DNA from: a virus
Lineage: Duplodnaviria > Heunggongvirae > Uroviricota > Caudoviricetes
Strand: one strand, 5' to 3'
IMG/VR virus record: IMGVR_UViG_3300031087_000514
Length of the DNA: 64,000 nucleotides
In this document: positions 1 to 64,000 of the stretch, piece after piece
How positions within the stretch are numbered: the first letter of the stretch is position 1
Layout of the letters: each line of letters starts with the position of its first letter
Made by a program: the position numbers and the translations under genes
Notes under the pieces: generated by a model
Database searches by the model: none
Told to the model about the DNA's origin: nothing
What the model saw: only the letters and a program-made list of their open reading frames with translations

Positions 1-510
1 ATGAACCAAATTATTACGATTCGTCGGAATCGTAATGAAATTCTTAGGTTTCTTTCTGGCTTGACATTAGCCATGCTGGGTTTCTATGTTGGACGTAACC
101 TTTTCAATCATGGGCATTGGTATGTTACGTTACTTATTTGTTTATGCATCCTTGTTGAATTGTTGGTTATTACGAAATTTCGCGTTTTCAATGTGGGAAC
201 AGGCGATAGCATTCGCATACTGACTAAGGACAGGATTCCAGTTGCTTTTGCATTGGATGATGACAATGTTTCGGAAATCCCAAGCGTTCCTCTTTCAGAA
301 GTAACAGGTATTCTCATGCATCGTAAAAGCGGCCATAATGTGCTCACTTTTCAGGCGGGTCAAAACACTTTCACTCTTCCTGCTTTCACAAAAATGAAAC
401 CAGATCGGTTGAAATATGATGAGCAAGATTTCTTTGCAGAGTTTATTGATGCTTGTCATGTGCCAAATGCTTTACCCGTAAAAAAACAGATGACGGATTT
501 ATTTATTTAG
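1..510 (+). CDS. hypothetical membrane protein (2 predicted TM helices followed by a possible bacterial PH-like region); may be 5'-truncated by the window edge
   Basis: ORF of 169 aa with a hydrophobic N-terminal third; no recognisable catalytic motif. Confidence 0.4.
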   Translation: MNQIITIRRNRNEILRFLSGLTLAMLGFYVGRNLFNHGHWYVTLLICLCILVELLVITKFRVFNVGTGDSIRILTKDRIPVAFALDDDNVSEIPSVPLSEVTGILMHRKSGHNVLTFQAGQNTFTLPAFTKMKPDRLKYDEQDFFAEFIDACHVPNALPVKKQMTDLFI

Positions 511-601
511 GTAAAAAAGAAGCGAAGCAGTACTTGAAAATCACTGCTTTGGATGTCATCCGCCCGAAGGACTGAAACTGCTGAGTTGTTAGATATAGAG
601 T

Positions 602-1630
602 ATGTCTACTGCTACTGTTACGAAATGCTCTAAGCCTAAGGGAGCTTATTGTCGTTTGCATAACCCTGAGCCAAAAGGATATCAGTCAGCTGAGCAGGCT
701 TTGCAGAAGGCGGAGCAAGATTTTCATAAAACACATCCTGGTATTTCCTTTCAGAAGACCGATGAAACTCGTCATTTACCTGAGGGTGTTCCTGAGAAGA
801 TCGCTGACCATATTGCGTTGAGCAACAAGCAGTTAGCTCATTTAAGCGATGAGCAGAAGAAAGCTTTGAATGGTTATACTGGTTTTGCCGCTGGTGTGTG
901 CAATAGTATTCTCATTTCAAACGAATTCTCTTATGAATACTATGATGAAGCTCCATTATGGAAAGAAGCTCCTGGTGGAGCGTGTGACTTTGTTTCTCGT
1001 GAAGACTTAGTTGACTATATGGAAACAATTGACACTATCCTTGCTCCTCGTCAAACAGAACAACGAGTCGTATACCGAGGCATCCCAATTTATTCATCTC
1101 TTCATGATGAGATTGGCGCAAAGATTGGTAAGAAGCTCGCTTTTTCTGATGAAGAAGGGTTGATGGAAGGACTGAAAGCCTATTACAAGCCTGGTACTGT
1201 TATCAAAAACGAGACCTATTTATCTACGACTCATTCTGCTTTCTACGCTGCTGATAGGGCAGGTAATGAAACTGATACTAAAAATGATTTTTACCAGAGA
1301 AAGAAAGTTCCTCTGGGTATTATGTTTGAGCTAAAAACGAACGCTGGGTTAGATGTTACAGGAGCTGCCCGACATAATGCTTATGAACGCGAAGTCGTGT
1401 TACCTCGTGAAACATACTTCAAGGTTGTGAGCGTAGAAGTAAAGCCTGCGAAGTATGATACAGTTTCAGGCTTCGATCACATCAATGACCCTAATGACCG
1501 TGAGGCGGAGACTTTTACAAACCTTGCTGCTGTTGTGCAGATGGTGGAAGTTGACAAGAACGGTAAAGAGATTCACTCGACCCGTCCTCATCATCCAGAA
1601 CGTCAGATTCGTGACATTATCCCTGAGTAA
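602..1630 (+). CDS. ADP-ribosyltransferase, R-S-E class (Alt/Mod-like), with N-terminal C-x7-C-x2-H motif
   Basis: Arg (VVYRGIP), STT (YLSTTHS) and ExE (YEREVVLPRE) ART triad; N-term MSTATVTKCSKPKGAYCRLHNP; GTTAG box at 588-601. Confidence 0.7.
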   Translation: MSTATVTKCSKPKGAYCRLHNPEPKGYQSAEQALQKAEQDFHKTHPGISFQKTDETRHLPEGVPEKIADHIALSNKQLAHLSDEQKKALNGYTGFAAGVCNSILISNEFSYEYYDEAPLWKEAPGGACDFVSREDLVDYMETIDTILAPRQTEQRVVYRGIPIYSSLHDEIGAKIGKKLAFSDEEGLMEGLKAYYKPGTVIKNETYLSTTHSAFYAADRAGNETDTKNDFYQRKKVPLGIMFELKTNAGLDVTGAARHNAYEREVVLPRETYFKVVSVEVKPAKYDTVSGFDHINDPNDREAETFTNLAAVVQMVEVDKNGKEIHSTRPHHPERQIRDIIPE

Positions 1631-1660
1631 TAGCTGAGTGCCATTTGTTAGGGATACAGT

Positions 1661-2692
1661 ATGACTTCCGCTGCTGATTCTCAATGCTCTAAAGCTCCTG
1701 GTGAACATTGTCGTTTACATAATCCTGCATTTCCAGGAGGTTTTCAGCCGTTTAATCAAACGAGAAAACTGGCAGGCAATGTTCCATATCGTTTGGTGGA
1801 GCACGCTAAGGAAAATAGAGAACGGGCCAAGCATTCGCTCAATGAAAATGAAAGAATTGCAGTAAGTCATTACCCGCATGGCTCTACGGGTAACTTCATA
1901 TCAAAGCTATTACGTAACCCTAATATGGACGTTACTTACCAAAATGAGCGTCCTTCATGGTTAGTCGAACATAGAAGCGTTGAAGCTTTCAATTCCAGAG
2001 AAGAGTTAGTAAGTTATATAGAAACAATGGACACAGCTTTATCTCAACGCACAGAGAATAATCGTATTGTATATAGAGGAATTGATTTTGAATCGGTACG
2101 AGAGCAAATCATAGCAGAGTATGGTAATCCTATTACTGATAACAAACAAGAATGGGATAAAGCTGTTAGCAACTTTTATCACAAAGATAGACTGTTCGCT
2201 TTTTCTAATTACACATCAACAACCTTAGCTCCTACTTATGCCGCTGGATGGATGCCTCCCGGAGAAGATAATAAATCTTATCGTGGAGTTGTTTTTGAAC
2301 TGAGTACTAATGCAGGTCTTGATATTACAGGGCTTGGAGAAAACAGTAGCTATGCACATGAGCGAGAAGTGTTACTTCCTCGTGACGTTTATTTCAAAGT
2401 AGCCAATGTGCAAATAGCTCCTCCGAAATACGATACCCGAGCAGGTATAGAAACTATGCATGAATTAGGGGCCGAATTACAAGAGCATAAGCCTTTTTGG
2501 GGAGATATCGCTGCTGTCATTCAAATGGTAGAAGTTGATAAGCATGGTAACCAGCTCACTCCTGAGGCAAGAGTTCAAAAACACGTTCCTGAAAGAACCT
2601 CTGAGCAGTCTGTTCCTGTTGAGAAACCAGCATCTTCAGAGATTTTCTTCAAAGAATGGCTAAAAGGCTTGAAAAAGCGAAAAAATAAATAA
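1661..2692 (+). CDS. ADP-ribosyltransferase paralog (tandem duplicate of 602..1630)
   Basis: IVYRGID, YTSTTLAP, HEREVLLPRDVYFKV motifs; N-term CSKAPGEHCRLHNP; GTTAG box 1647-1660. Confidence 0.7.
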   Translation: MTSAADSQCSKAPGEHCRLHNPAFPGGFQPFNQTRKLAGNVPYRLVEHAKENRERAKHSLNENERIAVSHYPHGSTGNFISKLLRNPNMDVTYQNERPSWLVEHRSVEAFNSREELVSYIETMDTALSQRTENNRIVYRGIDFESVREQIIAEYGNPITDNKQEWDKAVSNFYHKDRLFAFSNYTSTTLAPTYAAGWMPPGEDNKSYRGVVFELSTNAGLDITGLGENSSYAHEREVLLPRDVYFKVANVQIAPPKYDTRAGIETMHELGAELQEHKPFWGDIAAVIQMVEVDKHGNQLTPEARVQKHVPERTSEQSVPVEKPASSEIFFKEWLKGLKKRKNK

Positions 2693-2702
2693 TGAAAACA
2701 AA

Positions 2703-2748
2703 ATAAGGGGCGAGACTCGAATGAAGTCTCGCCCCTTATTTTGTTTTT
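2703..2748. terminator. bidirectional rho-independent terminator
   Basis: 13-bp GC-rich stem aaggggcgagact/agtctcgcccctt followed by ttattttgttttt. Confidence 0.8.
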
Positions 2749-2974
2749 AGCTTCGTATTTTCCGCTTGTTGGCTTTGTCTACAAGCTTGTTGTATTCAAC
2801 GACTTGTAATAACGCTGCGCGGAGAGCGTCTTCCAGGAATGCGCCGTCCTGGTTGCGGTAGTCTGTGGTGACTGTGATGTGCTCACCATTCACAGTGAAA
2901 CGAATGAAGTTCGCCTCTGGACGCTGTGAAGCGGGAGCGGTCTTGCCGAGATGGAGTGTTACGTTTTTTGACAT
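2747..2974 (-). CDS. hypothetical protein (75 aa)
   Basis: ORF between two terminators/intergenic regions; no motif. Confidence 0.45.
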   Translation of the reverse strand: MSKNVTLHLGKTAPASQRPEANFIRFTVNGEHITVTTDYRNQDGAFLEDALRAALLQVVEYNKLVDKANKRKIRS

Positions 2975-3179
2975 GGTTATCCTTTCAGTTGGTGGTAATT
3001 GACTGAAAAGATAAATTTGTTATCACATGTCGTTTATTGTAGCACTTTCTGTAAGGACTCGTCAAGAGTCATCCAAAAGTATCGGCAAGAATTCTTAAAC
3101 TTAGTACAGTGTAAGCTTTCTCTCCTGAAAAAGATTCTTGCGATACGATAGATAAAGTACACGTCAAAGGAGAACTGAC

Positions 3180-3449
3180 ATGACTTATCAAGGATTACAT
3201 AACGCCGAAGCATACGAACGTGCAAAAGAAGCTGAGGAGAATGCCGCTCGAGATGCTTTAATTGCAGCTGCTCGTAGTGAACTGACGTGGGAACCGATTT
3301 CGCTGGAACAGTTTTTGTTCAGAGTGGCAAAGCATGCGCAGGTTGATTTACTTGCTGCGAAACGAGCTTTATCGTACCTGAGAAGCTACAATGAGGCTGA
3401 CTACGTGTTCGGTGTTGGAGTGACCAAGAAAGTCCGTCAGAATGGCTGA
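3180..3449 (+). CDS. hypothetical protein
   Basis: ORF with AAAGGAG RBS 8 nt upstream. Confidence 0.5.
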   Translation: MTYQGLHNAEAYERAKEAEENAARDALIAAARSELTWEPISLEQFLFRVAKHAQVDLLAAKRALSYLRSYNEADYVFGVGVTKKVRQNG

Positions 3450-4035
3450 GAGCAAAAAGGTAAAAATTCCTACTGCTGGGTATTCATCTGAACTGATTCC
3501 TAAAATCTTCTTAGTTTTCTCTGCTGTGCTTCTTCTTATCGCAGCATCTATAGGGCACCCTTTTGACCTTGGCTGGACTATTGTTGCTGCTCTGAACTTC
3601 GCTTTGCAAGCAGGGATGCTCATTTGGACATTGTTTTTCAAGTCCACACTTACTGTTGAAGTCGTTGACGGTAAACCTGTTGCGGTGCGGGAGAAGAAAC
3701 AGCGGATTCTTTTGTCAGAGGTTACGAACATTCAATGGAAGAAGATTGGTCGTTCTTTCCAATTACATCTTACTAAACCTGGTTCAGATGATGAGATGAC
3801 AAGTAAAGCAGTTATCTATTTGAGTGGTGAATCAGGTGCACATTTGGTTCGCAAGAATAAGCTTTCGTTACTGAGTGAAACAATGCAAGCTACATCAGCT
3901 CCTCGTTCTGGCATTGAATATAAGCATGAGAAGCCAGCGTATTTCTTCCCTGACCAGGCTGATTATCAGTGGGGACAGACAGCTTCTCTTGGAGCAAATG
4001 AAGCGATAACCGAGCTGGGTCGGTACGTCAAATAG
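3442..4035 (+). CDS. membrane protein (2 TM + soluble PH-like C-terminal domain)
   Basis: Start overlaps the previous stop; two hydrophobic helices near the N-terminus. Confidence 0.5.
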   Translation: MAESKKVKIPTAGYSSELIPKIFLVFSAVLLLIAASIGHPFDLGWTIVAALNFALQAGMLIWTLFFKSTLTVEVVDGKPVAVREKKQRILLSEVTNIQWKKIGRSFQLHLTKPGSDDEMTSKAVIYLSGESGAHLVRKNKLSLLSETMQATSAPRSGIEYKHEKPAYFFPDQADYQWGQTASLGANEAITELGRYVK

Positions 4036-4065
4036 TCAGAACTTTTGGGTTCTCTGATAGAATAG

Positions 4066-4479
4066 ATGATTATGATAGATTTCAAAGACATCAATGTAGG
4101 CGATAAGATTGAACTGGTGTTCAATAATGGAGACCGTATTAGTGGCGAAGTCACAGTGCGAGTAATTTCAGATACTATGCGCTTACAGACATTATTCGGT
4201 GGTGACACGTTCATCTCTGTTCGTGAAGTTAAAGAAATCAATGTTCTGACTCCTCGGGTGAATAAGGAACCTTTTGAGCCAGAAGGCGAAGGCTACATTT
4301 GGGGATACGTAGACTTAGGAAATGTTCGCCATGCCGTCTACCGTTCTCCTGATAAATGGTGGAGCTACAAAGGCAAGATGGGTTCATGGGAGCGTCTGTA
4401 TGACAAGGTAACGGATGACAACTACGATAAGCCGTTTACTTTTGTTCGTCTGATTGAAGCTGAACCTGACACTGAATAA
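4066..4479 (+). CDS. hypothetical protein
   Basis: ORF, terminator immediately downstream. Confidence 0.5.
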   Translation: MIMIDFKDINVGDKIELVFNNGDRISGEVTVRVISDTMRLQTLFGGDTFISVREVKEINVLTPRVNKEPFEPEGEGYIWGYVDLGNVRHAVYRSPDKWWSYKGKMGSWERLYDKVTDDNYDKPFTFVRLIEAEPDTE

Positions 4480-4492
4480 GTTATGTCGATGA

Positions 4493-4538
4493 AGCGCTTA
4501 ATCCAGCAGCTTGTTGGATTAAGCGCTTTTCTCTTTTC
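4493..4538. terminator. rho-independent terminator
   Basis: 14-bp stem aagcgcttaatcca/tggattaagcgctt followed by ttctcttttct. Confidence 0.8.
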
Positions 4539-4601
4539 TGAGGTGTTTCACAGAACATTGCTATGGTTTATATACGTACAAAAACAAGTTAGGGGAAAAC
4601 C

Positions 4602-5543
4602 TTGGTAGGTTTTATCATCTTCGCTATCCTCGCAGTCGTTGCGGTGGTTGTGTGGCTTAGATCAGCAAAGAAAAGCAACAAGCTTCAAACACGTGTCTCA
4701 GGTGGTGTCGCAGCAGCCTTAGGATTAACAGCATTCGGTATCCTGTTTGCTCATAGCGCATACACACAGGACCCAGGTGAGGCTGTTGTTCAGCGTGACA
4801 CTATTACAGGTAAGATTGTTGGTCAGACCGTTACAGAAGGTTTGTACTTCAAAGCTCCTTGGGTTGACACAGTGATGTTCAACATCCGTAATCAGAAAGT
4901 TTCCTTCGCTGGTAACGCTCAGTCTGGTTATGCTGACAATACTGGTGGAGCTGCTGACGGTTCACAGATTACTGTTCAGGACGCTGATGGTGTTTCTTCT
5001 AACATTGATATCACTTTACGTTACTCTATCAAGGGTGACTCTGTAACTGAGATTTACCGTCAGTTCAAAGATGAGGAGAACTTCAAGAACTCTTTCATCA
5101 CGCAGGACATCCGTTCAGTGGTACGTAACGTCCCAACGAAGTTCAGCACTCTTGACTTGATTACTCAACGTGGCAAGATTGAGAAGCAGATTCTTGATTC
5201 CTTGGAAGACCGTTGGAAGAAAGAGGGAGTTGTCATTGACTCCATCAGCTTGCAGGAAATCCGTGTCCCTGACAGCGTTCGTGAAGCATATGCGAAAGCA
5301 CAGGAAGCTCAAATCAACGTTGAGAAAGAACGCTCTAACCTTGAAGCAGCGGAAGTCTCCGCCCAGCAGAAAGTTGCTAACGCAACAGCTGAAGCGAAAG
5401 CTAACAAGATTCTAGCCGCTTCCTTATCTGACCCTGTTTTGAAGCAGCGATACCTTGACGCTCTTTCCGAACTTGGTAAAGACGGTAATGTCGTGGTTGT
5501 TCCTGAAGGATTCAACGGAATGTTGAACCTTAACAAGAAGTAA
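4602..5543 (+). CDS. SPFH/band-7 (prohibitin/HflC-like) membrane protein
   Basis: N-terminal TM helix, SPFH-like core, C-terminal coiled-coil Ala/Glu/Lys-rich region; TTG start with AGGGG RBS and GTTAG box at 4588-4601. Confidence 0.6.
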   Translation: MVGFIIFAILAVVAVVVWLRSAKKSNKLQTRVSGGVAAALGLTAFGILFAHSAYTQDPGEAVVQRDTITGKIVGQTVTEGLYFKAPWVDTVMFNIRNQKVSFAGNAQSGYADNTGGAADGSQITVQDADGVSSNIDITLRYSIKGDSVTEIYRQFKDEENFKNSFITQDIRSVVRNVPTKFSTLDLITQRGKIEKQILDSLEDRWKKEGVVIDSISLQEIRVPDSVREAYAKAQEAQINVEKERSNLEAAEVSAQQKVANATAEAKANKILAASLSDPVLKQRYLDALSELGKDGNVVVVPEGFNGMLNLNKK

Positions 5544-5556
5544 GTAAAACGTTATA

Positions 5557-5600
5557 GAAAATGGCAGAACCTGTAAATTCAGGTTCTGCCATTTTCTATA
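5557..5600. terminator. bidirectional terminator
   Basis: 18-bp stem agaaaatggcagaacctg/caggttctgccattttct. Confidence 0.8.
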
Positions 5601-5613
5601 AACTGTATCGTTA

Positions 5614-6194
5614 TCAACGTCTACGTGGTGTACGCCGAGTTCTTCTCCGAGACTTCACTCTGGTTGACTCAGCGGCGAAGGCTCTCCATGCGAAGTATTT
5701 CATCATAGTAGGAGGGAACGGTTCAGGGTTTGGATTTGACCGGCATTTCTTCACAACAGTAATAACGCCATTATCGTACTCCCAAAGCCCACATCCCTCA
5801 GGTATTTCTTCAGGAGTGAGCAAACCTTTCGGAGTTAAGTACACAAATCTGTTCACAACAGATTTCCATGCTCGTCTTTTATCTTCGGTATCACGCCGAA
5901 AATCCGCTTTGGAAACTTTCATTTCAATAGCAGTGATAGCTTGACCTTCAAACATGAGGAAGTCAATTCGTCGTGTGAGTTTCGCATCCTGCCAGTTGTA
6001 TCCATCAGGAACCTCAGCATCGTAATCAAGCCCTGACTTGTCATAAATGCGCTTCATTCGTGGGTTACTCAACGCATGGGCAGCTCGGGAAAGTCTTTCA
6101 GCATGTAAATCAGGCATTGTTACTTCTGTAAGAATAGCTGCTTTGTTATGTTTCGCGCGAAGTGCTGCGTAGAAAATCTCTTCTTGTTCTCTCA
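5614..6194 (-). CDS. putative PD-(D/E)xK-family nuclease-like protein (MmcB-like)
   Basis: D...E-x-K pattern (IDFLMFEGQAITAIEMKVSKADF); Arg-rich C-terminal tail; start chosen at ATG (MREQEE) downstream of the terminator of the preceding gene. Confidence 0.4.
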
Positions 6195-6198
6195 TTAA

Positions 6199-6243
6199 CC
6201 TAAAAATCCCGATAGTTGCGTATACTCTCAACTATCGGGATTT
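6199..6243 (-). terminator. rho-independent terminator for minus-strand gene 6257..6883
   Basis: 15-bp stem aaatcccgatagttg/caactatcgggattt; U-run on minus strand (plus taaaaa). Confidence 0.7.
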
Positions 6244-6256
6244 AGGCTGCCTGTGA

Positions 6257-6883
6257 TTAGGCGTTGTAAATCTTGTCGTATTCTTTCTCAATGATGTTCT
6301 GGTGCTCAAACTCATCGTATCCGCGTTCTTCCCAAGCCTGCTTGACATCCTCAGCAGTGATGGTCTCTTTCTGTGGGAGAAGATGTCCGAAGCAGTAATC
6401 AAGTCCACCGTCTTCATCGTTTGAGGTGAGTTCGTCAAACTTCTCACCGTAATGCCATGCTCCATCCGTGTACCAAAGAACTAAGCTCGTCGCAAAGACG
6501 TTAGTCCCGTCAGGGAGTTCAACATTCAAGCCCCAGTAATTCTCTTCCTGGTTAGTAGCAAAACGAAGCAAATGCTCAGGGGTTCCTTCATACAGCGCTT
6601 CCTGCTGAGGAGCCTCCTCATCAGTGCCGTAGAAGTTTGTTGAGACTTCGTGGTCATAAACAAGAACCAAAGCGTCATCGTCAACAAAGAACATCTGCAA
6701 TGTCTGCCCGCCACCGTCATCCCAGTGAGCAACAGTAGCGCCTTCAACAGTAGTGAACAGCTCATCAAAGCTGTATGAGCTACCAACTTGGCTGTCAATA
6801 GCGGCTGTCAGTTCAGCTCGCTTTTTCAGTTCAGCTGGAGCTGGAAGGGTTTCAAGAAACTTTGCAATTTTTGTCTCAGTCAT
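6257..6883 (-). CDS. hypothetical acidic protein
   Basis: ORF with AGGAG RBS on minus strand. Confidence 0.55.
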   Translation of the reverse strand: MTETKIAKFLETLPAPAELKKRAELTAAIDSQVGSSYSFDELFTTVEGATVAHWDDGGGQTLQMFFVDDDALVLVYDHEVSTNFYGTDEEAPQQEALYEGTPEHLLRFATNQEENYWGLNVELPDGTNVFATSLVLWYTDGAWHYGEKFDELTSNDEDGGLDYCFGHLLPQKETITAEDVKQAWEERGYDEFEHQNIIEKEYDKIYNA

Positions 6884-6939
6884 GTTGCTCCTATCGGATG
6901 TTTTTCGGTATGTCTATAAAGCTATGGTATCATACTTAC

Positions 6940-7215
6940 ATGAGATTCTTACTCCCACTTATTTTCGTTATCGTTGTAGCATTCCTGGCTTGGGCTGCTT
7001 TCAATTTCATTCGTGGTTCTTCATCTGGTTCAGGTGGGAACAGAGGTGCAGGCGGTTCGGATGGAGGAACCTACACGAATAACTTTACCAGTGATTCCTC
7101 AGACAACCATCACAGCGGCCATTACGGAAGCTCTGGCGGTGGTGACTTCGGCGGAGGAGATTCAGGCGGTGGAGACTCTGGTGGGGGCGACGGTGGTGGC
7201 GGAGGAGGCGACTAA
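6940..7215 (+). CDS. small membrane protein with Gly/Asp-rich repetitive tail
   Basis: MRFLLPLIFVIVVAFLAWAAF TM helix then (GGGD/S) repeats; start uncertain (6862/6910/6940 in frame). Confidence 0.45.
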   Translation: MRFLLPLIFVIVVAFLAWAAFNFIRGSSSGSGGNRGAGGSDGGTYTNNFTSDSSDNHHSGHYGSSGGGDFGGGDSGGGDSGGGDGGGGGGD

Positions 7216-7229
7216 GCTTCTCACCATTA

Positions 7230-7282
7230 AATAGTTGAAGGCGGTAACAGCGTGATGTTGTTACCGCCTTCAACTATTTAAT
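7230..7282. terminator. bidirectional terminator
   Basis: 20-bp stem aatagttgaaggcggtaaca/tgttaccgccttcaactatt. Confidence 0.75.
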
Positions 7283-7742
7283 ACTCAGTGCGAGTTGTGC
7301 TTTCTTTCCACACATTGAAAGGACTTACAGCATTTTCAATTCTCAGATGCTCAGCAACATCTCCAGCTGCAAGCTTCTCGTAGAACGCTGCGTCATCAAA
7401 GCCAGCATCAGCTGCATCATGGCGGTCAGCAGCGAACACAATGCGGTCAACACGTGACCACAATGCAGCGCCTAAGCACATGGGACATGGCTCACAGGAA
7501 GAGTACAGAATGCATCCTTCCAGACTAAACGTTTCCAACTGACGGCATGCTTCACGAATAGTATTCACTTCTGCATGCGCAGTCGGGTCATTCGTTGTCG
7601 TAACCGAATTACCGCAAGCGATTACTTTGCCAGACGGAGTGACAATAACTGCTCCGAACGGCCCACCATTACCTGAATAGACGTTATCCATTGCGATACG
7701 AATAGCAAGCTGGATGTAGTAACCATCGTAGTCGTCATTCAT
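7278..7742 (-). CDS. CDA-fold nucleoside/nucleotide deaminase (TadA/guanine deaminase-like)
   Basis: HAE ... PCxMC zinc-binding motifs; start ATG overlaps the ligase stop as ATGAATGA (alternative in-frame ATG at 7766). Confidence 0.65.
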   Translation of the reverse strand: MNDDYDGYYIQLAIRIAMDNVYSGNGGPFGAVIVTPSGKVIACGNSVTTTNDPTAHAEVNTIREACRQLETFSLEGCILYSSCEPCPMCLGAALWSRVDRIVFAADRHDAADAGFDDAAFYEKLAAGDVAEHLRIENAVSPFNVWKESTTRTEY

Positions 7743-8865
7743 TGTCATCACTCTCCACTTTGCCATTCAGGTTCCAGAAAGGCTTTTCAAACTCGGGCTG
7801 GATAAGCTTCCAGATGCTGTCAGAAATCTTCTTCTCAGAAGACTCATTGTAGTGACCACCGCTATGACGGCTGAACAGCATACCTACAAGCTTCTTATCC
7901 TGCTGCTGCACTGCAAAAGCATAGTCCTTCTGAGTGAAGTCATCAGGAAGAGAAGTAATTACGCTGTTATACGTGTTCTCTACTTCCTCACGCAGAGCAG
8001 CGAACTCTGCCAGAAGGTTGTCACGGGTGCGCTCAACGAAGTCAATGAACTCCTCAGGAAGGTCCTTCAACCAGCTGTCAAAGTCGTTACCACTGACAAG
8101 CATCTCCCAGATACGACGTGAAGATGCGCCAGTGATGATGCGATGAAGCTGAACGTAGTCGGCCTGCTTAATCTTCACACGAGTGTCAGTGTTCAGGAAG
8201 TGCACAACCAGACCCTCAGCGTTCTCACGCGGAGTTGCAGCAAGCGCCTCAGCAAGGTTCGTGTACTGGAACTGCTCAACCTTGTTCCACTTCCACTCAT
8301 CAATCTGAGATGCAGGCTCGCTGATACCAGTCTCAATGTTTACACGGGCAATCAGGATAAGGTCATCCATCTCACCATAGTTCAGCACAATACGGTTGGT
8401 CGGGTAGATAATCTCCCAAATGTACGTGTAGCCCTCAGCAGGCTCCCACTGACCGTCATACAGCTCCAAGTAACGCGCTGTTGCATGCTGAGCCTGCTCA
8501 GAAGCAAAGGAACCACGAGTGGAGATGTTCAGCGTGCCATCAGGAGTGCGGTAAGAGATACCCATGCTACCGTCAGCCTTATCGGAGACAACAGCAGGGC
8601 CAGTCAGAAGAGCCTGGTCAACATCAGGCTCGTTGTGGTTGAAGAACTTACCCAGAGGACGGGAAACAATTTCCTTTGTCTCAGCGTCAACAATAAGACC
8701 ACGTGCTGCCAAAGTTGCAGGGTTCCAAGCGCGCTCAAACTGAGCGACCTGTGAGTAGTCGTAAATCTCCAACGGCAGAGTAGGGTGTACCTGCTTATTG
8801 ATGTGCTTTGCTGCGAATGCTGCATCCCACATTTCCTTTGGAGCAATGTCATAGATAGTTGACAT
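7735..8865 (-). CDS. RNA ligase (nucleotidyltransferase superfamily)
   Basis: Motif I KADGS, downstream EGhVhK-like motifs; paralog of 18503..19741. Confidence 0.7.
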   Translation of the reverse strand: MSTIYDIAPKEMWDAAFAAKHINKQVHPTLPLEIYDYSQVAQFERAWNPATLAARGLIVDAETKEIVSRPLGKFFNHNEPDVDQALLTGPAVVSDKADGSMGISYRTPDGTLNISTRGSFASEQAQHATARYLELYDGQWEPAEGYTYIWEIIYPTNRIVLNYGEMDDLILIARVNIETGISEPASQIDEWKWNKVEQFQYTNLAEALAATPRENAEGLVVHFLNTDTRVKIKQADYVQLHRIITGASSRRIWEMLVSGNDFDSWLKDLPEEFIDFVERTRDNLLAEFAALREEVENTYNSVITSLPDDFTQKDYAFAVQQQDKKLVGMLFSRHSGGHYNESSEKKISDSIWKLIQPEFEKPFWNLNGKVESDDNE

Positions 8866-8959
8866 GAAATAGTGTCTTTCTGTGTTTCTTCAATGGATCA
8901 ATTCGTACTGATAATAGCAGATATAAGCATCTTCGTCAACTGGTAGGAGGTCTTTCCTG

Positions 8960-9046
8960 CTTTGACAATGCCTGAACTGATATACTTTAGTAGCAGTAGT
9001 GATGTGACAATATTGTCACATTGGCCTCATGCAACAATATTGTCAC
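8960..9046. promoter_or_regulatory. divergent intergenic region with repeated palindromic operator-like sites
   Basis: Perfect 16-bp palindrome GTGACAATATTGTCAC at 9004-9019, second copy gcaACAATATTGTCAC at 9032-9046, half-site TTGACAATG at 8962-8970. Confidence 0.4.
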
Positions 9047-9070
9047 TTGCAACCTATTGGAAAGGCTATC

Positions 9071-9562
9071 ATGTCCTTAGCAGAAGATGAACGAACACAA
9101 CGATCCCGCGAAGCTGCCAGAGAGCGTTCTCGAGCGAAATCGATAAAGTTTGCAAAGATGAATGCAGAGGCTCGTCGTCTTTCGCAGGAAATGCCAGAAG
9201 AAGGATTGCCTCTCAGTATTTGGGCAGAAGAAATCAAACGGCGTTCAGGAGAACACGAGTACATTCTTCACATCCTTCATAATCTTGAAGGGGAAGTTCA
9301 TTACTCTTTGTCTAATGTTACAAGACTTCCAGGCTTGCAAAGCGCAGACCCTCAGTATCTTTCAGAATACACGCCTTACTCCATCCCTGAGAGTGTTGAA
9401 CTTGACGAAGAAGTACTACGCCAGTACAATAAGTGGTCAATACTGAATACTCAGCGTGCATATGCTACACAAGCTTACATCCAGTCACAGCTTGATTCAG
9501 GAAACGAGATTCTCGTACGTAAGCCTGACGGAACAGTCGAAGTAGTTCGGTTTTCCTCATGA
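9071..9562 (+). CDS. hypothetical protein
   Basis: GGAAAGG RBS; Arg/Glu-rich N-terminus. Confidence 0.5.
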   Translation: MSLAEDERTQRSREAARERSRAKSIKFAKMNAEARRLSQEMPEEGLPLSIWAEEIKRRSGEHEYILHILHNLEGEVHYSLSNVTRLPGLQSADPQYLSEYTPYSIPESVELDEEVLRQYNKWSILNTQRAYATQAYIQSQLDSGNEILVRKPDGTVEVVRFSS

Positions 9563-9915
9563 GCGGAGAAGAGACGACTACGTTATGGAGACCAGTGGGT
9601 CCAAAGGAGTTAGCTCTTATCGCTCAGTCAGGTTACCAAAGTTTTCCTCCTAGATTGCCAGACCAGCCGATCTTTTACCCCGTTCTCAATGAGGATTATG
9701 CGAGTAAGATAGCCTCAGGATGGAACGCCAAACATGATGGTGGCGGGTTCGTAACGCAATTCCAAGTAGAAAAACAATTCATTGACCGCTACAAGGTCCA
9801 GCAGGTTGGCGGAGCAACAATTTTGGAATACTGGATACCTGCTGAAGACTTAGATGACTTCAACGAACATATCGTCGGATTCATTGAAGTCATCGCTGAA
9901 TACCCTTCGGTTTAA
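9559..9915 (+). CDS. hypothetical protein
   Basis: ATGA start/stop overlap with upstream gene. Confidence 0.5.
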   Translation: MSGEETTTLWRPVGPKELALIAQSGYQSFPPRLPDQPIFYPVLNEDYASKIASGWNAKHDGGGFVTQFQVEKQFIDRYKVQQVGGATILEYWIPAEDLDDFNEHIVGFIEVIAEYPSV

Positions 9916-9946
9916 AGTTGAGCTGAGTCCACTCAACTATTTTTCG
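9916..9946 (+). terminator. weak rho-independent terminator
   Basis: 7-bp stem agttgag/ctcaact followed by atttttcg. Confidence 0.5.
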
Positions 9947-10014
9947 TCAAAATGACCTCTATTGAAAAAATGGTGTATGCTGTCATCATAAGTTCAACGA
10001 AAGGGTAACATAAA

Positions 10015-11868
10015 ATGGCTCGTACAATTGGTATCGACCTTGGAACCACAAACTCAGCTGCTGCAATCCTTGAAGGTGGAGAAGCGACAGTCATTGCAAA
10101 CGCGGAAGGTGTTCGCACCACCCCATCCATCGTCGCATTCACAAAAGATGGTGATACGCTCGTCGGTGAAACCGCAAAACGTCAGGCAGTCACCAACGTT
10201 GACCGCACCATCCGCTCTGTAAAGCGCCACATGGGTACCACTTGGTCAACCACCATTGAGGGCAAGAAGTACACTGCTCAGGAAATCTCTGCCCGTATCC
10301 TCATGAAGCTCAAAAAGGATGCAGAGACCTACCTTGGTGAAGATGTTGACTCCGCTGTCATCACCGTTCCTGCCTACTTCAATGACGCTGAGCGTCAGGC
10401 AACCAAAGAAGCTGGCGAGATTGCTGGACTGAAAGTTCTCCGTATTGTCAATGAGCCTACCGCCGCAGCAATTGCGTACGGTCTTGACAAGGTAAAAGAA
10501 TCCGAAACTGTTCTCATCTACGACCTCGGTGGTGGAACCTTCGACGTGTCCCTTCTTGACATTGACAAAGACTCTGATGATGGCTTCGCAACCATTGAGG
10601 TACGCGCAACCGCAGGTGATAACCGACTCGGCGGCGATGACTGGGACAAGGCCCTGGTTGATTACATCAACGAGCAGTTCAAGGCTGCTTCTAGTGTTGA
10701 CATCACAGGTGACAAGATTGCTCAGCAGCGTATCCGCGAGGGTGCAGAGCAGGCTAAGAAAGAGCTTTCCAGCGGTAGCAGCACAAGCGTTCAGCTCCCG
10801 TATATCTCTCTCACCTCTGAGGGTCCTCTGAACTTGGATGTTACTATTACCCGTGCGAAGTTTGAAGAGTTGACCAAACCTCTCCTTGACCGCACTAAGA
10901 AGCCATTTGAGCAGGTTCTTGCCGATGCTGGTATTACCACAAGTGACATTGCGAACGTTATTCTTGTTGGTGGTTCAACTCGTATGCCTGCTGTTGTTGA
11001 CCTGGTGAAGTCTTTGACAGGCAAGCAGCCCTCCCAGAATGTGAACCCTGATGAGGTTGTTGCTCTCGGTGCAGCTGTTCAGGCTGGTGTTGTGACTGGT
11101 GAGCGTAAGGATATCCTCCTGATTGACGTTACCCCGCTGTCTCTTGGTTTGGAGACTGCGGGTGGAGTTATGACGAAGCTCATTGAGCGGAACACTGCCA
11201 TTCCTACTAAGCGTAGTGAGACCTTCACTACTGCGGTTGATAACCAGCCGTCTGTTGCTGTTCAGGTCTTCCAGGGTGAGCGTGAGTTTACTCGTGATAA
11301 CAAGAAGCTCGGTCAGTTTGAGTTGACAGGTATCGCTCCTGCTCCTCGTGGCCTTCCTCAGATCGAGGTAACTTTCGACATTGACGCAAACGGTATCGTT
11401 CACGTCTCTGCGAAGGATAAGGGTACTGGCCGCGAGCAGAAGATTACCATCACAGGTGGTTCTTCCCTTTCCCAGGCTGACATCGACCGTATGGTCCGTG
11501 ACGCTGAGGAGCACGCTGCTGAGGACAAGGCTAAGCGTGAGTCCCAGGACCTTCGCAACCAGGCTGAGCAGTTGACCTACTCTGCTGAGAAGGTTCTTGT
11601 GGACTACGCTGACCAGGTTCCTGCTGATGTCAAAGAGGAAGTCACTAACGACATCAACGCTTTGAAGAAGGCTCTAAATGAGGGTTCTGATGATGACGTG
11701 AAAGCTGCTGTGGAGCGTTTGAACCAGTCTCAGCAGAAGGTTGGTCAAAGCGTCTACGGTAACCAGGCACAGGCTGACACAGCCCCTTCTGAGGAAGCTA
11801 ACCAGGCTCCTGCTGGTGGTAGCGAGGATGAAGATGTTGTTGACGCAGAAATTGTTGACGAGGACTAA
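10015..11868 (+). CDS. dnaK: molecular chaperone DnaK (Hsp70)
   Basis: [29 protein letters not shown] Hsp70 signatures; full length 617 aa. Confidence 0.95.
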
Positions 11869-11877
11869 AACTATATA

Positions 11878-11930
11878 AATGAGAAGCGGGACAAACTATT
11901 CGGTTTGTCCCGCTTCTCATTTGCATTTTA
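11878..11930. terminator. bidirectional terminator
   Basis: 19-bp stem aatgagaagcgggacaaac/tttgtcccgcttctcatt. Confidence 0.8.
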
Positions 11931-11955
11931 TCTATAAATCCGTTATCATGAAGCC

Positions 11956-12390
11956 ATGGCTGATCTAACCACGTCGAAATATTCTCGTTTTGTCCTCCCT
12001 GCTGTCGCTGAGAACATTGAGAAGCTTCTGAATCTTCGGTTTACTGATGAAGACGAGGATGAGTATTCTCTCGCTGATATGGCTGACCCGGTGAAAGCAT
12101 CAGGGCATTGCTACGATTCAGCATTGCTAGTCCAGCAATCAGGTCTTGTATTTAACGATGGTCCTACTGGCGAGATTCTGAGGGTCATTCCTGAGGGAGA
12201 AAATGACCCTGACGGTTGGTGGCATGCAGCGTTCTCTGTGCCAGACCATATCGGGGAGGACATTGTGTATGATTTCACTATGCGTCAGTTCCATCCTGAC
12301 CTCCCGTTCCCCTATGTAGGGTTCGCTGACCAGTGGGCTAGCACTATTGAAAAATACGCAGGTCATGGCCCTGTTGAGTTTCTTTGGTAG
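11956..12390 (+). CDS. hypothetical protein
   Basis: ORF 144 aa. Confidence 0.5.
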   Translation: MADLTTSKYSRFVLPAVAENIEKLLNLRFTDEDEDEYSLADMADPVKASGHCYDSALLVQQSGLVFNDGPTGEILRVIPEGENDPDGWWHAAFSVPDHIGEDIVYDFTMRQFHPDLPFPYVGFADQWASTIEKYAGHGPVEFLW

Positions 12391-12423
12391 TATTACGAAT
12401 GATTAAGAAAGAAGTGAATAATA

Positions 12424-12888
12424 ATGGTTGAAACGCCTGTCCTCAAACTTGGTAACGAATTTGATGTACGTGATTTACAGAAGAAGGTGGCTGAGCTGCG
12501 TACAATTATGGTTGAAAGCATTGAGACTCCTGATGATATTCGTTTACAGTTGCTGATTCTGAATGCTGGGTTGGAAAACTTCTTAGAAGGCGAATACGCC
12601 GCGGAAGAACCTTCCCGTGACCGTGATGAGGAAATTCGGTTTGCAGATGAAATCAGTGCAGGCTTTGCCGCTGTGGGAGACAACTATGATGTGAAGTTCA
12701 TTCACTCATCTATGGTAGAAGAGGTTCTCCAAGAGCAGGCTGCATCTATGGGTTTCCTGGATTCTCTTCCAGATGTTATTGCGGATGCCATTGACTGGGA
12801 TAAAGTTGCTGATGTTGCAGCCGCCTCCGAGGATGTTCAGGAAATGTTCATTGATACAGAAGTGTACATTTGTAACCTGTACCTGTGA
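12424..12888 (+). CDS. hypothetical acidic protein
   Basis: ORF with GAAGTGA RBS. Confidence 0.5.
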   Translation: MVETPVLKLGNEFDVRDLQKKVAELRTIMVESIETPDDIRLQLLILNAGLENFLEGEYAAEEPSRDRDEEIRFADEISAGFAAVGDNYDVKFIHSSMVEEVLQEQAASMGFLDSLPDVIADAIDWDKVADVAAASEDVQEMFIDTEVYICNLYL

Positions 12889-12908
12889 TAATCCGATAGA
12901 ATTCTCTC

Positions 12909-13433
12909 ATGAGCAACAAATTAGTTATCGCCTGTGATGGTTCGTGTTTGAAGAACCCCGGCGGTGAAATTGGATGGGCTTGGGCTGACAATAAAGGTCG
13001 TTGGCAATCTAACGGTGCAGCCACTGGTTCTAACCAGAAAGCTGAGCTGTTAGGTTTACTGTCAGTCTTCTATGCTTTCCCAAATACTAGCATGCATATC
13101 CAACTGGATTCTCAGTATGTGTTGAATATCGCAACCAAATGGATGTTCACATGGAAGAAAAACGGTTGGTATCGTGATGCTGAGAAAACGCAGGTTGTGA
13201 GTAATCTCAACTATGTCCAAGCTATCTATGAGGCGCTTCGTGTTCGGAAGCAGAAGAAGCTTGTCACTACGTTTGAATGGGTAAAAGGCCACGCCTCAAA
13301 CGGTTTGAATAACATAGCTGACAAGGAAGCCCAGGCTGCTGCTCGTCGCATAAAAGCCAGTAAACCAGGGTATGCGGACTCTGCAAAGAACACTTCCTCA
13401 GAACGCCAAAACAGAATGCTTGAATCCTTGTGA
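12909..13433 (+). CDS. rnhA: ribonuclease HI
   Basis: ACDGSC, AEL, KGH..N..AD RNase H catalytic motifs. Confidence 0.8.
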   Translation: MSNKLVIACDGSCLKNPGGEIGWAWADNKGRWQSNGAATGSNQKAELLGLLSVFYAFPNTSMHIQLDSQYVLNIATKWMFTWKKNGWYRDAEKTQVVSNLNYVQAIYEALRVRKQKKLVTTFEWVKGHASNGLNNIADKEAQAAARRIKASKPGYADSAKNTSSERQNRMLESL

Positions 13434-14227
13434 ATTCTACAATCGTATCCTACAACATTCAAATCCCAGCAGCAAAAGAGGAGCTACATCCTTGGGCTGG
13501 GAGAAAGCATGAAGTACTGGAATGCTTACCTCTTCTTGGCGACCTTATAGGTTTGCAAGAAGTGGATTACAATACTTCACAAGGACGTGAAGTATCTGAA
13601 CGTCTCGCGGAGGCTGGATTTAGTAGTTTTCAACCAGGGTACGGTGATTCAGAGTACACGGATGAGTACCATACTCGTATCCCTGTGTTCTGGAAGAAAG
13701 AGCATTTCAAACTGATTCGCCAGGAAGTGCGAATGCTCACAACAGGAACAGTTGAGCAGCAAAAGATGCTACCAAACATTGAAGCTCGGTACACTACATA
13801 TGTACAGCTTGAATGCAAAGGGAGACCGTTACATTTTTTCAACCTGCATCAACAGCATGTCCCTATGGAGCTGTCCGATCAGAAACTTATTACAGGGTAT
13901 CAAGCTGTCCAAAGTGCAGGGCTTCAATCCTTGCATGACTTCATTCGTGAACTCAATCCAAATGGGGATAGAACATTCGTTGTTGGTGACTTCAACGCCA
14001 CTGATCCTCATGTGAATGGTTATCAAGACGCTTACCGTGTTGCACAGCATACTGAGCATTCAGAATACAACAGCTACCATGGATATCAACCAAGCGGCGG
14101 CAGCGAAGGCGGGTACATCATTGACCATGTGCTTACAAACCTCACTCAGGCGAACGTGTTGAATGCTGAGACACTTATACAAGAAAGAGGCAGTGACCAC
14201 TACCCGATAAGAGTCACCGTTACCTGA
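13430..14227 (+). CDS. endonuclease/exonuclease/phosphatase (EEP) family protein
   Basis: VSYNIQ, VVGDFNAT, GSDHYPI motifs; GTG start overlapping rnhA stop (GTGA). Confidence 0.7.
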   Translation: MNSTIVSYNIQIPAAKEELHPWAGRKHEVLECLPLLGDLIGLQEVDYNTSQGREVSERLAEAGFSSFQPGYGDSEYTDEYHTRIPVFWKKEHFKLIRQEVRMLTTGTVEQQKMLPNIEARYTTYVQLECKGRPLHFFNLHQQHVPMELSDQKLITGYQAVQSAGLQSLHDFIRELNPNGDRTFVVGDFNATDPHVNGYQDAYRVAQHTEHSEYNSYHGYQPSGGSEGGYIIDHVLTNLTQANVLNAETLIQERGSDHYPIRVTVT

Positions 14228-14272
14228 AAATATGGTAGGCTTACTCGTTCAACTTACCTTTGTATTGGAATC

Positions 14273-14968
14273 ATGAGAATCGTCGTCGCATCCTGCTCTG
14301 TCATCTACACCGGCCGTGGAGATACTAAACTCCCGCAAGCCGTGCGAGCTATCATCCTCAAAGATGACGGATGTATCTCAATCCATAATGATAAGAGCAA
14401 CAAGCCGCTGAATTACATGGGTAAAGGCAACGTTCACACTGAAACAAAGAACGGCGAAATTACGATGTGGACATTTGACACCCGTAAAGAGAGTCTACAA
14501 ATTACCATGCATGAAGTTCTCTCAGACACCAGCTTTGAGATTGACTTGAATGACGCTGGTTTGATCCGTGACGGCACAGAAAAACATTTGCAGGCATGGT
14601 TGGCAGAACACCCTGAAAGCCTCGGAGAAGGCTTTACATTCGTTGCCCGTGAGCATCAGACAGGTGCAGGGCCTGTGGATTTACTGCTGGCTGACAAAGA
14701 TGACAACCTTATCGCTGTTGAAGTGAAACGAATTGCAATGACAGCTTCCGTAGACCAGATTCGTCGTTATGTTGAAGCGTTGCAGCAGGACGGTATGGAG
14801 AATGTCCGTGGAATGATTGCAGCTTTGGATGTTCGTCCAAATACAGTCAAAATGGCTGAAAGACGCGGCATTGACTGGGCTATTATCCCAACCTACTGGC
14901 GTGAAACTGCCTTCATTAATGAAGAAGCAGAATCCGACGAATCAGATTCTGCTTCTTCCGACGAGTAA
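14273..14968 (+). CDS. nucS: endonuclease NucS (EndoMS-like mismatch nuclease)
   Basis: N-terminus MRIVVASCSVIYTGRG...KPLNYM and C-terminal RecB-like GPVDLLLADKDDNLIAVEVKR closely match NucS. Confidence 0.8.
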   Translation: MRIVVASCSVIYTGRGDTKLPQAVRAIILKDDGCISIHNDKSNKPLNYMGKGNVHTETKNGEITMWTFDTRKESLQITMHEVLSDTSFEIDLNDAGLIRDGTEKHLQAWLAEHPESLGEGFTFVAREHQTGAGPVDLLLADKDDNLIAVEVKRIAMTASVDQIRRYVEALQQDGMENVRGMIAALDVRPNTVKMAERRGIDWAIIPTYWRETAFINEEAESDESDSASSDE

Positions 14969-14969
14969 A

Positions 14970-15461
14970 TTACATCGTATTGTCAGGATTCTTCAAATCT
15001 TGAGGAGCTACCTTGTATGCATACTCGCTGTTCGCTGATAGGTAGTAGACATACTCTACGTTTTTGTCTTTCGGATCAGTGACAAGAATGTAATGCCTGC
15101 GAGCATCCACATCAAGGTAGCCTGCGGTATCCATGATTTCTTTAGCCTCAGTGTCAGTAAGATTCAGGTATTCATAATGCTTGTGGAACCAGTTCAGATA
15201 GTTGTTCTGAACAGCTTCCACCCGCATCTGAGGCTGCACGAAAGCAATTTGCGTGAAGCTAACAACTGCACCAACAACTAAAAGGGCGGCTCCACCAAAA
15301 GAAATCAGTGCAGGGATACGACGAAACGCAGGTAGAGCTAACCCGAGAATGAGCAGAGCCAGTGGAATGGCGAAAAGCCAGTAGTTGAAATCCTCTAAAC
15401 CTGTCGGATTGGATGGTACATGCCAACCATTGAGGTCAGAGAGTTTGATTTCGTTGTTCAT
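14970..15461 (-). CDS. membrane protein
   Basis: Two TM helices; internal ATG (MNNEIK) chosen because the upstream start would overlap the divergent pnk start codon. Confidence 0.45.
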   Translation of the reverse strand: MNNEIKLSDLNGWHVPSNPTGLEDFNYWLFAIPLALLILGLALPAFRRIPALISFGGAALLVVGAVVSFTQIAFVQPQMRVEAVQNNYLNWFHKHYEYLNLTDTEAKEIMDTAGYLDVDARRHYILVTDPKDKNVEYVYYLSANSEYAYKVAPQDLKNPDNTM

Positions 15462-15552
15462 AACGTGTAGGATTCCTTTTGTGTTTCTGTTCGCAACTTG
15501 ACCATTGAACTTTCCTATGGTACCCTGTTTTAGTAAATGAGTAAGGAAAATC

Positions 15553-16455
15553 ATGTCTCAGCATATTAAAGTGTTACGCGGTGTTCAGGGTTCTGGTAAA
15601 TCAACCGAAGCCTTGAAGTGGGTTCGTCAGGACCCTCTGAATCGCGCCCGCGTAAACCGAGATGACATCCGTTTGACTAACTTCGGCTCATATGACCTTC
15701 CTCAGGAGTTGGAGTATGCTGTTACGAAGATTGAACATCAGCTGATTCGTACACTGTTGAAGGCGAAGAAGAGCGTTGTTGTTGACAACGTGAACTTGCG
15801 TGCAAAGTACGTGAAAGAGTACTTGCTGATTGCTGATGAGTTCAATGTTCCTGTTCTGTATCAGGATTTTCCTGTGGAGCTGGAAGTTGCATTAGCTCGT
15901 AATGCTGCTCGTGAGCGTAAGGTGCCTGAGGATGTTATTGTCAAGACTCATAAGCGATACATCCAGAGCGGTAAGTTCCCTGAGTTCCCTCAGCTGAGTT
16001 ACGACATGTCTGGGCTGTACGTTCCTGATGAGACCCTTCCGAAGGCTATCCTGTTGGATGTTGATGGCACGGCTATGAAGATTGGCAAGCACCGTGGCCC
16101 TTATGATTTCGATAAGGTCATTGATGATGAGCCGAACTTCCCTGTCATTACCACTGTGCAGTCCCTTGTCGCACATGAAGGCTATAAGGTGATTGTCATG
16201 TCAGGCCGTGATGAGATTTGCAAGCAGGATACTCTGTTTTCTTTGGAAGTTGCAGGGGTTCCTGTTGATGAAATCTACATGCGTCCTCAGGGGGACCGCC
16301 GCCCTGATACTGTTATCAAGCGTGAGTTGTTTGATGCGAATGTTCGTAACCGTTTTAACGTGTTGTTCGCACTTGATGACAGAGATGTTGTGATTGACAT
16401 GTATAGAAAAGACTTGGGCTTGACTGTTTTTCAGGTTGATTACGGGAACTTCTAA
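15553..16455 (+). CDS. pnk: polynucleotide 5'-kinase/3'-phosphatase (T4 Pnkp-like)
   Basis: P-loop GVQGSGKST kinase domain plus DVDGT HAD-phosphatase motif; AAGGA RBS. Confidence 0.8.
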   Translation: MSQHIKVLRGVQGSGKSTEALKWVRQDPLNRARVNRDDIRLTNFGSYDLPQELEYAVTKIEHQLIRTLLKAKKSVVVDNVNLRAKYVKEYLLIADEFNVPVLYQDFPVELEVALARNAARERKVPEDVIVKTHKRYIQSGKFPEFPQLSYDMSGLYVPDETLPKAILLDVDGTAMKIGKHRGPYDFDKVIDDEPNFPVITTVQSLVAHEGYKVIVMSGRDEICKQDTLFSLEVAGVPVDEIYMRPQGDRRPDTVIKRELFDANVRNRFNVLFALDDRDVVIDMYRKDLGLTVFQVDYGNF

Positions 16456-16464
16456 ATCAGTACA

Positions 16465-16530
16465 GATAATGCCAGCATAGGAGACGTTTGACTTTCGTTA
16501 GATTGTCTGTTATGCTGGCATTATCAATTA
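16465..16530. terminator. hairpin terminator
   Basis: 15-bp stem gataatgccagcata/tatgctggcattatc. Confidence 0.65.
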
Positions 16531-16560
16531 AACGTAACTATGTGAATGAATGAAGGTTTC

Positions 16561-16761
16561 ATGCCTGGAATGATGGCTTCCAACAAGAACCGTGCTGTTA
16601 ACCACGTTGATGGTGCTATGTTCGATGATGGTTTCTGGCAGCACCGCCGCTTCAAGGGTAAGCGCAAGGCTGGCGCTCCTACTGGTAGCCGTGGTTGGCG
16701 ACGTGTTCTCCGCGCCAAGGAGAAGGCCGCTACTCGTCGTGACATCGCTGACAACAGCTGA
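16561..16761 (+). CDS. small highly basic protein
   Basis: GAAGG RBS; Arg/Lys-rich 66 aa. Confidence 0.4.
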   Translation: MPGMMASNKNRAVNHVDGAMFDDGFWQHRRFKGKRKAGAPTGSRGWRRVLRAKEKAATRRDIADNS

Positions 16762-16889
16762 TTTCAAAATACCTTATTTTCCCTGGTCAGAATGGGTTTA
16801 AGTACTCCATTTTATTGTAAAATGTCAGTACTTCATGATACAATTATGTAGTAACAAACACACAAACAGACAACGTTGGAGATAGTATT

Positions 16890-17777
16890 ATGAGTTTAGG
16901 TTTTCGTTCAGAGGTTCACTATGATGCAAAGAAGGATACAACTTTCTTGACATCAGATTCACCCGACTTTAGCAATCAGTTACGTGTTGATTTTCCGCGT
17001 GGTTCAGAGCAGGACACAGCTGTCCGTTCGCTTCTTAAAGACCAGGGTGAAGTTTCTTTCGTGAGTGACACAGTGCGGCTCTCAACCATGGGTCGTGCAG
17101 GGCAGTTCGGCGTGTTGGGTGATGGCACTGAGTCTGAGTGCACGTACGATAACATCAAGAATCTTTTCCTTATTGGTAAGGAAGGTTCAGGCATTCTGAA
17201 TCTGGTTCGTAATTATCTTTTGCGCGCAGTCGTAAACCAGGCTAAGGTCTACGCTATCAACGCTCCTGCTGACTTCTACGGCGCAGAAGAGTACTTTGAC
17301 ATGGATGAAGATGTTGTCCTCGTCAACTCTGATACGTACACTGATTGGACTGGCCTCAAAGAGTGGATTGAAGTTGACCTGGATACTGATGAAGAGGTCT
17401 TACTCCTTGTCCATCAGAACAAGGCGTGGGATGAGCTTTCCTTTGAGGCTAAGAGATTCTTCAGCACCCTGGAAGGCCACCGAAACCTCCGCATGCTAAC
17501 ATTCTCAAATGAGGTTGATTACGGGAACATCTTCTCTGATGTGAACTCAGAGGAACAGTTTTGGTTTATTGGTTCAACTGCTGACCTGGATGAACGAGTA
17601 ACAGGATTCATCGGAAGCGTTGAGCATCACGTTGCTAAGTTCTTCATGAACGACCGCACAGACATTCCTCACCAGAACCCTCGGGGCGTGCTTTGGCTGA
17701 GCCGTGACGAGGACGATTACGAGCGTATTGTTACGTACCTTGTTCCTCGTACGATGTGGAATGTAGCTGTTCAGTAA
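16890..17777 (+). CDS. hypothetical protein
   Basis: GGAGA RBS; GTTGG-N10-ATG box variant. Confidence 0.5.
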   Translation: MSLGFRSEVHYDAKKDTTFLTSDSPDFSNQLRVDFPRGSEQDTAVRSLLKDQGEVSFVSDTVRLSTMGRAGQFGVLGDGTESECTYDNIKNLFLIGKEGSGILNLVRNYLLRAVVNQAKVYAINAPADFYGAEEYFDMDEDVVLVNSDTYTDWTGLKEWIEVDLDTDEEVLLLVHQNKAWDELSFEAKRFFSTLEGHRNLRMLTFSNEVDYGNIFSDVNSEEQFWFIGSTADLDERVTGFIGSVEHHVAKFFMNDRTDIPHQNPRGVLWLSRDEDDYERIVTYLVPRTMWNVAVQ

Positions 17778-18444
17778 TTGAAGCAAGGCGTTGAAGGAGT
17801 TCAGGTTTGTTCACATTTGTGAAACCTGAACTCCTTTGCTTTTCCCAGATAGAGTTCAATTGGTTCACCACAGTTTCAGTAGGGATGCGTGTTTTGTTGA
17901 GAAGAAGAAAGTTTGTGTTCACACTACGGTCAGTTCCACCAACACCAGCTTTACCTGCATTGCGCCCAGTTCTTTGTACGAAAAAATCAGAATGAGCTGT
18001 GCAGAAGTAGAATCCTTTCACCCTGTTGACAAGTTCAACAGAGCGAGTATCTTCTTGGTATGACCATAGTTGGAAAAGCTCTTCGCTGTACTTCCACGAT
18101 TTGGTTAAATGTAGATGCGGATGCACCTTGCTTAACAAGGAAGGGCGATCAAAAGTCTTAGGGAGAAGAAAAGCAACTGCGTCAGCGAATTCAGCTGCAT
18201 GTTTGAAGTACTTGATCGTGGTGTGATGATGTGCAAGCTTTGGTGGTTCACCTAAGACTAATGTTTTTGCATCATCTCTGACCCATGTATTTCTGAGAAA
18301 ATCAAGAGGTTCAGGTACCCAAATTTCAGCATCAGGGAAGAAAGGTTTGTCATAACTGACATCAATAATGCGATCATAGTCTGCAATGTGAATACGGCTG
18401 AGACCTTCTTCTGGGTCCCATTGCTCAATGGGTTGTAAGTTCAT
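17731..18444 (-). CDS. hypothetical protein
   Basis: Start set at MNLQPIEQ (AAGGA RBS) rather than the longer ORF. Confidence 0.5.
   Translation of the reverse strand: MNLQPIEQWDPEEGLSRIHIADYDRIIDVSYDKPFFPDAEIWVPEPLDFLRNTWVRDDAKTLVLGEPPKLAHHHTTIKYFKHAAEFADAVAFLLPKTFDRPSLLSKVHPHLHLTKSWKYSEELFQLWSYQEDTRSVELVNRVKGFYFCTAHSDFFVQRTGRNAGKAGVGGTDRSVNTNFLLLNKTRIPTETVVNQLNSIWEKQRSSGFTNVNKPELLQRLASITEQLHSTSYEEQGT
17794..17846. terminator. hairpin terminator
   Basis: 15-bp stem aaggagttcaggttt/aaacctgaactcctt followed by tgcttttcc. Confidence 0.7.
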
Positions 18445-18502
18445 CGTTTCGTATCCTTTTTCACATGCGTTTCGTAACTTCTTCTTCGTTAGATATATCA
18501 GC

Positions 18503-19741
18503 ATGACTACCACTCGTAAACCACCTTATTTGCATGCTGACGGTTCAAATTGTTGGACAAAGCATTGCTCCCGCCGCACCAAGGAAAGCAATGATCGTGC
18601 TTCCTTCTTCAAGCAGGTTGAAAAGACCCCAGCTGCGAAGCTTCCTACCAACCTTCCTCCACTGTCAGCGTTCCAGAAAGCTCACGCTGAGGGCCGTATT
18701 GAGAAGTCTGAACACCCAAATTACCCTTACGTGACCTACAAATACGCGCGTACTACGCAGTTCGCTTCTGACTGGGATGATGTCACACTTGCTTCTCGTG
18801 GAATCATCTTTAACAAGGAAACCGGAGAAGTTGTTGCACGTCCATTTGCAAAGTTCTTCAACTACAATGAACCTTCCGTGCCTACTGATAAACTTCATGG
18901 TCGTGTGAGCGTCACTGACAAACTTGATGGTTCATTAGGTATTGGTTACGTTGATGAGGACGGTAAGTTCAACATTGCTACTTCTGGTAGCTTTATCTCT
19001 GAACAGTCTAAACATGCTACTCGTATATACCAAGAGAAGTATGAAGGTAAGTGGAATCCAAATCCAAACATGACATACATGTGGGAAATCATTTACCCTG
19101 AGAACCGTGTTGTTGTCAACTATGGCGATGAGGACGACTTGCACCTTATCGGTGCTGTCAATAAGCGCACTGGTAAGAGCGTCCCATTAGGTGATATCAA
19201 AGAGTGGAAGTGGAAGCGTGCAGAAGAGTACAAGAATATTTCTTCTCTTGACTCTGTACTTGCCACTCCTGACCGTGAGAACCGTGAAGGTTTCATTGTC
19301 CACTACATTGATACTGACACTCGCGTAAAGTACAAGCATGAGCAGTACTTGAACATTCACCGTGTTGCTACTGGTGTTACTTCTAAGACTATCTGGCGCA
19401 AGATGTCTTTGGGTGAAGATATGGACAGCTGGAAGAGTGGAATTCCTGAGGAGTTCACTGACTTCATTTCTGAACGTCAGAACAAAATTCGCGCAAACTA
19501 CGATAATGAAGTCAGTAAAGTTGTTGCTGACCACGCGAAGTTCAAAGCTTCTATGCCTGCTTCATATGAACGTAAAGACTTCGCTGTTACATTGAAGAAT
19601 TCTTCTGTAGTTCCAGCTGAGAATAAACCATTCATTATGAATTATGAATTCAACGGTAAAGTAGCAACAAACGAGGTGCAAGCTCGTAAAATTTGGGAGC
19701 GCATCAAGCCTACCGATGAGGATACTTTCTGGAACATGTAA
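18503..19741 (+). CDS. RNA ligase paralog with about 60-aa N-terminal extension
   Basis: Motif I KLDGS; homologous to 7735..8865 from residue about 60; GTTAG box at 18488 (N10 spacing) supports the 18503 ATG. Confidence 0.7.
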   Translation: MTTTRKPPYLHADGSNCWTKHCSRRTKESNDRASFFKQVEKTPAAKLPTNLPPLSAFQKAHAEGRIEKSEHPNYPYVTYKYARTTQFASDWDDVTLASRGIIFNKETGEVVARPFAKFFNYNEPSVPTDKLHGRVSVTDKLDGSLGIGYVDEDGKFNIATSGSFISEQSKHATRIYQEKYEGKWNPNPNMTYMWEIIYPENRVVVNYGDEDDLHLIGAVNKRTGKSVPLGDIKEWKWKRAEEYKNISSLDSVLATPDRENREGFIVHYIDTDTRVKYKHEQYLNIHRVATGVTSKTIWRKMSLGEDMDSWKSGIPEEFTDFISERQNKIRANYDNEVSKVVADHAKFKASMPASYERKDFAVTLKNSSVVPAENKPFIMNYEFNGKVATNEVQARKIWERIKPTDEDTFWNM

Positions 19742-19742
19742 A

Positions 19743-20027
19743 TCATCGGTGGAATAGGTAGTACACTGCTAAAACGATAATTCCAATAGCATTCAAAGAC
19801 ATCAGCCCGTATCCAATGTATTTCGCTGGACGGGCTGATGTCTTTTGGTATGACCAGCTGGATAATGTTATGAGAAGAGCCATCAGGTAGCCCGCTCCGC
19901 TGATGATCCATTCCTGGGTAGAGAATCCTACAATGGTGAAGAAAAGAAGCGCATCAGCGTAGAGGAAGCTTACCCAATACAAGGTTCTGTCAGGATTGAC
20001 TGTTTCTACTTCCTTTACTGTATTCAT
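19743..20027 (-). CDS. small membrane protein (2-3 TM)
   Basis: Hydrophobic 94-aa ORF. Confidence 0.45.
   Translation of the reverse strand: MNTVKEVETVNPDRTLYWVSFLYADALLFFTIVGFSTQEWIISGAGYLMALLITLSSWSYQKTSARPAKYIGYGLMSLNAIGIIVLAVYYLFHR
19796..19850 (+). terminator. rho-independent terminator
   Basis: 15-bp stem aagacatcagcccgt/acgggctgatgtctt followed by ttggta. Confidence 0.65.
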
Positions 20028-20133
20028 GTAAGTATTAATCGGCTAATTTTGAAAAAGGGGTCAATTTATCGTCGTTATGACGATAAACATGTTAGAATAT
20101 CCTCAGAAGATAATAACAAAGGACACCTTCCTC

Positions 20134-21087
20134 ATGAAAGTATACAACGACACAGTTGTAATGACTGACTCCCTGATCCGCATGCTTGATAGATATCGCG
20201 CTGAACGAGGTTTTAACGCCTCAGAATGGGTTGAGCGTAAAGTTGCTCTCATCAACGCTTATTTCACGCAGAGTGGCCTGTCAGGGGCTGTTGTAGGGGT
20301 CTCAGGAGGTATTGACTCCGCTGTTGCTCTTTCTCTTGTCGTGAAAGCATCACAGGTGGAAGACAGTCCAATCAAGAAGATTGTTCCGATTCTTCTCCCC
20401 GCATTTTCTTACACAGGAGCTACCCGTCAGAACGAAGCTACAAACCGAGCAGAAAGCCTGTGCACAAAACTTGGACTCGAAGCAGTCATCTTCCATCAGC
20501 TCACACCAATGGCTGAAATGATGAATGCAGAATTAGAGAACGTTTTGGGAATTCGGGCAACCCCTTGGGCAAAAGGCCAGTTAGTTGCATACACCCGAAC
20601 CCCAATCCTGTACAGCACCTGCTCCATTCTCACGGACGCAGGATATCCAGCCTTAGTCATTGGAACTACAAATCTGTCAGAAGGTGGATACTTAGGTTAT
20701 GTCGGTAAAGCCGCTGATGGCATGGTTGACTTGCAGGTAGTGAGTGACTTGTACAAATCAGAAGTGTACCAAGTTGCGGAACTGCTAGAAGTACCAAACC
20801 TCATTATGAAAGCAACACCAACAGGAGACATGTTTGACGGTCGGGATGACGAAACAGTGTTCGGAGCTTCCTACGACTTCGTGGAACTCTACCACCTCTG
20901 GCTGCAAAATGGCTCCGACCCTGAACTTCTGAAGGATGAAACATTCGCAGCAGGAGCGGCGAACCTTGAAAAGATGCACGCTTACAACGGTCATAAATAT
21001 CTGTACGGTACACCATCAGTTCATTTGGATATACTTCGTGCAGACATCCCTGGTGGTTGGAATAACAAAGCTTGGAGCGCTGAATAA
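20134..21087 (+). CDS. NadE-like PP-loop amidotransferase/NAD+ synthetase family protein
   Basis: SGGIDS PP-loop motif; AAAGGA RBS for the 20134 ATG; first gene of a 3-gene overlapping operon. Confidence 0.7.
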   Translation: MKVYNDTVVMTDSLIRMLDRYRAERGFNASEWVERKVALINAYFTQSGLSGAVVGVSGGIDSAVALSLVVKASQVEDSPIKKIVPILLPAFSYTGATRQNEATNRAESLCTKLGLEAVIFHQLTPMAEMMNAELENVLGIRATPWAKGQLVAYTRTPILYSTCSILTDAGYPALVIGTTNLSEGGYLGYVGKAADGMVDLQVVSDLYKSEVYQVAELLEVPNLIMKATPTGDMFDGRDDETVFGASYDFVELYHLWLQNGSDPELLKDETFAAGAANLEKMHAYNGHKYLYGTPSVHLDILRADIPGGWNNKAWSAE

Positions 21088-21827
21088 TGGCGACCAAATT
21101 TGTCAACCAAATTGACTTCACTATTCCAGCTATCCAACATGAAGTTGAAGTGGAGCCACTTCCTGAGTTAGACCGTTCAGCAGTGGTTATCCCTAACCTT
21201 ATCCCAAGCAAAGAACGAGCTCATATTCTCCAAGAACTCAGTAAAGCGAACTGGCAGCCAGTATCCATCACCGGAATGTCAGGTAACTGGAAGCCAGGGG
21301 ATGAAATTGGGTCTTACCGAGCCTCAAACTACACACCAGAATATGCCACTGTATTATGGGACAGAATCAAACACGCTTTCCCAACAGTTCGAGTGTTCAA
21401 TCAGGAAGACAACACTGATTTTGATGACCACGAACTCTGGGAACCTGTTGGAGTTTCTCCACTGCTTCGTTTCATCAAATACGAAGATGGAGGCTGGCTT
21501 GTTGTTCACTATGACGCTCCATATGTTGAAGATGAGGACACCAGGACACTGCAAAGCTTTGTTATTTACTTAGAACAGAGTCCCACGATTACAGGTGGAG
21601 CAACTCGATACCTGCAAGACCCGCAAGCAGGGATTCCTATTGCTCAACGTATTTTAGATGACCAGAAACGTGCAGCAACCGAGGATGAAGTCCGTCTTCG
21701 TTTCATCCCTGAAAATGGAACAGGTGCCATCTTTGACCACAGACTTCTTCACGATGCTGAGCTCGTTCAGGGCGAAGGTCACAAAATTATTATCCGTACC
21801 GACATTATGTACAGGAAAGTCCGATGA
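21087..21827 (+). CDS. 2OG-Fe(II) oxygenase (prolyl-4-hydroxylase-like)
   Basis: HYD ... H facial triad (VVHYDAPY; IFDHRLLHDAE) and RTD Arg; TAATG/ATGA overlaps with neighbours. Confidence 0.6.
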   Translation: MATKFVNQIDFTIPAIQHEVEVEPLPELDRSAVVIPNLIPSKERAHILQELSKANWQPVSITGMSGNWKPGDEIGSYRASNYTPEYATVLWDRIKHAFPTVRVFNQEDNTDFDDHELWEPVGVSPLLRFIKYEDGGWLVVHYDAPYVEDEDTRTLQSFVIYLEQSPTITGGATRYLQDPQAGIPIAQRILDDQKRAATEDEVRLRFIPENGTGAIFDHRLLHDAELVQGEGHKIIIRTDIMYRKVR

Positions 21828-23335
21828 AAACAGACCGCTATTTTGATGCGTTATACGAACGCACTCACAGTGAACAGGATTTAACAACAGCTGGTTGGTT
21901 AGAAAAGCCAACGCAAGTGAACCAGCAGTTACGGTATTACACAACGCCAGTTGATGCTATCCGTGATGCAGGCAAGGAAGAAGTCTCTGTTCTGTTTTAC
22001 CCAGGATGTTTCGCCCCAGTGCATGAAGGTCATATCACTGCAATGCGCTTAGCCAAGGAAGCTGTCGAAGCGACAGGCGAAACAGTGGTCGCTGGTTTCT
22101 TCACACCAGACCATGATGACTACATTATGCGTAAAACGCATGATGAACGTTTCACAGCAGCGAACCGGGTAGAGCTGCTACATGCAGTAACTAAAACAGA
22201 AACATGGATGCAGGTAGACCCTTGGGCTGCTCAGTATGCTCCTACTGATTTGAACTTCACCACATTGTATGATCGTTTGAATCAATACCTCAAACGTTGG
22301 GTACCAAACGTCAAAGTAAAGCTCTACATGGTGTTTGGTGGAGACAACTACATGTTCGCTAATGCTTTCACTGAATATGGGTATGGGGTTTGCGTTCCTC
22401 GTGAAGGAGTTTCTATTGACTGGACCACAGTCCATCCTGATGCTCAAAAGCGTGTAGTTCTCAGTACGAAAAGCAGCACAAATCATTCATCCACAGCGGC
22501 CCGAGCAATGTACTCAAACCCTGCTGAAAAAGGTGGTCGGAGTACGATGGGTAAGCGCTACGTCCTTCGCAACGATTTAGATGCAGCATTTGAGAACACT
22601 ACGGAGTACCCGAATTATCTTATCGCTCAGACTCTGCAGATTCTCTTCCACTCACATCTTCCAGAGGATATCAGTGTCCAAACAGTTGATATTCATGACC
22701 AGTTCCAGCATCATCAGGAAAAAGCTGGGATCATTTCAATGGATTCATTTTGGAAAGCTGAATACAATCTTGACATTACCAGACTCTTCAATGCAGCAGG
22801 TGGCCAGAATCATCCGTTACGGTACATCAACCGCCCAGGTTCCGATGATTTGCAAACACAAATCAAACGAATCCCAGAAGGTGAATATGTACTTGCAGAT
22901 GACGACATCGCTACTGGTGAAACCATGAAATTTGTTTCCAATGTGTTAGGCACTCACGGCATCAGAATTGTGGACACTCTAAGTCTTATCAATGAACTCA
23001 ACACTGACCTGTACGATTTAGCTGACATGAGAGACTATGTGTTAGGGGCAAAGAATGGTGGGTTGACCGTTGTTGCTCCAAACGGTCAAGTGACACGAAT
23101 GCCGTACTTTGCTTCCTATGTGAACGTTTCAGCAAGAACACGTATTCAGCCTAATAAAGCTCGCAGTTTCTCTATTGAAATTTGGAAGCTCAATCGCTCT
23201 TTGTATAAGAACAGTAGCCTTACCGTAGGAGACATTAAAGAGCATCAAGATTTCACCCTCTTTGGGTTCTCAGAGCAGATGCGGCTTGTTGAATTATGTG
23301 AGAAGCATTTAGAGCTGTTAGGTGTGCAAAGCTGA
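21824..23335 (+). CDS. bifunctional nicotinamide/nicotinate mononucleotide adenylyltransferase fused to type I phosphoribosyltransferase-like domain
   Basis: N-terminal FYPGCFAPVHEGH (H/T)xGH nucleotidyltransferase motif; C-terminal YVLADDDIATGETM PRPP-binding loop. Confidence 0.65.
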   Translation: MKTDRYFDALYERTHSEQDLTTAGWLEKPTQVNQQLRYYTTPVDAIRDAGKEEVSVLFYPGCFAPVHEGHITAMRLAKEAVEATGETVVAGFFTPDHDDYIMRKTHDERFTAANRVELLHAVTKTETWMQVDPWAAQYAPTDLNFTTLYDRLNQYLKRWVPNVKVKLYMVFGGDNYMFANAFTEYGYGVCVPREGVSIDWTTVHPDAQKRVVLSTKSSTNHSSTAARAMYSNPAEKGGRSTMGKRYVLRNDLDAAFENTTEYPNYLIAQTLQILFHSHLPEDISVQTVDIHDQFQHHQEKAGIISMDSFWKAEYNLDITRLFNAAGGQNHPLRYINRPGSDDLQTQIKRIPEGEYVLADDDIATGETMKFVSNVLGTHGIRIVDTLSLINELNTDLYDLADMRDYVLGAKNGGLTVVAPNGQVTRMPYFASYVNVSARTRIQPNKARSFSIEIWKLNRSLYKNSSLTVGDIKEHQDFTLFGFSEQMRLVELCEKHLELLGVQS

Positions 23336-23352
23336 TACGATAGAACTTACTT

Positions 23353-23946
23353 ATGTTCGCTGTACTCACCGCCTTAGGCTTATCTGTTTCCGCAGGACTC
23401 AACGCGTACCTGCCGTTACTTGCTGTTGGTCTTCTCACCAAATACACTGATGTGTTTCAGCTTCCCAACGGATGGTCCTGGCTGAATCAAGATTGGGTGC
23501 TGATTCTATTCGGGTTACTTGCATTAGCTGAGTTTGTCGCAGATAAAGTTCCAGCGATTGACACATTCAACGACATTATTCAAACAGTAGTACGCCCTTC
23601 ATCAGGAGGTGTCGTATTTGCAGTAGGAATAGGTTCACATACTACTCCTATCACAAATTGGGATGCGTTCATTCATTCACAAGCGTTTCCTAGCATTGTT
23701 GTAGGTGTGGTGATTGCATTGATTCCACATTTGATGAAGATGCTCATCCGTCCAGTCTTAAATGCAACAACTGCTGGGTTAGCTACCCCGTTAGTGAGTT
23801 TCGGTGAAGATGTCATTTCGGTAGCATTGATTGCATTATCCATTTTCCTTCCTATCCTTGTCCCAGTAGCAGTAGTGCTACTCTTCATCATCGCTGTACG
23901 AGTTATCAAACGGTTGCGTAGTAGGACGCAGGTGCAAACAGCATAA
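23353..23946 (+). CDS. polytopic membrane protein
   Basis: 4-5 hydrophobic segments. Confidence 0.5.
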   Translation: MFAVLTALGLSVSAGLNAYLPLLAVGLLTKYTDVFQLPNGWSWLNQDWVLILFGLLALAEFVADKVPAIDTFNDIIQTVVRPSSGGVVFAVGIGSHTTPITNWDAFIHSQAFPSIVVGVVIALIPHLMKMLIRPVLNATTAGLATPLVSFGEDVISVALIALSIFLPILVPVAVVLLFIIAVRVIKRLRSRTQVQTA

Positions 23947-23996
23947 GAGCATGTCAAGCTAAAAATCCAGAGACCTGTAAATACCACGGCTATGCT

Positions 23997-24617
23997 GTGT
24001 ATGAGCAAAAACGGAATATGCAATCTCCTTCATGGACTACAGAAGAATCTTATGATTTCTTGACGATGCATGGAGTAAATCTTCTTCCTCTTGGAACAGT
24101 GAAGAAGTGGAACTCAGAGCAGGATTATAAAGCATCATTCTATGAAGTTGAAAATGAATTAACTGGATTATTCTCTGGTGGTGGGAGTGGTGAAGAGAAG
24201 ATAGCTCTTATCGACAAAGACCTTCCTTTTGTTGTGAAATTCGCTGGAGACCCAGATTACCAGAATGGTGCAGATGGATTATCCTCCACCTTCCAAGAGT
24301 ATGCCGCAAGCCGCGATGGTTTGAACGGTCAGGATGTAATGGCAAGAACTGAACTATTCTGGCATAAGAATGGTTTCCCTATTATTGTTCAAGAAAAGCT
24401 GACCCACTTGACCCGTAGAGTGATAACAGAGCTTGCTGAGCAATTGCCCTGGTTGCCGAAATCTTTCCACTCGTATGCTCAGATAGGACAAAATGGTTCT
24501 GGTAAATGGCGTATTTACGATTTGGATGCGGGAACGCTTATGGACTTCTACCCTGAAGAAACAGGTCAGAAAGTTCTTGACCAAGTATGGGATGAGTTTT
24601 TCCAATTGAAGAAATAG
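23997..24617 (+). CDS. hypothetical protein; family Cys motif (ACQAKNPETCKYHG) encoded in frame upstream at 23949-23990 without any start codon
   Basis: Only a GTG at 23997 is available; in-frame upstream codons encode the conserved motif but contain no ATG/GTG/TTG. Confidence 0.45.
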   Translation: MYEQKRNMQSPSWTTEESYDFLTMHGVNLLPLGTVKKWNSEQDYKASFYEVENELTGLFSGGGSGEEKIALIDKDLPFVVKFAGDPDYQNGADGLSSTFQEYAASRDGLNGQDVMARTELFWHKNGFPIIVQEKLTHLTRRVITELAEQLPWLPKSFHSYAQIGQNGSGKWRIYDLDAGTLMDFYPEETGQKVLDQVWDEFFQLKK

Positions 24618-24717
24618 CACTAAATTGGTCCATTGCCGATAGACTGGGTAAGCATGTACTCATGTCTGCCCTGGCAGTAAACCAGTTTATTCTATTTAGA
24701 CAGTAAGGAAAACCCTC

Positions 24718-25974
24718 ATGGTTTCAAAACCAGAACGGGGTCGATACTTGACCCTAGAAGATGTCCGTGTTTCATATAAGCACAAAGATGACACCATCCA
24801 TCTCACCTCAGCTGACCCAGATATTCCAAACGGGTCATTCTACATTACGTTGAATCGTGATACTCCAACCGAAGAAGCTCTCAGAGAACTACTGATTGAG
24901 CGCGGTTATATCAAAGAGAATGATGCTGTCTCTAAGCCAGAAGACACTCAACTGGATTCTATTTACTCATACCGCCCACGGAACCCATTACAGGATTTGC
25001 TTGTGGATAGTTTAGTAGGGAGAGGTAACGTCAACTTCCCTCGTTATGTCCATATTTCAGGACAGCCAGGATGTGGAAAAACATTTTTAGCGGCTCAAAC
25101 CGTGGAAGAAGCTTCTGCTATGGGAATCAATACATATATCATCTCTGCAGATGTACAAGCTTACCTTCCCAAAGTTCAAGGTACTTGTACAACTATAAAT
25201 TTACCAGATTTACCAGAAGGCTCTCTGAACCCTTTTGCTTTAGGTTTGAATGTAGATGAGATACTGAATTTTTTGATTAACTTTATTCTACCTTTGAATA
25301 TTGGGAATATTGATACGCCAGATGGTGCTTATTTTTACGCACAGTATCGTGATCTACTACGAAAAAGTATTGGTCTTGTAGCTACTTACGAGGAGCCTTC
25401 TTTAGATAAAATAGTAGAAAATTTAGAGTCAAAAGTTACATTTGATAGTAAAGTTCAGCTACAAACTTCATTAAAAAGGCTAAAAAAGACAGAATTCGGA
25501 CATCTTCTTTTTGGTACATCACTATACGTAAAAGATATGATTGTAGATAAACACATAATAATTGATACTGGGGCTTTGCCTTATGTTAGTGTGTCACTTT
25601 TGCCTGATACATACACCGTTGAACAATTGGCAGCTGTCCTTATCAAGAAAATAATTGTCAATATTCTCAATAAGAAAATAAACAATTCAAGTCGTCCCAG
25701 TTTGTTCATTATTGAAGAGTCGATAGATTTAGCTGAGGAGATGATTCCTATAATTCGTTCAAAAAATATTACGCTTATTACAATAAACCAAGAACCTATT
25801 ACCCAGTCTAATCTCCGTTTAAGTTCTTCTGCAAATCAGATGATTGGTCGTTCGTCCGACCGAAGCACCCAAGATGCAGTAGATTTGCCCTTAGACAAAC
25901 TGAGCACAGGAGAATTCTTTTGGTACGACATCAACACAGGGAACACTGAGTTTTATAAATCTGCTATTGATTAA
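24718..25974 (+). CDS. P-loop NTPase (Walker A GQPGCGKT, Walker B LFIIEES)
   Basis: AAGGAAAA RBS; C-terminal two thirds strikingly AT-rich. Confidence 0.6.
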   Translation: MVSKPERGRYLTLEDVRVSYKHKDDTIHLTSADPDIPNGSFYITLNRDTPTEEALRELLIERGYIKENDAVSKPEDTQLDSIYSYRPRNPLQDLLVDSLVGRGNVNFPRYVHISGQPGCGKTFLAAQTVEEASAMGINTYIISADVQAYLPKVQGTCTTINLPDLPEGSLNPFALGLNVDEILNFLINFILPLNIGNIDTPDGAYFYAQYRDLLRKSIGLVATYEEPSLDKIVENLESKVTFDSKVQLQTSLKRLKKTEFGHLLFGTSLYVKDMIVDKHIIIDTGALPYVSVSLLPDTYTVEQLAAVLIKKIIVNILNKKINNSSRPSLFIIEESIDLAEEMIPIIRSKNITLITINQEPITQSNLRLSSSANQMIGRSSDRSTQDAVDLPLDKLSTGEFFWYDINTGNTEFYKSAID

Positions 25975-25977
25975 TGA

Positions 25978-26030
25978 GTAAAGGCGGGTCAGAGTAAATA
26001 TATACTCTGACCCGCCTTTACTTTCATTTG
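25978..26030. terminator. bidirectional terminator
   Basis: 18-bp stem gtaaaggcgggtcagagt/actctgacccgcctttac. Confidence 0.8.
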
Positions 26031-26516
26031 TTACATCGTAGCAACAAACTCCTTATCAAACGCCTTTGCGTCAGCTTCGCTGATGCCATGAGCCTTCAAC
26101 CATTCCAGGCGAGCTTCCTTACCGTTCTCAACAGAAACCACGGCCTGCTTGGAAAGCGCGAACAGACCACCATCACGAAGGCGAATGACATGGTAACGGC
26201 TACGGTTGACCTGAGTGACCCGGTATCGCTCGCCACCACGGACTGTCACAATGTCCCCCTCACAAGCCCACGGGGCCATTACCACAGGGGTAGGAACAGG
26301 GGCAGAAACCTGAGCATTGGTACCAGCAGGCTCAACCTTCTCAATCATTTCATAAGGAACGTTGAACCGCTTGTTCGTTCCCCGCTCAATCACAATAACG
26401 TTCTTCGGGTTCGGCTTCTCAATGGTGCCAATGATACGCTTGCCACCTCGGCTCGGAGCGCTGGTAAGAACCTGGTGCTTTTTAACAGTCTTCTGAGTGT
26501 AAATAGTTGCAGACAT
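26031..26516 (-). CDS. hypothetical protein
   Basis: ORF 161 aa. Confidence 0.5.
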   Translation of the reverse strand: MSATIYTQKTVKKHQVLTSAPSRGGKRIIGTIEKPNPKNVIVIERGTNKRFNVPYEMIEKVEPAGTNAQVSAPVPTPVVMAPWACEGDIVTVRGGERYRVTQVNRSRYHVIRLRDGGLFALSKQAVVSVENGKEARLEWLKAHGISEADAKAFDKEFVATM

Positions 26517-26628
26517 AATTTTCTCTCTTATCTCTCAATGAAGTGTTCTGTAACACGAACAAACACCACTATACAAAACCCCACTGACATTTGTCAAGCT
26601 TGAGATAACAAGATGATATAGTGGGCCT

Positions 26629-27405
26629 ATGAGTTATATTAGTCTGAGTACACGAGAAAACGAAACCATCGCCTACGGCACAGGATCAGATAGGGCGAAT
26701 TTTAGCTTTCTTGCTGAGCGAATGTTCGTAGGATTGTTTGCTATGGACGACCCGTATATCTGGGAGAAGATTGCTCCTCACGTCAAAAATGACCCATATG
26801 TGGACAAACGAACTGCGCTCATGAATGATATCAAAGGGTACAGTTTTGAAAGTTCAGTTTTGCATGTGGATGGAGAGCCTATTGACCTGTTTACTGCAAA
26901 ATTGAATACAGCTCTTCGATACGGTTCTGATGCGATGAAGCTTGCTGCTCGCCTGCATGGGCAAAGCGAACTACATTGTTGGGTTGCGGGTAAAAACCGT
27001 GCATGTCTTGCTGACATCATGGAAAATGCTCCAACCACAGTATTCCGCGTCAATACTGAAACAGGTGAAAGCTACTGGAAACCCATCATTGATGCTCTCC
27101 GTGAAACAGATGAAGGGGATGCGGTTTTCTCCTATTCCGTTAGTTCTGGCTTCCCTCTTGTTCAATACGATAAGAAGTTCCTTGCTTCGTTGAAAGAAAT
27201 TGAAGATGAAGAAGATTACGACGAAGGAGAAGCGCGATATCTGTGGAATGAGAAACCTCTTGAAGAACGCTGGGAGAATACCATTGAAGTGTTCAAAGAG
27301 GAAACAGAGTCGCAAATGTTAGAGCTGACTCCTGATAATTGGGACTCGTACTACTTTGGTCAAGGCGCAGATGCTTTGAGCATCCTTGAAAAACTGGGTG
27401 TTTAA
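26629..27405 (+). CDS. hypothetical protein
   Basis: ORF 258 aa. Confidence 0.5.
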   Translation: MSYISLSTRENETIAYGTGSDRANFSFLAERMFVGLFAMDDPYIWEKIAPHVKNDPYVDKRTALMNDIKGYSFESSVLHVDGEPIDLFTAKLNTALRYGSDAMKLAARLHGQSELHCWVAGKNRACLADIMENAPTTVFRVNTETGESYWKPIIDALRETDEGDAVFSYSVSSGFPLVQYDKKFLASLKEIEDEEDYDEGEARYLWNEKPLEERWENTIEVFKEETESQMLELTPDNWDSYYFGQGADALSILEKLGV

Positions 27406-27498
27406 ACTGGTTGAAAAATAAAATCGCAAAATCTGACCTTTTTCGTCATTTTGACGATATAATAAGTTAGGAAAGGTTTTAGGAAGGAAACCAACATC

Positions 27499-28344
27499 AT
27501 GACCACTTTACAGAAGCACATCATTGAAACCCTCGGAGTGAAAGCGAAAGTCAACCCAGAGGAAGAGTTCCGCACTCGTGTAGACTTCCTCAAAGCTTTC
27601 ACTAAAAATGCAGGAACACGTGGATTCGTCCTCGGGATCAGTGGAGGGCAGGATAGTGCTCTGGCTGGATACGTTGCTCAGACAGCTGTTCGTGAGCTCC
27701 GTGATGAAACAGGCAAAGACTATGAATTCCTTGCCCTGCTCCTTCCATACGGTACACAGCGGGACGGGGATGAAGCAGTAACCATCGCAAAAGACTTCAT
27801 CAAAGCCGACCAGGTAATTGAATACAACATCAAAGACACTGTAGATGCTTTCGCAAACACCTTCAACACTATTGCAGATGCTGACCCTGCAAACGGTGAC
27901 AACCTTGCCGACTACCACAAAGGTAACGTCAAAGCACGTGTCCGCGCCATCACACAGTACGCATATGCTGGACAGCGCCAGCTTCTTGTTGTGGGGACCG
28001 ACCATGCAGCAGAAGCGGTCTCGGGATTTTTCACGAAGTTCGGGGACGGTGCTGCTGATGTTTTGCCTCTTAGTGGTTTAAATAAACGCCAGGGTAAAGA
28101 AGTTCTCCGTTTCTTGGGTGCTCCTGAATTTGTCATCACCAAAGCCCCTACTGCTGACCTTTTGGACACTAACGCAGGTCAGGCTGATGAGACTGAACTT
28201 GGCATCACCTACGATGTGCTGGATGACTACCTTGAAGGCAAGACTGTCGCAGAAGCTGCTCAGCAGAAGATTGAACTTCGTTACCTGGTGACTGAACACA
28301 AGCGTCAGCAGCCTGTTGACCCTTTTGCTGACTGGTGGAAGTAA
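27499..28344 (+). CDS. nadE: NH3-dependent NAD+ synthetase
   Basis: Canonical 281-aa NadE with SGGQDS PP-loop; AGGAAGGAA RBS. Confidence 0.85.
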
Positions 28345-28354
28345 AATTCAGTAA

Positions 28355-28395
28355 GTGAAGAAAAACTCTCATACTCGAGAGTTTTTCTTCACTTA
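28355..28395. terminator. hairpin terminator
   Basis: 16-bp stem gtgaagaaaaactctc/gagagtttttcttcac. Confidence 0.7.
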
Positions 28396-28433
28396 AGCGG
28401 ATTTATAAGGTCATCTGATAAAGGAGACCTCTC

Positions 28434-28757
28434 ATGACTACTTTCTACAAAGTGTTAGGGCCAGAAAATGAACTTACCTGGATTGCCGCTATCCGGGATG
28501 AACAACGGAATCAAATAGTTGTCTGGGTAACAGATACTGCTCAATGGCATCACCATGTCATGTTGGAAAGCGATTATTACTCTCTTGGACCGTTTGAACC
28601 ATTCATGCATTTCGTTGAAGTACATGCTGATGAAGTTGACCAGCTGTTGGAGAATGTTCCCAGCATTGTAGGAACCTTCTCGGAGCAGTACCTTCGGGAT
28701 GCAAAAACTTGTTCCAGTGAAGAGCTTGGGTTAGGCAAAACCCCTATCCTTGCTTGA
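28434..28757 (+). CDS. hypothetical protein
   Basis: AAAGGAG RBS. Confidence 0.5.
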   Translation: MTTFYKVLGPENELTWIAAIRDEQRNQIVVWVTDTAQWHHHVMLESDYYSLGPFEPFMHFVEVHADEVDQLLENVPSIVGTFSEQYLRDAKTCSSEELGLGKTPILA

Positions 28758-28793
28758 ATGAGAAGTTTTCCTTCTCTGTGATACACTTCCGAG

Positions 28794-29582
28794 ATGCTTC
28801 GGAAAGTCATTATTCGCACCCTGCTGTCCATCGGTGTAGTCTATTTACTCAACGCTGCCATTTTGTTCTTCTTCCAGCCTGTTGATGTTCAAACAGGAAC
28901 TGCCTCCGTTGTCAAAACGCAGGAGTTCGGTGGGTTTAAAATTCTCACTGTTCCTCATCTGCGTTCAGGCGGAATCGGGGGTTGGTCAGCGGAAGCAGGA
29001 GGTTATGTAGATATGCTTTCTCCTGACGAAACCGCATACGTGAATCCTCATATTGCTGGGGACAACCTCACGCAAACATCGTACTTATACCGGCATGAGT
29101 TTACTCACGTGTTACAGAAACAATTAGTTGCAAAAGTATCTGGCGGATATCCAAGTGCATGGAATCCTGTCCGATCCACTATTTACTATGTGAATCTTAT
29201 TCGTTTGAATAATGATTTGGAAAAGCTGATGCCAAAGATGAATGAAGATCAGCAAGTTGTTGCAAAAGGGTTGGAATCTGCTGCAGAATGTTACGCTCAA
29301 CCGTATTCAGAGAAGAGCGAAGAAGCTGTTTACTATAAAGCCCCTTATATCTTTCCTCGATACTGCAATGCTGAACAAGTCGCTATTGCAACGAAGCTAT
29401 TCTCAGGAAAATGGCCTAAACCTTTGACTGTTGAGGAGAAGAAAAACCTCACTCCAGTTAACATCACAACAGTAGACCCACAGAAGCTTGCAGAGAAAGA
29501 GCATCAGCAGTTCTTGAAAACTATGAAGCAGCTTATCAATTCAGCGCAAGACCTTGCGGACAAAGCGAAGCAGCAGAAATAG
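28794..29582 (+). CDS. membrane-anchored protein with HExxH motif (putative zinc metallopeptidase)
   Basis: N-terminal TM then YRHEFTHVLQ. Confidence 0.4.
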   Translation: MLRKVIIRTLLSIGVVYLLNAAILFFFQPVDVQTGTASVVKTQEFGGFKILTVPHLRSGGIGGWSAEAGGYVDMLSPDETAYVNPHIAGDNLTQTSYLYRHEFTHVLQKQLVAKVSGGYPSAWNPVRSTIYYVNLIRLNNDLEKLMPKMNEDQQVVAKGLESAAECYAQPYSEKSEEAVYYKAPYIFPRYCNAEQVAIATKLFSGKWPKPLTVEEKKNLTPVNITTVDPQKLAEKEHQQFLKTMKQLINSAQDLADKAKQQK

Positions 29583-29583
29583 C

Positions 29584-29889
29584 TTACGCGTTATCCCAGT
29601 TCTGAACAGCTTTTTTGTCAGTCACACGACGTTCGTGGCGCTTTTGTTCTTTCCCTGAACGGTCTGTGCACATCCAACATCCACACAAACCATGTCCTGT
29701 GTAGGCGAAGTGCCAACGGCAGGTCAAATCGCGCCATTCCTTGTTCGTCAACTTTAACTGGTCAGTAGGAGACTCAGGTAATGTGCATTCACCATTAGCG
29801 TGATCGTGGTCAGCTGTAGCTCCGACTCCTTTATCAGACTTGTCAGCCATTCTTACTTCAATAGGGCGTGTTTTTCTTGTACGACTCAT
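29584..29889 (-). CDS. Cys/His-rich small protein (putative zinc-binding)
   Basis: CRWHFAYTGHGLCGCWMC cluster; start uncertain (29889 or 29849). Confidence 0.4.
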   Translation of the reverse strand: MSRTRKTRPIEVRMADKSDKGVGATADHDHANGECTLPESPTDQLKLTNKEWRDLTCRWHFAYTGHGLCGCWMCTDRSGKEQKRHERRVTDKKAVQNWDNA

Positions 29890-30046
29890 AGTATTTATCT
29901 TATCGGAAAAAAGAAGCTCAGCGAAGAAACAAAACGTTGAGAACATTTGTTTACATAAATGACACACTCGGAAGCAACTGAGTTTGAGTTTCATCACAGA
30001 TGTGTGTTATGATAGGTCAGAACCACGTAGAAAGAAGTAAAGGTTT

Positions 30047-32545
30047 ATGAATAGCCGTTTTACGGATTTAGCTTTGCAAATCGTCCGCCGCGCTGTTGCC
30101 ATTGCAACTGATGCTGGAGCCTCACAGGCAGGAAGTGAGTATTTCCTCTTAGCGTTGGTTGAGAATGACAACACTAAGGCAAAATTTAACAACATTGGTG
30201 TTACAGCTGACAATCTTTCTCGTTTGATTGCCACCTCTTTTCCACCTTCCTCAGCTGATCGTTTCAGTAAAGAAGGGAAGAGTTTCACTGATGAAGCAAA
30301 AAACATCATTGAGAAAGCTTTCCACACTGCTTTGAATGTTGCCACCCAGAAGAAGGTCTCCACTGATGTGTTGATTCTTTCTATTCTTCGGGAAGCGAAC
30401 TCCCACGCTCACCGTTGCCTTGAAATGCTTGCAGTTGACATCCAGCAGTTGGAAACCATCGTCCTTGCCAGCATCAGCTCTTCCAATGGCGAAGAGCGCA
30501 CTTCCGGTGCAGTATCTGAACCTGACATGGCTATGTCTGGTGCGCGTGCGCAGAATGCTAACAGCAAGACTGCTATGTTGGAACAGTTCGCTACGAACCT
30601 TTCCGCTCTTGCTCGTGATGGGAAACTTGACCCTGTAATTGGTCGTTCAAAAGAAATTGAGCGCACCTTGCAGGTTCTTTCACGCCGCACCAAGAACAAT
30701 CCTATTCTGGTTGGTGAGCCAGGTGTTGGTAAGACTGCTATTATTGAAGGTCTTGCACAGACTCTGATTGACTCTGACGTTATCCCTGACTCCATCAAGG
30801 GCCGTGATGTTTGGTCCTTGGACCTGGCTGGCATCCTCGCTGGAACAAAATACCGTGGTGACTTTGAGCAGCGGTTGAAGAAGCTTGTCAAAGAGATTCA
30901 GACTGCAAATGTCATCGTCTTCATTGACGAGATTCACTCCCTCATCACTGCTGGTGGTGGGGAAGGTTCACTGAACGCTGCCAACATCCTCAAGCCTGTA
31001 CTGGCTCGTGGTGAAATGCAGACAATTGGTGCAACCACGTATGATGAGTTCCGCAAGCATTTTGAGAAAGATGCTGCAATGGCACGCCGTTTCCAGCAGG
31101 TTGATGTGGTTGAGCCTACTGTTCCTGATGCTATTCAGATTCTCAAAGGTCTACGTGGAGAGTATGAGAAGCACCACAAGATTACTCTGACAGACAAAGC
31201 TATTGAAGCTGCTGTCACGCTGTCTTCTCGTTACATCAATGACCGTTTCCTTCCTGACAAGGCTATTGACTTGATGGATGAAGCTGGGGCGAAAGCAAAG
31301 ATTTCACGTCTGACTACTCCTGCTCCGTTGAAAGCTCTGGAAGTTGACCTTCTTGACCTTATCGCTAAGAAGGAGAAAGCTATTGAAGCTGAGGATTTCC
31401 TTGCTGCTGCTGACCTTCGCAATGAAGAGTCGAAGCTGAAGAAGGTTCTTGCTGAGGAAACTGATAAGCACCGCTCCTCCGATGACACAACAGTTGTTAC
31501 TGATGTTGACATTGCTGCTGTTTTGACTGCTGCAACAGGCATTCCTGTCACTCTTGTGCAGGATGAAAGCAAGCGTCTTGTTTCCATGGAAACAGAAATT
31601 GCTGCTCGTGTTGTTGGTCAGAAAGCTGCCATTCAGACAGTTGCTCGTAGTGTTCGTCGTCAGCGTGCAGGTCTGAAAGACCCGAACCGTCCAGCAGGTT
31701 CATTCATCTTTGCTGGTCCGACAGGTGTTGGTAAGACTGAGCTTGCGAAAGCTCTTGCCCAGTTCCTGTTCCAGGATGAGTCAGCTCTTATCTCACTTGA
31801 TATGAGTGAGTATGGCGAGAAGCACACAGTTTCCCGTCTGTTCGGTGCCCCTCCTGGATATGTTGGACATGAAGAAGGTGGACAGCTGACTGAGCGTGTT
31901 CGTCGTAAGCCGTACAGTGTTATCCTGTTTGATGAGATTGAAAAAGCTCACCCTGATGTATTCAACCCACTTTTGCAGGTTCTGGAAGAGGGCCGTTTGA
32001 CTGATGGGCAAGGCCGTGTTATTGACTTCAAGAACACCATCATCATCATGACAACAAACTTGGGTGCCAGTAAACTGGCATCAGGCCCAATGGGCTTCCA
32101 GGTGTTTGGCAACGCTGACGCTTCCTACGAAGCTATGAAGAACAAAGTCATGACTGAGTTGAAGCAAGAGTTCAAGCCTGAGTTCCTGAACCGCCTTGAC
32201 GATATGGTTGTCTTCCCTCACCTGACCGAAGAAGACCTCATCGAAATCATCGATGTGTTCATCGCTCGCCTCAATGTTCGCCTTGTGGATAACAACTTCA
32301 CTGTTGACCTTACACCTGCTGCGAAGAAATATGTCGTCAGTGTCGGATACGACCAGACATTGGGTGCGCGACCATTGCGTAGAGCAATGCAGCAGTTGGT
32401 TGAAGATGGTATCAGTGAAATGATGCTCTTCGGAACTGTTGAAAGCGGAGAAAATATTGTTGTTGATTACGTCAACGAAACTCTCACATTCAATGGGCGA
32501 AACAGGGATGAAATTACATTCCCTGCGGAGCCACTGGAAGCGTAA
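30047..32545 (+). CDS. clpC: Clp ATPase, ClpC/ClpB family (two Clp_N repeats, two AAA+ modules)
   Basis: [10 protein letters not shown] and [15 protein letters not shown] Walker A motifs, short middle domain, 832 aa. Confidence 0.9.
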
Positions 32546-32550
32546 AAGAT

Positions 32551-33123
32551 ATGAGCTTAGAAGCCGCAGTGCGTTCTTTGTTGCAGCATCATGACATACC
32601 AGAACAGGTAATCATGAAGCTTACAGCAGGGAACCCTGCGGCTTCTTTGCCGTATCACAACAATGAGCATAACTTCATGCTTGCCGTGAATGCTCATAGC
32701 ATTGGTGAGCAATTAGGTATGGATGACGACCTGTTGAAACACTTACTGGTTGCAGGTATGTTTCATGACTACAATCACACGGGAACAGCATTACCTGATT
32801 CCGTGAACATCCAAAAAGCATTACACTTCTTACATCAGAATAGTCAGGTGTTCGTAGAAGCAGGCTTGTCCGTTCCATTGCTGCAAGTCTTGATTCAAGC
32901 AACAGAGAACCCTCCCGCAGAAAACTATACACTGCCTGAGCAGGTTATGCGTGACGCTGATTTACTTGGCTGGTGTGACCAGGATACAGAAGAACTGATG
33001 CAAGGACTTGCAGAAGAGTTCGGTTCTCCTGTTACAGAACAATCGACCAGAGATTTTTTACAAAACGCTCACATTTATACTGAACCTGCACGCAAAAAAT
33101 TGAGGCTTGCGGGTTGGCTGTGA
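32551..33123 (+). CDS. HD-domain phosphohydrolase (class-I cyclic-nucleotide phosphodiesterase-like H...HD motifs)
   Basis: YHNNEHNFMLAVNAH ... GMFHDYNHTG. Confidence 0.55.
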   Translation: MSLEAAVRSLLQHHDIPEQVIMKLTAGNPAASLPYHNNEHNFMLAVNAHSIGEQLGMDDDLLKHLLVAGMFHDYNHTGTALPDSVNIQKALHFLHQNSQVFVEAGLSVPLLQVLIQATENPPAENYTLPEQVMRDADLLGWCDQDTEELMQGLAEEFGSPVTEQSTRDFLQNAHIYTEPARKKLRLAGWL

Positions 33124-33145
33124 AACGTGATACCATTATCATAAT

Positions 33146-33799
33146 ATGATGAAAGAAATTTATATCTCAGTAGACATTGAAAGCGACGGTCCGATTCCAG
33201 GACCTTACTCCATGACAGCCCTAGGCGCTGTTGTCGCAGGCTACAGGACTGACACTGGTGAAGTGGTCAAGCTTGACGTTACAATCCCTGAGAACCGATT
33301 CTACGCCGAAATCAAGCCTATTTCAGATGACTGGCAACCAGAGGCAATGAAAGTTGGCCTGTTTGCAGGCTTTGGTGCGGCTCAGGCGGAATTGGACACT
33401 GACGGCTCGCTCCGTCGTGCGTACATTTTGGAGCATGGACAGGATCCGAAGGTAGCGATGACAGCATTCGCTGAGTGGGTGGAAGAGAAGAAGAGTCAGT
33501 ACGAGTCTCGTAGTGCAGTCTTTGCAGCATACCCGCTTGGGTTTGACTGGATGTTTACTTACTGGTACTTGGTTGCTTTTGCACAGGTTCAGTCTCCGTT
33601 TGGATTCTCTAAGCACATTGACATCAAGACTTTGTTTGCAGAGAAGGCCGGACGGCTCATTCAGGGAGCCACAAAGCGGAACATGCCGAAGTCTCTGCAT
33701 TCTAAACTTCCTCATACTCATCTCGCTATCGATGACTCGGCAGAACAAGGTGAGCTGTTGATGAACATCTTTGCTTGGGAAGGCTCTGCCCACAAGTAA
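33146..33799 (+). CDS. DEDDh 3'-5' exonuclease (DnaQ/oligoribonuclease-like)
   Basis: SVDIESDGP, FDWMF, H..AIDD motifs. Confidence 0.65.
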   Translation: MMKEIYISVDIESDGPIPGPYSMTALGAVVAGYRTDTGEVVKLDVTIPENRFYAEIKPISDDWQPEAMKVGLFAGFGAAQAELDTDGSLRRAYILEHGQDPKVAMTAFAEWVEEKKSQYESRSAVFAAYPLGFDWMFTYWYLVAFAQVQSPFGFSKHIDIKTLFAEKAGRLIQGATKRNMPKSLHSKLPHTHLAIDDSAEQGELLMNIFAWEGSAHK

Positions 33800-33836
33800 C
33801 CTTGACAAAGAAAGCATTGCTTGCTACTATAACCCT

Positions 33837-34424
33837 ATGATTATGACTATGCAGGATGCTTTCGGAGGCGCACTTCCCTACGGGAAGCACCTTGATGAGC
33901 CTTCTAAGACAATTGATAGCAACCTCTTTGCACAGAAACTGTATGAAGAGGTTGCTATCATTCTTGAATCGTATCGAATCGCACTTCCTGACCTTGACAT
34001 TACCTTCAATACTGAGGAAGGTAGCGAGGTTCTGGACGCTACTTTGCAGCGCACGTATGCGTACCGTGATGACATCACAAATCATCTCCGTCTCGCTCGT
34101 AAGGACTTGGAGAAGACCCAGCGCGAACTTGGCCAGGCTTTGGAGTCCAAGAATCCGAACTTCAAACGTATTGAGGCGCTTACAGCTACACTTGTGGAGC
34201 AGCAGGATTTCCAGCACCAGATTTACGTGAATGCGCATATCCCTCTGCTACTTGAGAAGCTGTTACAGGCTATCCAGTACGGCTATAACGAGAGTACAGT
34301 TGAGGGATGGGCATGGACTGCTCGAACCATTTTCAGGGCCTCTCTGAGCCTTACAGGGTCAAACGCACTGTACTCCCGTGTCCTTATCTGGACACATAAA
34401 GAGCTTCTGGAAGACGCAAAGTAG
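33837..34424 (+). CDS. hypothetical protein
   Basis: ATG chosen over the upstream TTG that lies inside the preceding gene. Confidence 0.45.
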   Translation: MIMTMQDAFGGALPYGKHLDEPSKTIDSNLFAQKLYEEVAIILESYRIALPDLDITFNTEEGSEVLDATLQRTYAYRDDITNHLRLARKDLEKTQRELGQALESKNPNFKRIEALTATLVEQQDFQHQIYVNAHIPLLLEKLLQAIQYGYNESTVEGWAWTARTIFRASLSLTGSNALYSRVLIWTHKELLEDAK

Positions 34425-34426
34425 CA

Positions 34427-34699
34427 ATGCGGATTCATGAAGGCAAGTCTCCTCTTGCGAATGGCATTGAAACGGCAGAAGACTTAGATGCTTATATGCA
34501 TTGGCGGTTGGAGATTGCAGCTCAGCGGTTAGCTGAAGTCTTACGTTGTCTCCCTAAGGAGTATATTACAGCTGACGAAGATGGTGTCAGTTCTAACCTG
34601 CATAACCTCATCGGTGATATGAGTAACTTAGCCAGTTGTGTTCGTTTGGGTCCTTCCATGCGAAAGTTGCCGCGGACGAATACTGATATAACCGAATAA
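34427..34699 (+). CDS. hypothetical protein
   Basis: ORF 90 aa. Confidence 0.4.
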   Translation: MRIHEGKSPLANGIETAEDLDAYMHWRLEIAAQRLAEVLRCLPKEYITADEDGVSSNLHNLIGDMSNLASCVRLGPSMRKLPRTNTDITE

Positions 34700-34709
34700 A
34701 TTTTACTCA

Positions 34710-34764
34710 CCTTTGCTCATGTTCTATATTTATCTACCAGTTAGATATAGAACATGAGCAAAGG
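34710..34764 (+). promoter_or_regulatory. 20-bp perfect inverted repeat sequestering the GTTAG box and start codon of the ART gene
   Basis: cctttgctcatgttctatat / atatagaacatgagcaaagg with 15-nt loop; ATG 34754 lies in the 3' arm; no U-run. Confidence 0.5.
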
Positions 34765-35662
34765 CATTAAACAAGCAGATGGAACACTCTGTTACGCAAA
34801 GAATCCAGATACCTGCAAAAACCATGGATCACCGTCACCTTTTGATCTTTTCGAAGCTGCGATGGCGAAAAAGGATATTGGTGGAAGACTCAATGCGCAA
34901 GTGATGTACAAAAAACACATGCATACCCAATTAGCTGCTCAGTTCCAAAATAACAAGCCTGCCGCAACACAGGTAATTTCGGGTTTTAGGGATTACAGTT
35001 CGCAGTCAGTAGAAGCATTGAAGGAATACAATGAAGAATATCAACAAGCTTCTACTAACTGGTCAGATGACCAAAGAACTGCAATCAAAGACTATACAGG
35101 TTTGAGCTACAAGAATGTAAATGAGTTCCTTCGTAATAAAGAGGAATGGTTAGAAAAAGCTACACCTCAATACAAAGATAAGATGGTAGCACATGTTAAT
35201 GAAGTAATTGAGCAGCTTGATTCTGTCATGGATCAGACATCTAATACGAAATCAAGAACTGTGTATAGAAATGTCTCACAAGACACTACGAAGGCTTTCA
35301 CGTCTTCTGAGGAGTTTGCTCATCGTAATGGCTGGGTTGAAGGTAAAGAGGTAGAATTTCCTTCTTATCTTTCAACATCCTACGACCCACACTACATGGC
35401 TCATCAGCTTGGACAGGATGAAAGCGAGCATACAGATGTTGTATTCGTAATGGAAACGAACAAGGGAGTTCCTGTTGATATGACTGCATTAGATGCCAAA
35501 GGTCACACGTATGTGCAAGACGCAGAGCGGGAGATTCTTCTTCCTCGCAGTATGCGTTTCAGGGTCAGTAAAGTAACTCGCAGTGTTGGTTTTGAACCCT
35601 ATGAAGAAAACAACAATAGTAGAGCTGTTTTCCCTCTGACTGTGTATCTTGAAGAGCTGTAG
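34754..35662 (+). CDS. ADP-ribosyltransferase (R-S-E class), third paralog
   Basis: VYRNVS, YLSTSY, QDAEREILLPR motifs; N-term CYAKNPDTCKNHG; GTTAG box 34740-34753. Confidence 0.7.
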   Translation: MSKGIKQADGTLCYAKNPDTCKNHGSPSPFDLFEAAMAKKDIGGRLNAQVMYKKHMHTQLAAQFQNNKPAATQVISGFRDYSSQSVEALKEYNEEYQQASTNWSDDQRTAIKDYTGLSYKNVNEFLRNKEEWLEKATPQYKDKMVAHVNEVIEQLDSVMDQTSNTKSRTVYRNVSQDTTKAFTSSEEFAHRNGWVEGKEVEFPSYLSTSYDPHYMAHQLGQDESEHTDVVFVMETNKGVPVDMTALDAKGHTYVQDAEREILLPRSMRFRVSKVTRSVGFEPYEENNNSRAVFPLTVYLEEL

Positions 35663-35676
35663 ACATCTCCTTTAAT

Positions 35677-35730
35677 CAAAAGCGGGTTGACTACTCACAT
35701 AAGTAGTCAACCCGCTTTTCTATATTATTT
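35677..35730. terminator. bidirectional terminator
   Basis: 18-bp stem aaaagcgggttgactact/agtagtcaacccgctttt. Confidence 0.8.
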
Positions 35731-36548
35731 TAGCAATCTCCGTATAAAGAGAATGGAGAAGTAATACTACTGACAGTACCGTTATCTCCGTGGACAAGAG
35801 TGCCAGCGATGTTTCCACTGGCTGGGTCAGTCTTTCCATAAGATGGGTCCGTTGTGACCTCTGCTACAAGTGACTGGTAGGTGTGGCCGTTATAACTTAC
35901 AGGGTCGCTTTGAACTGCATTTGGAGCTTTCTGCAAAGCTACTTTCCAGGTGTTACCCACCTGGATTTCGTTTGGTGTTTCAACAACACGTTCATAGTTC
36001 TGGTTAGGTTTCGCCGTGGACACGTAGAAGCTTTTTGCTGTTGCAGGGTCTTTGGTTCCTGAGGTGAATGTGATACTCATGTTATCCCATGCCCAGGTGT
36101 TGAACTGATATGAGCACATTTCCTCAGTTGAGTAATGTTTTGTATCAGGTTGTTTGCCGTACAGCTCGTTGAGTGCTGTGACTGCCGGTGCTGGGCTTTG
36201 ATTGTATGGGAAGGACTTCAACACTGTTCCGTTGAGATTTTCAAAGCGAAGAGTATCAGCCCCAATGACAACCACTGTGGTCTTCACTGTTGGTTTTGGA
36301 GTGACAGTTGGCGTTGCTGGCTTTGTTGTGGCAGGAGTACTAGGCGATGTCGTTGGTTTAGGAGTAGAGCTCGGCGTAAAAGTTTCAGTCGGGGTGGGTT
36401 TAGGCTGCGTAGTCTGTGAGGGAGCAGGTTTAGATGTGCTCGGAGCCTTCGTCGCAGAAGGAGTAGGATTAGGGCTGGAAGAACATCCAGCAAGGAGGAT
36501 TGAACTCAAGGCAACTACTGTGATTGCTATGAAAGGTACGCGTTTCAC
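35730..36548 (-). CDS. lipoprotein with Pro/Thr-rich linker and C-terminal globular domain
   Basis: GTG start giving MKRVPFIAITVVALSSILLAGCSS (lipobox LAGC) with GAGAAAGAAG RBS; long PT-rich tract. Confidence 0.55.
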   Translation of the reverse strand: MKRVPFIAITVVALSSILLAGCSSSPNPTPSATKAPSTSKPAPSQTTQPKPTPTETFTPSSTPKPTTSPSTPATTKPATPTVTPKPTVKTTVVVIGADTLRFENLNGTVLKSFPYNQSPAPAVTALNELYGKQPDTKHYSTEEMCSYQFNTWAWDNMSITFTSGTKDPATAKSFYVSTAKPNQNYERVVETPNEIQVGNTWKVALQKAPNAVQSDPVSYNGHTYQSLVAEVTTDPSYGKTDPASGNIAGTLVHGDNGTVSSITSPFSLYGDC

Positions 36549-36807
36549 CGTTGATACTTCTTTCTCATGTTTGGGCTTAAACGGGGTTATCGGTGGTACA
36601 AACACAGGAGAAACACGTCGTTATCGTTTCGTTGCGGAACATAATACTCTTGGATGATTCCATATTTTTCTTGTAAGAATTGCGCTTTTCGAGACATTTC
36701 TTAAGGTCGTTTTATAGAAATGTCTTACTGCGGGGTGAGACAGTACAATATTTTAAAATACGGGAATGACTGGTATCGTTGTATTGTGTAAACGTTAGAG
36801 ATGGTAC

Positions 36808-37851
36808 ATGCCAAAATTAATCATCCTCAGAGGAATCCCTGCGTCAGGGAAATCAACATACGCTCAAAAATGGGTTATGGAAGACCCTGCAAACCGTGTC
36901 CGCATTAACCGCGATGATATTCGTGAAGCGCTCACAGGTGATGCAACAAACCATAGTCGTGAGAAAGAAGTAACACAGTACCAGGAAGCGCTCATTGAGC
37001 GTGCTTTGAAAGAAGGTAAAGATGTCGCTTCTGACAACACAAATTTGAACACCAAATTCTTACCTGATACGATCAAGAAAGCGCAAGCTGTCGGCGCTAC
37101 AGTTGAGCACAAAGACTTCCCTATTACAGTGGATGAAGCTCTTCGTCGTAATGCTGGACGTGAACGCAAAGTACCAGAAGATGTCATTCGCAGAATGTAC
37201 AAGAGTTTAGGCCCTAAGGGTGAGTTCCCAGTGTTCCCTGGCTCATACCCTACGAAACCTTTTACTGCGCCAAACAGCCGTAAGCCAGCTGTCTGCTTCG
37301 ACATGGACGGCACATTGAACGATGTGTCAGGTGTTCGTCACTTCATTGACCCTCAGCCAGGCGCTAAGAAGCGTTTCAAAGACTTTGACTCATTCCACCG
37401 CATGTCTGAGTTTGAACCAGCTCATGAAGCTGTTTTGCAGTTAGCTAAAGATGCTCATGAATCAGGCTATGCTGTCCTCATCACCACTGCTCGTAGCGAA
37501 CCATATCGTGAGACAACACAGAAGTGGTTGGATGACCATAACGTGCCATACGAGAACATTTTCATGCGCGGTGAGAAAGACTATCGTAAAGACTACGATG
37601 TCAAGAAGGACATGTTCACTGAAATTGACAAACACTATGATGTTGTTCGTTGTGTTGATGACAACCCACAGGCTATTCAAGCGTGGAAGGAAAACAACAT
37701 TGCGGTGACAACAGTGCCGTTCAACTATGACGGACGTGAAACTCCTGTCGTCATCAACAACCCATTCCGTTCGGGTGTATGCATCCGTTGCGGCAAACCA
37801 TTCAAAGGTGAAGGCACATTAGGTCCAACCTGCCGAACAAAAGCTGCGTAG
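36808..37851 (+). CDS. polynucleotide kinase/3'-phosphatase paralog with C-terminal Cys-rich tail
   Basis: GIPASGKST P-loop, CFDMDGT HAD motif, C-terminal CIRCGKPF...GPTC; GTTAG box 36794-36807. Confidence 0.8.
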   Translation: MPKLIILRGIPASGKSTYAQKWVMEDPANRVRINRDDIREALTGDATNHSREKEVTQYQEALIERALKEGKDVASDNTNLNTKFLPDTIKKAQAVGATVEHKDFPITVDEALRRNAGRERKVPEDVIRRMYKSLGPKGEFPVFPGSYPTKPFTAPNSRKPAVCFDMDGTLNDVSGVRHFIDPQPGAKKRFKDFDSFHRMSEFEPAHEAVLQLAKDAHESGYAVLITTARSEPYRETTQKWLDDHNVPYENIFMRGEKDYRKDYDVKKDMFTEIDKHYDVVRCVDDNPQAIQAWKENNIAVTTVPFNYDGRETPVVINNPFRSGVCIRCGKPFKGEGTLGPTCRTKAA

Positions 37852-37860
37852 TAAAAAGTT

Positions 37861-37905
37861 AGGGCTGGAACCACATATCAACTGTGGTTCCAGCCCTATT
37901 TCATT
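37861..37905. terminator. bidirectional terminator
   Basis: 14-bp stem agggctggaaccac/gtggttccagccct followed by atttcatt. Confidence 0.8.
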
Positions 37906-38200
37906 AAAGACTCTTAACCCATTCCCATTCTTGGGGGAGAGTTAGATTACGTTCTGTCGCTCGTTTCTCAGCAACCACAACAGCTGTCTTAACCTGCTTC
38001 TTTCCTGCTTCGCTCAACTCAACCTTTTTCAGATCGTTCACAGCCATTGTAATAAAGGAAGCGCTGACGCTATTGATAACAGGGGACATGTTGACAAAGT
38101 TGACAACAGCTTTTTTCTCAGCTGCTGCATTGCGTTTCTTTTTCTCTGTAGCAGCCTTTTTCTCTGCTGCTACTTTCTTCTTCTCATCTGCATCACTCAT
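37904..38200 (-). CDS. Lys/Ala-rich basic protein (histone-like / HupB-tail-like AKKA repeats)
   Basis: MSDADEKKKVAAEKKAATEKKKRNAAAEKKA N-terminus. Confidence 0.5.
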   Translation of the reverse strand: MSDADEKKKVAAEKKAATEKKKRNAAAEKKAVVNFVNMSPVINSVSASFITMAVNDLKKVELSEAGKKQVKTAVVVAEKRATERNLTLPQEWEWVKSL

Positions 38201-38361
38201 CTTCTCAGTATACCATCGATGAACCAACAAATCCATACTGAGAAGTTCCGATTACGACCGATACCGTTTGCATGGAAAATAAACGCGAATCATATTTTGA
38301 ACACGACTCTTCCTTGCTGCCTGATCGTAAACAGTCGGATAGGGTTGTGTTTTCCACTGTT

Positions 38362-38433
38362 ATGATTCAAGGGTTGATTGTAATAGCGATCATTGTCATC
38401 GTTGCTGGTGCTGCATACATGACAATGGATTGA
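38362..38433 (+). CDS. 23-aa hydrophobic peptide (MIQGLIVIAIIVIVAGAAYMTMD)
   Basis: Single TM-length ORF in an otherwise noncoding 500-bp region; no convincing RBS. Confidence 0.25.
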   Translation: MIQGLIVIAIIVIVAGAAYMTMD

Positions 38434-38477
38434 TTTCCTACTTGCATGCTTAGAATTCTTATGCTATGCTATCTCTT

Positions 38478-38605
38478 GTCGCCAAAGTTCAATCAGGCCG
38501 AACACTCAGTTAGAAAATGCAGGTTGCAAACTGTTCTTTTCTAATCGTCGGAAAGCGCGCTGACGAAAAAATGAGAGGTTGTAGGTTCAAATCCTGCTGG
38601 CGGAA
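38478..38605 (+). ncRNA. tRNA-like small RNA candidate (non-canonical); promoter TTGCAT-17-TATGCT at 38442-38470
   Basis: T-arm GTAGG-TTCAAAT-CCTGC at 38581-38597; acceptor-like pairing gtcgcca (38478-84) / tggcgga (38598-604); D-arm-like gttc..gaac; middle region too long for a standard anticodon arm; terminator follows. Confidence 0.3.
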
Positions 38606-38615
38606 CGAATAAAAG

Positions 38616-38667
38616 AATAGCCTCAGAACCCAGTAAAGTAAAGGGTTCTGAGGCTATTCTTTGTTGC
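38616..38667 (+). terminator. rho-independent terminator
   Basis: 16-bp perfect stem aatagcctcagaaccc/gggttctgaggctatt followed by ctttgttg. Confidence 0.8.
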
Positions 38668-38719
38668 TAAATCAGTGCAGATATGCTATAATTGGTAGTA
38701 ACACAACACACATAACAAA

Positions 38720-38758
38720 AATAAATCAGGCTGAATATCGCAGCCTGATTTATTTTTA
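38720..38758. terminator. bidirectional terminator
   Basis: 11-bp stem aaatcaggctg/cagcctgattt flanked by A/T runs on both sides. Confidence 0.7.
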
Positions 38759-38766
38759 AATCATCC

Positions 38767-39480
38767 TCAATCTTCGCGGATAACACGATTAGGTGAAGTA
38801 ATCGTGTTCGCAGAAGTTGTGACAGTACTAATGGATTCTGTGACTTGACGAATAACAGGGATGGCCTTTGTGCGGATTTTCTCTTGAACCACTGGGATAG
38901 AAGAAGTAATGGTTTCAATCAAGTGAGTATCAACGTTATCAACAGCTGTCTCAGGGATACCATTACGGGCAGCGACTAACAATGTGACTAATGCAATAGA
39001 GTTTGCTACCAGAGTGAAAGACTCTCCTACCATCTGACCATAGAGTCCTGTGTGTAATTCATAACTTAGCCAGATACCACCGCAAACAATCATCAATGCT
39101 TTTGTGATGCTCATACGTTTGAAGAACACAGCCACAGTTCCGACGTAAGCTCCGAATAATGGCAGCATGTTGATGATATGGAAATCATCCCATTTGGCTG
39201 TGAATAAGAAAGCAGCAGTGTGGGCCACTAAGAATCCGACAAGGAAGAACCATTTGTCCAGAATAGGGTATCTTTCAGCTGCAATAGCAACAATGTTGCG
39301 GACAATACCAATGAAGCAAATGATGAGAGCTAATGTAGAATTTGTCATCATGTATTGGGCAGCAACAAGTACGCTGGTGCCTGTCGCAAACAGCAGCATA
39401 CGTCTACGCTGGGTAGATAATCCTGAAATCACTAAAAGAAGTGAAGAAAGAATACCAATAAGAATGACAAGTGAATTCAT
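38767..39480 (-). CDS. polytopic membrane protein (7-8 TM, about 238 aa; size and topology compatible with PnuC-type nicotinamide riboside transporter)
   Basis: Hydropathy only; family assignment not verifiable by eye. Confidence 0.45.
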   Translation of the reverse strand: MNSLVILIGILSSLLLVISGLSTQRRRMLLFATGTSVLVAAQYMMTNSTLALIICFIGIVRNIVAIAAERYPILDKWFFLVGFLVAHTAAFLFTAKWDDFHIINMLPLFGAYVGTVAVFFKRMSITKALMIVCGGIWLSYELHTGLYGQMVGESFTLVANSIALVTLLVAARNGIPETAVDNVDTHLIETITSSIPVVQEKIRTKAIPVIRQVTESISTVTTSANTITSPNRVIRED

Positions 39481-39651
39481 AAGCAAAAAGAAAAGGGTAG
39501 AGGTGAACAGGTTATAGAAACAAAACCACTACAAACGTTTTCGAAAAGAAAAAGCCGCCCGTAGGCAGCCTTGCTTTGGTATGAATAAAATTATCGGTAC
39601 CTAACGTGAAGAAAAGTGCTGTTATCTTGATTTTTCTCCTACTATTATCTT

Positions 39652-39858
39652 ATGAAGTATTCAGCAAATCAGAACGCCATCACTATTGACCTTGATGAAG
39701 CTCGTTATCTTGCAAGGCAGACTCCCAGTTGGAACAACAATACTCTACTGGATGCAAAAATTGCTGCCGCAAAAGCTGTGTTGAAGCTCTATGATGCAGC
39801 GAAAAGTGATTCCAGCATTGGGCGTAAAGTAGCTTATGGTGAGAGCGCTGAACTGTAA
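39652..39858 (+). CDS. hypothetical small protein
   Basis: ORF 68 aa. Confidence 0.4.
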   Translation: MKYSANQNAITIDLDEARYLARQTPSWNNNTLLDAKIAAAKAVLKLYDAAKSDSSIGRKVAYGESAEL

Positions 39859-41340
39859 TTAGGCAGTTGCAATGCGAGCACGAGTGATAACAGTCTGCTC
39901 ATCGCCATTGAATGTGTCCAAGTCTTTGATAGTTGCACTGGATACAGTAAGCATGTCGCCGGCTTTGAACTCTTTCTCTCCGCTTGCCCACCATTTAAGT
40001 TCTTTTCCTTCATCAGTGGTCATAATAAGGAGAGTCTTGTAGCTGTCTCCGACATTAGGGATGTATGTTGGGATGAGCTGAGCTCGCTTTACTGTTACTG
40101 GCACGTTTCTGAGCTTATCGCCAATTTGACCAACATAACCTTGGGCTCTTGGTCGACTTTCACGTTCCTGGCGAGCTTGCTGCTTTTTCGCAGCAGCAAT
40201 AACGGAAACAACGTAGCCAACATGTTTGTAAGAAACATACTCTTGTGAGAGAAGCGTCTTCATGTTACGACCGTAATCATTATCCGTGTCAAAATGAGTG
40301 GTCTCTATTACGGAAGTCGCCGCGGCCTCATGGTCTTCAAGGTTGATATCGTTGTAACGGTTGTTATTGTTGGATGAGAAGAAGAAACTTTTCACTTCGG
40401 AGGCAGTAGAGTCTTGGCCTGTTTCTCTTTCAAGCATACGGGAACGATACTTCTCACCATTGTCTGAAATGGCCAGAGCTGCGGCTACAACGGATTTTGT
40501 TGGCAGCATGCTGTCCTGGCCACCCCAACGACGTTCACCGCGGTCTAAGTAATCGTCACCTTCTTCTGGGTCATAGTTGAGCGCCCACAAAGCTTTCGGA
40601 CGAACTCCTGAAAATGACTCTAAGCAGTTAGAACCGACCTGCTTGTATTCACCTGTGTCTTTGTTGCGAAGCAGGTAAGTTGATGAACGTCTACGATTAC
40701 TTCCACAGTGGTCACATTCAAAATGTTCAGGGGCATAACCGTTGAGTTCCTGACCAGGAACAACACGGGTGAGCATGGCTCCATCTTCTGTTTTGTCTAC
40801 AGCAGCAACAAAATCCCATCCTCCAACATGAAGCTCGGGATAAGTAAGGCTCATACGAACCATGTTAAAACGGTGACCTTCGTTGTCTTCTTCAACGAAG
40901 TGTTCAACTTCATAGTCGAACCGCTCTTCAACTCCTGCGCGGGTCAGTTTTCTGTTCGCAATATCAATACGGTGAACTGCTTCATCTAGCCTGGAAGCAG
41001 GGAAAACTGAAACGCCTTCTACCTTCTCTTCCACTGAGGCACGTAAACGTTCGCCATCTTCTAACAGCTGCTGGTATTTCTCTTTCTCAGTCCAGTCGTT
41101 GGTCTCAGCAACTTTGTTAGTGAAGAACTCTTGACCACTGTCTGTGGCTGCGTACTCTACGGAGGCTTCTTTGAGTTTTTCTGATAGAGTGTAACGATCT
41201 TGGATGTCAGTGGTCTCTTCTAACTGGGAAGATAAAGCACGGAACTTCTCTTCAACGCGATCTAAGTAAGAAGCGTGTGTTGCACCATGGTAGCGGCAGG
41301 CAGCTTTATTGATTGCTCTGCATTCACGTGTAGTAGTCAT
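39859..41340 (-). CDS. large hypothetical protein with N-terminal C-x7-C-x2-H motif and internal CDHCGS zinc-finger-like cluster
   Basis: N-term MTTTRECRAINKAACRYHGATH; GTTAG box immediately 5' of the ATG (plus 41341-41354, minus strand). Confidence 0.55.
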   Translation of the reverse strand: MTTTRECRAINKAACRYHGATHASYLDRVEEKFRALSSQLEETTDIQDRYTLSEKLKEASVEYAATDSGQEFFTNKVAETNDWTEKEKYQQLLEDGERLRASVEEKVEGVSVFPASRLDEAVHRIDIANRKLTRAGVEERFDYEVEHFVEEDNEGHRFNMVRMSLTYPELHVGGWDFVAAVDKTEDGAMLTRVVPGQELNGYAPEHFECDHCGSNRRRSSTYLLRNKDTGEYKQVGSNCLESFSGVRPKALWALNYDPEEGDDYLDRGERRWGGQDSMLPTKSVVAAALAISDNGEKYRSRMLERETGQDSTASEVKSFFFSSNNNNRYNDINLEDHEAAATSVIETTHFDTDNDYGRNMKTLLSQEYVSYKHVGYVVSVIAAAKKQQARQERESRPRAQGYVGQIGDKLRNVPVTVKRAQLIPTYIPNVGDSYKTLLIMTTDEGKELKWWASGEKEFKAGDMLTVSSATIKDLDTFNGDEQTVITRARIATA

Positions 41341-41409
41341 GTTCTATTTCTAACCAGCGAATCTCACAAAAAACCTTGATTAAGGTGTTTCGGTACGATA
41401 TTATAAAGG

Positions 41410-41440
41410 TTGCCGTTATACATTTGTTATAATTATTTCC
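41410..41440 (+). promoter_or_regulatory. extended -10 promoter (TGtTATAAT) upstream of the NlpC/P60 gene
   Basis: ttgttataat at 41425-41434. Confidence 0.35.
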
Positions 41441-41463
41441 AATTATCCCTACAGAAACAATTT

Positions 41464-42177
41464 ATGAGTACCACTTTACTGTCACCTATTTTTGCCATTT
41501 CGACTATTATTTCCACTGCCACTGTTCCGATCAACACTGTTCCAGCCCAGCAAGAAGTACCGACTGTTGATACCAGTGTTATTTACCAGACAACCGAAGA
41601 AGACGCTCAAACATACAACGTCGCTTCAAACGTTACAGAAGAAGACACCTCCCGTGATTCTTATACAGTGAAAGAAGCCCCTAAGCCTGTCACAGCTACT
41701 CCGACAGCCGTTTCTTCCAAAACTACTTCTATTCCTATTCAACACTCAGCGTTGACACAATCTACTGCTGCTCAGCAGACAACCACTGCCGCCTCAGCAT
41801 CTGGTACTACAAAAGAACGCATTGTTCAGTTAGCCCTTCAATATAAGGGAGTTCCATATGTGTTTGGTGGAGAGAACCCATCAGGTTGGGACTGCTCTGG
41901 TTACGTCAAGTGGGTTACCGCTAATGTAACTGGTATCAACTTCTCCCATGGTGTTAGTGCAGAAGCTCACTCTCAGTACACTCACGAGGTAACTCGTGCA
42001 GCTGCACAGCCAGGTGACTTTGTTGTCTTCTCTGGCACCGGTGGTTCTGAATACCACATTGGAATTTACTTAGGTAATGGACGTATGGTACATGCATCCA
42101 AGCCTGGTGATTTCACCAAAGAATCCATCATTGACTGGCCTGGAAGCAGTGTGCGTTTCTACTCATTGAACGGCTAA
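41464..42177 (+). CDS. NlpC/P60 (CHAP-like) cell-wall peptidase with N-terminal signal/TM and Ser/Thr-rich linker
   Basis: WDCSGYVKWV Cys and HIGIYLGNGRMVHAS His motifs. Confidence 0.7.
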   Translation: MSTTLLSPIFAISTIISTATVPINTVPAQQEVPTVDTSVIYQTTEEDAQTYNVASNVTEEDTSRDSYTVKEAPKPVTATPTAVSSKTTSIPIQHSALTQSTAAQQTTTAASASGTTKERIVQLALQYKGVPYVFGGENPSGWDCSGYVKWVTANVTGINFSHGVSAEAHSQYTHEVTRAAAQPGDFVVFSGTGGSEYHIGIYLGNGRMVHASKPGDFTKESIIDWPGSSVRFYSLNG

Positions 42178-42197
42178 CAACTCGTTAGTAATAGTGT

Positions 42198-43100
42198 ATG
42201 AGTACACAAACAAATCGCTGCCGAGCAAAGCACCCAGAAACATGTTGGAAGCACGGAACCGGGTTAGGCTTTGATGCCAACCGTGAAATCCGTCTTGTTA
42301 TGAAACAAGATCAAGCTTTACACAGCAAGCATGACATCTTCATGAAAGCCATGAAAACATATGACAGTACCCATCTGGCATCTGTTCTCATGGCTTTTGC
42401 TGAAAACTCCTCCACCGTCAATACCGAACGTTTCAAGAAAGCATTGCTTCTTGCTACTGATCTTCACAAGACTGACACTCGAGCTAACCGTGCGCATCAC
42501 GACCGCACACCATACATCGAACACCCTCTTCGTAACACTCTTCGTATCGTACGATACGGCTGTAAAGAAGAAAGTGTCCTTGTTGGATCACTCCTCCATG
42601 ACACCGTAGAGGACCATCCTTGGGAAATTGCACGTAACTACGCAAAAGAAGAACCACGTGATGAACACCATGCTCGTGAAATTGCTTACGACTACATTCG
42701 TAAAACATACGGTAAACGAGCTGCAAAAATTGTTGAAGGCATGTCTAACCCAATTATTGAGAACAAGTATATGCCAGCTGGTGAAAAGAACGTCATCTAC
42801 CGTGACCATGTTCTTGAAGCAATTGAAGACCCAGATGTCGCTATCCCAAAGATTTCTGACTTCACTGACAACGCTCTTTCCTTACACCACACCGAAGCTG
42901 GCATGTCAGCTACATCATTGTACAAGAAATCCACTAAGTATTTGATGGTTATTGACGGCATGATTTCACGAGTCAAGCGAGGATATGTAACAAAAGACCT
43001 TCCTATCTCAGAAGAAGGTTATAAGAACATTCTCTTCCAGCTTGAAGAAGGCAAGCTACGTTTGCTGTTCCTTAATAGAAAATATACTCCTGTCAAATGA
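42198..43100 (+). CDS. RelA/SpoT-type HD-domain (p)ppGpp hydrolase (small alarmone hydrolase) with N-terminal C-x7-C-x2-H motif
   Basis: RTPYIEHPL and SLLHDTVEDH HD motifs; N-term CRAKHPETCWKHG; GTTAG box 42184-42197. Confidence 0.7.
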   Translation: MSTQTNRCRAKHPETCWKHGTGLGFDANREIRLVMKQDQALHSKHDIFMKAMKTYDSTHLASVLMAFAENSSTVNTERFKKALLLATDLHKTDTRANRAHHDRTPYIEHPLRNTLRIVRYGCKEESVLVGSLLHDTVEDHPWEIARNYAKEEPRDEHHAREIAYDYIRKTYGKRAAKIVEGMSNPIIENKYMPAGEKNVIYRDHVLEAIEDPDVAIPKISDFTDNALSLHHTEAGMSATSLYKKSTKYLMVIDGMISRVKRGYVTKDLPISEEGYKNILFQLEEGKLRLLFLNRKYTPVK

Positions 43101-43330
43101 TGAGTATACTCCTTCATACAGATGGGCACGGTTCGTTCTGGCAAGAGTTTATCTCAATTGCTACGGACCCTGCCCATCTGTTATTCGAGCTGATCTTCTC
43201 AGTATTATTTGATGTAGTATTAGTCTCAGTCATTTGGGGTGTCATCATCAAGAAAATCATTATCCCCAAATTAAAACGCGATGTTCATCGTGAAATTGAT
43301 GCTGAACATGGGTTGAAGCCTCACGATTGA
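43097..43330 (+). CDS. small membrane protein
   Basis: ATGA overlap; 2 TM. Confidence 0.4.
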   Translation: MMSILLHTDGHGSFWQEFISIATDPAHLLFELIFSVLFDVVLVSVIWGVIIKKIIIPKLKRDVHREIDAEHGLKPHD

Positions 43331-44769
43331 TGAGCAGCTTTACTTCGTATAATTCCCCAGATGAATAAACCTGTGGCAGTAACAGTGAGCAACAATCCAG
43401 TTACTGTAATAGCGGAATGGAATTGCAAATGGATGAGGGTACTTTCCATGGCTTTTCCAGTGAATACGTTAGCTGGGATGAAAGCAGATAAGATAGCTCC
43501 GGCTACTGTAATGCTTACAGCTGCACATATCTGTGAAATGGTATCAACCAGCGCCGAGCCTGTTGATGTGTGAGTATGGGGTAGTCCTCGGAAAACACTC
43601 ATACCAGCAACTAAACCATTCACACGCACTCCTGCTGCGATGAGGATAAGGGATACCGCGATCCAGCCATAGCTGATAGGGCTACCGAACGTGTAAACCA
43701 GCATGCCTACGATAATGGATAGCCCACTGTATAAAGAAGCTTTTTGATTACCGAAACGTTCTACTATTTTGTTGACCAGTGGACCAACAGCCAGCAACGT
43801 AATCACTTGTGGGAGTAGCCCTAATGCAGCGAGTACTGGACTCCAATGATAATCCAGTTGCAGTTGTAACATCACAACATAGCCCAGTCCAGCTGTAATG
43901 ATGCTGGTGCTTGCTTTGTACAGCAATCCACTAGAAACTAATGGTAGTCTCAAAAGACTAAATGGGATTAGAGGGTTTTGAGATTTTTTCTCTTGCTTTA
44001 CGAAAAAGGCTCCAAATAACACTGCGCTTGCTGTGAGACTCCAGAATTCCCATGAGATAGCACCATACTGTGCAGCAGCGTCAAGGAGTAGCAAAACTGA
44101 TACGATTGCTAATGTGCCAAAGGTACCTCCAGCTACATCTAAGGGCTTCCGAATACTTTTTTGATTTCGCCATTCAGGAAGGCTGAGATATAAACTGAGG
44201 AATGCTACAGCTGCAATAGGAATGTTGACCAGTATCAGAAACTCCCATGATGCAACTGCTAACACAGCCCCGCCAATAGTTGGTCCGATGCTCAGTCCGA
44301 CCAACCCGACTGTTGAGATGAAAGTCATCGCACGCATTTGCAGCGATTCACTATTGAACAGCTTGAAGGTTAGCGACAAAGTAAGAGGAGTTGTCATTGC
44401 TGCGGCTAAGCCCATCAGCGCCCTCACCGCTATCAGTTCGTAGATGTTCGTGACATCTACGACGAATAAGCTTGACACTCCGAGAAGTGCTAACCCACTC
44501 AGCATGAGCTTTTTGGGACTGAATTGGTCAGCGATAGACCCGAATAACAGCATAAGACTTCCGAAGATGACAGAGTAGGCACTGGTAGCGAGACTTAATG
44601 AGGAGGTAGAAGCGTTGAGAGTTTTCCCAATAGTCGGTAACGCTACTGTCAATACTGAATTATCAAGCATTTCAAACAGGAACACGATGGATAACCCTGT
44701 AAGAGCAAGCCAGTTCTGTTTGAGAGATTGGGGTTGTTCCACAATAAAATGTTTTTGGAGACGGTTCAT
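43321..44769 (-). CDS. MFS transporter, DHA2 (EmrB/QacA) 14-TM drug:H+ antiporter family
   Basis: MLDNSVLTVALPTIGKTL signature and about 14 hydrophobic segments. Confidence 0.8.
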   Translation of the reverse strand: MNRLQKHFIVEQPQSLKQNWLALTGLSIVFLFEMLDNSVLTVALPTIGKTLNASTSSLSLATSAYSVIFGSLMLLFGSIADQFSPKKLMLSGLALLGVSSLFVVDVTNIYELIAVRALMGLAAAMTTPLTLSLTFKLFNSESLQMRAMTFISTVGLVGLSIGPTIGGAVLAVASWEFLILVNIPIAAVAFLSLYLSLPEWRNQKSIRKPLDVAGGTFGTLAIVSVLLLLDAAAQYGAISWEFWSLTASAVLFGAFFVKQEKKSQNPLIPFSLLRLPLVSSGLLYKASTSIITAGLGYVVMLQLQLDYHWSPVLAALGLLPQVITLLAVGPLVNKIVERFGNQKASLYSGLSIIVGMLVYTFGSPISYGWIAVSLILIAAGVRVNGLVAGMSVFRGLPHTHTSTGSALVDTISQICAAVSITVAGAILSAFIPANVFTGKAMESTLIHLQFHSAITVTGLLLTVTATGLFIWGIIRSKAAHQS

Positions 44770-44897
44770 TAGTATGCACCTTAGAAATTTTGTAAGGTGA
44801 CAGAAATACTTTGACCGTGTACGTGGATGTGCTTTTTCTTCACATCTTTTTACCTTGTAGTTATTATTCTAACATGAATAGTGAAGAGAAATGTAAT

Positions 44898-44921
44898 ACG
44901 CGTGAAAAACGCGTGAAAAAC
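44898..44921. repeat. tandem 11-bp direct repeat (cgcgtgaaaaa x2) in divergent promoter region
   Basis: acgcgtgaaaaacgcgtgaaaaac. Confidence 0.5.
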
Positions 44922-44987
44922 ACAACCTTTGGTTTATATTTTTACCGATAATATTAGCACTTTTAGCAGTGTCGTAAGGGGAAGCGT

Positions 44988-46394
44988 ATGATTGCTAAGC
45001 TTATTAAATCGTCACGAGGTGCTATTGACCTGGCCTCTATACTCGTAGCGGTCATTATTGTTGGCCTTATTTCTGGTGTTGTTTCTGTTAGCGTCTTTGC
45101 TGTCATTCCATGGACTCATGATAACGCCGCTAAGACTCATCTTGGCTCTATCGCTGTAGCGCAAGCTTCTTACAAAGGAGCCTATGAAAAATACGGGGAC
45201 TATAAAGGATTAGTCAAAGAAGAGCTTCTTCCTGTACGAGAAAAAACTTGCTCAGTTACTTCAAACCAAGGTAGAACCTATACCTCAGCCACACAATCAC
45301 CTACAGGCAAAGTCTTCATCAATACGAATACTGTTTCTCAGCCATGGCAAGCAGCGGTCGGTGAAACTACCTGTTTAGGGACAGTGAAAGAAAACAACGA
45401 ATTAGAGCCACTGCCACCAGCTACTGAACCAACTCCTACGGTTCCAACGGTAACTCCGAAACCAGGTACGGAAAGCAGTTTTACACTGCGTTGCGATAAA
45501 ACAACTTCAATGCTTTTACCAACAGCATCAGTAAATGCATCAGCGCAATGGAGTGATGGTGTGGAACAGTCCGCGACAACGGGTTCGTTCAATCAACGAA
45601 CACTTGCCGCAGGCGTGACCTATAAAGTTACGATTACTGGGACGTTTGGGGTGCTGAGTATGCTTCCCCTGAATATTGACCAAAAGAATTGTGTTCGGTC
45701 GATGGATTTATGGGGTTCTGCCAGTGCTACTGTTGTAGCTGATTATGCTTTTGCCGGGGCTAATAATTTGACTTCTATCCCTCAGAACATTCCAGCAACA
45801 GTCACCTCAGTAGCGGGTATGTTCCAATCTAATAAGACATTCAATCAGGATTTGAGTACATGGGATACTGCAAACATCAAAAATATGAGCAATATGTTCA
45901 ATGACTCAATATACACGAAGTCATTGAATAGTTGGAACGTTTCTAATGCTACAAATCTCAGTTTTATGTTTGCAAGTTCCTCCTACAACCAACCATTAGA
46001 TAATTGGAAAACGGCTAATGTTCTTAGCATGGAGGGGATGTTCCAGAACAATCTTGTGTTCAATCAAAATATTTCCAGCTGGAATACCACAAATTTGACT
46101 TCCACTGCATCTATGTTTGCAGGAGCTAAACTGTTCAATCAGCCATTGAACACTTGGACCGTGAATAATGTTGTCAATATGAATAGCATGTTCAAAAATG
46201 CTACAAGCTTCAATCAGCCATTGAACAACTGGAATACATCTAAGGTGACAAACGTCAGTGGTATGTTCTTGAATGCCTCATCATTTAGTCAAAATCTTAG
46301 TGGATGGAAACTCCCTAATATTCTTGTATTCCTTGATTTTGCTCTGGGAAGTAAACTCAACATACTTCAATTACCAAAACTGCCAATCTTATAG
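44988..46394 (+). CDS. membrane-anchored surface protein with about 7 DUF285 (BspA-type) repeats
   Basis: N-terminal signal-anchor, Pro/Thr linker, repeated F-NQ-L--W-T-N---M--MF units. Confidence 0.65.
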   Translation: MIAKLIKSSRGAIDLASILVAVIIVGLISGVVSVSVFAVIPWTHDNAAKTHLGSIAVAQASYKGAYEKYGDYKGLVKEELLPVREKTCSVTSNQGRTYTSATQSPTGKVFINTNTVSQPWQAAVGETTCLGTVKENNELEPLPPATEPTPTVPTVTPKPGTESSFTLRCDKTTSMLLPTASVNASAQWSDGVEQSATTGSFNQRTLAAGVTYKVTITGTFGVLSMLPLNIDQKNCVRSMDLWGSASATVVADYAFAGANNLTSIPQNIPATVTSVAGMFQSNKTFNQDLSTWDTANIKNMSNMFNDSIYTKSLNSWNVSNATNLSFMFASSSYNQPLDNWKTANVLSMEGMFQNNLVFNQNISSWNTTNLTSTASMFAGAKLFNQPLNTWTVNNVVNMNSMFKNATSFNQPLNNWNTSKVTNVSGMFLNASSFSQNLSGWKLPNILVFLDFALGSKLNILQLPKLPIL

Positions 46395-46403
46395 AAATTT
46401 AAT

Positions 46404-46445
46404 TCTCTGCCCCCAGTAGGAGGGGGCAGAGTGTCATTATCTTAT
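46404..46445 (+). terminator. hairpin terminator
   Basis: 10-bp GC stem ctctgccccc/gggggcagag. Confidence 0.55.
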
Positions 46446-46515
46446 GTCGTGCCCGATACTCCAAATATGTGAGCTTCCCTCTATTTTCACTTATCCTTGA
46501 AAGGACCCGAGCACC

Positions 46516-47637
46516 ATGGATAGTGTACCATCCCCAGTTAAAACAATTTCATTAGTATTTCAAAGTTCCCGCGCTGCCATAGACTTAGCCTCCATCATGG
46601 TTGGTGTCATCATCATTGGCCTTATTGGTAGTGTCATTGGCGCAACGGTTTTTGCAGTCATTCCCTGGGCGCAGGACAATGCAGCCCGAGCCTCCCTTTC
46701 CCAAGTCCGAACAGCAGAAGATGCTCAAAGAGGACTCAAAGAAAAATATGCTGGGCATGAAGCACTCAGCGATAATGGATTTTTACAAAGCCAACCAGGT
46801 CTAGCTGTTCGCACTAACGACGCTGGTACCTGCTATGTTGGCGTTATTGTTTCAGCAACAGGAAACATGTTCTGGACTTCGGACAAAACAGGCATAGCTG
46901 CTTATAAGAGCACAGCGCTACCAACCAGTCCTTGCTTAGATGTCACAGGACCAGGTAACTTAGCTGCTGTAACTTCACCTACTACTGGTGGAACAGCTGC
47001 TTCTGTTGCTTCGAAAGTTACAGAAGACGGTGCTGGAAGTTATGAAACAAACGGTTCAGGGGGTTCTTCAACCTCATTATCTGGTCGTGCATGGTATGCC
47101 TACTATCGTGGCTCTTTCAACGAAAAGCAAAATGCTTCTCTTCCCTTACTCAAACAGCTTACTGGAGAACAAGTAACACCAACAACATCAGCTCAGCATA
47201 CAAACTTATGGCTCAACGTCTACCACGTTCATGCTTATGCTGATGGCAAAGAACTGAAAGTATCTGGAGATAATGATGCAGTAGACCATCCATACACAGG
47301 GTTTGACATCAATATTTCTTACGATAAAATCAATAACACCATTTTGTATTACTTCCATAACAACGCAGGGACTTCTGTGATTGGTGATAATAGCGATGCA
47401 ACTATGACCAGGTTATGGAAAAATGGCTATGTTACATTTGAAGTGCCAGGATACACAGGAACAAACGTATTGCACTTCAATGCTCAAAACCCTCGTTCAT
47501 CTGACCCAAGTAACACTAACCGTCTTTCCGATTGGACAGGAACACTCAAATGTGGTGAGGGATACGGTAATGATAATAACTGTGCAAGTTTGAGCAGTTA
47601 CGGATACAACTGGCAGAGCATTATTCCTAAATCCTAA
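46516..47637 (+). CDS. membrane-anchored surface protein, paralogous N-terminus to 44988..46394, different C-terminal domain
   Basis: Shared RAAIDLASIMVGVIIIGLIGSV...AVIPWAQDNAA anchor. Confidence 0.55.
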   Translation: MDSVPSPVKTISLVFQSSRAAIDLASIMVGVIIIGLIGSVIGATVFAVIPWAQDNAARASLSQVRTAEDAQRGLKEKYAGHEALSDNGFLQSQPGLAVRTNDAGTCYVGVIVSATGNMFWTSDKTGIAAYKSTALPTSPCLDVTGPGNLAAVTSPTTGGTAASVASKVTEDGAGSYETNGSGGSSTSLSGRAWYAYYRGSFNEKQNASLPLLKQLTGEQVTPTTSAQHTNLWLNVYHVHAYADGKELKVSGDNDAVDHPYTGFDINISYDKINNTILYYFHNNAGTSVIGDNSDATMTRLWKNGYVTFEVPGYTGTNVLHFNAQNPRSSDPSNTNRLSDWTGTLKCGEGYGNDNNCASLSSYGYNWQSIIPKS

Positions 47638-47644
47638 GCATCTC

Positions 47645-47715
47645 AGCATGTCTTCACTATACTTGACAACTCCAATAACTCTGTGGTATAGTGAAGACAT
47701 GCTGAATGTTTGACA
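47645..47715. terminator. 18-bp inverted repeat (terminator-like, long loop)
   Basis: cagcatgtcttcactata / tatagtgaagacatgctg. Confidence 0.5.
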
Positions 47716-47732
47716 TATTTCTTGATTAGATA

Positions 47733-48265
47733 ACCTCTCCATATAAGAGATGGTTCACTCGCAAACCCTGCGTTGAGGTACCCTCCGCCAGCTCATTGAC
47801 GAAAGTCACAGTTTGCTGGGTGAAGCTATCCCGTTGTTTAACGACAAGTATGCAGATGTCTTAGATGGAATTTTCAGAAAGCAGAAATATCAGAAAGCAA
47901 CAGCATTCTTTGAGTTCTATGGGGAGAACAGCTTCGCAGGATTCCATGAAGATGAGCCTCACGATGTGACACTTTTCGATGTACATATTTATAAGCACGG
48001 TCTGATGTCACCTCAGGAGTTCAACAAGGTCTTCAAGCATGTTGACACCGCGCCCTTACTTTTTCAAGGGAAGCCAACTGCTGAGTTTGTTGAATCTGTT
48101 CAGGAAGGCACCTTAGAAGGCATGACCTTTGAGGGTGTTGTCTGCAAAGCAGGTTATGATAATCGGAACAAGTTAGCTTCATTCAAAATCAAGAATAAAG
48201 CTTGGTTAACTCGCTTGAAAGATAAGTGTGGGAATGATGAGAAAATGTTCACCGCGTTAGCATAA
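47733..48265 (+). pseudogene. decayed nucleotidyltransferase ligase: out-of-frame motif I remnant (IRDGSL, 47733-47753) plus ORF carrying motifs IIIa/IV/V (TLFDVHI, EGVVCK, KIKNKAW)
   Basis: No in-frame start or lysine nucleophile; TTG-only ORF 47813-48265. Confidence 0.4.
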
Positions 48266-48278
48266 AGTTGCTGTGTGA

Positions 48279-48322
48279 AAAGAACCTCTTAGCTCTGGCT
48301 AAGAGGTTCTTTTCTTCTTTTA
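48279..48322 (+). terminator. rho-independent terminator
   Basis: Stem aaagaacctcttagc/ctaagaggttcttt followed by tcttctttt. Confidence 0.8.
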
Positions 48323-48364
48323 CTACTGATAGTATATAGATGGGACATAGAAGAAGGAAACCCA

Positions 48365-49804
48365 ATGTGTAGAAATAAAGAAGAAGGCGGTCGCCGCTGT
48401 ACCGATCACAATGCATTCGGACAGCAGATCAGAAACCTTCAAGCGAAAAAGCAGTATCATGCAAAATATGGTCACACTGACAAAGTAACTTCAGTTGTTG
48501 AAGAAATGGATGCTCTTCGTGACAAGAAGCAGCATCTTTTAGAAGATGGAGGAACTGTTCTTCCATACACGATGCCATTGACCCCGAATGCGGAAAGAGT
48601 CCTCAACCAGCTCCGTGAAGACGGGTATGAGCCTTATGTTGTTGGAGGAAGTGTTCGTGACGCTCTTCTCGGATTAGACTCCAAGGATGTTGACATTGAA
48701 GTCTACAAAGCTACACCAGAAGAAGTCATTGCTTCCCTTCGTAAAATTGGTCAAGTGGATGAAGTGGGTAAATCATTTGGTGTCTTGAAAATCCAAATTG
48801 GGGGAGAAGACTTTGATGTCTCTCTTCCTCGTAAAGACTCTAAAATTGGTGACGGACACAGAGGGTTCACTGTTGAAGTAACTCCTGAACTCTCACTCCA
48901 TGAAGCAACTGCTCGTCGCGATTTCACCATCAATGCTCTCATGTATGACAACGAAATGGGATTCATCGTTGACAAGCACGGTGGTTTGAAAGATTTGGAG
49001 AAAGGTCATCTCCGTCATGTTTCAGAAGCTTTTGATGAGGACCCGCTCCGTGTTCTTCGTGGAGTACAGATGGCTTCACGTTTTGATATGGAACTCCACC
49101 CAGACACAGTAGTCAAAGCTCAAACACTGAAAGACCAGTTCGGTGATTTGGCTCGAGAGCGCGTCCAAACTGAATTCCAGAAGCTGTACCAGAAAGGTAA
49201 AGCTCCTCACAAAGCGTTCAAGCTTTTGCAGGATACAGGTTGGGACGCAAACTTCTCTGGTGTTGCAGAAGTGAATGGAAAATCTCTGCGTCGTAATCTG
49301 CAAAGAACTCAGGAGTTGACTGACCAAGGAGTCATTCCTAAGGAGAAAGGTGCATACATCCTTTCAGCGAACATTGCATCTCATCTGAATGATAAAGATG
49401 CAAGAAACTTCTTGACATACACTACTGTTGGTGATGATTTGAAGAACAAGTCATACAACCTTTCTCGTGTTGAGCTACCAGTGAAGCAAGGAAAAGCTTC
49501 TTTGCGAGCATGGGCAAGAGGCATGCCTCGCCACGTCACCATTCAAGACTGGGTTCTACTCAGTAAAGCCAAAGGTGACAAGGAAGTAGCAGAGCGTATT
49601 GAACGCAAAGCAGAAAAACTTGGCATTTTGCACAGTCCTGAATCTGACATGGTATCAGGAGATGATGTACTTGCTGCTTTCCCTGAACGTAAACCAGGTC
49701 GTTGGATGAAAGAAGCCTTAGATGCAACGCGTAACGCTCAGTACTCTGACGTGTTCCGTGACCGCGAAAAAGGTATTGCCTGGGTCAAAGCAAACATTAG
49801 CTGA
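48365..49804 (+). CDS. cca: tRNA nucleotidyltransferase (CCA-adding enzyme) with about 60-aa N-terminal C-x9-C-x2-H extension
   Basis: VVGGSVRDALLGLDSKDVDIEV head motif; N-term MCRNKEEGGRRCTDHN; AGAAGGAAA RBS. Confidence 0.8.
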   Translation: MCRNKEEGGRRCTDHNAFGQQIRNLQAKKQYHAKYGHTDKVTSVVEEMDALRDKKQHLLEDGGTVLPYTMPLTPNAERVLNQLREDGYEPYVVGGSVRDALLGLDSKDVDIEVYKATPEEVIASLRKIGQVDEVGKSFGVLKIQIGGEDFDVSLPRKDSKIGDGHRGFTVEVTPELSLHEATARRDFTINALMYDNEMGFIVDKHGGLKDLEKGHLRHVSEAFDEDPLRVLRGVQMASRFDMELHPDTVVKAQTLKDQFGDLARERVQTEFQKLYQKGKAPHKAFKLLQDTGWDANFSGVAEVNGKSLRRNLQRTQELTDQGVIPKEKGAYILSANIASHLNDKDARNFLTYTTVGDDLKNKSYNLSRVELPVKQGKASLRAWARGMPRHVTIQDWVLLSKAKGDKEVAERIERKAEKLGILHSPESDMVSGDDVLAAFPERKPGRWMKEALDATRNAQYSDVFRDREKGIAWVKANIS

Positions 49805-49814
49805 CCTAAAAGAA

Positions 49815-49870
49815 TGAACACATGTGGGAGCAACTAAAGCTATACAGTTGCTCCCACATGTGTTATAGTA
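49815..49870. terminator. hairpin terminator
   Basis: 19-bp stem gaacacatgtgggagcaact/agttgctcccacatgtgtt. Confidence 0.65.
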
Positions 49871-49889
49871 GAGTTTTCTATAAGAAAGA

Positions 49890-50378
49890 TTGATCCATAT
49901 GCTTACAGAGTATCTCCGAGGTGAAAACAACGAGGCCGCTCTTGCTGCCCTTGCTATGCAGGAAGCGTTCAAGCTTCCCCGTGATGACGAAGCAATGGAA
50001 GCATTATATACAACAGTAGACCATGATTCACTCATCAAAGGATTAGTGTTCATTAGCTCCTGTATTGCTGTTGCTGTCACTAAAGATGAAACCCCGCATC
50101 GTTTCTACTCATTCTTCCGAGCAGCTCTTAACGGTGGTCCTCCTCTGGAAACTTATGAAGATGATGCTATTACGCTGATGGAAGCTTCCTTAGAGGATGA
50201 CGAAGCAATCTTTGAGTTAGTGCTCTGCTCAGTAACAAGCAAAGTGGAAGTCATTGCTGCATTATGCGCAACGAACGTTCACTTTGTTCAGAACTCTCCG
50301 TATGGTGATTTTAGTCAGAAGGTTTTCGACGCTATTCGCTCAACCCTGATTCAGGATTACCTGAAGGAAGACCTCTAA
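49890..50378 (+). CDS. hypothetical protein
   Basis: ORF 162 aa. Confidence 0.45.
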   Translation: MIHMLTEYLRGENNEAALAALAMQEAFKLPRDDEAMEALYTTVDHDSLIKGLVFISSCIAVAVTKDETPHRFYSFFRAALNGGPPLETYEDDAITLMEASLEDDEAIFELVLCSVTSKVEVIAALCATNVHFVQNSPYGDFSQKVFDAIRSTLIQDYLKEDL

Positions 50379-50395
50379 TCCGTTAGATATAATGC

Positions 50396-51211
50396 ATGGC
50401 GTTGTTCTCTCGGAAACATAAATGCAAAGCAGCTAACCCTGCTGCTTGCACTGATCCTCGTTGCCCAGATAAGAAAGTTCTTTTGCAAGCCTTTGAATCA
50501 GCTTTATCAGAAGGCGATTACCAGAAGATGTTCAACGCAAGGGACGAGATGGAAAAATTCAAGCCTATCTCCATTACTCCTGCGAGAACTCCTGAGGACT
50601 GGGACACGCTTCTTGTCAAGTCAGATGAGAACGAGTATAAAACTGTCAGCATTATGCCAAAGAAGCAAGCTGCTTCCTATGATACCAGTGTCATTCCTCA
50701 GTTCGATTCTTTCTCCGCCATTCAGGAGTACTTTTCCAAGGATAAGAATGTCTTGTTGAAATTGAAAAATTTGGATGAGCAGATGCCAGAAGCACAATGT
50801 ATCTCTCTGAGAGAGTTCTATGTTTCGCCTGCATTGAGAGGGCAAGGAGTCGGCAAATGGATTCTCAATATCATCACAAAGCATGCTGATGACCATGGAG
50901 CTATTCTCTTTTTGACTCCTACCTCGTCAGGTGACAATAAGCTTTCACCTGACCACGTGGATTATGTAAAACGTGCAGTTCAGCATCGTTCTCGTATCAC
51001 AGACTTCTACTCCAAGCATGGTTTCCAACAAAATCCTTTCTGGTTTCCTTGGGGTGGCAAAGATGAACTCACAAACGAACCATGGAATCCTGACAAGCAG
51101 GCTCAAACCCAATTCTCAGAGACCGCAAAAAACTATTTGAGCAACTACACTGTCGCCCAAATGATGAGAAAGCCAGCAGCGGGTTGGCCAAAGCCCTGGG
51201 TAACCCGCTAA
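50396..51211 (+). CDS. GNAT-family acetyltransferase with N-terminal C-x7-C-x-DPRCP motif
   Basis: RGQGVGKWIL motif A; N-term CKAANPAACTDPRCP; GTTAG box 50382-50395. Confidence 0.55.
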   Translation: MALFSRKHKCKAANPAACTDPRCPDKKVLLQAFESALSEGDYQKMFNARDEMEKFKPISITPARTPEDWDTLLVKSDENEYKTVSIMPKKQAASYDTSVIPQFDSFSAIQEYFSKDKNVLLKLKNLDEQMPEAQCISLREFYVSPALRGQGVGKWILNIITKHADDHGAILFLTPTSSGDNKLSPDHVDYVKRAVQHRSRITDFYSKHGFQQNPFWFPWGGKDELTNEPWNPDKQAQTQFSETAKNYLSNYTVAQMMRKPAAGWPKPWVTR

Positions 51212-51250
51212 AAGCTCTTACCATAGCTTATTCCGATAGAATGAGCTGAC

Positions 51251-52711
51251 ATGAGTATCCAGAATTCAGCAGCCGTTAAAACCAGAGTGCTTTCCTTATG
51301 GGAGCAGCCTCGTTTCTTTGTTGGTCTCATCCTTATTCTCATTACTTCATTTAGTTTGATCCGAGCCAGTTATTTCCCTGAAACAGATGTGTTATGGGGA
51401 GCCCGTAATGGGGAAGAACTTGTCAAAAATGGGTTTCATGTTTACATTGCAGATACCTGGAATCTTACAACATTAGGACGAGTCTGGTCACCAAATTCCT
51501 GGCTATGGAATGTTATTCTATTCCTCTTTTACCATGCGTTCGGAACTGTAGGGTTTGTGATCCTCACTGCCATCACAAATTTCTTAACATACCTGTTTAT
51601 TTTTCTGACTGCCAGAAAGCTCAAAGTTCCAGCTACCTGGCAGTTCCTCATTCTCATAGCTTCATGGGTTGTGTTGACTGCGTATATGAACGGTAGATCA
51701 AACGCCGCAGACGTGTTGATCCTGACAGGGTTTGTCTATCTGTCTTCTTTCTTACGCTTCAAAAACCCATTCATTACAGCATCCAGCATTATCGTAGGTT
51801 CTTTCGTCATCCAAGTACTGTGGCTGAACATCCATCTGACTGCAATATTAGGGTTAGTACTTCTTCCTGCTATCACATTTATTCTACAAAAGGGCAAGCC
51901 TTTCTGGAATAAGGCAGGCTTGGCAGTAGCTTCGCTTATTGGAACCGCGTCAGCTATGCTAGTTTCTCCTTTTGGGTTAGAAGGATTAGCGAAGACTCTG
52001 CAGACTCGAAACGAGTCAGTGAACTTCTTTGTAGAATGGTCCAACATTTTCTATACAGGAGAGCCGAACTGGCCAGTTATTATCATGCTGCTCATCGGAG
52101 TTGGGTTGAGTGTATACCTCATTACTCAGAAACAGTATCTTGTTGTAGCACTGTTTGCTGTGTTTATTTATGAATCGTACACCGCTATTCGGTTTGCTCC
52201 GTACCTGCTGGTTCTCTCATTAGCTTGTCTTGTCTACATCAAACGATGGAGTGAACCGAAATGGTTTAGTTTGTTGAAGTTTGTAGGCATTGTTATCTCA
52301 GTGATTATTATGGTGGTTGCGTTGGGTGTTGGGGCAAAAGCTGTTATTAACCCGAATAGTACTGTACCTGTGAATCCTATCCTTTTCAAGGAAATCCCAC
52401 AGAATGCTCATGTTGCAACAACGTGGCGTTCCAGTGCTGAACTTATTTTGTACCGCCCTGATACGAAAATCATTATTGACGGTAGGAATGATTTCATTGG
52501 GAAGAAGCAGTATAAAGAAGCAAATGATGTTTTCGCAAAGACAAGCACATTATACATCAAGAATTGGTTCGCCAAGTATGACATTGATACTGTTTTCGTA
52601 CCTGACTCTTCTTTGCCTGAGTACGAGAATATCATCAAACAGATGAAGAAACTTGGTTGGTCTGAACACCAGTATCAGCAATCAGTTACTTTTGTCGAAG
52701 TAAGCAAGTAA
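51251..52711 (+). CDS. polytopic membrane protein (about 11-12 TM + C-terminal soluble domain; glycosyltransferase/O-antigen-ligase-like topology)
   Basis: Hydropathy only. Confidence 0.5.
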   Translation: MSIQNSAAVKTRVLSLWEQPRFFVGLILILITSFSLIRASYFPETDVLWGARNGEELVKNGFHVYIADTWNLTTLGRVWSPNSWLWNVILFLFYHAFGTVGFVILTAITNFLTYLFIFLTARKLKVPATWQFLILIASWVVLTAYMNGRSNAADVLILTGFVYLSSFLRFKNPFITASSIIVGSFVIQVLWLNIHLTAILGLVLLPAITFILQKGKPFWNKAGLAVASLIGTASAMLVSPFGLEGLAKTLQTRNESVNFFVEWSNIFYTGEPNWPVIIMLLIGVGLSVYLITQKQYLVVALFAVFIYESYTAIRFAPYLLVLSLACLVYIKRWSEPKWFSLLKFVGIVISVIIMVVALGVGAKAVINPNSTVPVNPILFKEIPQNAHVATTWRSSAELILYRPDTKIIIDGRNDFIGKKQYKEANDVFAKTSTLYIKNWFAKYDIDTVFVPDSSLPEYENIIKQMKKLGWSEHQYQQSVTFVEVSK

Positions 52712-52788
52712 ACCCTCTAAAAATCAATGGTTGTGGGTCCGATAGGGATAAGTATAGCTTGTCGAAAAGAAAGATTTTTAGATCATCC

Positions 52789-53985
52789 ATGGTTACTCAC
52801 ACACTAATACAGCAGGACAACTTAGCATTTCTCAATGAAGAGGTTGAGAAGAACGTTTACAAGTTGCAACGCAATGTTGACACCATCTACATTGATCCTC
52901 CTTATAACACAGGGAACCATGAGGCAACAGGCTTCACATACAATGACGATTTTGGTAAAAATGCTGACCGTCATACTGCCTGGTTACAATTCATGAAGGA
53001 ACGCCTCGTTCCAGCTCGCACCTTACTGAAAAACACAGGAGTTGTTGTTATCTCCATTGATGATTCAGAGGTCCATCGTCTTCGCGTTCTCATGGATGAA
53101 ATTTTCGGTGAACAGAACTTTATCGCCCAGATCGTTGTTGATGGTGGAAATCCAAAGAACAACGCTCGTTTCCTATCTACTACTCATGAATACATGCTGG
53201 TATATGCCCGTTCAGCTCATGCGTTATATAAGTCAGGCGTGAAATGGCGTAAACGACGCGAAGGTATTGACAAGCTTCTCAAAGAGTATGAGCGCTCTAA
53301 GAAGCGCTACAAAGAAGACTACGAGCAGGTCACAGCTCATTTGAAGCAGTGGGTCAAAGGTCAGAAGCTTACCAAACGTCTGAAAGTGTTTTATAACGCT
53401 GATGCGAAAGGTTTGTACACCTATGCTGACTTGTCTGCGCCAGGAGCTGGGTTGCGGTACGAAGTTTTGCATCCAGTAACTGGTAAGCCTTCCCAGGTTC
53501 CTTCTCGAGGCTGGGGTTTGAGTGAAACCAAGTTCAAAGCGTTAGACGCTGCTGGTTTAGTACTGTACGGGAAAGATGAGACGGCACAGCCTTTGAAGAA
53601 GTTGTATTTGCAAGATAAGAAAGACCAAGTACAGAAAAGCATTCTTGAATACCCTTCACGCTCCTCAACTCATTTGTTAGAGAAGTTATTAGGTCGTCGT
53701 AGTTCATTCAACAACCCGAAGAATTTGCAGATGATGACAGATTTGATTGACCTCATCACACCTGAAGACGGAACCGTTCTGGACTTCTTCGCGGGTAGTG
53801 GAACAACAGGACATGCTGTTCTTGCATTGAACAATAAAGGTTCAAAGCGTAAGTTTGTTCTGGTTACAAACAATGAGAACAACATTTTCTACGATGTCAC
53901 AAAGCCTCGGTTAGAGAAAGCTGTTGAAGCTCTGAAATCAGAAGATGTTGTTAAAACTGTTGAACACGTCAATCATTTATCCTAA
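52789..53985 (+). CDS. DNA N6-adenine/N4-cytosine methyltransferase, beta class
   Basis: Motif IV DPPY precedes motif I FFAGSGTTG; start could also be TTG 52759. Confidence 0.8.
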   Translation: MVTHTLIQQDNLAFLNEEVEKNVYKLQRNVDTIYIDPPYNTGNHEATGFTYNDDFGKNADRHTAWLQFMKERLVPARTLLKNTGVVVISIDDSEVHRLRVLMDEIFGEQNFIAQIVVDGGNPKNNARFLSTTHEYMLVYARSAHALYKSGVKWRKRREGIDKLLKEYERSKKRYKEDYEQVTAHLKQWVKGQKLTKRLKVFYNADAKGLYTYADLSAPGAGLRYEVLHPVTGKPSQVPSRGWGLSETKFKALDAAGLVLYGKDETAQPLKKLYLQDKKDQVQKSILEYPSRSSTHLLEKLLGRRSSFNNPKNLQMMTDLIDLITPEDGTVLDFFAGSGTTGHAVLALNNKGSKRKFVLVTNNENNIFYDVTKPRLEKAVEALKSEDVVKTVEHVNHLS

Positions 53986-54021
53986 ACCGATTGTAGACAG
54001 GTATATAGAAAGAGAATTATT

Positions 54022-54624
54022 ATGAGTATTATCATCACTCCTAACCAGGTAGCTTCACGAGACAATCGTGCTCCTGCTCCTGCTACAAAGCCAGACGGTT
54101 CAGGTTTCCAATGGCGCATGTTCTACCAAAGCAACAGCATGATTGCTGATGTTGACTCAACCGCTGATGCTCTTGAAGTTCTTAGTTCAGGCTATGCTTC
54201 ATTGAGTACAGAAGAGAAGCTGGAAGACCGTATCCGTTTAGCTCAGACTGTCCAAATCAATGCCCGTAGCATCATCGCTTCACGCATTTCTCAGAAGACT
54301 GCTTCCGAACTCAAAGACTGGGAATGGGAGGTTCTCCTATATCAGGGTGACCCATATGGTTGGGGCAATGGTACAGGTAAACTGGGTGAGCAGGATGATG
54401 AGAGCTTAGATATTTGGTCTTCTGACATTCCATTAGTCCTCGTGTCAACCTCTTATGCGCCTCATACGGATATCATCAAACCCATTTCCATTGAAGGTGA
54501 TTATAAGGAAGTAAAGAACCTTATCTGGCTCCGTCCAGAGTATGAGTTAGAGTTTCTGCAAACACTTTCTCGCATTGGTTATATTACATTTGGCCGTCCA
54601 GCTGTAGAAGACGTTTACGCTTGA
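54022..54624 (+). CDS. hypothetical protein
   Basis: ORF 200 aa. Confidence 0.5.
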   Translation: MSIIITPNQVASRDNRAPAPATKPDGSGFQWRMFYQSNSMIADVDSTADALEVLSSGYASLSTEEKLEDRIRLAQTVQINARSIIASRISQKTASELKDWEWEVLLYQGDPYGWGNGTGKLGEQDDESLDIWSSDIPLVLVSTSYAPHTDIIKPISIEGDYKEVKNLIWLRPEYELEFLQTLSRIGYITFGRPAVEDVYA

Positions 54625-54701
54625 AGCATTTTCTGTAAAAGGACCAAAGTACACGCTTTACTTGATAGCTATAAAGCAAGCTAAACCCAGAAGGAAAATA
54701 C

Positions 54702-57700
54702 ATGTGTAATGCGATCCGTGATGGCGGTCAACGTTGTGCCGTCCACCAACACACAAGCACAGCTGCTATTCGTACAGTAGCAGCTCATACCGGATTAGAA
54801 GTCCGACAGGTTGAAAGTGTCTTCCGTGAACTCCGCCGTGAAGGTGGACGTAACGCTGCACCAGTGCCGCAATCAACCTTAGATGCCATTCAGACAGAGT
54901 TTCGCACCATTGCTGAGGCTTTACCTGTTCACGCTTTATATGAGCGTCAGATGGCTTCTGCTGCAGAAACCAATGAAGAACAGACTCCTCAGACTCACTA
55001 CGCTTTACAGCGTTTACTGACGCGTTCTACTGAACGTGCTGCGAGCTTACAGGATGCTTTCAACGACTTAGCAAACCGGACAGGATATGCCGCTGAGGAA
55101 CTTCGTTACCGGTATCAGACAGAGTATGCTGCTGTTCCAACAGGTAACGGTGTTGACATCCCAGAGGAAATGACCCCCGCAAACCGAGCACGAGCTCGCC
55201 GGTCAGGTCTTCCTTATGACCGTCCATCAGTTGTTGCTTTCGAACGCACTCGTGAGCTTGCAGAGAGAAATCATGTTTACGAGGAAGCTAACCGTCGTAT
55301 AACATCATGGGAATCTCCTAACGCTGAAAACTCAAGCATTGCAGTCATGGGTTATGATGAAGGGCGTTTGGAACTGTATTTCACAAACGCCCCTGAACAG
55401 CTATACTCTTACCAGAATGTTCCAGAAGACTTGTGGAACCGTCTACGTGAATCTCCTCGTCCAGGAATGATTTATTCACGTAGCATTAGTGGTAATGAAG
55501 AGTTCCAGTATGCCTCAGCAGCAGAAGCTGGACGCGATGCTTACCGTGTTCGCTGTGCAGCTTGTGGACAGTTCCGTGCCGCAGTTCATTCCTGCCCAGA
55601 ACGCGCTCATCGTGAGCGCTTAGTCCGCGCTGGATACACAACTGAGGAAATCGTTGAAGCTTTGGCCAACGGCACTGATGTTGTAGAAGAATCAGTTGCT
55701 TCTGAAACTTCTCATGAATTATTTGCTCGTATTCCTCAGGCCGATTCTGCCGATGAGTCGTCTGTCAGAGAGTTTATTGCTTCTGAACACTTCCAGGAGA
55801 GAATGCCATTCGGTCAAGCTGTCCAAACTGAAAATGGCCGTTGGGTCGTTGATTTAGTTGACTACTCAAACGAAGAGCAATCTGAGAACCCCTTCGGCGA
55901 CAATCGTTTCTTTGACTCTCGTTACAGCTCTATCAATAACCGTGGAACGTCTCGCTGGACTCATGACTTTGCAGACCGTGATAATCCTACCTCAGATGAA
56001 CTCATGGAAATTAGCCAGTACCATACTGCGTACAGAAGTTTATCTGGTGTTAGAACACTGCATTATGTTAACGTTGTGCGCGATAATTTACAAAGCATGG
56101 ATTTCCGCATGCCAGTTCAGGCAAGTTTCACAGGACTTAACTCTCCTGATGATTCAGGCCGCTACCTTCCCTCAGGTACAGTAACTGGGTCTTTGACTCT
56201 TGGACGTTTAGAAGAAGGAGAACGTCTTGAAGATGCTGTTGCCCGTGAGCGGAACTTGCGTTGTGATTGTGTCGACTACCAGGAAAATTACGACTGTATT
56301 CATGTTCGTACAGTAACTCGTAACCCTTATGTCTTCTTAGCAAACCGCAGTAACCAGTTTATTGAAGGTGAACACCTGCGCGATTACCGTTCAGGTTTCA
56401 TCACTGCGATTTCTGAAGAAGAAAGTATGCGCAGTTACATGCGTGATAACGGCATGACTCGTGAAGAAGCATCGGCAGCGATTGAAGCCGAACGCGCTGA
56501 GCGTCGCCGTATTGAAGAAGAGCAGCAAGCATATTACCAGGCTTCTCTTGCTGACCGTCGCCGTATTGACATGGAACGTGGTACTCGTAATGCACAACGT
56601 TTAGCTACAACTAATGCTGCGGTTATTGCTGAGAATGATGCTCATCGTGCTCGTATGGCTGCTCGTTGGGAAGAAGTTGAACCAGGTTACTCTGATAACG
56701 TGGATGCTTTGTACGAAGACTATGTGACCACTATGCGTCGTCGTCGTGCAGGTGAAGAAGTTCTTGATTACCGTACTGAGAATGTCACTGATGGTATTTG
56801 CTCTCCAGAACCTGGTGGACGTGCGTTTGGTGTTGAGTTAGAGTTCGATATTGACCCAAACACTAACCGTTATCAAGCTCTGCAAACAATTGCTCGTGAA
56901 CTCCACGAAGCAGGTCTTACTGAAAATGACTACCAGACCAGCTACCATTCTGCTCGCAGAAGTGGATGGGGTTCTTGGTCATTTGAAGAAGACTCCACTG
57001 TTTCAGGTGAACTCGTTTCTCCTATCATGCGAGATACTCCTGAACATTGGCAACAGTTGCAGACAGCTCTTGAAATCATCAAGCGTAATGGTGGAATCTC
57101 AACAACACGTACTGGTTCCCACGTTCACATTTCAACAGCATCATACGAATCCTCACCAGCAAAGCACATGGAACTTATTCGTCAGGTAAATGCTAACGAA
57201 GAAATGATGTATCGTTTAGCTTCTAGTCCCGAGCGTGGAAATCACCGTGGTATGCAATGGTGTGGTCCTAACGTAAATACAGGTGTAGATGATATCTCAG
57301 CTGATGTTTCCAGTGCGCATAACGTTATGCATGACCATGTTGGACATGGCTATGCTATGAACTTCGAGTCCACATATCAGCAGGATTACCGTCGTTCAAA
57401 CGTTGAATTCCGTATGTGGGACGGTACCCTTGATGCAGCTGTTATCCAGCGTCAAGTTATGGTTTCTGCTGCTATGACAGACTACGCTGAGCGTAATGTC
57501 ATTGAAAACGGTAGAACTTCTGCTGTTCCTCGTCAAACTGTCGGTGGAGAAAGAGAAGTTCAGCGACAGATTCATACTGGACGTGGACGGTTAAGTCGTG
57601 AACACTTTGAACAAACAATGGGAAACGCTCCTCAATTTATGGACAACCTATTCCGTCGTCAAGAGGACCGTCGTCGTGTTGCTGAGCTGTTCTCCATTAC

Positions 57701-57749
57701 CAATTGGGCTGATTACAGTGACAATTACGAGGAAGACTACGATTACTGA
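54702..57749 (+). CDS. 1015-aa multidomain protein: N-terminal C-x9-C-x2-H motif, internal C-x2-C...H-x-C cluster, C-terminal amidoligase-like (GS-like, GVELEF start) domain
   Basis: MCNAIRDGGQRCAVHQH; FGVELEFDID...RTGSHVHIS; AGAAGGAAAA RBS. Confidence 0.55.
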   Translation: MCNAIRDGGQRCAVHQHTSTAAIRTVAAHTGLEVRQVESVFRELRREGGRNAAPVPQSTLDAIQTEFRTIAEALPVHALYERQMASAAETNEEQTPQTHYALQRLLTRSTERAASLQDAFNDLANRTGYAAEELRYRYQTEYAAVPTGNGVDIPEEMTPANRARARRSGLPYDRPSVVAFERTRELAERNHVYEEANRRITSWESPNAENSSIAVMGYDEGRLELYFTNAPEQLYSYQNVPEDLWNRLRESPRPGMIYSRSISGNEEFQYASAAEAGRDAYRVRCAACGQFRAAVHSCPERAHRERLVRAGYTTEEIVEALANGTDVVEESVASETSHELFARIPQADSADESSVREFIASEHFQERMPFGQAVQTENGRWVVDLVDYSNEEQSENPFGDNRFFDSRYSSINNRGTSRWTHDFADRDNPTSDELMEISQYHTAYRSLSGVRTLHYVNVVRDNLQSMDFRMPVQASFTGLNSPDDSGRYLPSGTVTGSLTLGRLEEGERLEDAVARERNLRCDCVDYQENYDCIHVRTVTRNPYVFLANRSNQFIEGEHLRDYRSGFITAISEEESMRSYMRDNGMTREEASAAIEAERAERRRIEEEQQAYYQASLADRRRIDMERGTRNAQRLATTNAAVIAENDAHRARMAARWEEVEPGYSDNVDALYEDYVTTMRRRRAGEEVLDYRTENVTDGICSPEPGGRAFGVELEFDIDPNTNRYQALQTIARELHEAGLTENDYQTSYHSARRSGWGSWSFEEDSTVSGELVSPIMRDTPEHWQQLQTALEIIKRNGGISTTRTGSHVHISTASYESSPAKHMELIRQVNANEEMMYRLASSPERGNHRGMQWCGPNVNTGVDDISADVSSAHNVMHDHVGHGYAMNFESTYQQDYRRSNVEFRMWDGTLDAAVIQRQVMVSAAMTDYAERNVIENGRTSAVPRQTVGGEREVQRQIHTGRGRLSREHFEQTMGNAPQFMDNLFRRQEDRRRVAELFSITNWADYSDNYEEDYDY

Positions 57750-58379
57750 TTAGCGTAGGGTGGTTTCCAACGCTGACACAGAGTTCAGGTATTCTTCAAC
57801 ATCGGAGAACAAACCATCTGTGAACGCTGCGGAAACCATCCTTGCTTGTAATTGCAGCCCCATCTCGTCACCTGAAAGCTTTTTTGCTAACCCTGTCAGA
57901 GTGTAATCCTCTTTTGAAGGCACGCCCAAGTTGTGGATCAATTCTACTGCTGCTTGAATCTGTTTTTCATTGAGAGCTTTATCCTCTGACAGGGTTTTGT
58001 GCATCCATGAGGTGACATCAGCTTTCAATACGGCGTTTTGCTCGATGTAGTCTTCTTCTGTGGTAAGAAGCCAAGAGAAGCTACCTTCATTCTTCCACTC
58101 ATTGAGATTATGCTGGACTCCGATTGTATCAAGTCGCTCAATGAGTTCCGCTCCTGCAATGATGACAACATCGTTGATTGTTCCTGCTGGCTCAACCTCA
58201 GGCTGCCAAACGTACAGGTCTTCGCCTGGTTGCAATTCAGCTACTTCCCCGTTGTCGCCTTTGTAGATTGTTGTTCCATCTTCTTCTTTGTAGAAGGGTA
58301 CTGCGGTAACGAACGTGCCTACATTTGCAACTTGATTTGGAACGAACCCGTAAAGTGGGCGAGTGGTTGTATCTGTCAT
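57750..58379 (-). CDS. hypothetical protein
   Basis: ORF 209 aa convergent with and abutting the 1015-aa gene. Confidence 0.5.
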   Translation of the reverse strand: MTDTTTRPLYGFVPNQVANVGTFVTAVPFYKEEDGTTIYKGDNGEVAELQPGEDLYVWQPEVEPAGTINDVVIIAGAELIERLDTIGVQHNLNEWKNEGSFSWLLTTEEDYIEQNAVLKADVTSWMHKTLSEDKALNEKQIQAAVELIHNLGVPSKEDYTLTGLAKKLSGDEMGLQLQARMVSAAFTDGLFSDVEEYLNSVSALETTLR

Positions 58380-58546
58380 GAGAGAAGACTACCAAACTGT
58401 TGATGTTTAGAGGATTTTGAGAACTTTAATTATTTTTCGTCAATTTGACTGAAAAACTTGCCGATACTCTTTAAGAGTGATACACTAAGAACATAACGAA
58501 CGGGGTTACTTGAACGCCCGAGAAAAACAACAAGGAGCAAAAATTA

Positions 58547-59169
58547 TGTGGTACATCATCCACACCAATTATGACCTCACCGAAGGTCGCGGCTGGGAAA
58601 TTCCCACCACTATTACTCAGGACCGTAACGTCGCCCTCTGGTACGCTCACACCTATCGCCCATTCTACGGCCAGGTGCAGGGCATCCACACTGTACATGG
58701 TGCCGACAAGCTGACTTATGACCGTGAGCATGAATTCTTGAAGACCTACCCTCGTGGTGAAATTGTTGACCCTGAGTTGAACGCTCAGTGGAAGCAGTAC
58801 GAAAAGACTTTCACTGACCAGGGCAGGAAGTTGCCTGAACCTCCCATGAACCCTCAGACAGTGTATGTCGTCGGTTACGTAACGGACCCAGGTATTGGTG
58901 GGACAGTCATTCGGAACCAGTTCATGCCTGCCCAGTTCTTCACGGATTATAACGAAGCACAGCAGGCAGCTATTGCAGGCGCTGACGCAGGTAATAAAAT
59001 CTGGAACATCATTGCGTTGGAAACAGACACCTACTGTGGGACTCGTGCTATGGCGAAGGAACGTATCTTCACCTACCCTGTTCCGAAGCCTGCTATTGTT
59101 GAAACTGAACAGATTCAGCAGTATGATATTGATGAATTGACAGACCTGTTCACAGTAGGGGCGAAGTGA
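58547..59169 (+). CDS. hypothetical protein
   Basis: AAGGAG RBS before MWYIIHTNYD. Confidence 0.5.
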
Positions 59170-59170
59170 C

Positions 59171-59374
59171 ATGGCAAACAATAACGAATTCACAGTTGAG
59201 AATCTGCAACGGATTATCAACTTGATGAATCACGGAAAAACTGACTTGACAGGTGTGTCGGAAATGAACATCAAGTTCGCTCCGAATGTTTCAGGGCGAA
59301 TTGTCGCTAAGAATGATGACACATTTGTTTTCGTTCCCAACAGTCACCAAGACATTGACCAATTCGGTCGCTAA
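59171..59374 (+). CDS. hypothetical small protein
   Basis: ORF 67 aa. Confidence 0.4.
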   Translation: MANNNEFTVENLQRIINLMNHGKTDLTGVSEMNIKFAPNVSGRIVAKNDDTFVFVPNSHQDIDQFGR

Positions 59375-59390
59375 GATTTAGGAGAATATC

Positions 59391-59978
59391 ATGACAAAGG
59401 GTTTGCTTATCGTTGACGTGCAGAACGATTTTATTGAAGGGGGTAGCCTGGCAGTCGCAGGAGGCGAGAAAGTCGCTCTAACGCTCGCAGAGCACCTCCT
59501 GGATGCTGATTACCATGCGCTCATCACCACTCAGGACTGGCACATTGAGCCTGGAAACCATTGGGCAGAAACTCCCGACTATGTGGACACCTGGCCTGTG
59601 CATTGCGCTGCAAACACTGCTGGTGCATCGGTACGCCCTGAGCTGGCGGCTGCCATTGTTTCCAAGGTCAGCGAACAGCGAAGCCTTCGGTATTTGCGCA
59701 TTGTCAAGGGTGAGTATGAAGCAGCTTACTCAGGTTTTGAAGGCCGCGACTTCCTTGGAGGGAATGAGAAGGTTCCTACCCTTATCCGTGAGCTTGGTGT
59801 AGATGAGCTGGACATTGTAGGACTGGCAACAGACCATTGTGTTCGCGCTACTGTTCTGGACGCTCTGAAAGCGGGATTCAAGGTAAACGTCCTCACCGAC
59901 TACGTTGCAGGTGTCGACCCTGAGCGCTCCAAAGCAGCTCTTGCTGAAATGGAAACAGCAGGCGCAACTCTCGTCTAA
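59391..59978 (+). CDS. pncA: nicotinamidase PncA (isochorismatase family)
   Basis: LLIVDVQNDF, K, ATDHCV catalytic D-K-C triad context; TAGGAG RBS. Confidence 0.75.
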   Translation: MTKGLLIVDVQNDFIEGGSLAVAGGEKVALTLAEHLLDADYHALITTQDWHIEPGNHWAETPDYVDTWPVHCAANTAGASVRPELAAAIVSKVSEQRSLRYLRIVKGEYEAAYSGFEGRDFLGGNEKVPTLIRELGVDELDIVGLATDHCVRATVLDALKAGFKVNVLTDYVAGVDPERSKAALAEMETAGATLV

Positions 59979-59989
59979 ATCAAGATAAC

Positions 59990-60035
59990 GAAGAAGCTGA
60001 CTGGTATGAAATACGCCAGTCAGCTTCTTCGCGTT
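59990..60035 (+). terminator. hairpin terminator
   Basis: 15-bp stem gaagaagctgactgg/ccagtcagcttcttc. Confidence 0.55.
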
Positions 60036-60046
60036 AGGAATGAATT

Positions 60047-60886
60047 ATGGTCCAAATACAAAAATGCCGTTCAAAAAAGCACTCATTCGGTGGTTGCGGT
60101 GATCCTCGTTGCCCAGAAGGTCTTTCTATTCAAGCCAACATGGATGCCGCTCTCGCAGACAAAGATGTCATGGCATACATTGCAGCAAAACAGCTGAAAG
60201 ATATTGAACCAAACATGGTCTTCGCCAATAAAGGTTTTACTGAACTCCACATTACACATAACAAAGGTACCCATGTTGATGTGTTGAAGTTCATCAACCC
60301 CAGAAAAGAAGCACTTGAATACGTTGAATCCTTAGATCGTACCCATATTCCTTCTTTTGGAACCGTGAAAGACCTTCAAAACTACATCAACGACACGTAC
60401 AATCCATATGCTTCTATGTTTGTTCGTGAATACAAAGGCTACGGTCCGAAGAAAACTATTACACGGTTGAGCGTAGCAAACATGGATGTTGATGCGGATT
60501 TACGTGGAGCAGGAATCGGTTCCTATTTTAGAAAAGTTCTTCTGAAACACTGTGACGAAAAAGGATACATTGTTTCAGGGACTCCAACAAACTCAGGTGA
60601 TGGAAGTATTGAACACCATGACCACAATCATGAAGAGTTCAAACAACATGCGTTGCATCATCGTGCGCGGTTAGAGCATTTTTATGAGCGAAACGGTTAT
60701 GAGCGTAACTACGGCTCTGAACCTGTTATTCATGGCGACCAAGACTTTTGGACAAAACAACAGTTAGAGCAGAACCAATCTTGGGTTGATAAGTTCAACA
60801 AACATGGCCAGGATTTGCTGTACGATGCTGGTGCTTTCGTCCGCTGGCCAAATAATACAGTACCCAAAGAATTGCTTGCTAAATAG
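60047..60886 (+). CDS. GNAT-like paralog of 50396..51211 with N-terminal C-x9-C-x-DPRCP motif
   Basis: LRGAGIGSYF motif A; N-term CRSKKHSFGGCGDPRCPEG; GTTAG box 60033-60046. Confidence 0.5.
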   Translation: MVQIQKCRSKKHSFGGCGDPRCPEGLSIQANMDAALADKDVMAYIAAKQLKDIEPNMVFANKGFTELHITHNKGTHVDVLKFINPRKEALEYVESLDRTHIPSFGTVKDLQNYINDTYNPYASMFVREYKGYGPKKTITRLSVANMDVDADLRGAGIGSYFRKVLLKHCDEKGYIVSGTPTNSGDGSIEHHDHNHEEFKQHALHHRARLEHFYERNGYERNYGSEPVIHGDQDFWTKQQLEQNQSWVDKFNKHGQDLLYDAGAFVRWPNNTVPKELLAK

Positions 60887-61225
60887 CGTTCATCCGATAG
60901 GAATAGGGCAAGCAGTAAACTCTACAAAAGAGAAGAACCTGCTATACTTATTATACGAAACGCACGAATTTATACGGAACTGATGATGATTAACGAACGA
61001 CTCTTTACTGACCCATTTTACCAATACCAGTTGAGCTTTTCTGCTCCTTATTGGTTTTCTTAGACCAAGTGTTAGAGATACTTCTGATTTCGCACTCCTA
61101 TCCAAAGTTCGTGTTTTCAACTACTCATAGCGTGTTGTGAGTATACTCAACGATAACCGATAGCTGATTTCAGAAGTGAACATCAAATCACAAACGCAGA
61201 CATTTCAGGACGATAAAGAAAACTT

Positions 61226-63331
61226 ATGGTAACTAAGAAACAACCCCAAGCCCCAGTAGAGTATGATGAGAACTCTCTTATCTCTCTAACTCCTATTGAA
61301 CACATTAGGAAGCGACCTTCTCTTACATTAGGCCCGTATGACCACATGCAGTTAGTTGCATTGCGAGAGCCTATTGACAACTCTATTGACGAGTTCAAAA
61401 CAGGACACGGTAAGGTTATCAAGATCACCTTACACGCAGACGGAGCAGCTTCCGTAGAAGACTCTGGACGTGGTGTACCAACAGGTATCAACAAGCAGAC
61501 CGGTGAAAACGGTATCTTCATGGCCTTCGGTAAAGTTGGTTCAGGAGGTAAGTTCGGTGCTGCCGGTAGCGGATATGCTGCAACTGCATCCTTAGGTTTG
61601 AACGGTGTGGGAACAACCGCAACAAACGCCACTTCCACTCGCTTCGACACAATCGTATACAAGAAAGATGGAACCGTCCACCGTCTTTCTTTCCAACGAG
61701 GCTTACCAGGCCACTTCGCTGATGACAGTGGACCTGAGGCTAGATTCACTCCTTCCATGGAAGTGAAAATTGAAAAAGATACACGTAGCGCCAAAGAGAA
61801 GAAAGAGCGTCCAACAGGAACTACTATCAAGTTCTGGCCAGACACTGCAATCTTTGGCTCTGAATCATCTTTCCGTGTAGAAGAGCTTCGTGAGACTCTT
61901 CGCTCAACAGCCTTCCTTGTCCCAGGTATTCGTATCATTGTTGATGACAAGATTCCTGGCGAAGAACAGTACGATGATTACGAGTTTGATGGTGGACTAC
62001 CTGAAATGGTTGAAACCTTCGCTAAAGACAAAGCAATCACAAAGACTGTTCACATCCAGACTTCTGGTGAGTTCACTGAACGGGTACCTGTTCCACAAGA
62101 AGACGGAACAATGAAAGACCAGGACGTTGTTCGTAACGTAGAGATTGACTTTGCGTTCCGTTGGGGTGACGGCTATGATAATGAAATTCGTTCTTACGCT
62201 AACACACTGTACACCCCTCTGGGTGGAACGCATCAGGCTGGTTTTCAGCGTGCTATGTCCAAAGTATTCCTTGACTACATCAAGTCAAGCAGAGGAATGC
62301 TGAAAGCGAAAGAAGAGCCTCCTAACCTTGATGACATTCAAGAAGGAATCACCGCTATTATCAGTATTTCACAATCTGAACTTTCCTTCGTTGGACAGGA
62401 CAAACAGCGCCTTGGTGGAACTGAAACAGGTAAAGTTGTTGTCTCTGCTCTGACCAAAGAGTTAAACCTTTGGATTAACGATAAGAAAAACGCCACCGCT
62501 GTGAAAGCTATGGCTGCAAAAATCGTTGAGTCTATGCGTGTTCGTGTTGCATCCCGAGAGCAGAAAGAAACTGCACGTAAAAAATCAAAGCTTGAATCCT
62601 CAGCAAGTCTTCCATCCAAGTTGGTAGAATGTCGTGAGGCAGGAGTTGGTTCACAACACACTGAACTCCTTATTGTTGAGGGTGACTCTGCGTTGGGAAC
62701 GATGAGAGCTTCACGTGACGCTCGCTATCAGGCCCTTCTACCTATCCGAGGAAAGATTCTCAATGTGCAGAAGGCTTCTACTTCTGACATGCTTGCAAAC
62801 CAAGAATGTTCTTCTATCATTCAGACACTTGGAGCAGGGTCAGGGAAGACTTTTAGTTTGGATGAAATCCGTTACAGCAAAGTCGTTATCGCAGCTGACG
62901 CTGACGTTGACGGAAACCACATCCGAAGCTTGCTCATCACTTTCTTCTGGAAGTACATGCGCGATTACATTTTAGATGGTCGTTTGTATTCAATTATTCC
63001 TCCACTGTTCCAGATTGCATTGTCTGCAAAAGATGAAGTTATTTACGCTTCTGACCAAACTGACTTGGACCGAATTGTAAAAGAGCTGGAAAAGAAGAAA
63101 CAAAAAATCAAGCTTATTTCCCGTAACAAAGGTTTGGGAGAAATGGACCCAGACCCAACTTGGGAAACTATGTTAAACCCTGAGAATCGTCGGTTGAAAC
63201 AAATTACCGTACATGAAGCTCAAGCAGCAAGTGACATGATTGAACTTGCTATGGGGGATAAGGTTCAGCCCCGTAAAGAGTGGATTACAGCTCAAAGAGA
63301 CAAAATCGACGCAGGAGTATTGGAAAACTAA
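61226..63331 (+). CDS. gyrB: type IIA topoisomerase subunit B (GyrB/ParE-like)
   Basis: GHKL EPIDNSIDE, TOPRIM LIVEGDSALG. Confidence 0.9.
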   Translation: MVTKKQPQAPVEYDENSLISLTPIEHIRKRPSLTLGPYDHMQLVALREPIDNSIDEFKTGHGKVIKITLHADGAASVEDSGRGVPTGINKQTGENGIFMAFGKVGSGGKFGAAGSGYAATASLGLNGVGTTATNATSTRFDTIVYKKDGTVHRLSFQRGLPGHFADDSGPEARFTPSMEVKIEKDTRSAKEKKERPTGTTIKFWPDTAIFGSESSFRVEELRETLRSTAFLVPGIRIIVDDKIPGEEQYDDYEFDGGLPEMVETFAKDKAITKTVHIQTSGEFTERVPVPQEDGTMKDQDVVRNVEIDFAFRWGDGYDNEIRSYANTLYTPLGGTHQAGFQRAMSKVFLDYIKSSRGMLKAKEEPPNLDDIQEGITAIISISQSELSFVGQDKQRLGGTETGKVVVSALTKELNLWINDKKNATAVKAMAAKIVESMRVRVASREQKETARKKSKLESSASLPSKLVECREAGVGSQHTELLIVEGDSALGTMRASRDARYQALLPIRGKILNVQKASTSDMLANQECSSIIQTLGAGSGKTFSLDEIRYSKVVIAADADVDGNHIRSLLITFFWKYMRDYILDGRLYSIIPPLFQIALSAKDEVIYASDQTDLDRIVKELEKKKQKIKLISRNKGLGEMDPDPTWETMLNPENRRLKQITVHEAQAASDMIELAMGDKVQPRKEWITAQRDKIDAGVLEN

Positions 63332-63344
63332 CCATGGTAGCAAA

Positions 63345-64000
63345 GAAAAAAATCAAAGAATTAGAAAATGCTGCTGACTTTTCGGTAATTGCAAGAGAAG
63401 TCGTCAAAGTTAACCTGGCAGAAGAAATGGAAGAGTCGTTCCTTTCTTACACGTATTACGTTATTGGTGAACGTGCAATTCCAGATGCTCGTGATGGCCT
63501 CAAACCAGTACAGCGTCGTATCATGTACACCATGTACCGTGATGGTAACTCTCCTGATAAAGGTCACACAAAATCTGCTCGTATTGTTGGTCAAGTCATG
63601 GGTATTCTTCACCCTCATGGTGATAGTTCTATCTACGACGCAATGGTCCGCCTGGCCCAGCCTTACACTATGAACCTTCCTCTTGTTGACGGTAAAGGTA
63701 ACTTTGGTGACCGTCCAGGTGCAGGAGCCGCTGCGCCTCGTTATACAGAAGCCCGTATGTCTAAAGAAGCATTGGCGTTAGTCAGTGAGTTACGTGAACG
63801 TCCAGTTGACTTCATCCCAAACTATGACCAAACAACTGACCAGCCAGTAGTACTTCCTGTGCAGTTCCCTAATCTTGTAGTGAACGGAACCTCTGGTATC
63901 GCAGTTGGGTTCGCAACAAACATGGCTCCGCATAACCCAGGTGAAGTTATTGATGCAACTCGCTGGTTACTGACACATCCAAATGCTGACACTGAAAAGC
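63345..64000 (+). CDS. gyrA: type IIA topoisomerase subunit A (GyrA/ParC-like), 3'-partial at window end
   Basis: AIPDARDGLKPVQRRIMY and HPHGDSSIYDAMVR motifs. Confidence 0.9.

Follow-up and report, generated by a model that had tools for sequence, protein, structure and literature searches.

The box GTTAG-N9-ATG, which places GTTAG exactly 14 nt before the start codon of a set of genes in the 64,000-nt stretch of phage-like DNA analysed here (the window), is confirmed as a real positional signal. We suggest, with a probability of about 0.7, that it is the −10 region of a promoter whose transcription would start at the ATG itself, giving rise to leaderless mRNAs. A −10 motif abutting the ORF is already known as a common mode of expression in Actinobacteria and Deinococcota; the new part is the GTTAG subtype, which marks one conserved gene set in a clade of uncultured phage-like genomes of 0.5-1 Mb.

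Enrichment and position of the GTTAG box

The sequences quoted in the first-pass annotation were all found where it had placed them, and the enrichment that it reported stands: the window holds 12 matches to GTTAG-N9-ATG on both strands versus 1.57 expected (s.d. 1.23, largest 6), a number reached by 0 of 100 shuffled controls. Eight of the matches end in the ATG start of a long ORF (602, 1661, 34754, 36808, 41340 on the minus strand, 42198, 50396 and 60047), and the remaining four (23041, 28454, 55306 on the minus strand, and 60670) fall within genes, either in another frame or antisense, and are at chance level. The pentamer as such is not over-represented across the window (109 copies on both strands versus ~125 expected), and thus the signal is purely positional.

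The GTTAG sites are part of a broader signal, G-N-T-A at −14 to −11. G.TA occurs at −14 in 16 of the window's ~75 genes (18 after two start corrections), while other offsets average 1.5 with a maximum of 4; 20 of the 75 have TA at −12, and 12 have G.TAG at −14. Where G.TA-N10-ATG is followed by a long ORF, it sits at the ORF 5′ end in 18 of 20 cases.

Two classes of box directly before ATG

The canonical boxes (class 1) follow YGnTAnnnT, with TAnnnT at the same offset as in the GTTAG class. On the plus strand they precede a gene at 11956-12390 (cCGTTATCAT-N6-ATG, 11942..11955), an RNase H gene at 12909-13433 (cCGATAGAAT-N6-ATG, 12895..12908), a DUF4126 membrane protein gene at 23353-23946 (aCGATAGAAC-N6-ATG, 23339..23352) and genes at 26629-27405 (TGATATAGT-N6-ATG, 26615..26628) and 28794-29582 (TGATACACT-N6-ATG, 28780..28793); on the minus strand, a 98-aa gene starting at 38200 (TGGTATACT-N6-ATG, 38201..38214) and a gene at 57750-58379 (TGGTAGTCT-N6-ATG, 58380..58393). 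A 195-aa gene has, at 33802..33836 on the plus strand, a full consensus promoter, TTGACA-17-TGcTACTAT, and the 6 nt that lead to ATG 33837, the start also picked by the collection's gene caller. A candidate class-1 box (TGGTATCAT-N6-ATG, 6926..6939, plus strand) precedes a 91-aa membrane/Gly-Ser-rich ORF (6940-7215). The box before the GyrB/topoisomerase II subunit gene at 61226-63331 (aCGATAAAGA-N6-ATG, 61212..61225, plus strand) is not a canonical hexamer, because its −7 position is A.

The GTTAG sites form a statistically discrete second class (class 2), with the consensus Y-G-T-T-A-G-R-N-A-T-R-(G); in place of the T at −7 of the canonical hexamer they carry A, followed by T at −6. Three positions covary with A at −7, namely T at −13 (P = 2.5e-6), G at −10 (P = 3e-4) and T at −6 (P = 1e-4). 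Plus-strand members abut the ATGs of two adjacent, paralogous Cys-tag ADP-ribosyltransferase genes (GTTAGATATAGAGT, 588..601, gene 602-1630; GTTAGGGATACAGT, 1647..1660, ATG 1661), a further ADP-ribosyltransferase gene (GTTAGATATAGAAC, 34740..34753, ATG 34754, the box lying within a 26-nt inverted repeat at 34710-34764), and genes for PNKP (GTTAGAGATGGTAC, 36794..36807, ATG 36808), a Cys-tag HD-domain protein (GTTAGTAATAGTGT, 42184..42197, ATG 42198), a Cys-tag GNAT acetyltransferase (GTTAGATATAATGC, 50382..50395, ATG 50396) and a Cys-tag GNAT-like protein (GTTAGGAATGAATT, 60033..60046, ATG 60047, the box beginning 2 nt past a perfect 16-bp hairpin at 59989-60031). The minus-strand member, GTTAGAAATAGAAC (41341..41354), abuts ATG 41340 of a 493-aa Cys-tag protein (phrog_2319).

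Beyond these eight genes, the first-pass annotation lists three sites, two of which (16890 and 4602) fail. Its N10 variant at 18503 (GTTAGATATATCAGC, 18488..18502, plus strand, with one extra base), which abuts the ATG of a T4-type RNA ligase 1 (Rnl1) gene, is credible, since the Rnl1 orthologue in the related contig L092 has TTGTTAGGTATAGTCT-ATG at the exact −14 offset. The SPFH gene at 4602 (GTTAGGGGAAAACC, 4588..4601, plus strand) has the pentamer at −14, but its membership is doubtful because it starts with TTG and has a Shine-Dalgarno (SD)-like AGGGGA within the box. The gene at 16890, proposed on the basis of GTTGG and N10, is not a member: GGAGA at −12 to −8 acts as its SD and a promoter-like TGATACAAT box lies 52 nt upstream (16836..16844, plus strand), which together explain this gene without a GTTGG variant.

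Distal boxes upstream of SD-led genes

Box matches also occur farther upstream of genes that are led by an SD. Here 25 of 27 sense-strand matches lie 26-53 nt from the ATG, and the excess over the antisense strand is modest (27 versus 15, P = 0.09). Examples include CGTTAGATATTA/TGTTAGATATTT in the relative L093 and both SD-led Cys-tag genes of the window, 48365 and 54702. These two lack the abutting box and do share AGAAGGAAA, as had been noticed; each has a GATAG box ~36-38 nt upstream of its ATG. For 48365, of the poly(A)/CCA polymerase family, this is tGATAGTATATAG (48328..48341, plus strand, 36-37 nt 5′ of the gene), which comes after a terminator-like hairpin (48277-48314) and is matched by cCGATAGGTATAAG at the same distance in the orthologue of L007; for 54702, an amidoligase gene, it is the class-2-like tGATAGCTATAAAG (54664..54677, plus strand, ~36-38 nt 5′). 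An SD-led NAD synthase gene (27499) has cGATATAAT ~42 nt upstream (27456..27463, plus strand), with cGATATACT in its L007 orthologue, and tGTTAGAAT lies ~103 nt upstream of an MFS transporter gene starting at 44769 (44866..44873, minus strand).

Conservation in related genomes

We compared the window with seven diverged, related uncultured phage-like contigs of 0.3-1 Mb. The same GNTA peak at −14 was found in all seven (L007, 6 of 29 genes; L008, 4 of 20; L009, 7 of 29; L010, 4 of 25; L091, 7 of 27; L092, 10 of 24; L093, 3 of 31), where other offsets average 0.6-0.9; across the window's genome and these relatives, the sharp signal marks roughly one gene in four. In the window and in all but one of the seven relatives, hence in seven of eight genomes, the PNKP box lies at exactly −14; the proteins are as little as 47% identical, and the intergenic flanks vary in sequence and length. 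HD orthologues keep the box as well (GTTAGAGATAGATT in L007, GATAGACATACAGT in L008), as do the Rnl1 orthologue and counterparts of the GNAT and 493-aa proteins, the probable L008 counterpart of the latter (499 aa, same neighbourhood, N-terminal Cys) having GTTAGGAACACTCT.

A probable −10 element and predicted leaderless mRNAs

In the pooled box genes, in which orthologous sites are not independent of one another, T at −12 and A at −11 are the defining positions; of 37 genes, 19 have T and 13 have C at −15, 36 start with ATG, and a pyrimidine occupies −1 in 53 of 57 box genes versus 87 of 142 others (P = 2.6e-6). In the same pool, the lack of an SD that the first-pass annotation had described holds for most box genes, SD-like motifs being present in 4 of 37 versus 50 of 92 other genes (P = 3e-6), and does not hold for 16890 and 4602. 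Two observations tell against a promoter that yields leaderless mRNAs: neither class shows enrichment of a −35 element, and the beginning of the coding sequence has no less structure in box genes than in the remaining genes.

T or C at −15 gives the TGn or CGn of extended −10 promoters, with A as +1. This pattern (Y at −15, G at −14, T at −12, A at −11), together with the pyrimidine at −1, the exclusion of SDs and the distal copies, points to an extended −10 promoter abutting the start codon. Thus the promoter-proximal element, one of three options initially offered, is favoured; the other two, a translation-initiation and an RNA-processing operator, are not supported, as neither the distal copies nor the −10 pattern fits them. 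With the −10 element so placed, RNA polymerase would start at the A of the ATG or within one base of it, and the box genes would be expressed from leaderless mRNAs, on which ribosomes could load directly at the 5′-terminal AUG with no need of an SD. None of the gene-carrying contigs resembles a transcript.

The host polymerase that would read the canonical YGnTAnnnT class is presumably an actinobacterial sigma-A holoenzyme. The full genome of the element is phage-like, 880 kb (0.88 Mb) long and 45% GC. The best 80 GTDB matches to its DnaK are all from Actinomycetota, mostly Microbacteriaceae, at 70-74% identity, and it carries a NucS gene; both hint at an actinobacterial host, an assignment that is only suggestive because the GC content of the element is far below that of Microbacteriaceae.

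Since the GTTAG subtype is discrete and is retained by orthologues of PNKP, Rnl1, HD and effector-like Cys-tag genes, a separately regulated class is suggested, in line with the co-regulated gene class first proposed. One point against the −10 reading is that T at −7 is normally one of the two most important positions of a −10 element, and a standard sigma-70-type holoenzyme should read class 2, which lacks it, poorly. Class 2 may be a separately controlled promoter class, a temporal regulon served by a phage-encoded or phage-modified specificity factor, to which we give slightly less than an even chance; alternatively, it may be a weak form of the host-type −10. The 64-kb window yielded no sigma factor, RNA polymerase subunit or activator.

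Other explanations

The box could instead function in the mRNA, within a short 5′ UTR, either recruiting ribosomes by a non-SD route or serving a phage translational regulator as its operator, for which the targets of T4 RegA and the unexplained Start-Associated Sequences (SAS) of Cluster K mycobacteriophages offer analogues. We consider this improbable. It would account for the fixed distance to the ATG, the lack of an SD, the bias towards ATG and the absence in class 2 of the T at −7 expected in a −10 hexamer, and SAS are likewise short, conserved and located 3-7 bp before the mostly ATG starts of non-structural genes (PMC3203893, PMC12699233). However, the box, class-2-like copies included, also lies 26-53 nt before genes with their own SD, both SD-led Cys-tag genes among them; the YG-n-TA match and the pyrimidine at −1 are not predicted by a ribosome-binding site; one member (33837) pairs its box with a perfect −35 spaced at 17 bp; GTTAG shows no complementarity to the canonical anti-SD; and the window lacks the SAS consensus (5 matches with ≤3 mismatches versus 6.7 expected). 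Within the window, neither a RegA-like protein nor another RNA-binding regulator was found.

It is very unlikely that GUUAG is the site of a phage or host endoribonuclease that trims transcripts just before the AUG and thereby activates or inactivates the gene class. T4 RegB, which cuts at GGAG, and MazF, which generates leaderless mRNAs, would be analogues, the conserved pentamer keeps a constant spacing from the AUG, and the window is rich in RNA repair genes (two PNKP, two Rnl1, a further RNA ligase and a CCA/poly(A) polymerase). Yet GTTAG is neither avoided nor enriched elsewhere in coding RNA (the 109 versus ~125 above), the canonical TAnnnT class occupies the same offset, and orthologues swap the pentamer for GATAG, GTTAT or GTTAA while T at −12 and A at −11 stay fixed, as expected of a −10 element and not of a sequence-specific RNase site. 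No candidate nuclease was identified.

A last possibility, that the box is functionless in itself, is scarcely credible and is largely refuted by the orthologue comparison. It would be a relic of duplicated paralogue 5′ ends (602 and 1661 also have CTGAGT in common upstream, and seven box genes share an N-terminal Cys motif) or a by-product of ORF calling (the TAG at −12, often repeated at −6, shares the reading frame of the ATG). Yet unrelated genes have the box (PNKP, Rnl1, HD, GNAT, ART, RNase H, DUF4126, GyrB), the sequences preceding it are unrelated except for 602/1661, orthologues at 47-74% protein identity keep its offset with spacers changed in length and sequence, and an in-frame stop leaves G at −14, the pyrimidines at −15 and −1 and the missing SD unexplained. 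Nor is −6 to −4 a stop in every gene, as TAC, TGG and TTC occur there.

Comparison with known systems

The preferred reading, a −10 element producing leaderless mRNAs, has cellular precedents. Deinococcota make leaderless mRNAs from a TANNNT motif placed 6-7 bp before ORFs (PMC12340547); in C. glutamicum, 33% of mRNAs are leaderless, the −10 is TAnnnT and extended, and the −35 is weak (PMC3890552); and the leaderless transcriptome of M. tuberculosis is likewise extensive (PMC3898074). Class 1 fits this layout fully, in TAnnnT 6-7 bp before the start codon (PMC12340547, PMC3890552, PMC3898074, PMC3160421), a weak or absent −35, a frequent extended −10 (TGn), AUG-biased starts, a share of a quarter to a third of genes and a split between −10-type and GGAG-type motifs. 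Unlike in those systems, the signal here belongs to a phage-like genome (0.88 Mb, 45% GC) and its relatives, not to a cell; CG is nearly as frequent as TG at −15/−14; and class 2 has A at −7 and T at −6 in place of T at −7, plus conserved T at −13, G at −10, A at −5 and G at −4, features of which the literature examined makes no mention.

Among phages, Thermus phage phiYS40 is similar in being large, with mostly leaderless middle and late mRNAs and a host lineage that tolerates leaderless translation, as summarized in PMC3594737 from Sevostyanova et al. 2007; it differs in host lineage, and no evidence for IF2/IF3 manipulation was obtained here. The SAS (GGGATAGGAGCCC) are also short, asymmetric motifs in one orientation a few bp before mostly ATG starts, which mark a subset of non-structural actinobacteriophage genes, are conserved across subclusters and contain GATAG (PMC3203893, PMC12699233), but have an SD core (AGGAG) and a variable spacing of 3-7 bp, whereas the box here has no SD and a fixed offset.

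Class 2 (TAGANATA) agrees at 6-7 of 8 positions with the T4-type late promoter TATAAATA (gp55/gp33/gp45), an 8-bp, −35-independent, −10-like element, and an exact gtTATAAATA-N4-ATG occurs in L010, a relative of low GC content. Alt, a packaged ADP-ribosyltransferase, is among the products of T4 late genes. Homologues of gp55, gp33 and gp45 were not seen within the window, T4 late mRNAs are leadered, unlike those predicted for the box genes, and the T4 box lies at −13 to −6 from the start site (PMC1524935) rather than, as here, −12 to −5 from the A of the ATG. Finally, both half-sites of the SPO1 late promoter CGTTAGA-N17-19-GATATT (sigma gp33/gp34) can be found in the box cGTTAGATAT (PMC3601020); in SPO1 they stand 17-19 bp apart as −35 and −10, whereas the box packs them, overlapping, into one 10-bp block, and thus the two share a resemblance and not an architecture.

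A box at a fixed distance from start codons

The motif GTTAG-N9-ATG occurs 12 times on the two strands of the window against 1.57 expected, and none of 100 shuffled sequences reached that number (shuffle maximum 6). This bears out the first-pass annotation, which had placed GTTAG exactly 14 nt before the start codons of a series of genes: eight of the matches are ATG starts of long ORFs (602, 1661, 34754, 36808, 41340 on the minus strand, 42198, 50396 and 60047), and the remaining four are intragenic, out of frame or antisense, roughly the number expected by chance. As a pentamer GTTAG is no commoner in the window than expected (109 copies versus ~125); its signal is purely positional. Among the less regular members that had been proposed, the N10 variant at 18503 is credible, as the orthologue of this T4-type RNA ligase 1 (Rnl1) gene in a related contig (L092) has TTGTTAGGTATAGTCT-ATG at the exact offset, and 4602, which has a TTG start and a Shine-Dalgarno (SD)-like AGGGGA inside the box, is doubtful. 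We do not retain 16890 (GTTGG, N10), where GTTGGAGA provides a GGAGA SD sequence; a promoter-like box, TGATACAAT, lies 52 nt upstream of this gene.

The GTTAG box is part of a wider signal, G-N-T-A at −14 to −11 counted back from the A of ATG (hereafter the box). TA occupies −12/−11 in 20 of 75 window genes (about 5 at other offsets), G-N-T-A stands at −14 in 16 of the 75 (other offsets average 1.5, maximum 4), and 18 of the 20 G.TA-N10-ATG sites with a long downstream ORF sit at the 5′ end of that ORF. Members include cCGATAGAAT-N6-ATG at gene start 12909, aCGATAGAAC at 23353, cCGTTATCAT at 11956, TGATATAGT at 26629, TGATACACT at 28794, TGGTAGTCT at 58379 (minus strand), TGCTACTAT at 33837 and TGGTATACT at 38200 (minus strand), the last two starts being missed by a naive ORF caller and used by the gene caller of the collection.

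The same positional peak is found in all seven loci fetched from relatives, with GNTA at −14 in 6 of 29 genes (L007), 4 of 20 (L008), 7 of 29 (L009), 4 of 25 (L010), 7 of 27 (L091), 10 of 24 (L092) and 3 of 31 (L093), while other offsets average 0.6–0.9. Orthologues keep the distance from box to ATG as the spacer to the upstream gene changes, the latter being 20 nt for the HD gene in the window, 32 nt in L007 and 34 nt in L008. Among near-identical strains (98.4–99.3% identity) the box varies at 2 of 133 sites versus 2.9% for intergenic sequence, a comparison of too little power to measure constraint.

A probable promoter abutting the ORF

The best supported reading is that the box is a promoter −10 element abutting the start codon, to which we assign a probability of roughly 0.7; transcription would then start at the first base of the start codon and yield a leaderless mRNA. 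T−12 and A−11 are present in every box gene by selection, as is G−14, and T−7 is found in 29 of 57 pooled box genes, the pooled statistics here and below including orthologous, non-independent sites. A TAnnnT hexamer ending 6–7 nt before the start is complete in the canonical boxes with T−7 (class 1) and partial in the GTTAG-type boxes (class 2), which have T−12/A−11 but A−7/T−6. Of 37 box genes, 19 have T and 13 have C at −15, and −9 is mostly A, so that the conserved positions read as an extended −10 promoter with the A of ATG as +1. A pyrimidine (C/T) occupies −1 in 53 of the 57 box genes versus 87 of 142 other ATG genes (p = 2.6e-6), and 36 of 37 box genes start with ATG, which would make +1 an A. 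Pyrimidine at −1 and purine at +1 is the usual signature of a transcription start site, present here at the level of sequence signature. There is no −35 enrichment, the best TTGACA matches at 16–18 bp being at background in either class and a single member, 33837, having a perfect TTGACA at 17 bp; nor is a generic sigma-70 scan enriched overall (36 versus 29.8).

The first-pass annotation had left the choice between a translation-initiation element, an RNA-processing element and a promoter-proximal element defining a co-regulated class; the last is favoured and the other two find no support. Its remark that these genes lack a canonical SD sequence holds: an SD-like motif precedes 4 of 37 box genes versus 50 of 92 other genes (p = 3e-6), making box and SD near-exclusive. 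Before SD-led genes the box lies farther off, 25 of 27 sense-strand matches standing 26–53 nt from the ATG. Examples are CGTTAGATATTA (two copies) and TGTTAGATATTT in L093, cGATATAAT before the NAD synthase gene in the window, and the boxes before window genes 48365 and 54702. Such promoter-like distances would not be expected of an element obliged to adjoin the AUG for ribosome action. Over their first 36 nt, box and non-box genes show no difference in folding energy, GC or G content. We also sought transcript-like contigs among all 15 contigs carrying PNKP, and at the 10 places listed none begins near the ATG.

Several local arrangements accompany the boxes. At 47663–47701 lies a perfect promoter, TTGACA-18-TGGTATAGT, and 6 nt beyond it an ATG that opens only a 4-codon ORF; this promoter probably drives leadered transcription of the RNA ligase gene at 47813, and a box–ATG pair is therefore not always a gene start. 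An inverted repeat of 26 nt at 34710–34764 (92% complementarity, loop of 3 nt) mirrors gene 34754 from the start of its box through the ATG to the eleventh coding base, so that the minus strand bears GATAAATATAGAAC-ATG and then a 5-codon ORF; the repeat might act as a promoter in both directions, serve as an operator, or form a hairpin concealing the AUG in read-through transcripts. Between a GNAT-like gene and GyrB, 340 nt (60887–61225) without a credible ORF contain the box-like sites cCGATAGGAATA (60894), GTTAGAGATA (61071), TGAGTATACT (near 61140) and cCGATAGCTG (61157); a small RNA gene or a stack of promoters may lie here. In a relative from the clade with the longest contigs, the minus strand of L091:300–9130 carries a tandem array of ~19 paralogous genes of 144–173 aa. 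A (C/T)TG-G/C-TAGAAT-type box stands exactly 6 nt before the ATG in seven genes of this locus, six of them in the array, which suggests that many genes of the array are each served by a separate leaderless promoter.

GTTAG boxes as a discrete subclass

The GTTAG sites form a discrete subclass. Position −7 is T in 29 and A in 26 of the 57 pooled box genes, and A−7 covaries with T−13 (20/26 versus 4/29, p = 2.5e-6), G−10 (22/26 versus 10/29, p = 3e-4) and T−6 (22/26 versus 9/29, p = 1e-4), the class-2 consensus being Y-G-T-T-A-G-R-N-A-T-R-(G)-N-N-Y-ATG. To judge from the orthologues, class identity is inherited along with the gene: PNKP has class 2 (or the variants GATAG/GTTAT) in seven of eight genomes, the HD gene in three of three, and Rnl1 in the window and L092, with a GTTAA variant in L010. 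Cys-tag genes of relatives also carry class 2 (L007 20462, L008 14236–15735, L009 4566–5147).

In the window, nine proteins of unrelated catalytic domains carry such a tag at the N-terminus, a short Cys motif in the first 25 residues that reads C-x6-9-C-x2-H or C-x-D-P-R-C (602, 1661, 34754, 42198, 50396, 60047, 41340 on the minus strand, 48365 and 54702). Their domains are ADP-ribosyltransferase (three), HD, GNAT (two), poly(A)/CCA polymerase, amidoligase and phrog_2319, and the Rnl1 at 18503 has a similar C-x4-H-C. The motif resembles a zinc-knuckle tag common to these proteins and may serve in targeting or packaging. Class 2 lies at −14 in seven of the nine window genes with an N-terminal C-x6-9-C-x2-H/C motif, and the other two have a GATAG box 36–37 nt upstream together with an SD.

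T−7 is normally critical for recognition by sigma-70-type factors. A conserved substitute at this position suggests that class 2 may be read by a different or modified specificity factor and would hence be a temporal class; the 64-kb window contains no sigma factor, polymerase or regulator gene. Taken further, Y-G-T-T-A-G-R-N-A-T-R-G, ending 4 nt before the ATG, would not be read by the host housekeeping sigma and would by itself suffice as the promoter for a specificity factor that the phage encodes or modifies. That factor, be it a new sigma, a gp55-like protein or an RNA polymerase of the phage, would switch on a leaderless, conserved regulon in a clade of 0.5–1 Mb actinobacterial phages. 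Such a regulon would unite Cys-tagged effectors (ADP-ribosyltransferases, GNATs, the HD protein, nucleotidyltransferase and amidoligase) with RNA-repair enzymes. We offer this fuller scheme tentatively, at rather worse than even odds. The subtype provides a sequence handle on a probable temporal regulon, ties an unexplained family of Cys-tagged, effector-like enzymes to RNA-repair functions, and opens the transcription programme of these phages to direct testing; it merits a transcriptomic test.

Other promoter and initiation signals

A T4-type late promoter has TATAAATA at −13 to −6 (PMC1524935), read by gp55 with gp33 and the gp45 clamp. The class-2 TA(G)ANATA/TAGANATA resembles it with a shift of one base; L010 holds a single exact TATAAATA, and Pfam and PHROGs scans of ~70 ORFs found no gp55, gp33 or gp45 in the window. 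For a sigma-28 (FliA/WhiG) promoter, in which a TAAA −35 precedes GCCGATAA by ~15 bp, there is a moderate excess of CCGATA (21 versus 12.7), but the bipartite TAAA-N13-17-CCGATA occurs once (0.23 expected) and we reject it. The SPO1 late promoter has CGTTAGA and GATATT 17–19 bp apart (PMC3601020); here the two overlap in one 10-bp block, and no GATATT-like hexamer lies 17–19 bp downstream of the box, a position inside the coding region. An SD-type site, with a GGAGG core complementary to the 16S rRNA 3′ end 5–10 nt upstream of the start, is at odds with the depletion of SD-like tetramers in box genes, and GTTAG/ATAG has no match to the canonical anti-SD, from which the host's own 16S rRNA may differ. 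The 13-bp SAS consensus of Cluster K mycobacteriophages, GGGATAGGAGCCC (up to 2 mismatches, 3–7 bp upstream of starts), has five matches in the window at up to 3 mismatches versus 6.7 expected, none at a gene start. An ECF-type reading (GGAA-N17-GTT) fails by eye for want of a consistent GGAA at the required distance, a hexamer register of TATAGA at −8 to −3 is rejected since it would move the start ~5 nt inside the ORF and lose the conserved N-terminal Cys motif, and stop-codon recoding, raised by in-frame TAGs, was dropped as code 11 gives 92.5% coding density.

Genome, relatives and host

An 880,603-bp contig (k141_538707 of ENA ERZ27247428; L002/L095) contains the whole window without a difference, and a second sample has a counterpart of 878,479 bp. 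The window's gene content looks like that of a huge phage: chaperones (Hsp70, ClpB); a GyrB-like topoisomerase subunit, RNase H, NucS, a deaminase and a DNA methyltransferase; three effector-like ADP-ribosyltransferases; and two NAD synthases (20077, 27499) with an NMNAT-like gene (21824). A dense RNA-repair set comprises two T4-type Rnl1, two PNKP, a further RNA ligase (PF09414) and a CCA/poly(A) polymerase (7735–8865 on the minus strand, 15553–16455, 18503–19741, 36808–37851, 47813–48265 and 48365–49804). No Rfam families or tRNAs were found in the window. Near-identical strains differ in two ORFs: 35730–36605 (minus strand) is called as an intact 291-aa ORF in L003, L004, L096, L098 and L099 and as 129 aa plus a 128-/130-aa plus-strand ORF in L001 and L002, the latter being the window's own contig, and the RNA ligase at 47813–48265 is 150 aa in the window strain versus 202 aa in other near-identical strains.

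An IMG/VR search with the PNKP protein gave no close relatives, and relatives were obtained from a protein database and contig look-ups. PNKP homologues of 42–74% identity lie on other contigs of 0.3–1.0 Mb, from which the seven loci were fetched; these contigs include ones of 782, 725, 696, 688 and 510 kb, and the longest in one cluster is 1,000,729 bp. The genome presented in a January 2025 preprint as the largest known for any phage measures 841,704 bp (10.1101/2025.01.14.633092), and the genomes of this clade are among the largest phage-like genomes on record.

The best 80 GTDB matches to the element's DnaK are all Actinomycetota, mostly Microbacteriaceae, at 70–74% identity. NucS/EndoMS mismatch endonuclease is encoded at 14273–14968, and L093 encodes an IF1-like protein (PF01176; 4731–4952) and an MMPL transporter (12933–15146). 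NucS and MMPL are typical of Actinobacteria. This phylogeny-like ranking of one gene, together with NucS and the MMPL of L093, suggests an actinobacterial host, while the element's GC content of 45% argues against a typical high-GC member of the Microbacteriaceae. A phage IF1 could bear on leaderless translation. In the literature compared, LAK phages are the only phages >500 kb for which an identified host is named; box and DnaK/NucS affinities here point to actinobacterial hosts.

Relation to known leaderless systems

GNTA at −14 can be used in a straightforward way to settle start codons and to predict leaderless genes in a clade of uncultured genomes of 0.3–1.0 Mb, where about a quarter of the clade's genes appear, from their upstream sequences, to bypass SD initiation. 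The geometry is exactly that shown in Deinococcus, C. glutamicum and M. tuberculosis. In Deinococcus, experiments established TANNNT 6–7 bp upstream of ORFs, a dispensable −35 and leaderless mRNA (PMC12340547); start-site mapping in C. glutamicum gave 33% leaderless transcripts, TAnnnT, a weak −35 and an extended −10 (PMC3890552), and in M. tuberculosis likewise revealed the leaderless geometry (PMC3898074). Phage phiYS40 (PMC3594737) supplies a large-phage precedent for leaderless mRNAs. The general mechanism is thus established biology in Actinobacteria and Deinococcota, which our finding refines rather than overturns; what is new, as a variant of it, is the GTTAG subclass and its link to Cys-tagged effector-like and RNA-repair genes in megabase-scale phages.

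What the first reader, a model, noticed from the sequence alone, without database searches (positions are those of the whole stretch)
602..60886. A family of at least 10 functionally unrelated proteins shares a short N-terminal Cys motif placed directly after the initiator Met
Seen directly in the translations:
- C-x7-C-x2-H subtype:
  - 602: CSKPKGAYCRLHNP
  - 1661: CSKAPGEHCRLHNP
  - 34754: CYAKNPDTCKNHG
  - 42198: CRAKHPETCWKHG
  - 23949: CQAKNPETCKYHG
  - 41340 (minus strand): CRAINKAACRYHG
- C-x9-C-x2-H subtype:
  - 48365: CRNKEEGGRRCTDHN
  - 54702: CNAIRDGGQRCAVHQH
- C-x7/9-C-x-DPRCP subtype:
  - 50396: CKAANPAACTDPRCP
  - 60047: CRSKKHSFGGCGDPRCPEG

The bodies behind the motif are 3 ADP-ribosyltransferases, a ppGpp hydrolase, a CCA-adding enzyme, 2 GNATs, an amidoligase-like 1015-aa protein and two unknowns. 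A common roughly 20-aa Zn-knuckle-like leader on otherwise unrelated enzymes looks like a shared address tag. Plausible roles (inference) are virion packaging and co-injection, as with the capsid-targeting sequences of T4 Alt and internal proteins; docking onto a common host or phage partner; or recognition by a processing protease. I am not aware of this tag being described.
Basis: seen in the sequence. Interest (0 to 1): 0.9.

Follow-up and report, generated by a model that had tools for sequence, protein, structure and literature searches.

The report
Shared cysteine knuckle on phage effectors
A short, previously undescribed Cys-Cys-His motif heads at least eleven unrelated enzymes in this stretch of a roughly 0.88-megabase phage-like genome, and because the same motif sits between the portal protein and toxin domains in ordinary phages, it probably marks proteins that are carried in the virus particle and delivered into the host, although that role is untested.

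Summary
All ten cited N-termini are present, and 10 of 64 genes of at least 100 aa have the motif in their first 15 residues (Fisher p = 6e-12). I found two more members: an RNA ligase in the window and an NT5C protein just upstream of it.

The core is [KR]-C-[RQK]-A-K-[ND]-P-x-[TK]-C-x-x-H-G, with variants, often followed by two helices.
- Selection acts on the protein: about 70 orthologues of the HD enzyme keep it down to roughly 40% identity, and synonymous codons vary freely.
- It is modular: 61 tagged proteins fall into 39 unrelated body clusters, and distant homologues lack it.
- No Pfam family, PDB sequence or paper I read covers it.

In ordinary phage contigs the same knuckle lies between the portal domain and C-terminal effector domains (PBECR nucleases, LPD3, NUDIX).

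The window belongs to an approximately 880 kb huge-phage-like genome. Evidence: relatives of 0.53–1.0 Mb, T4 rIIB, dense redundant tRNA arrays, aminoacyl-tRNA synthetases, and a DnaK closest to Microbacteriaceae. Most tagged genes share a dedicated leaderless promoter-like motif, GTTAGRNAT.

The best reading is a metal knuckle marking packaged or injected effector modules (confidence about 0.4). Nucleic-acid binding or host docking remain live rivals. Metal binding and packaging are both untested.

The parts
626..667 (+). Knuckle CSKPKGAYCRLHNP (residues 9-22) of the ADP-ribosyltransferase gene 602-1630
   Evidence: Translation; ADPrib_exo_Tox; paralogue of 1661
1685..1726 (+). Knuckle CSKAPGEHCRLHNP of the ADP-ribosyltransferase gene 1661-2692
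18533..18577 (+). Variant knuckle HADGSNCWTKHCSRR of the T4 Rnl1-like RNA ligase (true start ATG 18503, gene ends 19741). New member, not in the finding.
   Evidence: Promoter-like motif plus ATG; RNA_lig_T4_1; the same leader occurs on an unrelated ORF of a 725 kb relative; related forms on HD homologues P0070 and on L114/L131 ORFs
23952..23990 (+). Knuckle CQAKNPETCKYHG of the unknown-function gene 23943-24617. The start codon is ATA in the window and ATG in 7 of 8 other assemblies.
34790..34828 (+). Knuckle CYAKNPDTCKNHG of the ADP-ribosyltransferase gene 34754-35662
41284..41322 (-). Knuckle CRAINKAACRYHG of gene 39859-41340 (body = phage family phrog_2319)
   Evidence: the orthologue in L120 keeps the tag
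42219..42257 (+). Knuckle CRAKHPETCWKHG of the small-alarmone-hydrolase-like HD gene 42198-43100
48368..48409 (+). Knuckle CRNKEEGGRRCTDH (MC-type, C-x9-C-x2-H) of the CCA-adding / poly(A) polymerase-family gene 48365-49804
50423..50467 (+). Knuckle CKAANPAACTDPRCP (Cys-Cys-Cys variant), followed by a helical hairpin, of the GNAT gene 50396-51211
54705..54752 (+). Knuckle CNAIRDGGQRCAVHQH (MC-type) of the 1015-aa KTSC + amidoligase gene 54702-57749
60065..60115 (+). Knuckle CRSKKHSFGGCGDPRCP of the GNAT-like gene 60047-60886
588..597 (+). Promoter-like GTTAGATATA ending 4 nt before ATG 602, with no Shine-Dalgarno sequence. The same element is at 1647-1656, 18488-18497, 34740-34749, 42184-42193, 50382-50391 and 60033-60042 on the + strand, at 41345-41354 on the - strand, and before the untagged PNKP gene at 36794-36803.
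   Evidence: 12 matches against 3.0 expected; positions relative to ATG; conserved at -14..-6 in 37-39 of 51 tagged genes of related elements; association with tagged genes

Best explanation
The motif is a portable mini-domain of about 13 residues selected at the protein level. Its consensus is [KR]-C-[RQK]-A-K-[ND]-P-x-[TK]-C-[RWP]-x-H-G, with sub-types C-x7-C-R-L-H-N-P, C-x7/9-C-x-D-P-R-C-P, M-C-x7-9-C-x2-H and H-x-DG[ST]-x-C-[YW]-T-x2-C. It is often followed by a two-helix hairpin.

Three invariant ligand-type residues (Cys, Cys, His or Cys) make it most likely a metal (zinc) knuckle with one open or trans-supplied coordination position. This is inference; nothing here shows metal binding.

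It forms the N-terminal head-piece of effector modules of tailed phages.
- In this window, part of a huge-phage-like genome of about 0.88 Mb whose DnaK is closest to Microbacteriaceae (which suggests, but does not show, an actinobacterial host), at least 11 stand-alone enzymes carry it a few residues after Met. They are ARTs, an alarmone hydrolase, a CCA-adding enzyme, an RNA ligase, GNATs and an amidoligase. Most are transcribed from their own leaderless promoter-like element, so they appear to form one co-regulated class.
- In smaller, unrelated phages the same knuckle is the junction between the portal protein, which faces the capsid interior, and C-terminal toxin or effector domains.

The most likely function is therefore to mark and handle cargo that is loaded into the capsid and delivered to the host with the DNA. 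One possible mechanism is docking onto a capsid-interior or portal-proximal partner or onto the packaged DNA through the basic, aromatic knuckle.

Shown: motif, conservation, modularity, portal-fusion context, promoter association. Inferred: metal binding, packaging, delivery.
For: Non-chance N-terminal placement.
- 10 of 64 genes against 2 internal matches, p = 6e-12.

Protein-level selection.
- About 70 HD orthologues down to roughly 40% identity keep C/C/H, while more distant homologues (under about 38% identity) from Microbacteriaceae genomes and Micrococcales megaplasmids lack the extension.
- The orthologue of 41340 at 44% identity keeps it.
- Synonymous codons are used freely at every conserved position.
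- C, C and H are invariant and G nearly so (182 of 183) across 183 distinct instances.

Modularity.
- 61 N-terminally tagged proteins fall into 39 BLAST clusters of bodies.
- An exhaustive HMM search of 1.84 billion cluster representatives gave 63 hits at E <= 1e-3, almost all at residues 1-25 of proteins of 150-330 aa.

Link to capsid-delivered effectors.
- DNA-pattern scans found the knuckle inside large ORFs with Portal_Mu or Phage_portal_3 upstream and PBECR1/2/3, LPD3, NUDIX or unknown domains downstream: L089, L090, L092 and L112, L118, L123, L126, L150.
- One tagged body matches the C-terminal extension of a portal PHROG and lies next to the tape-measure gene.
- Portal- and MuF-fused PBECR, 2H and ART domains are interpreted in the literature as packaged and injected (PMC5512222; PMC9503650).
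- ART bodies hit an Alt-like ART and a MuF-ART fusion.

Co-regulation.
- GTTAGRNAT lies at -14..-6 before 37-39 of 51 tagged genes. Of 56 promoter-bearing ORFs, 48 are tagged and 6 more carry variant knuckles.

Phage nature of the element.
- T4 rIIB next to an rIIA-like ATPase, RNR, aminoacyl-tRNA synthetases, and 9-20 tRNAs per locus with duplicates.
- T4-like RNA repair and NAD salvage genes in the window.
Against: - There is no experimental or proteomic evidence that any tagged protein is in a virion.
- No capsid, portal, terminase or tail gene was seen in the roughly 190 kb of the giant elements that I could read. These contigs are in neither IMG/VR nor GTDB, so their viral nature rests on indirect markers.
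- The knuckle is rich in Lys/Arg with a conserved aromatic residue, and many bodies act on nucleotides or RNA. A nucleic-acid-binding role fits equally well.
- Two polyvalent proteins carry 2-3 copies, which an address tag does not need.
- In the AlphaFold model of the HD enzyme the tag region has pLDDT 64-81, which suggests the tag region is at least partly ordered in the model; without coordinates I could not tell whether it packs against the body.
- No consistent residue precedes Cys1 (K/R in N-terminal copies, E/Q/D in internal ones), so release from portal fusions by a defined protease is unproven.
- The timing of the GTTAG promoter class (early or late) is unknown.
- Only three ligands are conserved in the N-terminal form.
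Confidence: 0.4

Rival explanations
1. The knuckle is a small nucleic-acid-binding (RNA or DNA) zinc knuckle. It brings diverse nucleotide- and RNA-acting enzymes to their substrates (tRNA, mRNA, ribosome, host DNA). Its presence in portal fusions only reflects that these effector modules carry their own substrate-binding head.
For: - The consensus is strongly basic (K/R at -1, +1, +3, +9) with a conserved aromatic residue at +9/+10, like retroviral-type knuckles (general knowledge).
- Many bodies act on RNA or nucleotides: RNA ligase, CCA-adding enzyme, PBECR RNases, NUDIX, alarmone hydrolase, NT5C, and GNATs.
- The knuckle occurs in 2-3 copies in polyvalent proteins P0126 and P0165, as nucleic-acid-binding knuckles often do.
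Against: - The strict position at the N-terminal boundary of every module, and never C-terminal, is not required for substrate binding.
- Spacing and sequence match no known knuckle family.
- Most bodies (28 of 34 and 52 of 60 scanned) have no recognisable nucleic-acid enzyme domain.
- Paralogous RNA-repair enzymes in the same window lack it (Rnl1 at 7735-8865, PNKP at 15553 and 36808).
Confidence: 0.25
2. The tag is a docking or regulatory handle for a host or phage partner inside the infected cell, for example RNA polymerase, the ribosome, or a chaperone or protease such as the phage-encoded DnaK/ClpB. It is carried by an early host-takeover regulon and has no role in the virion.
For: - The tagged genes share a distinctive leaderless promoter-like element and so form a regulon.
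- Promoters directly abutting the ATG, with a TA-rich -10-like core, resemble actinobacterial housekeeping promoters of leaderless genes (general knowledge), which would suit early expression.
- DnaK and ClpB are encoded in the same window.
- T4 ModA/ModB-type ARTs act without being packaged (established knowledge).
Against: - It does not explain why the same knuckle recurs at portal-effector junctions in phages of quite different G+C content (36-65%).
- No partner has been identified.
- Conservation across hosts of different phyla argues against a host-specific target.
Confidence: 0.15
3. The knuckle marks a maturation or cleavage site. Modules are cut out of portal fusions and polyvalent proteins just before Cys1, and the short leaders of stand-alone proteins are removed, giving products that begin at or near the Cys.
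For: - Internal copies are mostly preceded by E, D or Q after an acidic, low-complexity linker. Prohead proteases of T4 and phiKZ-type phages cut after Glu (established knowledge).
- Multiple copies in polyvalent proteins sit at domain boundaries.
- Two window proteins start MC..., so Cys would be N-terminal after Met removal.
Against: - In N-terminal copies the residue before Cys1 is mostly K/R/T/P and not E, so there is no single cleavage consensus.
- A 13-residue invariant Cys/Cys/His motif is far more than a protease site needs.
- I did not look for, or see, a protease gene associated with the tagged genes.
Confidence: 0.1
4. The similarity is an artefact: chance, low-complexity composition, or an mRNA-level signal needed for leaderless translation rather than a protein feature.
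For: Most tagged genes are leaderless, so the first codons could in principle be constrained at the RNA level.
Against: - Enrichment p = 6e-12.
- Synonymous codons vary freely at all conserved positions.
- The motif also occurs hundreds of residues inside ORFs.
- Two window members have ordinary Shine-Dalgarno starts.
- Untagged leaderless genes exist in the window.
Confidence: 0.02

Closest known systems
Capsid-targeting sequence (CTS) of phage T4 internal proteins and Alt
   Same: A short N-terminal element shared by otherwise unrelated proteins of a large phage, including an ADP-ribosyltransferase. In T4 it directs them into the prohead so that they are injected with the DNA (established knowledge; T4 CTS use is described in PMC10229621, listed).
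   Different: The T4 CTS is an approximately 10-residue amphipathic leader without Cys/His. It is removed by the prohead protease after an L/I-x-E site. The present tag is an invariant Cys-Cys-His/Cys knuckle with no such site, also occurs internally, and its packaging role is untested.
Polyvalent proteins and portal- or MuF-fused effectors (Iyer, Burroughs, Anand, de Souza, Aravind 2017, PMC5512222)
   Same: The internal copies found here are exactly such proteins: a portal domain followed by PBECR, LPD3 or NUDIX effector domains. The window's bodies (ART, GNAT, amidoligase, KTSC, HD) belong to the same effector repertoire.
   Different: That paper's main text has no occurrence of 'cysteine', 'knuckle' or 'ZnR', and its uses of 'zinc' that I saw refer to zincin metallopeptidases. 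I did not check its supplementary domain lists. The window proteins are single-effector stand-alone genes, not polyvalent fusions.
Zinc knuckles and short zinc-binding tails (retroviral-type CCHC PF00098; SecA SEC-C motif PF02810; treble-clef fingers)
   Same: Short Cys/His clusters with basic and aromatic residues. A C-x2-H pair lies close to the start of a helix. Some internal copies have a fourth Cys 7 residues upstream (C-x6-C-x7-C-x2-H).
   Different: The spacing is C-x7(9)-C-x2-H rather than C-x2-C-x4-H-x4-C or C-x-C-x8-C-[HC]. Only three ligands are conserved in the N-terminal form. There is no Pfam hit at E up to 10 and no PDB sequence hit.
N-terminal marker domains of polymorphic secreted effectors (MIX/FIX/PAAR for type VI, LXG/WXG for type VII)
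   Same: The same logic: one conserved N-terminal module on many unrelated toxic or enzymatic C-terminal bodies, acting as a delivery handle (general knowledge).
   Different: Those are larger folded domains of cellular secretion systems. This is a 13-residue knuckle in phage genomes, and no secretion system is involved.

Membership tests
T4-type capsid-targeting sequence | N-terminal leader of about 10 residues ending in an L/I-x-E prohead-protease site | tested here: not met
   The leaders before Cys1 are 1-12 residues, rich in T/S/K, and have no L/I-x-E consensus. The residue before Cys1 is mostly K/R.
T4-type capsid-targeting sequence | Directs the protein into the prohead; protein found in virions | not testable with these tools
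   Needs proteomics or reporter packaging.
CCHC zinc knuckle (PF00098) / SEC-C motif (PF02810) / other Pfam zinc fingers | Characteristic ligand spacing and a profile match | tested here: not met
   hmmscan of ten tag segments at E up to 10 gave no zinc-finger family except a meaningless 8.7-bit AIR2-like hit. The spacing is C-x7/9-C-x2-H.
Metal-binding knuckle in general | Three to four invariant Cys/His ligands | tested here: inconclusive
   Cys, Cys and His (or a third Cys) are invariant in 183 instances. A fourth ligand is present only in some internal copies. Metal binding itself was not measured, and AlphaFold without metal gives pLDDT of about 60-80 for the knuckle.
Polyvalent / portal-fused effector proteins | A virion domain (portal, MuF) fused to one or more effector domains in one polypeptide | tested here: met
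   This row covers the internal copies found outside the window. Portal_Mu or Phage_portal_3 is combined with PBECR1/2/3, LPD3 or NUDIX in L089, L092, L112, L123 and L126; L090, L118 and L150 show the portal domain and the knuckle, but no downstream effector domain was identified.
Polyvalent / portal-fused effector proteins | The same, applied to the window's own eleven proteins | tested here: not met
   They are stand-alone genes with one catalytic domain and no virion domain.
Huge (jumbo or mega) tailed phage, for the element carrying the window | Virion module (major capsid, portal, terminase, tail) | tested here: inconclusive
   None was seen in the roughly 190 kb I could read. Indirect markers are present: T4 rIIB with an rIIA-like ATPase, RNR, three aminoacyl-tRNA synthetases, redundant tRNA arrays, T4-type RNA repair, and a majority of ORFs without Pfam hits. 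The contigs are absent from GTDB genomes and IMG/VR.

The most novel reading that the evidence does not exclude
The knuckle is a general, cross-phylum cargo handle of tailed phages. A three-ligand zinc site is completed in trans by a capsid-interior or portal partner, or grips the DNA end. This loads arbitrary enzymes into the head and releases them into the host at ejection. A clade of 0.5-1.0 Mb phages, the window's genome among them at about 880 kb and larger than the 841 kb genome reported as the largest known in January 2025, has expanded this system to dozens of cargo enzymes driven by a dedicated promoter class.
Probability: 0.15. Interest if true: 0.95.

Novelty: new variant of a known kind. 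Interest (0 to 1): 0.8.

Why it matters
If the knuckle is a packaging or delivery handle, three things follow.
- It would be the first sequence-recognisable cargo signal that works across many phage lineages.
- It would allow the injected "first-strike" proteome of uncultured phages to be predicted from sequence alone. More than 60 unannotated protein families are already flagged here.
- It would offer a 13-residue tag for loading proteins of choice into phage capsids.

Even if it turns out to be a substrate- or partner-binding knuckle, it defines a large, co-regulated set of anti-defence or takeover enzymes: ARTs, an alarmone hydrolase, tRNA repair enzymes and GNATs. These sit in what appears to be one of the largest phage-like genomes seen so far. 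It also identifies a conserved element at the portal-effector junction that earlier surveys of polyvalent proteins did not describe in their main text.

Tried and rejected
Searches that found nothing.
- megablast of 20 kb of the window against cultured-phage records gave only a 350-bp 74% hit.
- The search for related loci in IMG/VR with the HD protein gave nothing.
- The strict back-translated tag pattern gave nothing in IMG/VR or in 185,579 GTDB genomes.
With the 16-sequence knuckle+helix alignment it found nothing, with only 38 word candidates.
- tblastn of a 23-residue tag, of a portal-knuckle-PBECR3 protein, and of the HFNPETG-type leader against 50,697 phage records found nothing relevant. 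The motif is so far confined to uncultured sequences, and my recollection that the HFNPxTG form is common in cultured actinophages could not be confirmed.
- Rfam and tRNA scans of the window were empty.
- PHROGs gave no function for the large non-portal internal-copy proteins.

Ideas considered and dropped.
- The idea that the contig is a reduced bacterial genome (Saccharibacteria, or a Tropheryma-like actinobacterium) was dropped. DnaK is only 70-74% identical to any GTDB species. More than half the ORFs lack Pfam hits. tRNAs occur in dense duplicated arrays, and relatives carry rIIB.
- A conjugative megaplasmid was considered because HD homologues occur on Arthrobacter and Curtobacterium megaplasmids. 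Those homologues lack the tag, and no conjugation genes were seen in the giant elements.

Limits of the structure predictions.
- AlphaFold of the isolated knuckle+helices was low-confidence (pLDDT 64), so I did not use it for fold search.

Full report
**1. Observation**

A six-frame regular-expression scan finds them as the dominant class of such matches in long ORFs.

Among 64 predicted genes of at least 100 aa, ten have the motif starting within the first 15 residues. There are only two overlapping internal matches in 18,010 other positions (Fisher p = 6e-12). Cysteine makes up only 0.72% of residues.

The bodies are as described.
- Three ADP-ribosyltransferases, a CCA/poly(A)-polymerase-family enzyme, a KTSC + amidoligase protein of 1015 aa, and one clear and one weak GNAT.
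- An HD protein whose high-confidence AlphaFold model (pLDDT 94.7) matches SpoT, Mesh1 and RelH small alarmone hydrolases.
- One unknown protein that belongs to phage family phrog_2319, with relatives in Rhodococcus, Gordonia, KVP40-like and other large phages.

602/1661 and 50396/60047 are paralogue pairs (33% and 24% identity over tag and body). Between the other bodies the similarity is confined to 13-19 residues at the N-terminus.

The ORF at 23949 has no start codon in the window. Seven of eight independent assemblies of the same genome have ATG where the window has ATA, overlapping the upstream stop, which gives MRACQAKNPETCKYHG.

I found two further members.
- The T4 Rnl1-like RNA ligase, read from ATG 18503, begins MTTTRKPPYLHADGSNCWTKHCSRR. 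The same leader heads an unrelated ORF in a 725 kb relative.
- An NT5C protein just upstream of the window begins MCRRKPYPRCSSH.

**2. What carries the window**

The window is not an obvious phage by nucleotide similarity. It encodes DnaK, ClpB, GyrB, an MFS transporter and an NlpC/P60 protein. It also has a very phage-like set: two Rnl1-type ligases and one Rnl2-type ligase, two PNKPs, a CCA-adding enzyme, two NAD synthases, an NMNAT-like enzyme, a nicotinamidase, RNase H, NucS and methylases.

An exact-protein look-up places it on an 880,603-bp contig. Two other samples assembled the same genome at 880,409 and 878,479 bp, so about 0.88 Mb is probably the complete size.

Its DnaK is only 70-74% identical to the best of 185,579 GTDB species, all Microbacteriaceae or other Micrococcales. 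The G+C content is 45%.

Orthologues of the HD protein lie on contigs of 0.53-1.0 Mb. The pieces of these contigs that I could read contain:
- a T4 rIIB homologue beside an rIIA-like HATPase protein, and ribonucleotide reductase;
- CysRS, HisRS and a class-Ic aminoacyl-tRNA synthetase;
- SprT-like peptidases, PARP, GyrA and DnaG;
- a majority of ORFs without Pfam hits;
- dense arrays of 9-20 tRNA genes per locus with several copies of the same anticodon and a CUA-anticodon tRNA.

That pattern is typical of huge phages, not of reduced cellular genomes. I saw no capsid, portal, terminase or tail gene in the roughly 190 kb available, and the contigs are in neither IMG/VR nor GTDB. I therefore call it huge-phage-like.

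For scale, a January 2025 preprint describes an unrelated 841,704-bp genome (55% G+C) as the largest phage known.

**3. The motif is conserved, modular and selected at the protein level**

Conservation.
- A search of 5.8 billion proteins with the HD enzyme returned about 70 orthologues down to roughly 40% identity. All begin with C[RQ]AK[ND]PxxCW[KR]HG or a close variant.
- Homologues below about 38% identity lack the extension. These include chromosomal proteins of Agromyces, Rhodoglobus and Glaciihabitans and copies on Arthrobacter and Curtobacterium megaplasmids.
- The 44%-identical orthologue of the 41340 gene also keeps the tag. The Gordonia phage Stormageddon homologue does not.

Wider survey.
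- About 52 non-redundant ORFs of 150-360 aa carry the motif 4-12 residues after ATG. Sixteen carry it deep inside large ORFs. About 13 are short-ORF hits that look like chance matches, of the order I had estimated (roughly 30) from the pattern's information content and a guessed collection size.
- Sixty-one N-terminally tagged proteins fall into 39 BLAST clusters of bodies. Most have no Pfam domain; ART, NUDIX, GNAT, DUF3263, DUF4379 and LRV occur.
- An exhaustive profile search of 1.84 billion cluster representatives gave 63 proteins at E <= 1e-3, nearly all matching at residues 1-25. The profile included the initiator Met, which favours N-terminal hits. Of the ten whose clusters I looked up, none had a functional name and all came from metagenome assemblies or MAGs.

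Sequence detail.
- Over 183 distinct instances Cys1, Cys2 and His are invariant and Gly nearly so (182 of 183). Ala+2, Lys+3 and Pro+5 are above 94%. Positions -1, +1 and +9 are mostly basic, and +9/+10 are often aromatic.
- All synonymous codons are used at the conserved positions, so selection acts on the protein and not on the leaderless mRNA.
- In many families the knuckle runs into a helix with the pattern h-x2-h-E-x-A-h-x3-D-h-x2-Y-h-x-A-R, then a second helix. AlphaFold predicts these as a hairpin of moderate confidence.
- The sub-types form a continuum: CSKxxGxxCRLHNP, C-x7/9-C-x-DPRCP, MC-x7-9-C-x2-H, H-x-DG[ST]-x-C-[YW]-T-x2-C, and C-Y-x-G-P-x-C-x2-H-G.

**4. Context outside the giant elements**

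In IMG/VR and metagenome contigs of 36-65% G+C the same knuckle is internal.
- In L089, L092, L123, L126 and L150 it follows a Mu-type portal domain. In L090, L112 and L118 it follows a Phage_portal_3 domain.
- It is separated from the portal by an acidic or low-complexity linker.
- It precedes PBECR1/2/3 nucleases, LPD3, or an unassigned C-terminal domain. In L112 a NUDIX domain lies between the portal and the knuckle.
- One small tagged ORF has a body matching the C-terminal extension of a portal PHROG. It lies between a tail-assembly chaperone (plus an inserted HNH gene) and the tape-measure gene.
- Two long proteins (1479 and 1154 aa) carry two or three copies, each heading a small alpha/beta unit.
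- Several internal copies have an extra Cys seven residues upstream, giving C-x6-C-x7-C-x2-H, a complete four-ligand set.

Portal- and MuF-fused PBECR, 2H and ART domains are interpreted in the literature as proteins packaged in the head and injected (PMC5512222, PMC9503650). The main text of those papers and of the jumbo-phage survey (PMC7824862) does not mention this knuckle.

**5. Regulation**

Eight tagged window genes, plus one untagged PNKP gene, are preceded by GTTAGNNAT[AG] ending 4-5 nt before the ATG, with no Shine-Dalgarno sequence. There are 12 matches in the window against 3.0 expected.

Across related loci the element occupies -14 to -6 in 37-39 of 51 tagged genes. Of 56 ORFs carrying it, 48 are tagged and six of the remaining eight have variant knuckles. 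That set of loci was chosen for having a tag, but neighbouring genes were counted too.

The tagged genes therefore appear to form a co-regulated, mostly leaderless class. Whether it is early or late cannot be told from sequence.

**6. Interpretation**

The facts require a portable, probably metal-binding head-piece that always sits at the N-terminal boundary of an effector module.

The portal-fusion context, the Alt-like and MuF-fused relatives of the ARTs, and the kind of enzymes tagged all point in one direction. These enzymes are ones that would be most useful at the instant of infection: alarmone hydrolysis, tRNA repair, ADP-ribosylation, acetylation. Together this makes packaging and delivery the best single explanation, at about 0.4.

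It is inference. Nothing shows metal binding, virion location or release from the portal.

The basic, aromatic composition and the multi-copy proteins keep a nucleic-acid-binding knuckle alive (0.25). A docking or regulatory handle of an intracellular takeover regulon (0.15) and a maturation site (0.1) also remain possible. Chance or an mRNA-level signal is excluded.

**7. Comparison and novelty**

It works like the T4 capsid-targeting sequence or the N-terminal marker domains of polymorphic toxins, but it meets the defining features of none of them. There is no L/I-x-E site, no match to CCHC, SEC-C or any Pfam zinc finger, and no PDB sequence relative.

I rate it a new variant of a known kind: a delivery or marker module on polymorphic phage effectors. 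It is real, widespread in uncultured phages, and undescribed as far as the libraries and papers available here show.

Noticed in passing
window 588-597, 1647-1656, 18488-18497, 34740-34749, 36794-36803, 41345-41354(-), 42184-42193, 50382-50391, 60033-60042: A promoter-like element GTTAG[AG]NAT sits at -14..-6 of the ATG with no Shine-Dalgarno sequence (leaderless). It is almost exclusive to knuckle-tagged genes, both here and in related giant contigs of 33-47% G+C. Other window genes instead have GATAGAAT-like -10 boxes close to the ATG.
   Followed up: partly
whole window; source contig ENA ERZ27247428 k141_538707; loci L085, L107, L108, L155, L203-L207: The window comes from a genome of about 880 kb, assembled three times at 878-881 kb, with relatives of 0.53-1.0 Mb. 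These relatives carry a T4 rIIB homologue next to an rIIA-like ATPase, RNR, several aminoacyl-tRNA synthetases and dense duplicated tRNA arrays (20 tRNAs in 8.8 kb). If it is a phage, it exceeds the 841,704-bp genome reported as the largest known in January 2025. No virion genes were seen in the parts I could read.
   Followed up: partly
window 23943-23946: A G-to-A difference at 23945 changes the ATGA start/stop overlap found in 7 of 8 other assemblies into ATAA. The tagged gene 23943-24617 therefore has no canonical start in this contig. This is either a variant allele or a consensus error.
   Followed up: yes
window 7735-8865(-), 15553-16455, 18503-19741, 36808-37851, 47813-48265, 48365-49804; 20077-21087, 21824-23335, 27499-28344, 59391-59978: A concentration of RNA-repair genes (two Rnl1-type ligases and one Rnl2-type ligase, two PNKPs, a CCA-adding enzyme) and NAD-salvage or synthesis genes (two NAD synthases, an NMNAT-like enzyme, a nicotinamidase). 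It looks like a counter-defence island against anticodon nucleases and NAD-depleting systems. Only some of these genes carry the knuckle.
   Followed up: no
window 44988-46394 and 46516-47637: Two adjacent proteins, one with DUF285 repeats, have pilin-like hydrophobic N-termini (…RGAIDLASILVAVIIVGLISG…). That is unexpected in a phage-like genome.
   Followed up: no
L107 8939-9011: A tRNA with anticodon CTA (amber-reading; ARAGORN labels it Pyl) lies within a tRNA array of a 789 kb relative. This is a possible suppressor tRNA.
   Followed up: no
L203 4410-7816 (upstream flank of the window): A WGR + PARP protein lies next to a DUF4379 (treble-clef repeats) + MTES_1575 protein, just upstream of the tagged ART pair.
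   Followed up: no
L091 3080-7940 (IMG/VR contig): A knuckle-bearing ORF (5740-6411, - strand) lies between a tail-assembly chaperone gene (with an HNH endonuclease inserted after it) and the tape-measure gene. This may be a second class of ejected-protein context besides portal fusions.
   Followed up: partly
P0126 (1479 aa) and P0165 (1154 aa); L151 608-5558: Long proteins with 2-3 knuckle copies, each heading a small alpha/beta unit, followed by a large conserved C-terminal region with no Pfam or PHROG match. In L151 the next ORF also starts with a knuckle.
   Followed up: partly

Follow-up and report, generated by a model that had tools for sequence, protein, structure and literature searches.

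Three divergent ADP-ribosyltransferases of a phage-like element share a start-proximal GTTAG box and an N-terminal Cys/His tag with unrelated enzymes

The 64,000-nt stretch of DNA analysed here (the window), part of the 880,603-bp contig k141_538707 of ENA ERZ27247428, encodes three genuine ADP-ribosyltransferases (ARTs) of the R/S-T-S/E-x-E class, each preceded by a GTTAG box and each carrying a short cysteine tag near its N-terminus. The box and the tag are real, associated with one another and widespread, and they extend well beyond the ARTs. As enzymes the three proteins are ordinary, if divergent, new members of a known family, and multiple ARTs are to be expected in large phages. What was not expected is a regulon-wide code, consisting of a start-proximal DNA box and a tag of ~12 residues built on Cys and His, on many unrelated enzymes; this regulon appears to be undescribed so far. 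The explanation that we favour overall, with moderate confidence, is that these are phage-like takeover ARTs, each with its own GTTAG promoter and an address tag. The features on which this reading is based are collected in Table 1.

Table 1. Positions of the ART genes, their boxes, tags and flanking structures, and of the other genes in the window that carry the box, the tag or both
Feature	Position	Strand	Details
GTTAG box of ART1	588..601	+	GTTAGATATAGAGT; ATG directly after
ART1	602..1630	+	342 aa, ADP-ribosyltransferase
Cys tag of ART1	626..661	+	CSKPKGAYCRLH, residues 9-20
ART1 motifs	1070-1081; 1217-1231; 1385-1408		VYRG; YLSTT; EREVVLPR
GTTAG box of ART2	1647..1660	+	GTTAGGGATACAGT; 17 nt past ART1 stop
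ART2	1661..2692	+	343 aa, ADP-ribosyltransferase; same reading frame as ART1
Cys tag of ART2	1685-1720	+	CSKAPGEHCRLH, residues 9-20
ART2 motifs	2069-2080; 2210-2224; 2360-2383		VYRG; YTSTT; EREVLLPR
Bidirectional intrinsic terminator	2698..2744	.	20-bp stem; closes the ART1-ART2 unit and a convergent 75-aa gene
Box + RNA ligase	18488..19741	+	box 15 nt before ATG; T4 RnlA-type; true start 18503
26-nt inverted repeat at ART3	34710..34764	+	right arm = box, ATG and first 11 coding nt
GTTAG box of ART3	34740..34753	+	GTTAGATATAGAAC
ART3	34754..35662	+	302 aa, ADP-ribosyltransferase
Cys tag of ART3	34790-34825	+	CYAKNPDTCKNH, residues 13-24
ART3 motifs	35261-35272; 35366-35380; 35525-35548		VYRN; YLSTS; EREILLPR
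Box only	36794..37851	+	GTTAGAGATGGTAC, then PNKP-like kinase/phosphatase
Box + tag	39859..41354	-	MTTTRECRAINKAACRYHG, then 493-aa protein of phrog_2319
Box + tag	42184..43100	+	MSTQTNRCRAKHPETCWKHG, then HD / RelA-SpoT-like hydrolase domain
Tag variant MC-x9-C-x2-H	48365..49804	+	CCA-adding/poly(A) polymerase-type nucleotidyltransferase; no box
Box + tag variant C-x7-C-x-DPRCP	50382..51211	+	GNAT acetyltransferase
Tag variant MC-x9-C-x2-H	54702..57749	+	1015-aa KTSC + amidoligase; ordinary Shine-Dalgarno, no box
Box + tag variant C-x10-C-x-DPRCP	60033..60886	+	weak GNAT domain

Catalytic cores and relationships of the three ARTs

An earlier note, made from the sequence alone, had placed three ART paralogs at 602, 1661 and 34754 and credited all of them with a complete catalytic signature. 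The coordinates proved exact, and the signature is borne out by matches to PF03496 (ADPrib_exo_Tox; 29.2 bits for ART1, 46.5 for ART2 and 69.6 for ART3, against a gathering score of 23.4) and by family alignments. The catalytic residues are R159, S208-T-T and E262-R-E264 in ART1, R139, S186-T-T and E234-R-E236 in ART2, and R172, S207-T-S and E258-R-E260 in ART3, and they are invariant among 29 ART1/2-family and 7 ART3-family sequences. Both glutamates of the ExE motif, whose loss in an alignment the note had named as the outcome that would count against it, are among these invariant positions. In the R-S-ExE clade, the arginine of YRG and the S-T-S/T motif hold NAD+, and the second Glu of E-R-E catalyses the transfer of ADP-ribose with release of nicotinamide. 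The three ARTs are probably active enzymes, as far as their sequences can tell, and the first glutamate (E, not Q) would predict an arginine acceptor.

The two tandem proteins are 33% identical (E 2e-53), and ART3 is ~25% identical to either of them, a pattern best explained by an old tandem duplication with ART3 as a distant paralog. Copy number at the locus varies, a syntenic locus (L008) having a third ART. The description of the family as diversifying is plausible, given paralog identities of 25-33%, variable ART copy number and swapped tags. A profile of the ART1 family matches Vis, an arginine-specific ART, at E 7.6e-5, and its YRG, STS and ExE columns fall on their counterparts in Vis. 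The same catalytic motifs line up between ART3 and both Certhrax and VIP2. The AlphaFold (AF2) model of ART1 has a pLDDT of 88.3 and a pTM of 0.82, with residues 1-50 at a pLDDT of only 50-68; its top Foldseek matches are C2-I, C3bot, Certhrax, BECa, Vis, VIP2 and Ia (E ~4e-9, probability 1.0). By their motifs and alignments, the ARTs are assigned to the mono-ADP-ribosyltransferase R-S-ExE (Alt/VIP2/C3) clade. PF03496 is their sole Pfam domain, with no MuF, portal or adaptor domain, and ART1 and ART2 share a conserved beta-rich C-terminal extension of ~65 residues. None of the named phages or genomes searched contained a close relative.

A box at the start codon and a candidate promoter class

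The GTTAG box reported earlier for all three ARTs is present, 14 nt before each ATG (at 588, 1647 and 34740), with GTTAGnnAT ending 5 nt before the start codon of every ART gene. The TAG within the box is a stop codon in the frame of ART1, which leaves 602 as the sole possible start of that gene. The 17-nt consensus of the box occurs 7 times in the window where 0.18 matches would be expected, the box stands at 8 to 9 true gene starts there, all of them ATG, and it is kept before orthologues in relatives of 776 kb and 788 kb. The ART genes have no Shine-Dalgarno (SD) sequence. An SD match is likewise absent from 9 of 10 box genes, the listed exceptions being the TTG-start gene at 4602 and g60047, in which the sole match (AGGA) falls within the box itself.

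The position of the box is that in which canonical TAnnnT hexamers stand at other SD-less genes of the window. The counts are 7 window genes for TAnnnT, at a spacer of 6, and 8 for TAGnnA in the same position, where the background is 0 to 2. Upstream of the PARP genes stands TACAAT or TATAAT, with 6 nt between it and the ATG. Leaderless-gene promoters of Actinobacteria and Deinococcus have TAnnnT ~6-7 nt before the ATG. The box shares this geometry and has T-A-G at -12 to -10, but differs in its invariant A at -7 and T at -6 and in an additional G-T at -14/-13. An A instead of T at -7 is atypical for sigma-70-type -10 elements, and to judge from its bases the box is not a standard -10 hexamer. 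These features suggest a second class of leaderless-type promoter, in which the box would serve as a -10-type element of its own class and give rise to leaderless or near-leaderless mRNAs.

Other accounts of the box were considered and set aside. No -35 partner was found for it, and a sigma-70 scan was empty upstream of ART1 and ART2, which disfavours both a sigma-70 -10/-35 promoter and a substitute for the SD sequence. A conserved upstream ORF ending at the TAG of the box was also rejected, as on inspection the upstream in-frame peptides are conserved only in ART1 and ART2. At ART3, the inverted repeat would fold as RNA into a hairpin of -34.6 kcal/mol (z = -12); its candidacy as a conserved regulatory hairpin was dropped, the palindrome being absent in an orthologue of 55% identity. 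Rfam searches of both ART loci gave only sub-threshold generic hairpin matches (to the terminator and the palindrome) and no known RNA leader.

The tandem pair had also been said to share nucleotide-level similarity across the 5' end. The similarity exists, but it amounts to the box plus the codons of a conserved peptide, with the same codon used at only 6 of 10 identical residues, and the strings quoted for it are not quite exact, ART2 having atgctctaaagc in place of ...aa(g/a)cc.

A Cys/His tag on unrelated enzymes

The tag has the form C-x7-C-x2-H in all three ARTs, in agreement with the earlier observation (residues 9-20, 9-20 and 13-24). Its cysteines are the only ones in ART2 and ART3, and within the ART3 family C13/K16/N17/P18/C21/H24 are invariant down to 37% identity. 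In some members of the ART1 family, MCRGGKDG..RC takes its place. We regard the 12-residue knuckle as putatively metal-binding, although it offers just three conserved ligands (C, C and H), and in the MC- variants the His is sometimes replaced by D or N. Ten tag-bearing N-termini or proteins gave no Pfam match over the tag at E up to 10, a literature search with the motif spelling gave no match, and a 45-residue tag alignment searched against a database of 5.8 billion proteins returned 28 candidates, none of which scored.

Box and tag had been put forward as features of the ART family, and in this respect the earlier note needs correcting: both also occur on non-homologous enzymes of the window and on metagenome proteins, so that what they mark is a regulon or addressing class and not a common ancestry of the ARTs. 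In the window, at least 10 unrelated enzymes begin with C-x7-C-x2-H or a variant of it, among them an HD/RelA-SpoT-like protein, two GNATs, a CCA-adding enzyme, an amidoligase and an RNA ligase (N-terminus ..HADGSNCWTKHC..). The tag is found on 10 of the 71 window genes and on 8 of the 10 box genes (Fisher p = 1.8e-7). Each also occurs without the other: the PNKP-like protein has the box and no N-terminal tag (its C-terminus is Cys-rich) and the CCA-adding-type gene has the tag behind an ordinary SD, GAAGGAAA. A metagenome scan recovered 41 in-frame box+tag ORFs in 117 loci. In IMG/VR, the corresponding DNA pattern was found at 66 loci with one in-frame ORF, which is the chance level. Among 32 non-redundant metagenome box+tag proteins, 8 match PF03496, 3 match HD_4 and 1 matches the DnaJ central domain, the rest being without a known domain. 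When the tag was sought on actinophage homologues of g41340, it was absent.

Box and tag would delimit a regulon in which many unrelated enzymes are brought together and the ARTs form the largest class. Since the two are found on so many unrelated enzymes, the tag is most readily understood as a docking or address module common to them. Such a module might serve virion packaging and co-injection, for example, or bind a common partner; this is the weakest step of the proposed mechanism. The tag carriers also include housekeeping-type enzymes (the RNA ligase, the CCA-adding enzyme and a 5'-nucleotidase), which sits less well with a role as packaged effectors.

A broader version of this idea is that box and tag constitute a new addressing system of phage-like elements of 0.64-1.0 Mb, in which a dedicated leaderless promoter class would switch on dozens of unrelated enzymes and a metal-binding tag would send them to a single destination. 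The enzymes so addressed would include ARTs as the most abundant class, alarmone-type HD hydrolases, GNATs, nucleotidyltransferases and RNA ligases, and the destination could be the capsid, for co-injection, or one host machine. We offer this tentatively and consider it possible but doubtful.

Alternatively, box and tag may have no common function and may reflect either a duplicated 5' cassette that recombination has spread or limits that leaderless translation sets on the first codons. Being adjacent, the two would move together, and the N-terminal module is evidently exchangeable, as the MCRGGKDG..RC members of the ART1 family and the untagged actinophage homologues of g41340 attest. Against this, conservation is seen in the proteins rather than in the DNA: codons differ from tag to tag, and the C/C/H ligands and the K, N and P positions stay the same where overall identity is down to 37%. 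Two tagged genes have an ordinary SD and no box, and a fixed mRNA element is made unlikely by the spacing between the ATG and the first Cys, which varies from 1 to 16 residues. We therefore judge an absence of common function to be unlikely, and retain the address module as the preferred reading of the tag.

If the tag is an address label, it provides a sequence rule by which to list the effector arsenal of uncultured, very large elements, a portable tag for targeting experiments and a concrete handle on the coordination of takeover in giant phages. Standard gene callers truncate such genes, so that the tag is invisible in automatic annotations; the GNAT gene at 50396, for instance, is called from 50528 and loses its tag.

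The carrier element and comparison with known systems

On its gene content the element is likely a phage. That content includes T4-type RNA ligases, PNKPs closest to those of Streptomyces phages and small orphan gene arrays of a kind common in phages, and the PNKP and the core of g41340 are closest to phages of Streptomyces, Gordonia and Rhodococcus. We picture the ~0.88 Mb element as a very large phage of a leaderless-mRNA host with an actinobacterial flavour. Its relatives, which measure 0.64-1.0 Mb, are missing from the GTDB representatives and from IMG/VR and INPHARED. Against INPHARED phages, megablast of positions 1-6000 and tblastn of the 1015-aa protein and of ART1 found no match, and no tRNA genes were found in the window or 7 related loci. 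An identity with the published 841-kb phage BF3 was rejected on GC content (55% against ~44-45% here). Nearby NAD+ genes (NadE twice, a PncA-like nicotinamidase, a NadD-like protein and PARP) tie the use of ARTs to nicotinamide recycling through NAD+ salvage, a link that bears on the current discussion of how NAD+ is depleted and reconstituted in phage defence.

The element also has cell-like genes (DnaK, ClpB, GyrA/B, DnaG, an MFS transporter, a signal peptidase and Wzy), and no capsid, terminase, portal or other virion gene was seen in the ~110 kb inspected. The ART family, moreover, is absent from IMG/VR and INPHARED. The ARTs could instead be toxin-antitoxin, abortive-infection or inter-element conflict toxins of a cellular chromosome, megaplasmid or other non-viral element, directed, like DarT, CmdT and ParT, at the cell that carries the element or at phages that invade it. 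ART-superfamily toxins are indeed common in defence systems (PMC9503650). We nevertheless find this improbable. No macro, ARH, DarG-like or other antitoxin candidate lies beside any ART, and the corresponding Pfam domains (macro/ARH/DarG, chaperone) are missing from the called flanking genes of the window and of the syntenic locus L008. The nearest named relatives are phage Alt-like ARTs, and the ART-family profile has no confirmed relative in 185,579 GTDB species representatives. Further points against conflict toxins are the neighbouring T4-type RNA ligases, Streptomyces-phage-like PNKPs and orphan gene arrays, and a GyrB that shares only ~34% identity with any entry of the searched phage collection.

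Under the favoured reading of phage takeover, the ARTs would most likely modify host proteins or RNA-linked targets, as Alt, ModA and ModB do in phage T4, the comparison drawn in the earlier note. T4 has three ART paralogs, with modA and modB in tandem; Alt and the Mod enzymes modify the alpha subunit of host RNA polymerase (RNAP) or translation factors, and Alt is packaged via a cleaved N-terminal capsid targeting sequence (CTS). The likeness is reasonable as homology within the same R-S-E clade. Among named phages, ART2 finds its best matches in the Alt-like RNAP ARTs that RB49/JSE-type phages encode (E 4e-7, with 53% of the query aligned at 30% identity). ART3 matches Alt-like and MuF-fused phage ARTs, and the 'Alt-like' PHROG 802 is matched at 1e-8 and 6e-9; PHROG exoenzyme ART families are matched as well. 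ART1 has no match in INPHARED phages. The element here also has three paralogs with two in tandem, and its E-x-E motif predicts arginine acceptors, as for Alt and ModA. The likeness is limited, however, to the clade-wide catalytic core, at an identity of ~25-30%. The ARTs described here lack the long N-terminal region and capsid-targeting sequence of Alt, they have a Cys knuckle and, in ART1 and ART2, the C-terminal extension, and the host type would be leaderless with an actinobacterial flavour.

The closest structural matches lie among the toxins C3, VIP2/iota/C2-I/CDTa, Vis and Certhrax, which share the fold (TM ~0.65-0.73, normalised to C3) and the aligned R, STS, ExE and 'LLPR' motifs. 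Were the ARTs secreted C3/VIP2-type exotoxins against eukaryotic actin or Rho GTPases, as the best matches to C2-I, C3, iota Ia, VIP2 and CDTa and the exoenzyme name of the Pfam family might suggest, the tag would have to be an export signal. This is very improbable, given that the N-termini are hydrophilic and by inspection have no Sec or Tat h-region or signal peptide, that the second, VIP2-like adaptor domain is missing and no binding/translocation (B) component lies among the neighbours, and that the same tag sits on cytoplasmic enzymes, namely an RNA ligase, a CCA-adding enzyme, an HD hydrolase and GNATs. The fold match concerns the catalytic core common to the whole clade, and the context is phage-like, not a pathogen toxin locus.

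Parallels to the proposed address module come from head-packaged phage ARTs, both MuF-fused and polyvalent-protein forms, described in the surveys of Iyer and Aravind (PMC9503650). ART3 has a weak match in Raoultella phage RP180, to the ART portion of a 'head morphogenesis' MuF fusion, and a match of ART2 to a PHROG 'head maturation protease' covers the ART part only (profile positions 349-499 of 513). The idea held in common is that of an N-terminal module addressing diverse enzymes to one destination; here, however, the MuF/portal domain is absent and the module is a Cys/His-based stretch of ~12-20 residues without a Pfam match. The T4 CTS lacks cysteines and undergoes cleavage by the prohead protease; SEC-C (SecA-type) is a basic, Gly/Pro-rich Cys...Cys-His zinc knuckle with four ligands that is usually C-terminal. 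The tag matches neither in sequence, but resembles both in kind, as a short terminal peptide that would dock unrelated proteins to a common partner.

Three ADP-ribosyltransferases and their catalytic core

The three predicted ADP-ribosyltransferases of the window (ART1, ART2 and ART3) have intact R-S-ExE catalytic residues, a common GTTAG-containing box (GTTAGnnAT) close to the start codon and a common N-terminal Cys/His motif (the tag, C-x7-C-x2-H and variants), and box and tag are statistically associated. All three exceed the Pfam gathering score of 23.4 bits for ADP-ribosyltransferase exoenzymes (PF03496; 29.2, 46.5 and 69.6 bits, respectively), and their PHROGs matches are the families 'Alt-like RNA polymerase ADP-ribosyltransferase' and 'ADP-ribosyltransferase exoenzyme toxin'. 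ART1 and ART2 share 33% identity from end to end (E 2e-53), and ART3 is about 25% identical to each (E 6e-12 and 6e-11). Database searches returned 106 homologues of ART1, every one metagenomic, and only six of ART3. R159, S208, T209, E262, R263 and E264 (ART1 numbering) are invariant across 29 of the 106 that were aligned, ART2 included, as are R172, S207, T208, E258 and E260 in the ART3 family, down to 37% identity. The ORFs, the PF03496 scores and these residues thus confirm the complete R/S-T-S/E-x-E signature read by the earlier note, and both glutamates, one of which it had allowed might be lost in an alignment, are retained throughout the two families.

The ART1-family profile matches Vis, an arginine-specific ART (E 7.6e-5), with YRG, STS and ExE in matching columns, and the same motifs are in register between ART3 and both Certhrax and VIP2. 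Foldseek comparison of an AlphaFold2 model of ART1 (mean pLDDT 88.3, pTM 0.82) with the PDB gave C2-I, C3bot, Certhrax, BECa, Vis, VIP2 and iota Ia as top matches (E ~4e-9, probability 1.0, TM 0.65-0.73 normalised to C3). As enzymes, ART1-3 are new representatives of a known kind. Within the clade, arginine acceptors are associated with E-x-E and asparagine acceptors with Q-x-E, and arginine is therefore the predicted acceptor of ART1-3. A beta-rich C-terminal extension of ~65 residues (strands 285-317 in the ART1 model) is conserved in ART1 and ART2, where it may play a role in target choice, and is missing from ART3; the C-terminus of ART2 and its orthologues is a basic amphipathic tail (..FFKEWLKGLKKRKNK). 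That the ARTs are secreted exotoxins of the C3/VIP2 type is contradicted by their hydrophilic N-termini, by the absence of B components among the neighbouring genes and by the occurrence of the same tag on cytoplasmic RNA-repair enzymes.

Features of the window and of related loci (L numbers), with box position relative to ATG
Feature	Coordinates (strand)	Box	Tag	Remarks
ART1	602-1630	-14	yes	342 aa, ATG start; VYRG 157-160, YLSTT 206-210, EREVVLPR 262-269
ART2	1661-2692	-14	yes	343 aa, ATG start; VYRG 137-140, YTSTT 184-188, EREVLLPR 234-241
ART3	34754-35662	-14	yes	302 aa, ATG start; VYRN 170-173, YLSTS 205-209, EREILLPR 258-265
PNKP-like gene	start 36808	-14		
g42198	42198-43100	-14	MSTQTNRCRAKHPETCWKHG	300 aa
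g41340	start 41340 (-)	-14	MTTTRECRAINKAACRYHG	
GNAT-like	start 50396	-14	C...C-x-DPRCP	
GNAT-like (g60047)	start 60047	-14	C...C-x-DPRCP	
T4-type RNA ligase	true start 18503	-15	..ADGSNCWTKHC..	
5'-nucleotidase	immediately upstream of window	-17		
CCA-adding/poly(A)-polymerase-type enzyme			MCRNKEEGGRRCTDHN	
Amidoligase			MCNAIRDGGQRCAVHQ	1015 aa
NAD+ economy genes	20134-21087, 21824-23335, 27499-28344, 59391-59978; L001 4410-5711			two NAD+ synthases, NadD-like, PncA-like, WGR+PARP
RNA-repair set	7735-8865 (-), 15553-16455, 18503-19741, 36808-37851, 47813-48265, 48365-49804			two T4 Rnl1-type ligases, weak RNA_ligase match, two PNKP-like kinase/phosphatases, CCA-adding enzyme
NucS	14273-14968			
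Lipoprotein-like ORF	35730-36605 (-)			lipobox LLAGC, long Pro/Thr/Ser-rich linker; gene caller kept only C-terminal 129 aa
Further ART	L007 20044-20571		none	175 aa, short, ~8 kb past window end
Further ART	L008 12959-13924		MC-x7-C-x2-H	third ART at locus
Further ART	L011 3116-3979 (-)	ATTAG variant	yes	287 aa
DNA cytosine methylase	L008 347-3064			905 aa, split by Hint/intein domain (Pfam)
Tandem paralogue arrays and DUF7717 genes	L011 11393-15552 (-); L010 7787-8607, 14077-14373			on related contigs; arrays of ~10 genes of ~140 aa each, several DUF7717 genes

A shared box and a shared tag

The 17-nt box consensus, GTTAGRKATASARYATG, has seven matches in the window at up to two mismatches, against 0.18 expected, and a listing of every GTTAG in the window gave eight genes with this pentamer exactly 14 nt before the ATG. 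Positions G-14, T-13, T-12, A-11, G-10, A-7 and T-6 are invariant, and the TAG of the box is always in frame, so that the annotated ATG is the sole possible start. ART orthologues in the 776-kb (L008) and 788-kb (L011) relatives keep the box; distant relatives have GTTAT, ATTAG, or GATAGGAAT with one extra nucleotide before the ATG.

Among 71 gene starts compared, 23 of the 61 without a box have a Shine-Dalgarno (SD) match, whereas 9 of the 10 with a box have none; the TTG-start gene at 4602 and g60047 are the exceptions, and in g60047 the sole match is an AGGA inside the box. A positional scan found TAnnnT placed exactly 6 nt before the ATG at seven genes, against ~0-3 at nearby spacings, and TAGnnA at the same spacing at eight, against a background of 0-2. 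TAnnnT-N6-ATG occurs at SD-less window genes (for example 12909, 26629, 28794, 6940, 11956 and 57750(-)), and the PARP genes of the window's contig and of a relative have TACAAT-N6-ATG and TATAAT-N6-ATG. TAnnnT just before the ATG is the geometry of leaderless genes in Actinobacteria and Deinococcus. The window's genome uses this geometry, and the box occupies the exact position of the -10 hexamer. Given this coincidence, the scarcity of SD matches and the TAnnnT peak, we read the box as a probable -10-type element, defining a second promoter class that would give leaderless or near-leaderless mRNAs. Counting against this reading is the A at -7, which is atypical for recognition by the sigma-70 family; no -35 partner is visible upstream of the box, and a search of the ART1/ART2 and ART3 leaders against Rfam found no known RNA element.

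Several local features were also noted. ART1 and ART2 share a reading frame, with only TAA TAG CTG AGT GCC ATT TGT TAG GGA TAC AGT between them; GCTGAGT precedes the box of both, and a weak 17-nt inverted repeat (1618-1634/1640-1656) extends across the stop of ART1 and the box of ART2. At 34710-34764 a 26-nt inverted repeat, 92% complementary, forms a predicted RNA hairpin (-34.6 kcal/mol, z = -12) that buries the box, ATG and first codons of ART3. It would block translation of read-through transcripts but would not be part of a leaderless one; a 55% orthologue does not conserve it. The RNA ligase ORF extends to 18428 by the longest-ORF rule, the box-defined start being 18503, and the automatic call of one GNAT gene starts at 50528 rather than 50396, which loses the tag.

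A scan of all window ORFs found C-x5-9-C-x2-H at the N-terminus of seven proteins. The tag is present in 8 of 10 box genes versus 2 of 61 others (Fisher p = 1.8e-7). In the ART3 family, where overall identity falls to 37%, C13, K16, N17, P18, C21 and H24 do not vary, and in most ART1-family members the tag reads C-[SA]-K-P-x-G-x-[YF]-C-R-L-H-N-P. A subset of that family has an MCRGGKDG..RC N-terminus on the same catalytic body, so the N-terminal module is exchangeable. The only cysteines of ART2 and of ART3 are those of the tag, and no Pfam model covering it was found. Judged from these alignments, the tag is real and under selection.

Box and tag were thus rightly assigned to all three ARTs by the earlier note, but neither is specific to them: the box also precedes the PNKP-like, RNA ligase, 42198, 50396, 60047 and 41340 genes, and the tag is carried by g42198, g41340, the CCA-adding enzyme and the amidoligase. 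Likewise, the reported similarity of ART1 and ART2 in their 5' DNA exists but reflects the box and the codons of the conserved peptide, with no extra conservation at synonymous sites. A functionless 5' cassette travelling between genes is contradicted, since conservation is at the protein rather than the DNA level, the distance from ATG to the first Cys varies and some tagged genes use an ordinary SD.

We searched IMG/VR and JGI/ENA metagenome contigs with a DNA pattern of box, ATG and C-x7-C-x2-H codons. IMG/VR gave 66 loci, the chance level, with an in-frame ORF in one. JGI/ENA gave at least 117 loci. Those listed contain at least 41 ORFs that are in frame, 80 aa or longer and furnished with a Cys pair at the N-terminus; several come from contigs of 725-885 kb and five from a single 28.5-kb contig, and the tag is typically C-[RKEQ]-A-K-[ND]-P-x-[TN]-C-[RK]-[YF]-H-G. 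They reduce to at least 32 non-redundant proteins, and Pfam assigned 32 among the matches listed to PF03496 ARTs (8), HD_4, a RelA/SpoT-type hydrolase domain (3), and the DnaJ central domain (1), the rest having no known domain. ARTs are thus the commonest cargo of the shared N-terminal module among these proteins, and the combination, as identified by sequence pattern, is a clade-wide system spread over many enzyme families.

The element and a proposed role

The window is part of an 880,603-bp contig (ENA ERZ27247428, k141_538707), on which the exact ART1 protein occurs, and contigs of its homologues span 638 kb to 1.0 Mb. Synteny is kept in the 776-kb relative (signal peptidase, Wzy, NT5C, PARP, ART1, ART2, a 75-aa gene, Band_7), which has a third tagged ART at the ART1-ART2 locus. 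The window encodes DnaK, ClpB, GyrB, NucS and RNase H, with GyrA and DnaG just past its end; no tRNA genes were found in it or in seven related loci, and no virion genes were seen within the ~110 kb inspected. The PNKP is closest to those of Streptomyces phages (32-37% identity) and the g41340 core to Rhodococcus and Gordonia phages; for GyrB, identity does not exceed ~34% anywhere in the phage collection searched. NucS adds an actinobacterial flavour, although GC is ~44-45%. We consider this, with moderate confidence, to be a phage-like element of very large size whose host has gene expression of the actinobacterial type. Identity with the published 841-kb phage BF3 was rejected on GC content (55%). 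If phages, elements of 0.64-1.0 Mb would exceed the published 735-841 kb records.

A WGR+PARP protein is encoded directly upstream of ART1, and one NAD+ synthase scores above its NCBIfam equivalog cutoff; PncB was not seen in the parts inspected. The NAD+ economy genes suggest either recycling of ART-released nicotinamide or NAD+ reconstitution against host defence, and the dense RNA-repair set points to protection from host tRNA or anticodon nucleases. The tagged g42198 has a RelA/SpoT-type HD domain (NCBIfam spoT_relA, E 5e-10), HD_4 is found in three metagenomic box+tag relatives, and g42198 is a candidate alarmone ((p)ppGpp/(p)ppApp) hydrolase.

We propose that ART1-3 would act during take-over, attaching single ADP-ribose units from NAD+ to arginines of their host targets, and that they and the other tagged enzymes would be made from leaderless mRNAs of a dedicated promoter class. 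The tag would be a small, putatively metal-binding knuckle docking all carriers to a common destination. By analogy with T4 Alt and MuF-fused ARTs (PMC9503650), packaging into the virion and co-injection may be the option that appeals most. The PncA-like, NadD-like and NadE enzymes of the element could recycle the nicotinamide that the ARTs release. A toxin-antitoxin or defence toxin on a non-viral element is weakened as an alternative by two observations: no macro/ARH antitoxin lies beside the genes, and the ART family is missing from the cellular genomes searched, the GTDB species representatives. It was likewise absent from IMG/VR and INPHARED. The description in the earlier note was accurate and its interpretation right in part, its 'leader' and 'tag' being markers of a larger regulon or addressing class, apparently undescribed, in a clade of very large uncatalogued elements.

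Relation to Alt, ModA and ModB

The ART repertoire of the element and its relatives is large and variable. Gordonia phage Stormageddon, a cultured actinophage (L081, 23677-26970), has an annotated ADP-ribosyltransferase, gp19, after a minor tail protein gene and two genes ahead of gp21, the homologue of g41340. The Cys tag is absent from these three Stormageddon proteins and from the other actinophage homologues of g41340.

With ART1 as sole query, no phage match was found among INPHARED records. Compared with 50,697 phage records, ART2 best matches the alt genes of T4-like phages of the RB49/JSE type (30% identity, 53% coverage, E 4e-7). ART3 has weak matches (E 1e-4 to 3e-3) to Alt-like ARTs of Vibrio and Shewanella phages and to the ART portion of a MuF 'head morphogenesis' fusion. 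The likeness to T4 Alt, ModA and ModB proposed by the earlier note thus stands for clade and layout, three paralogs with two in tandem, and stops short of orthology.
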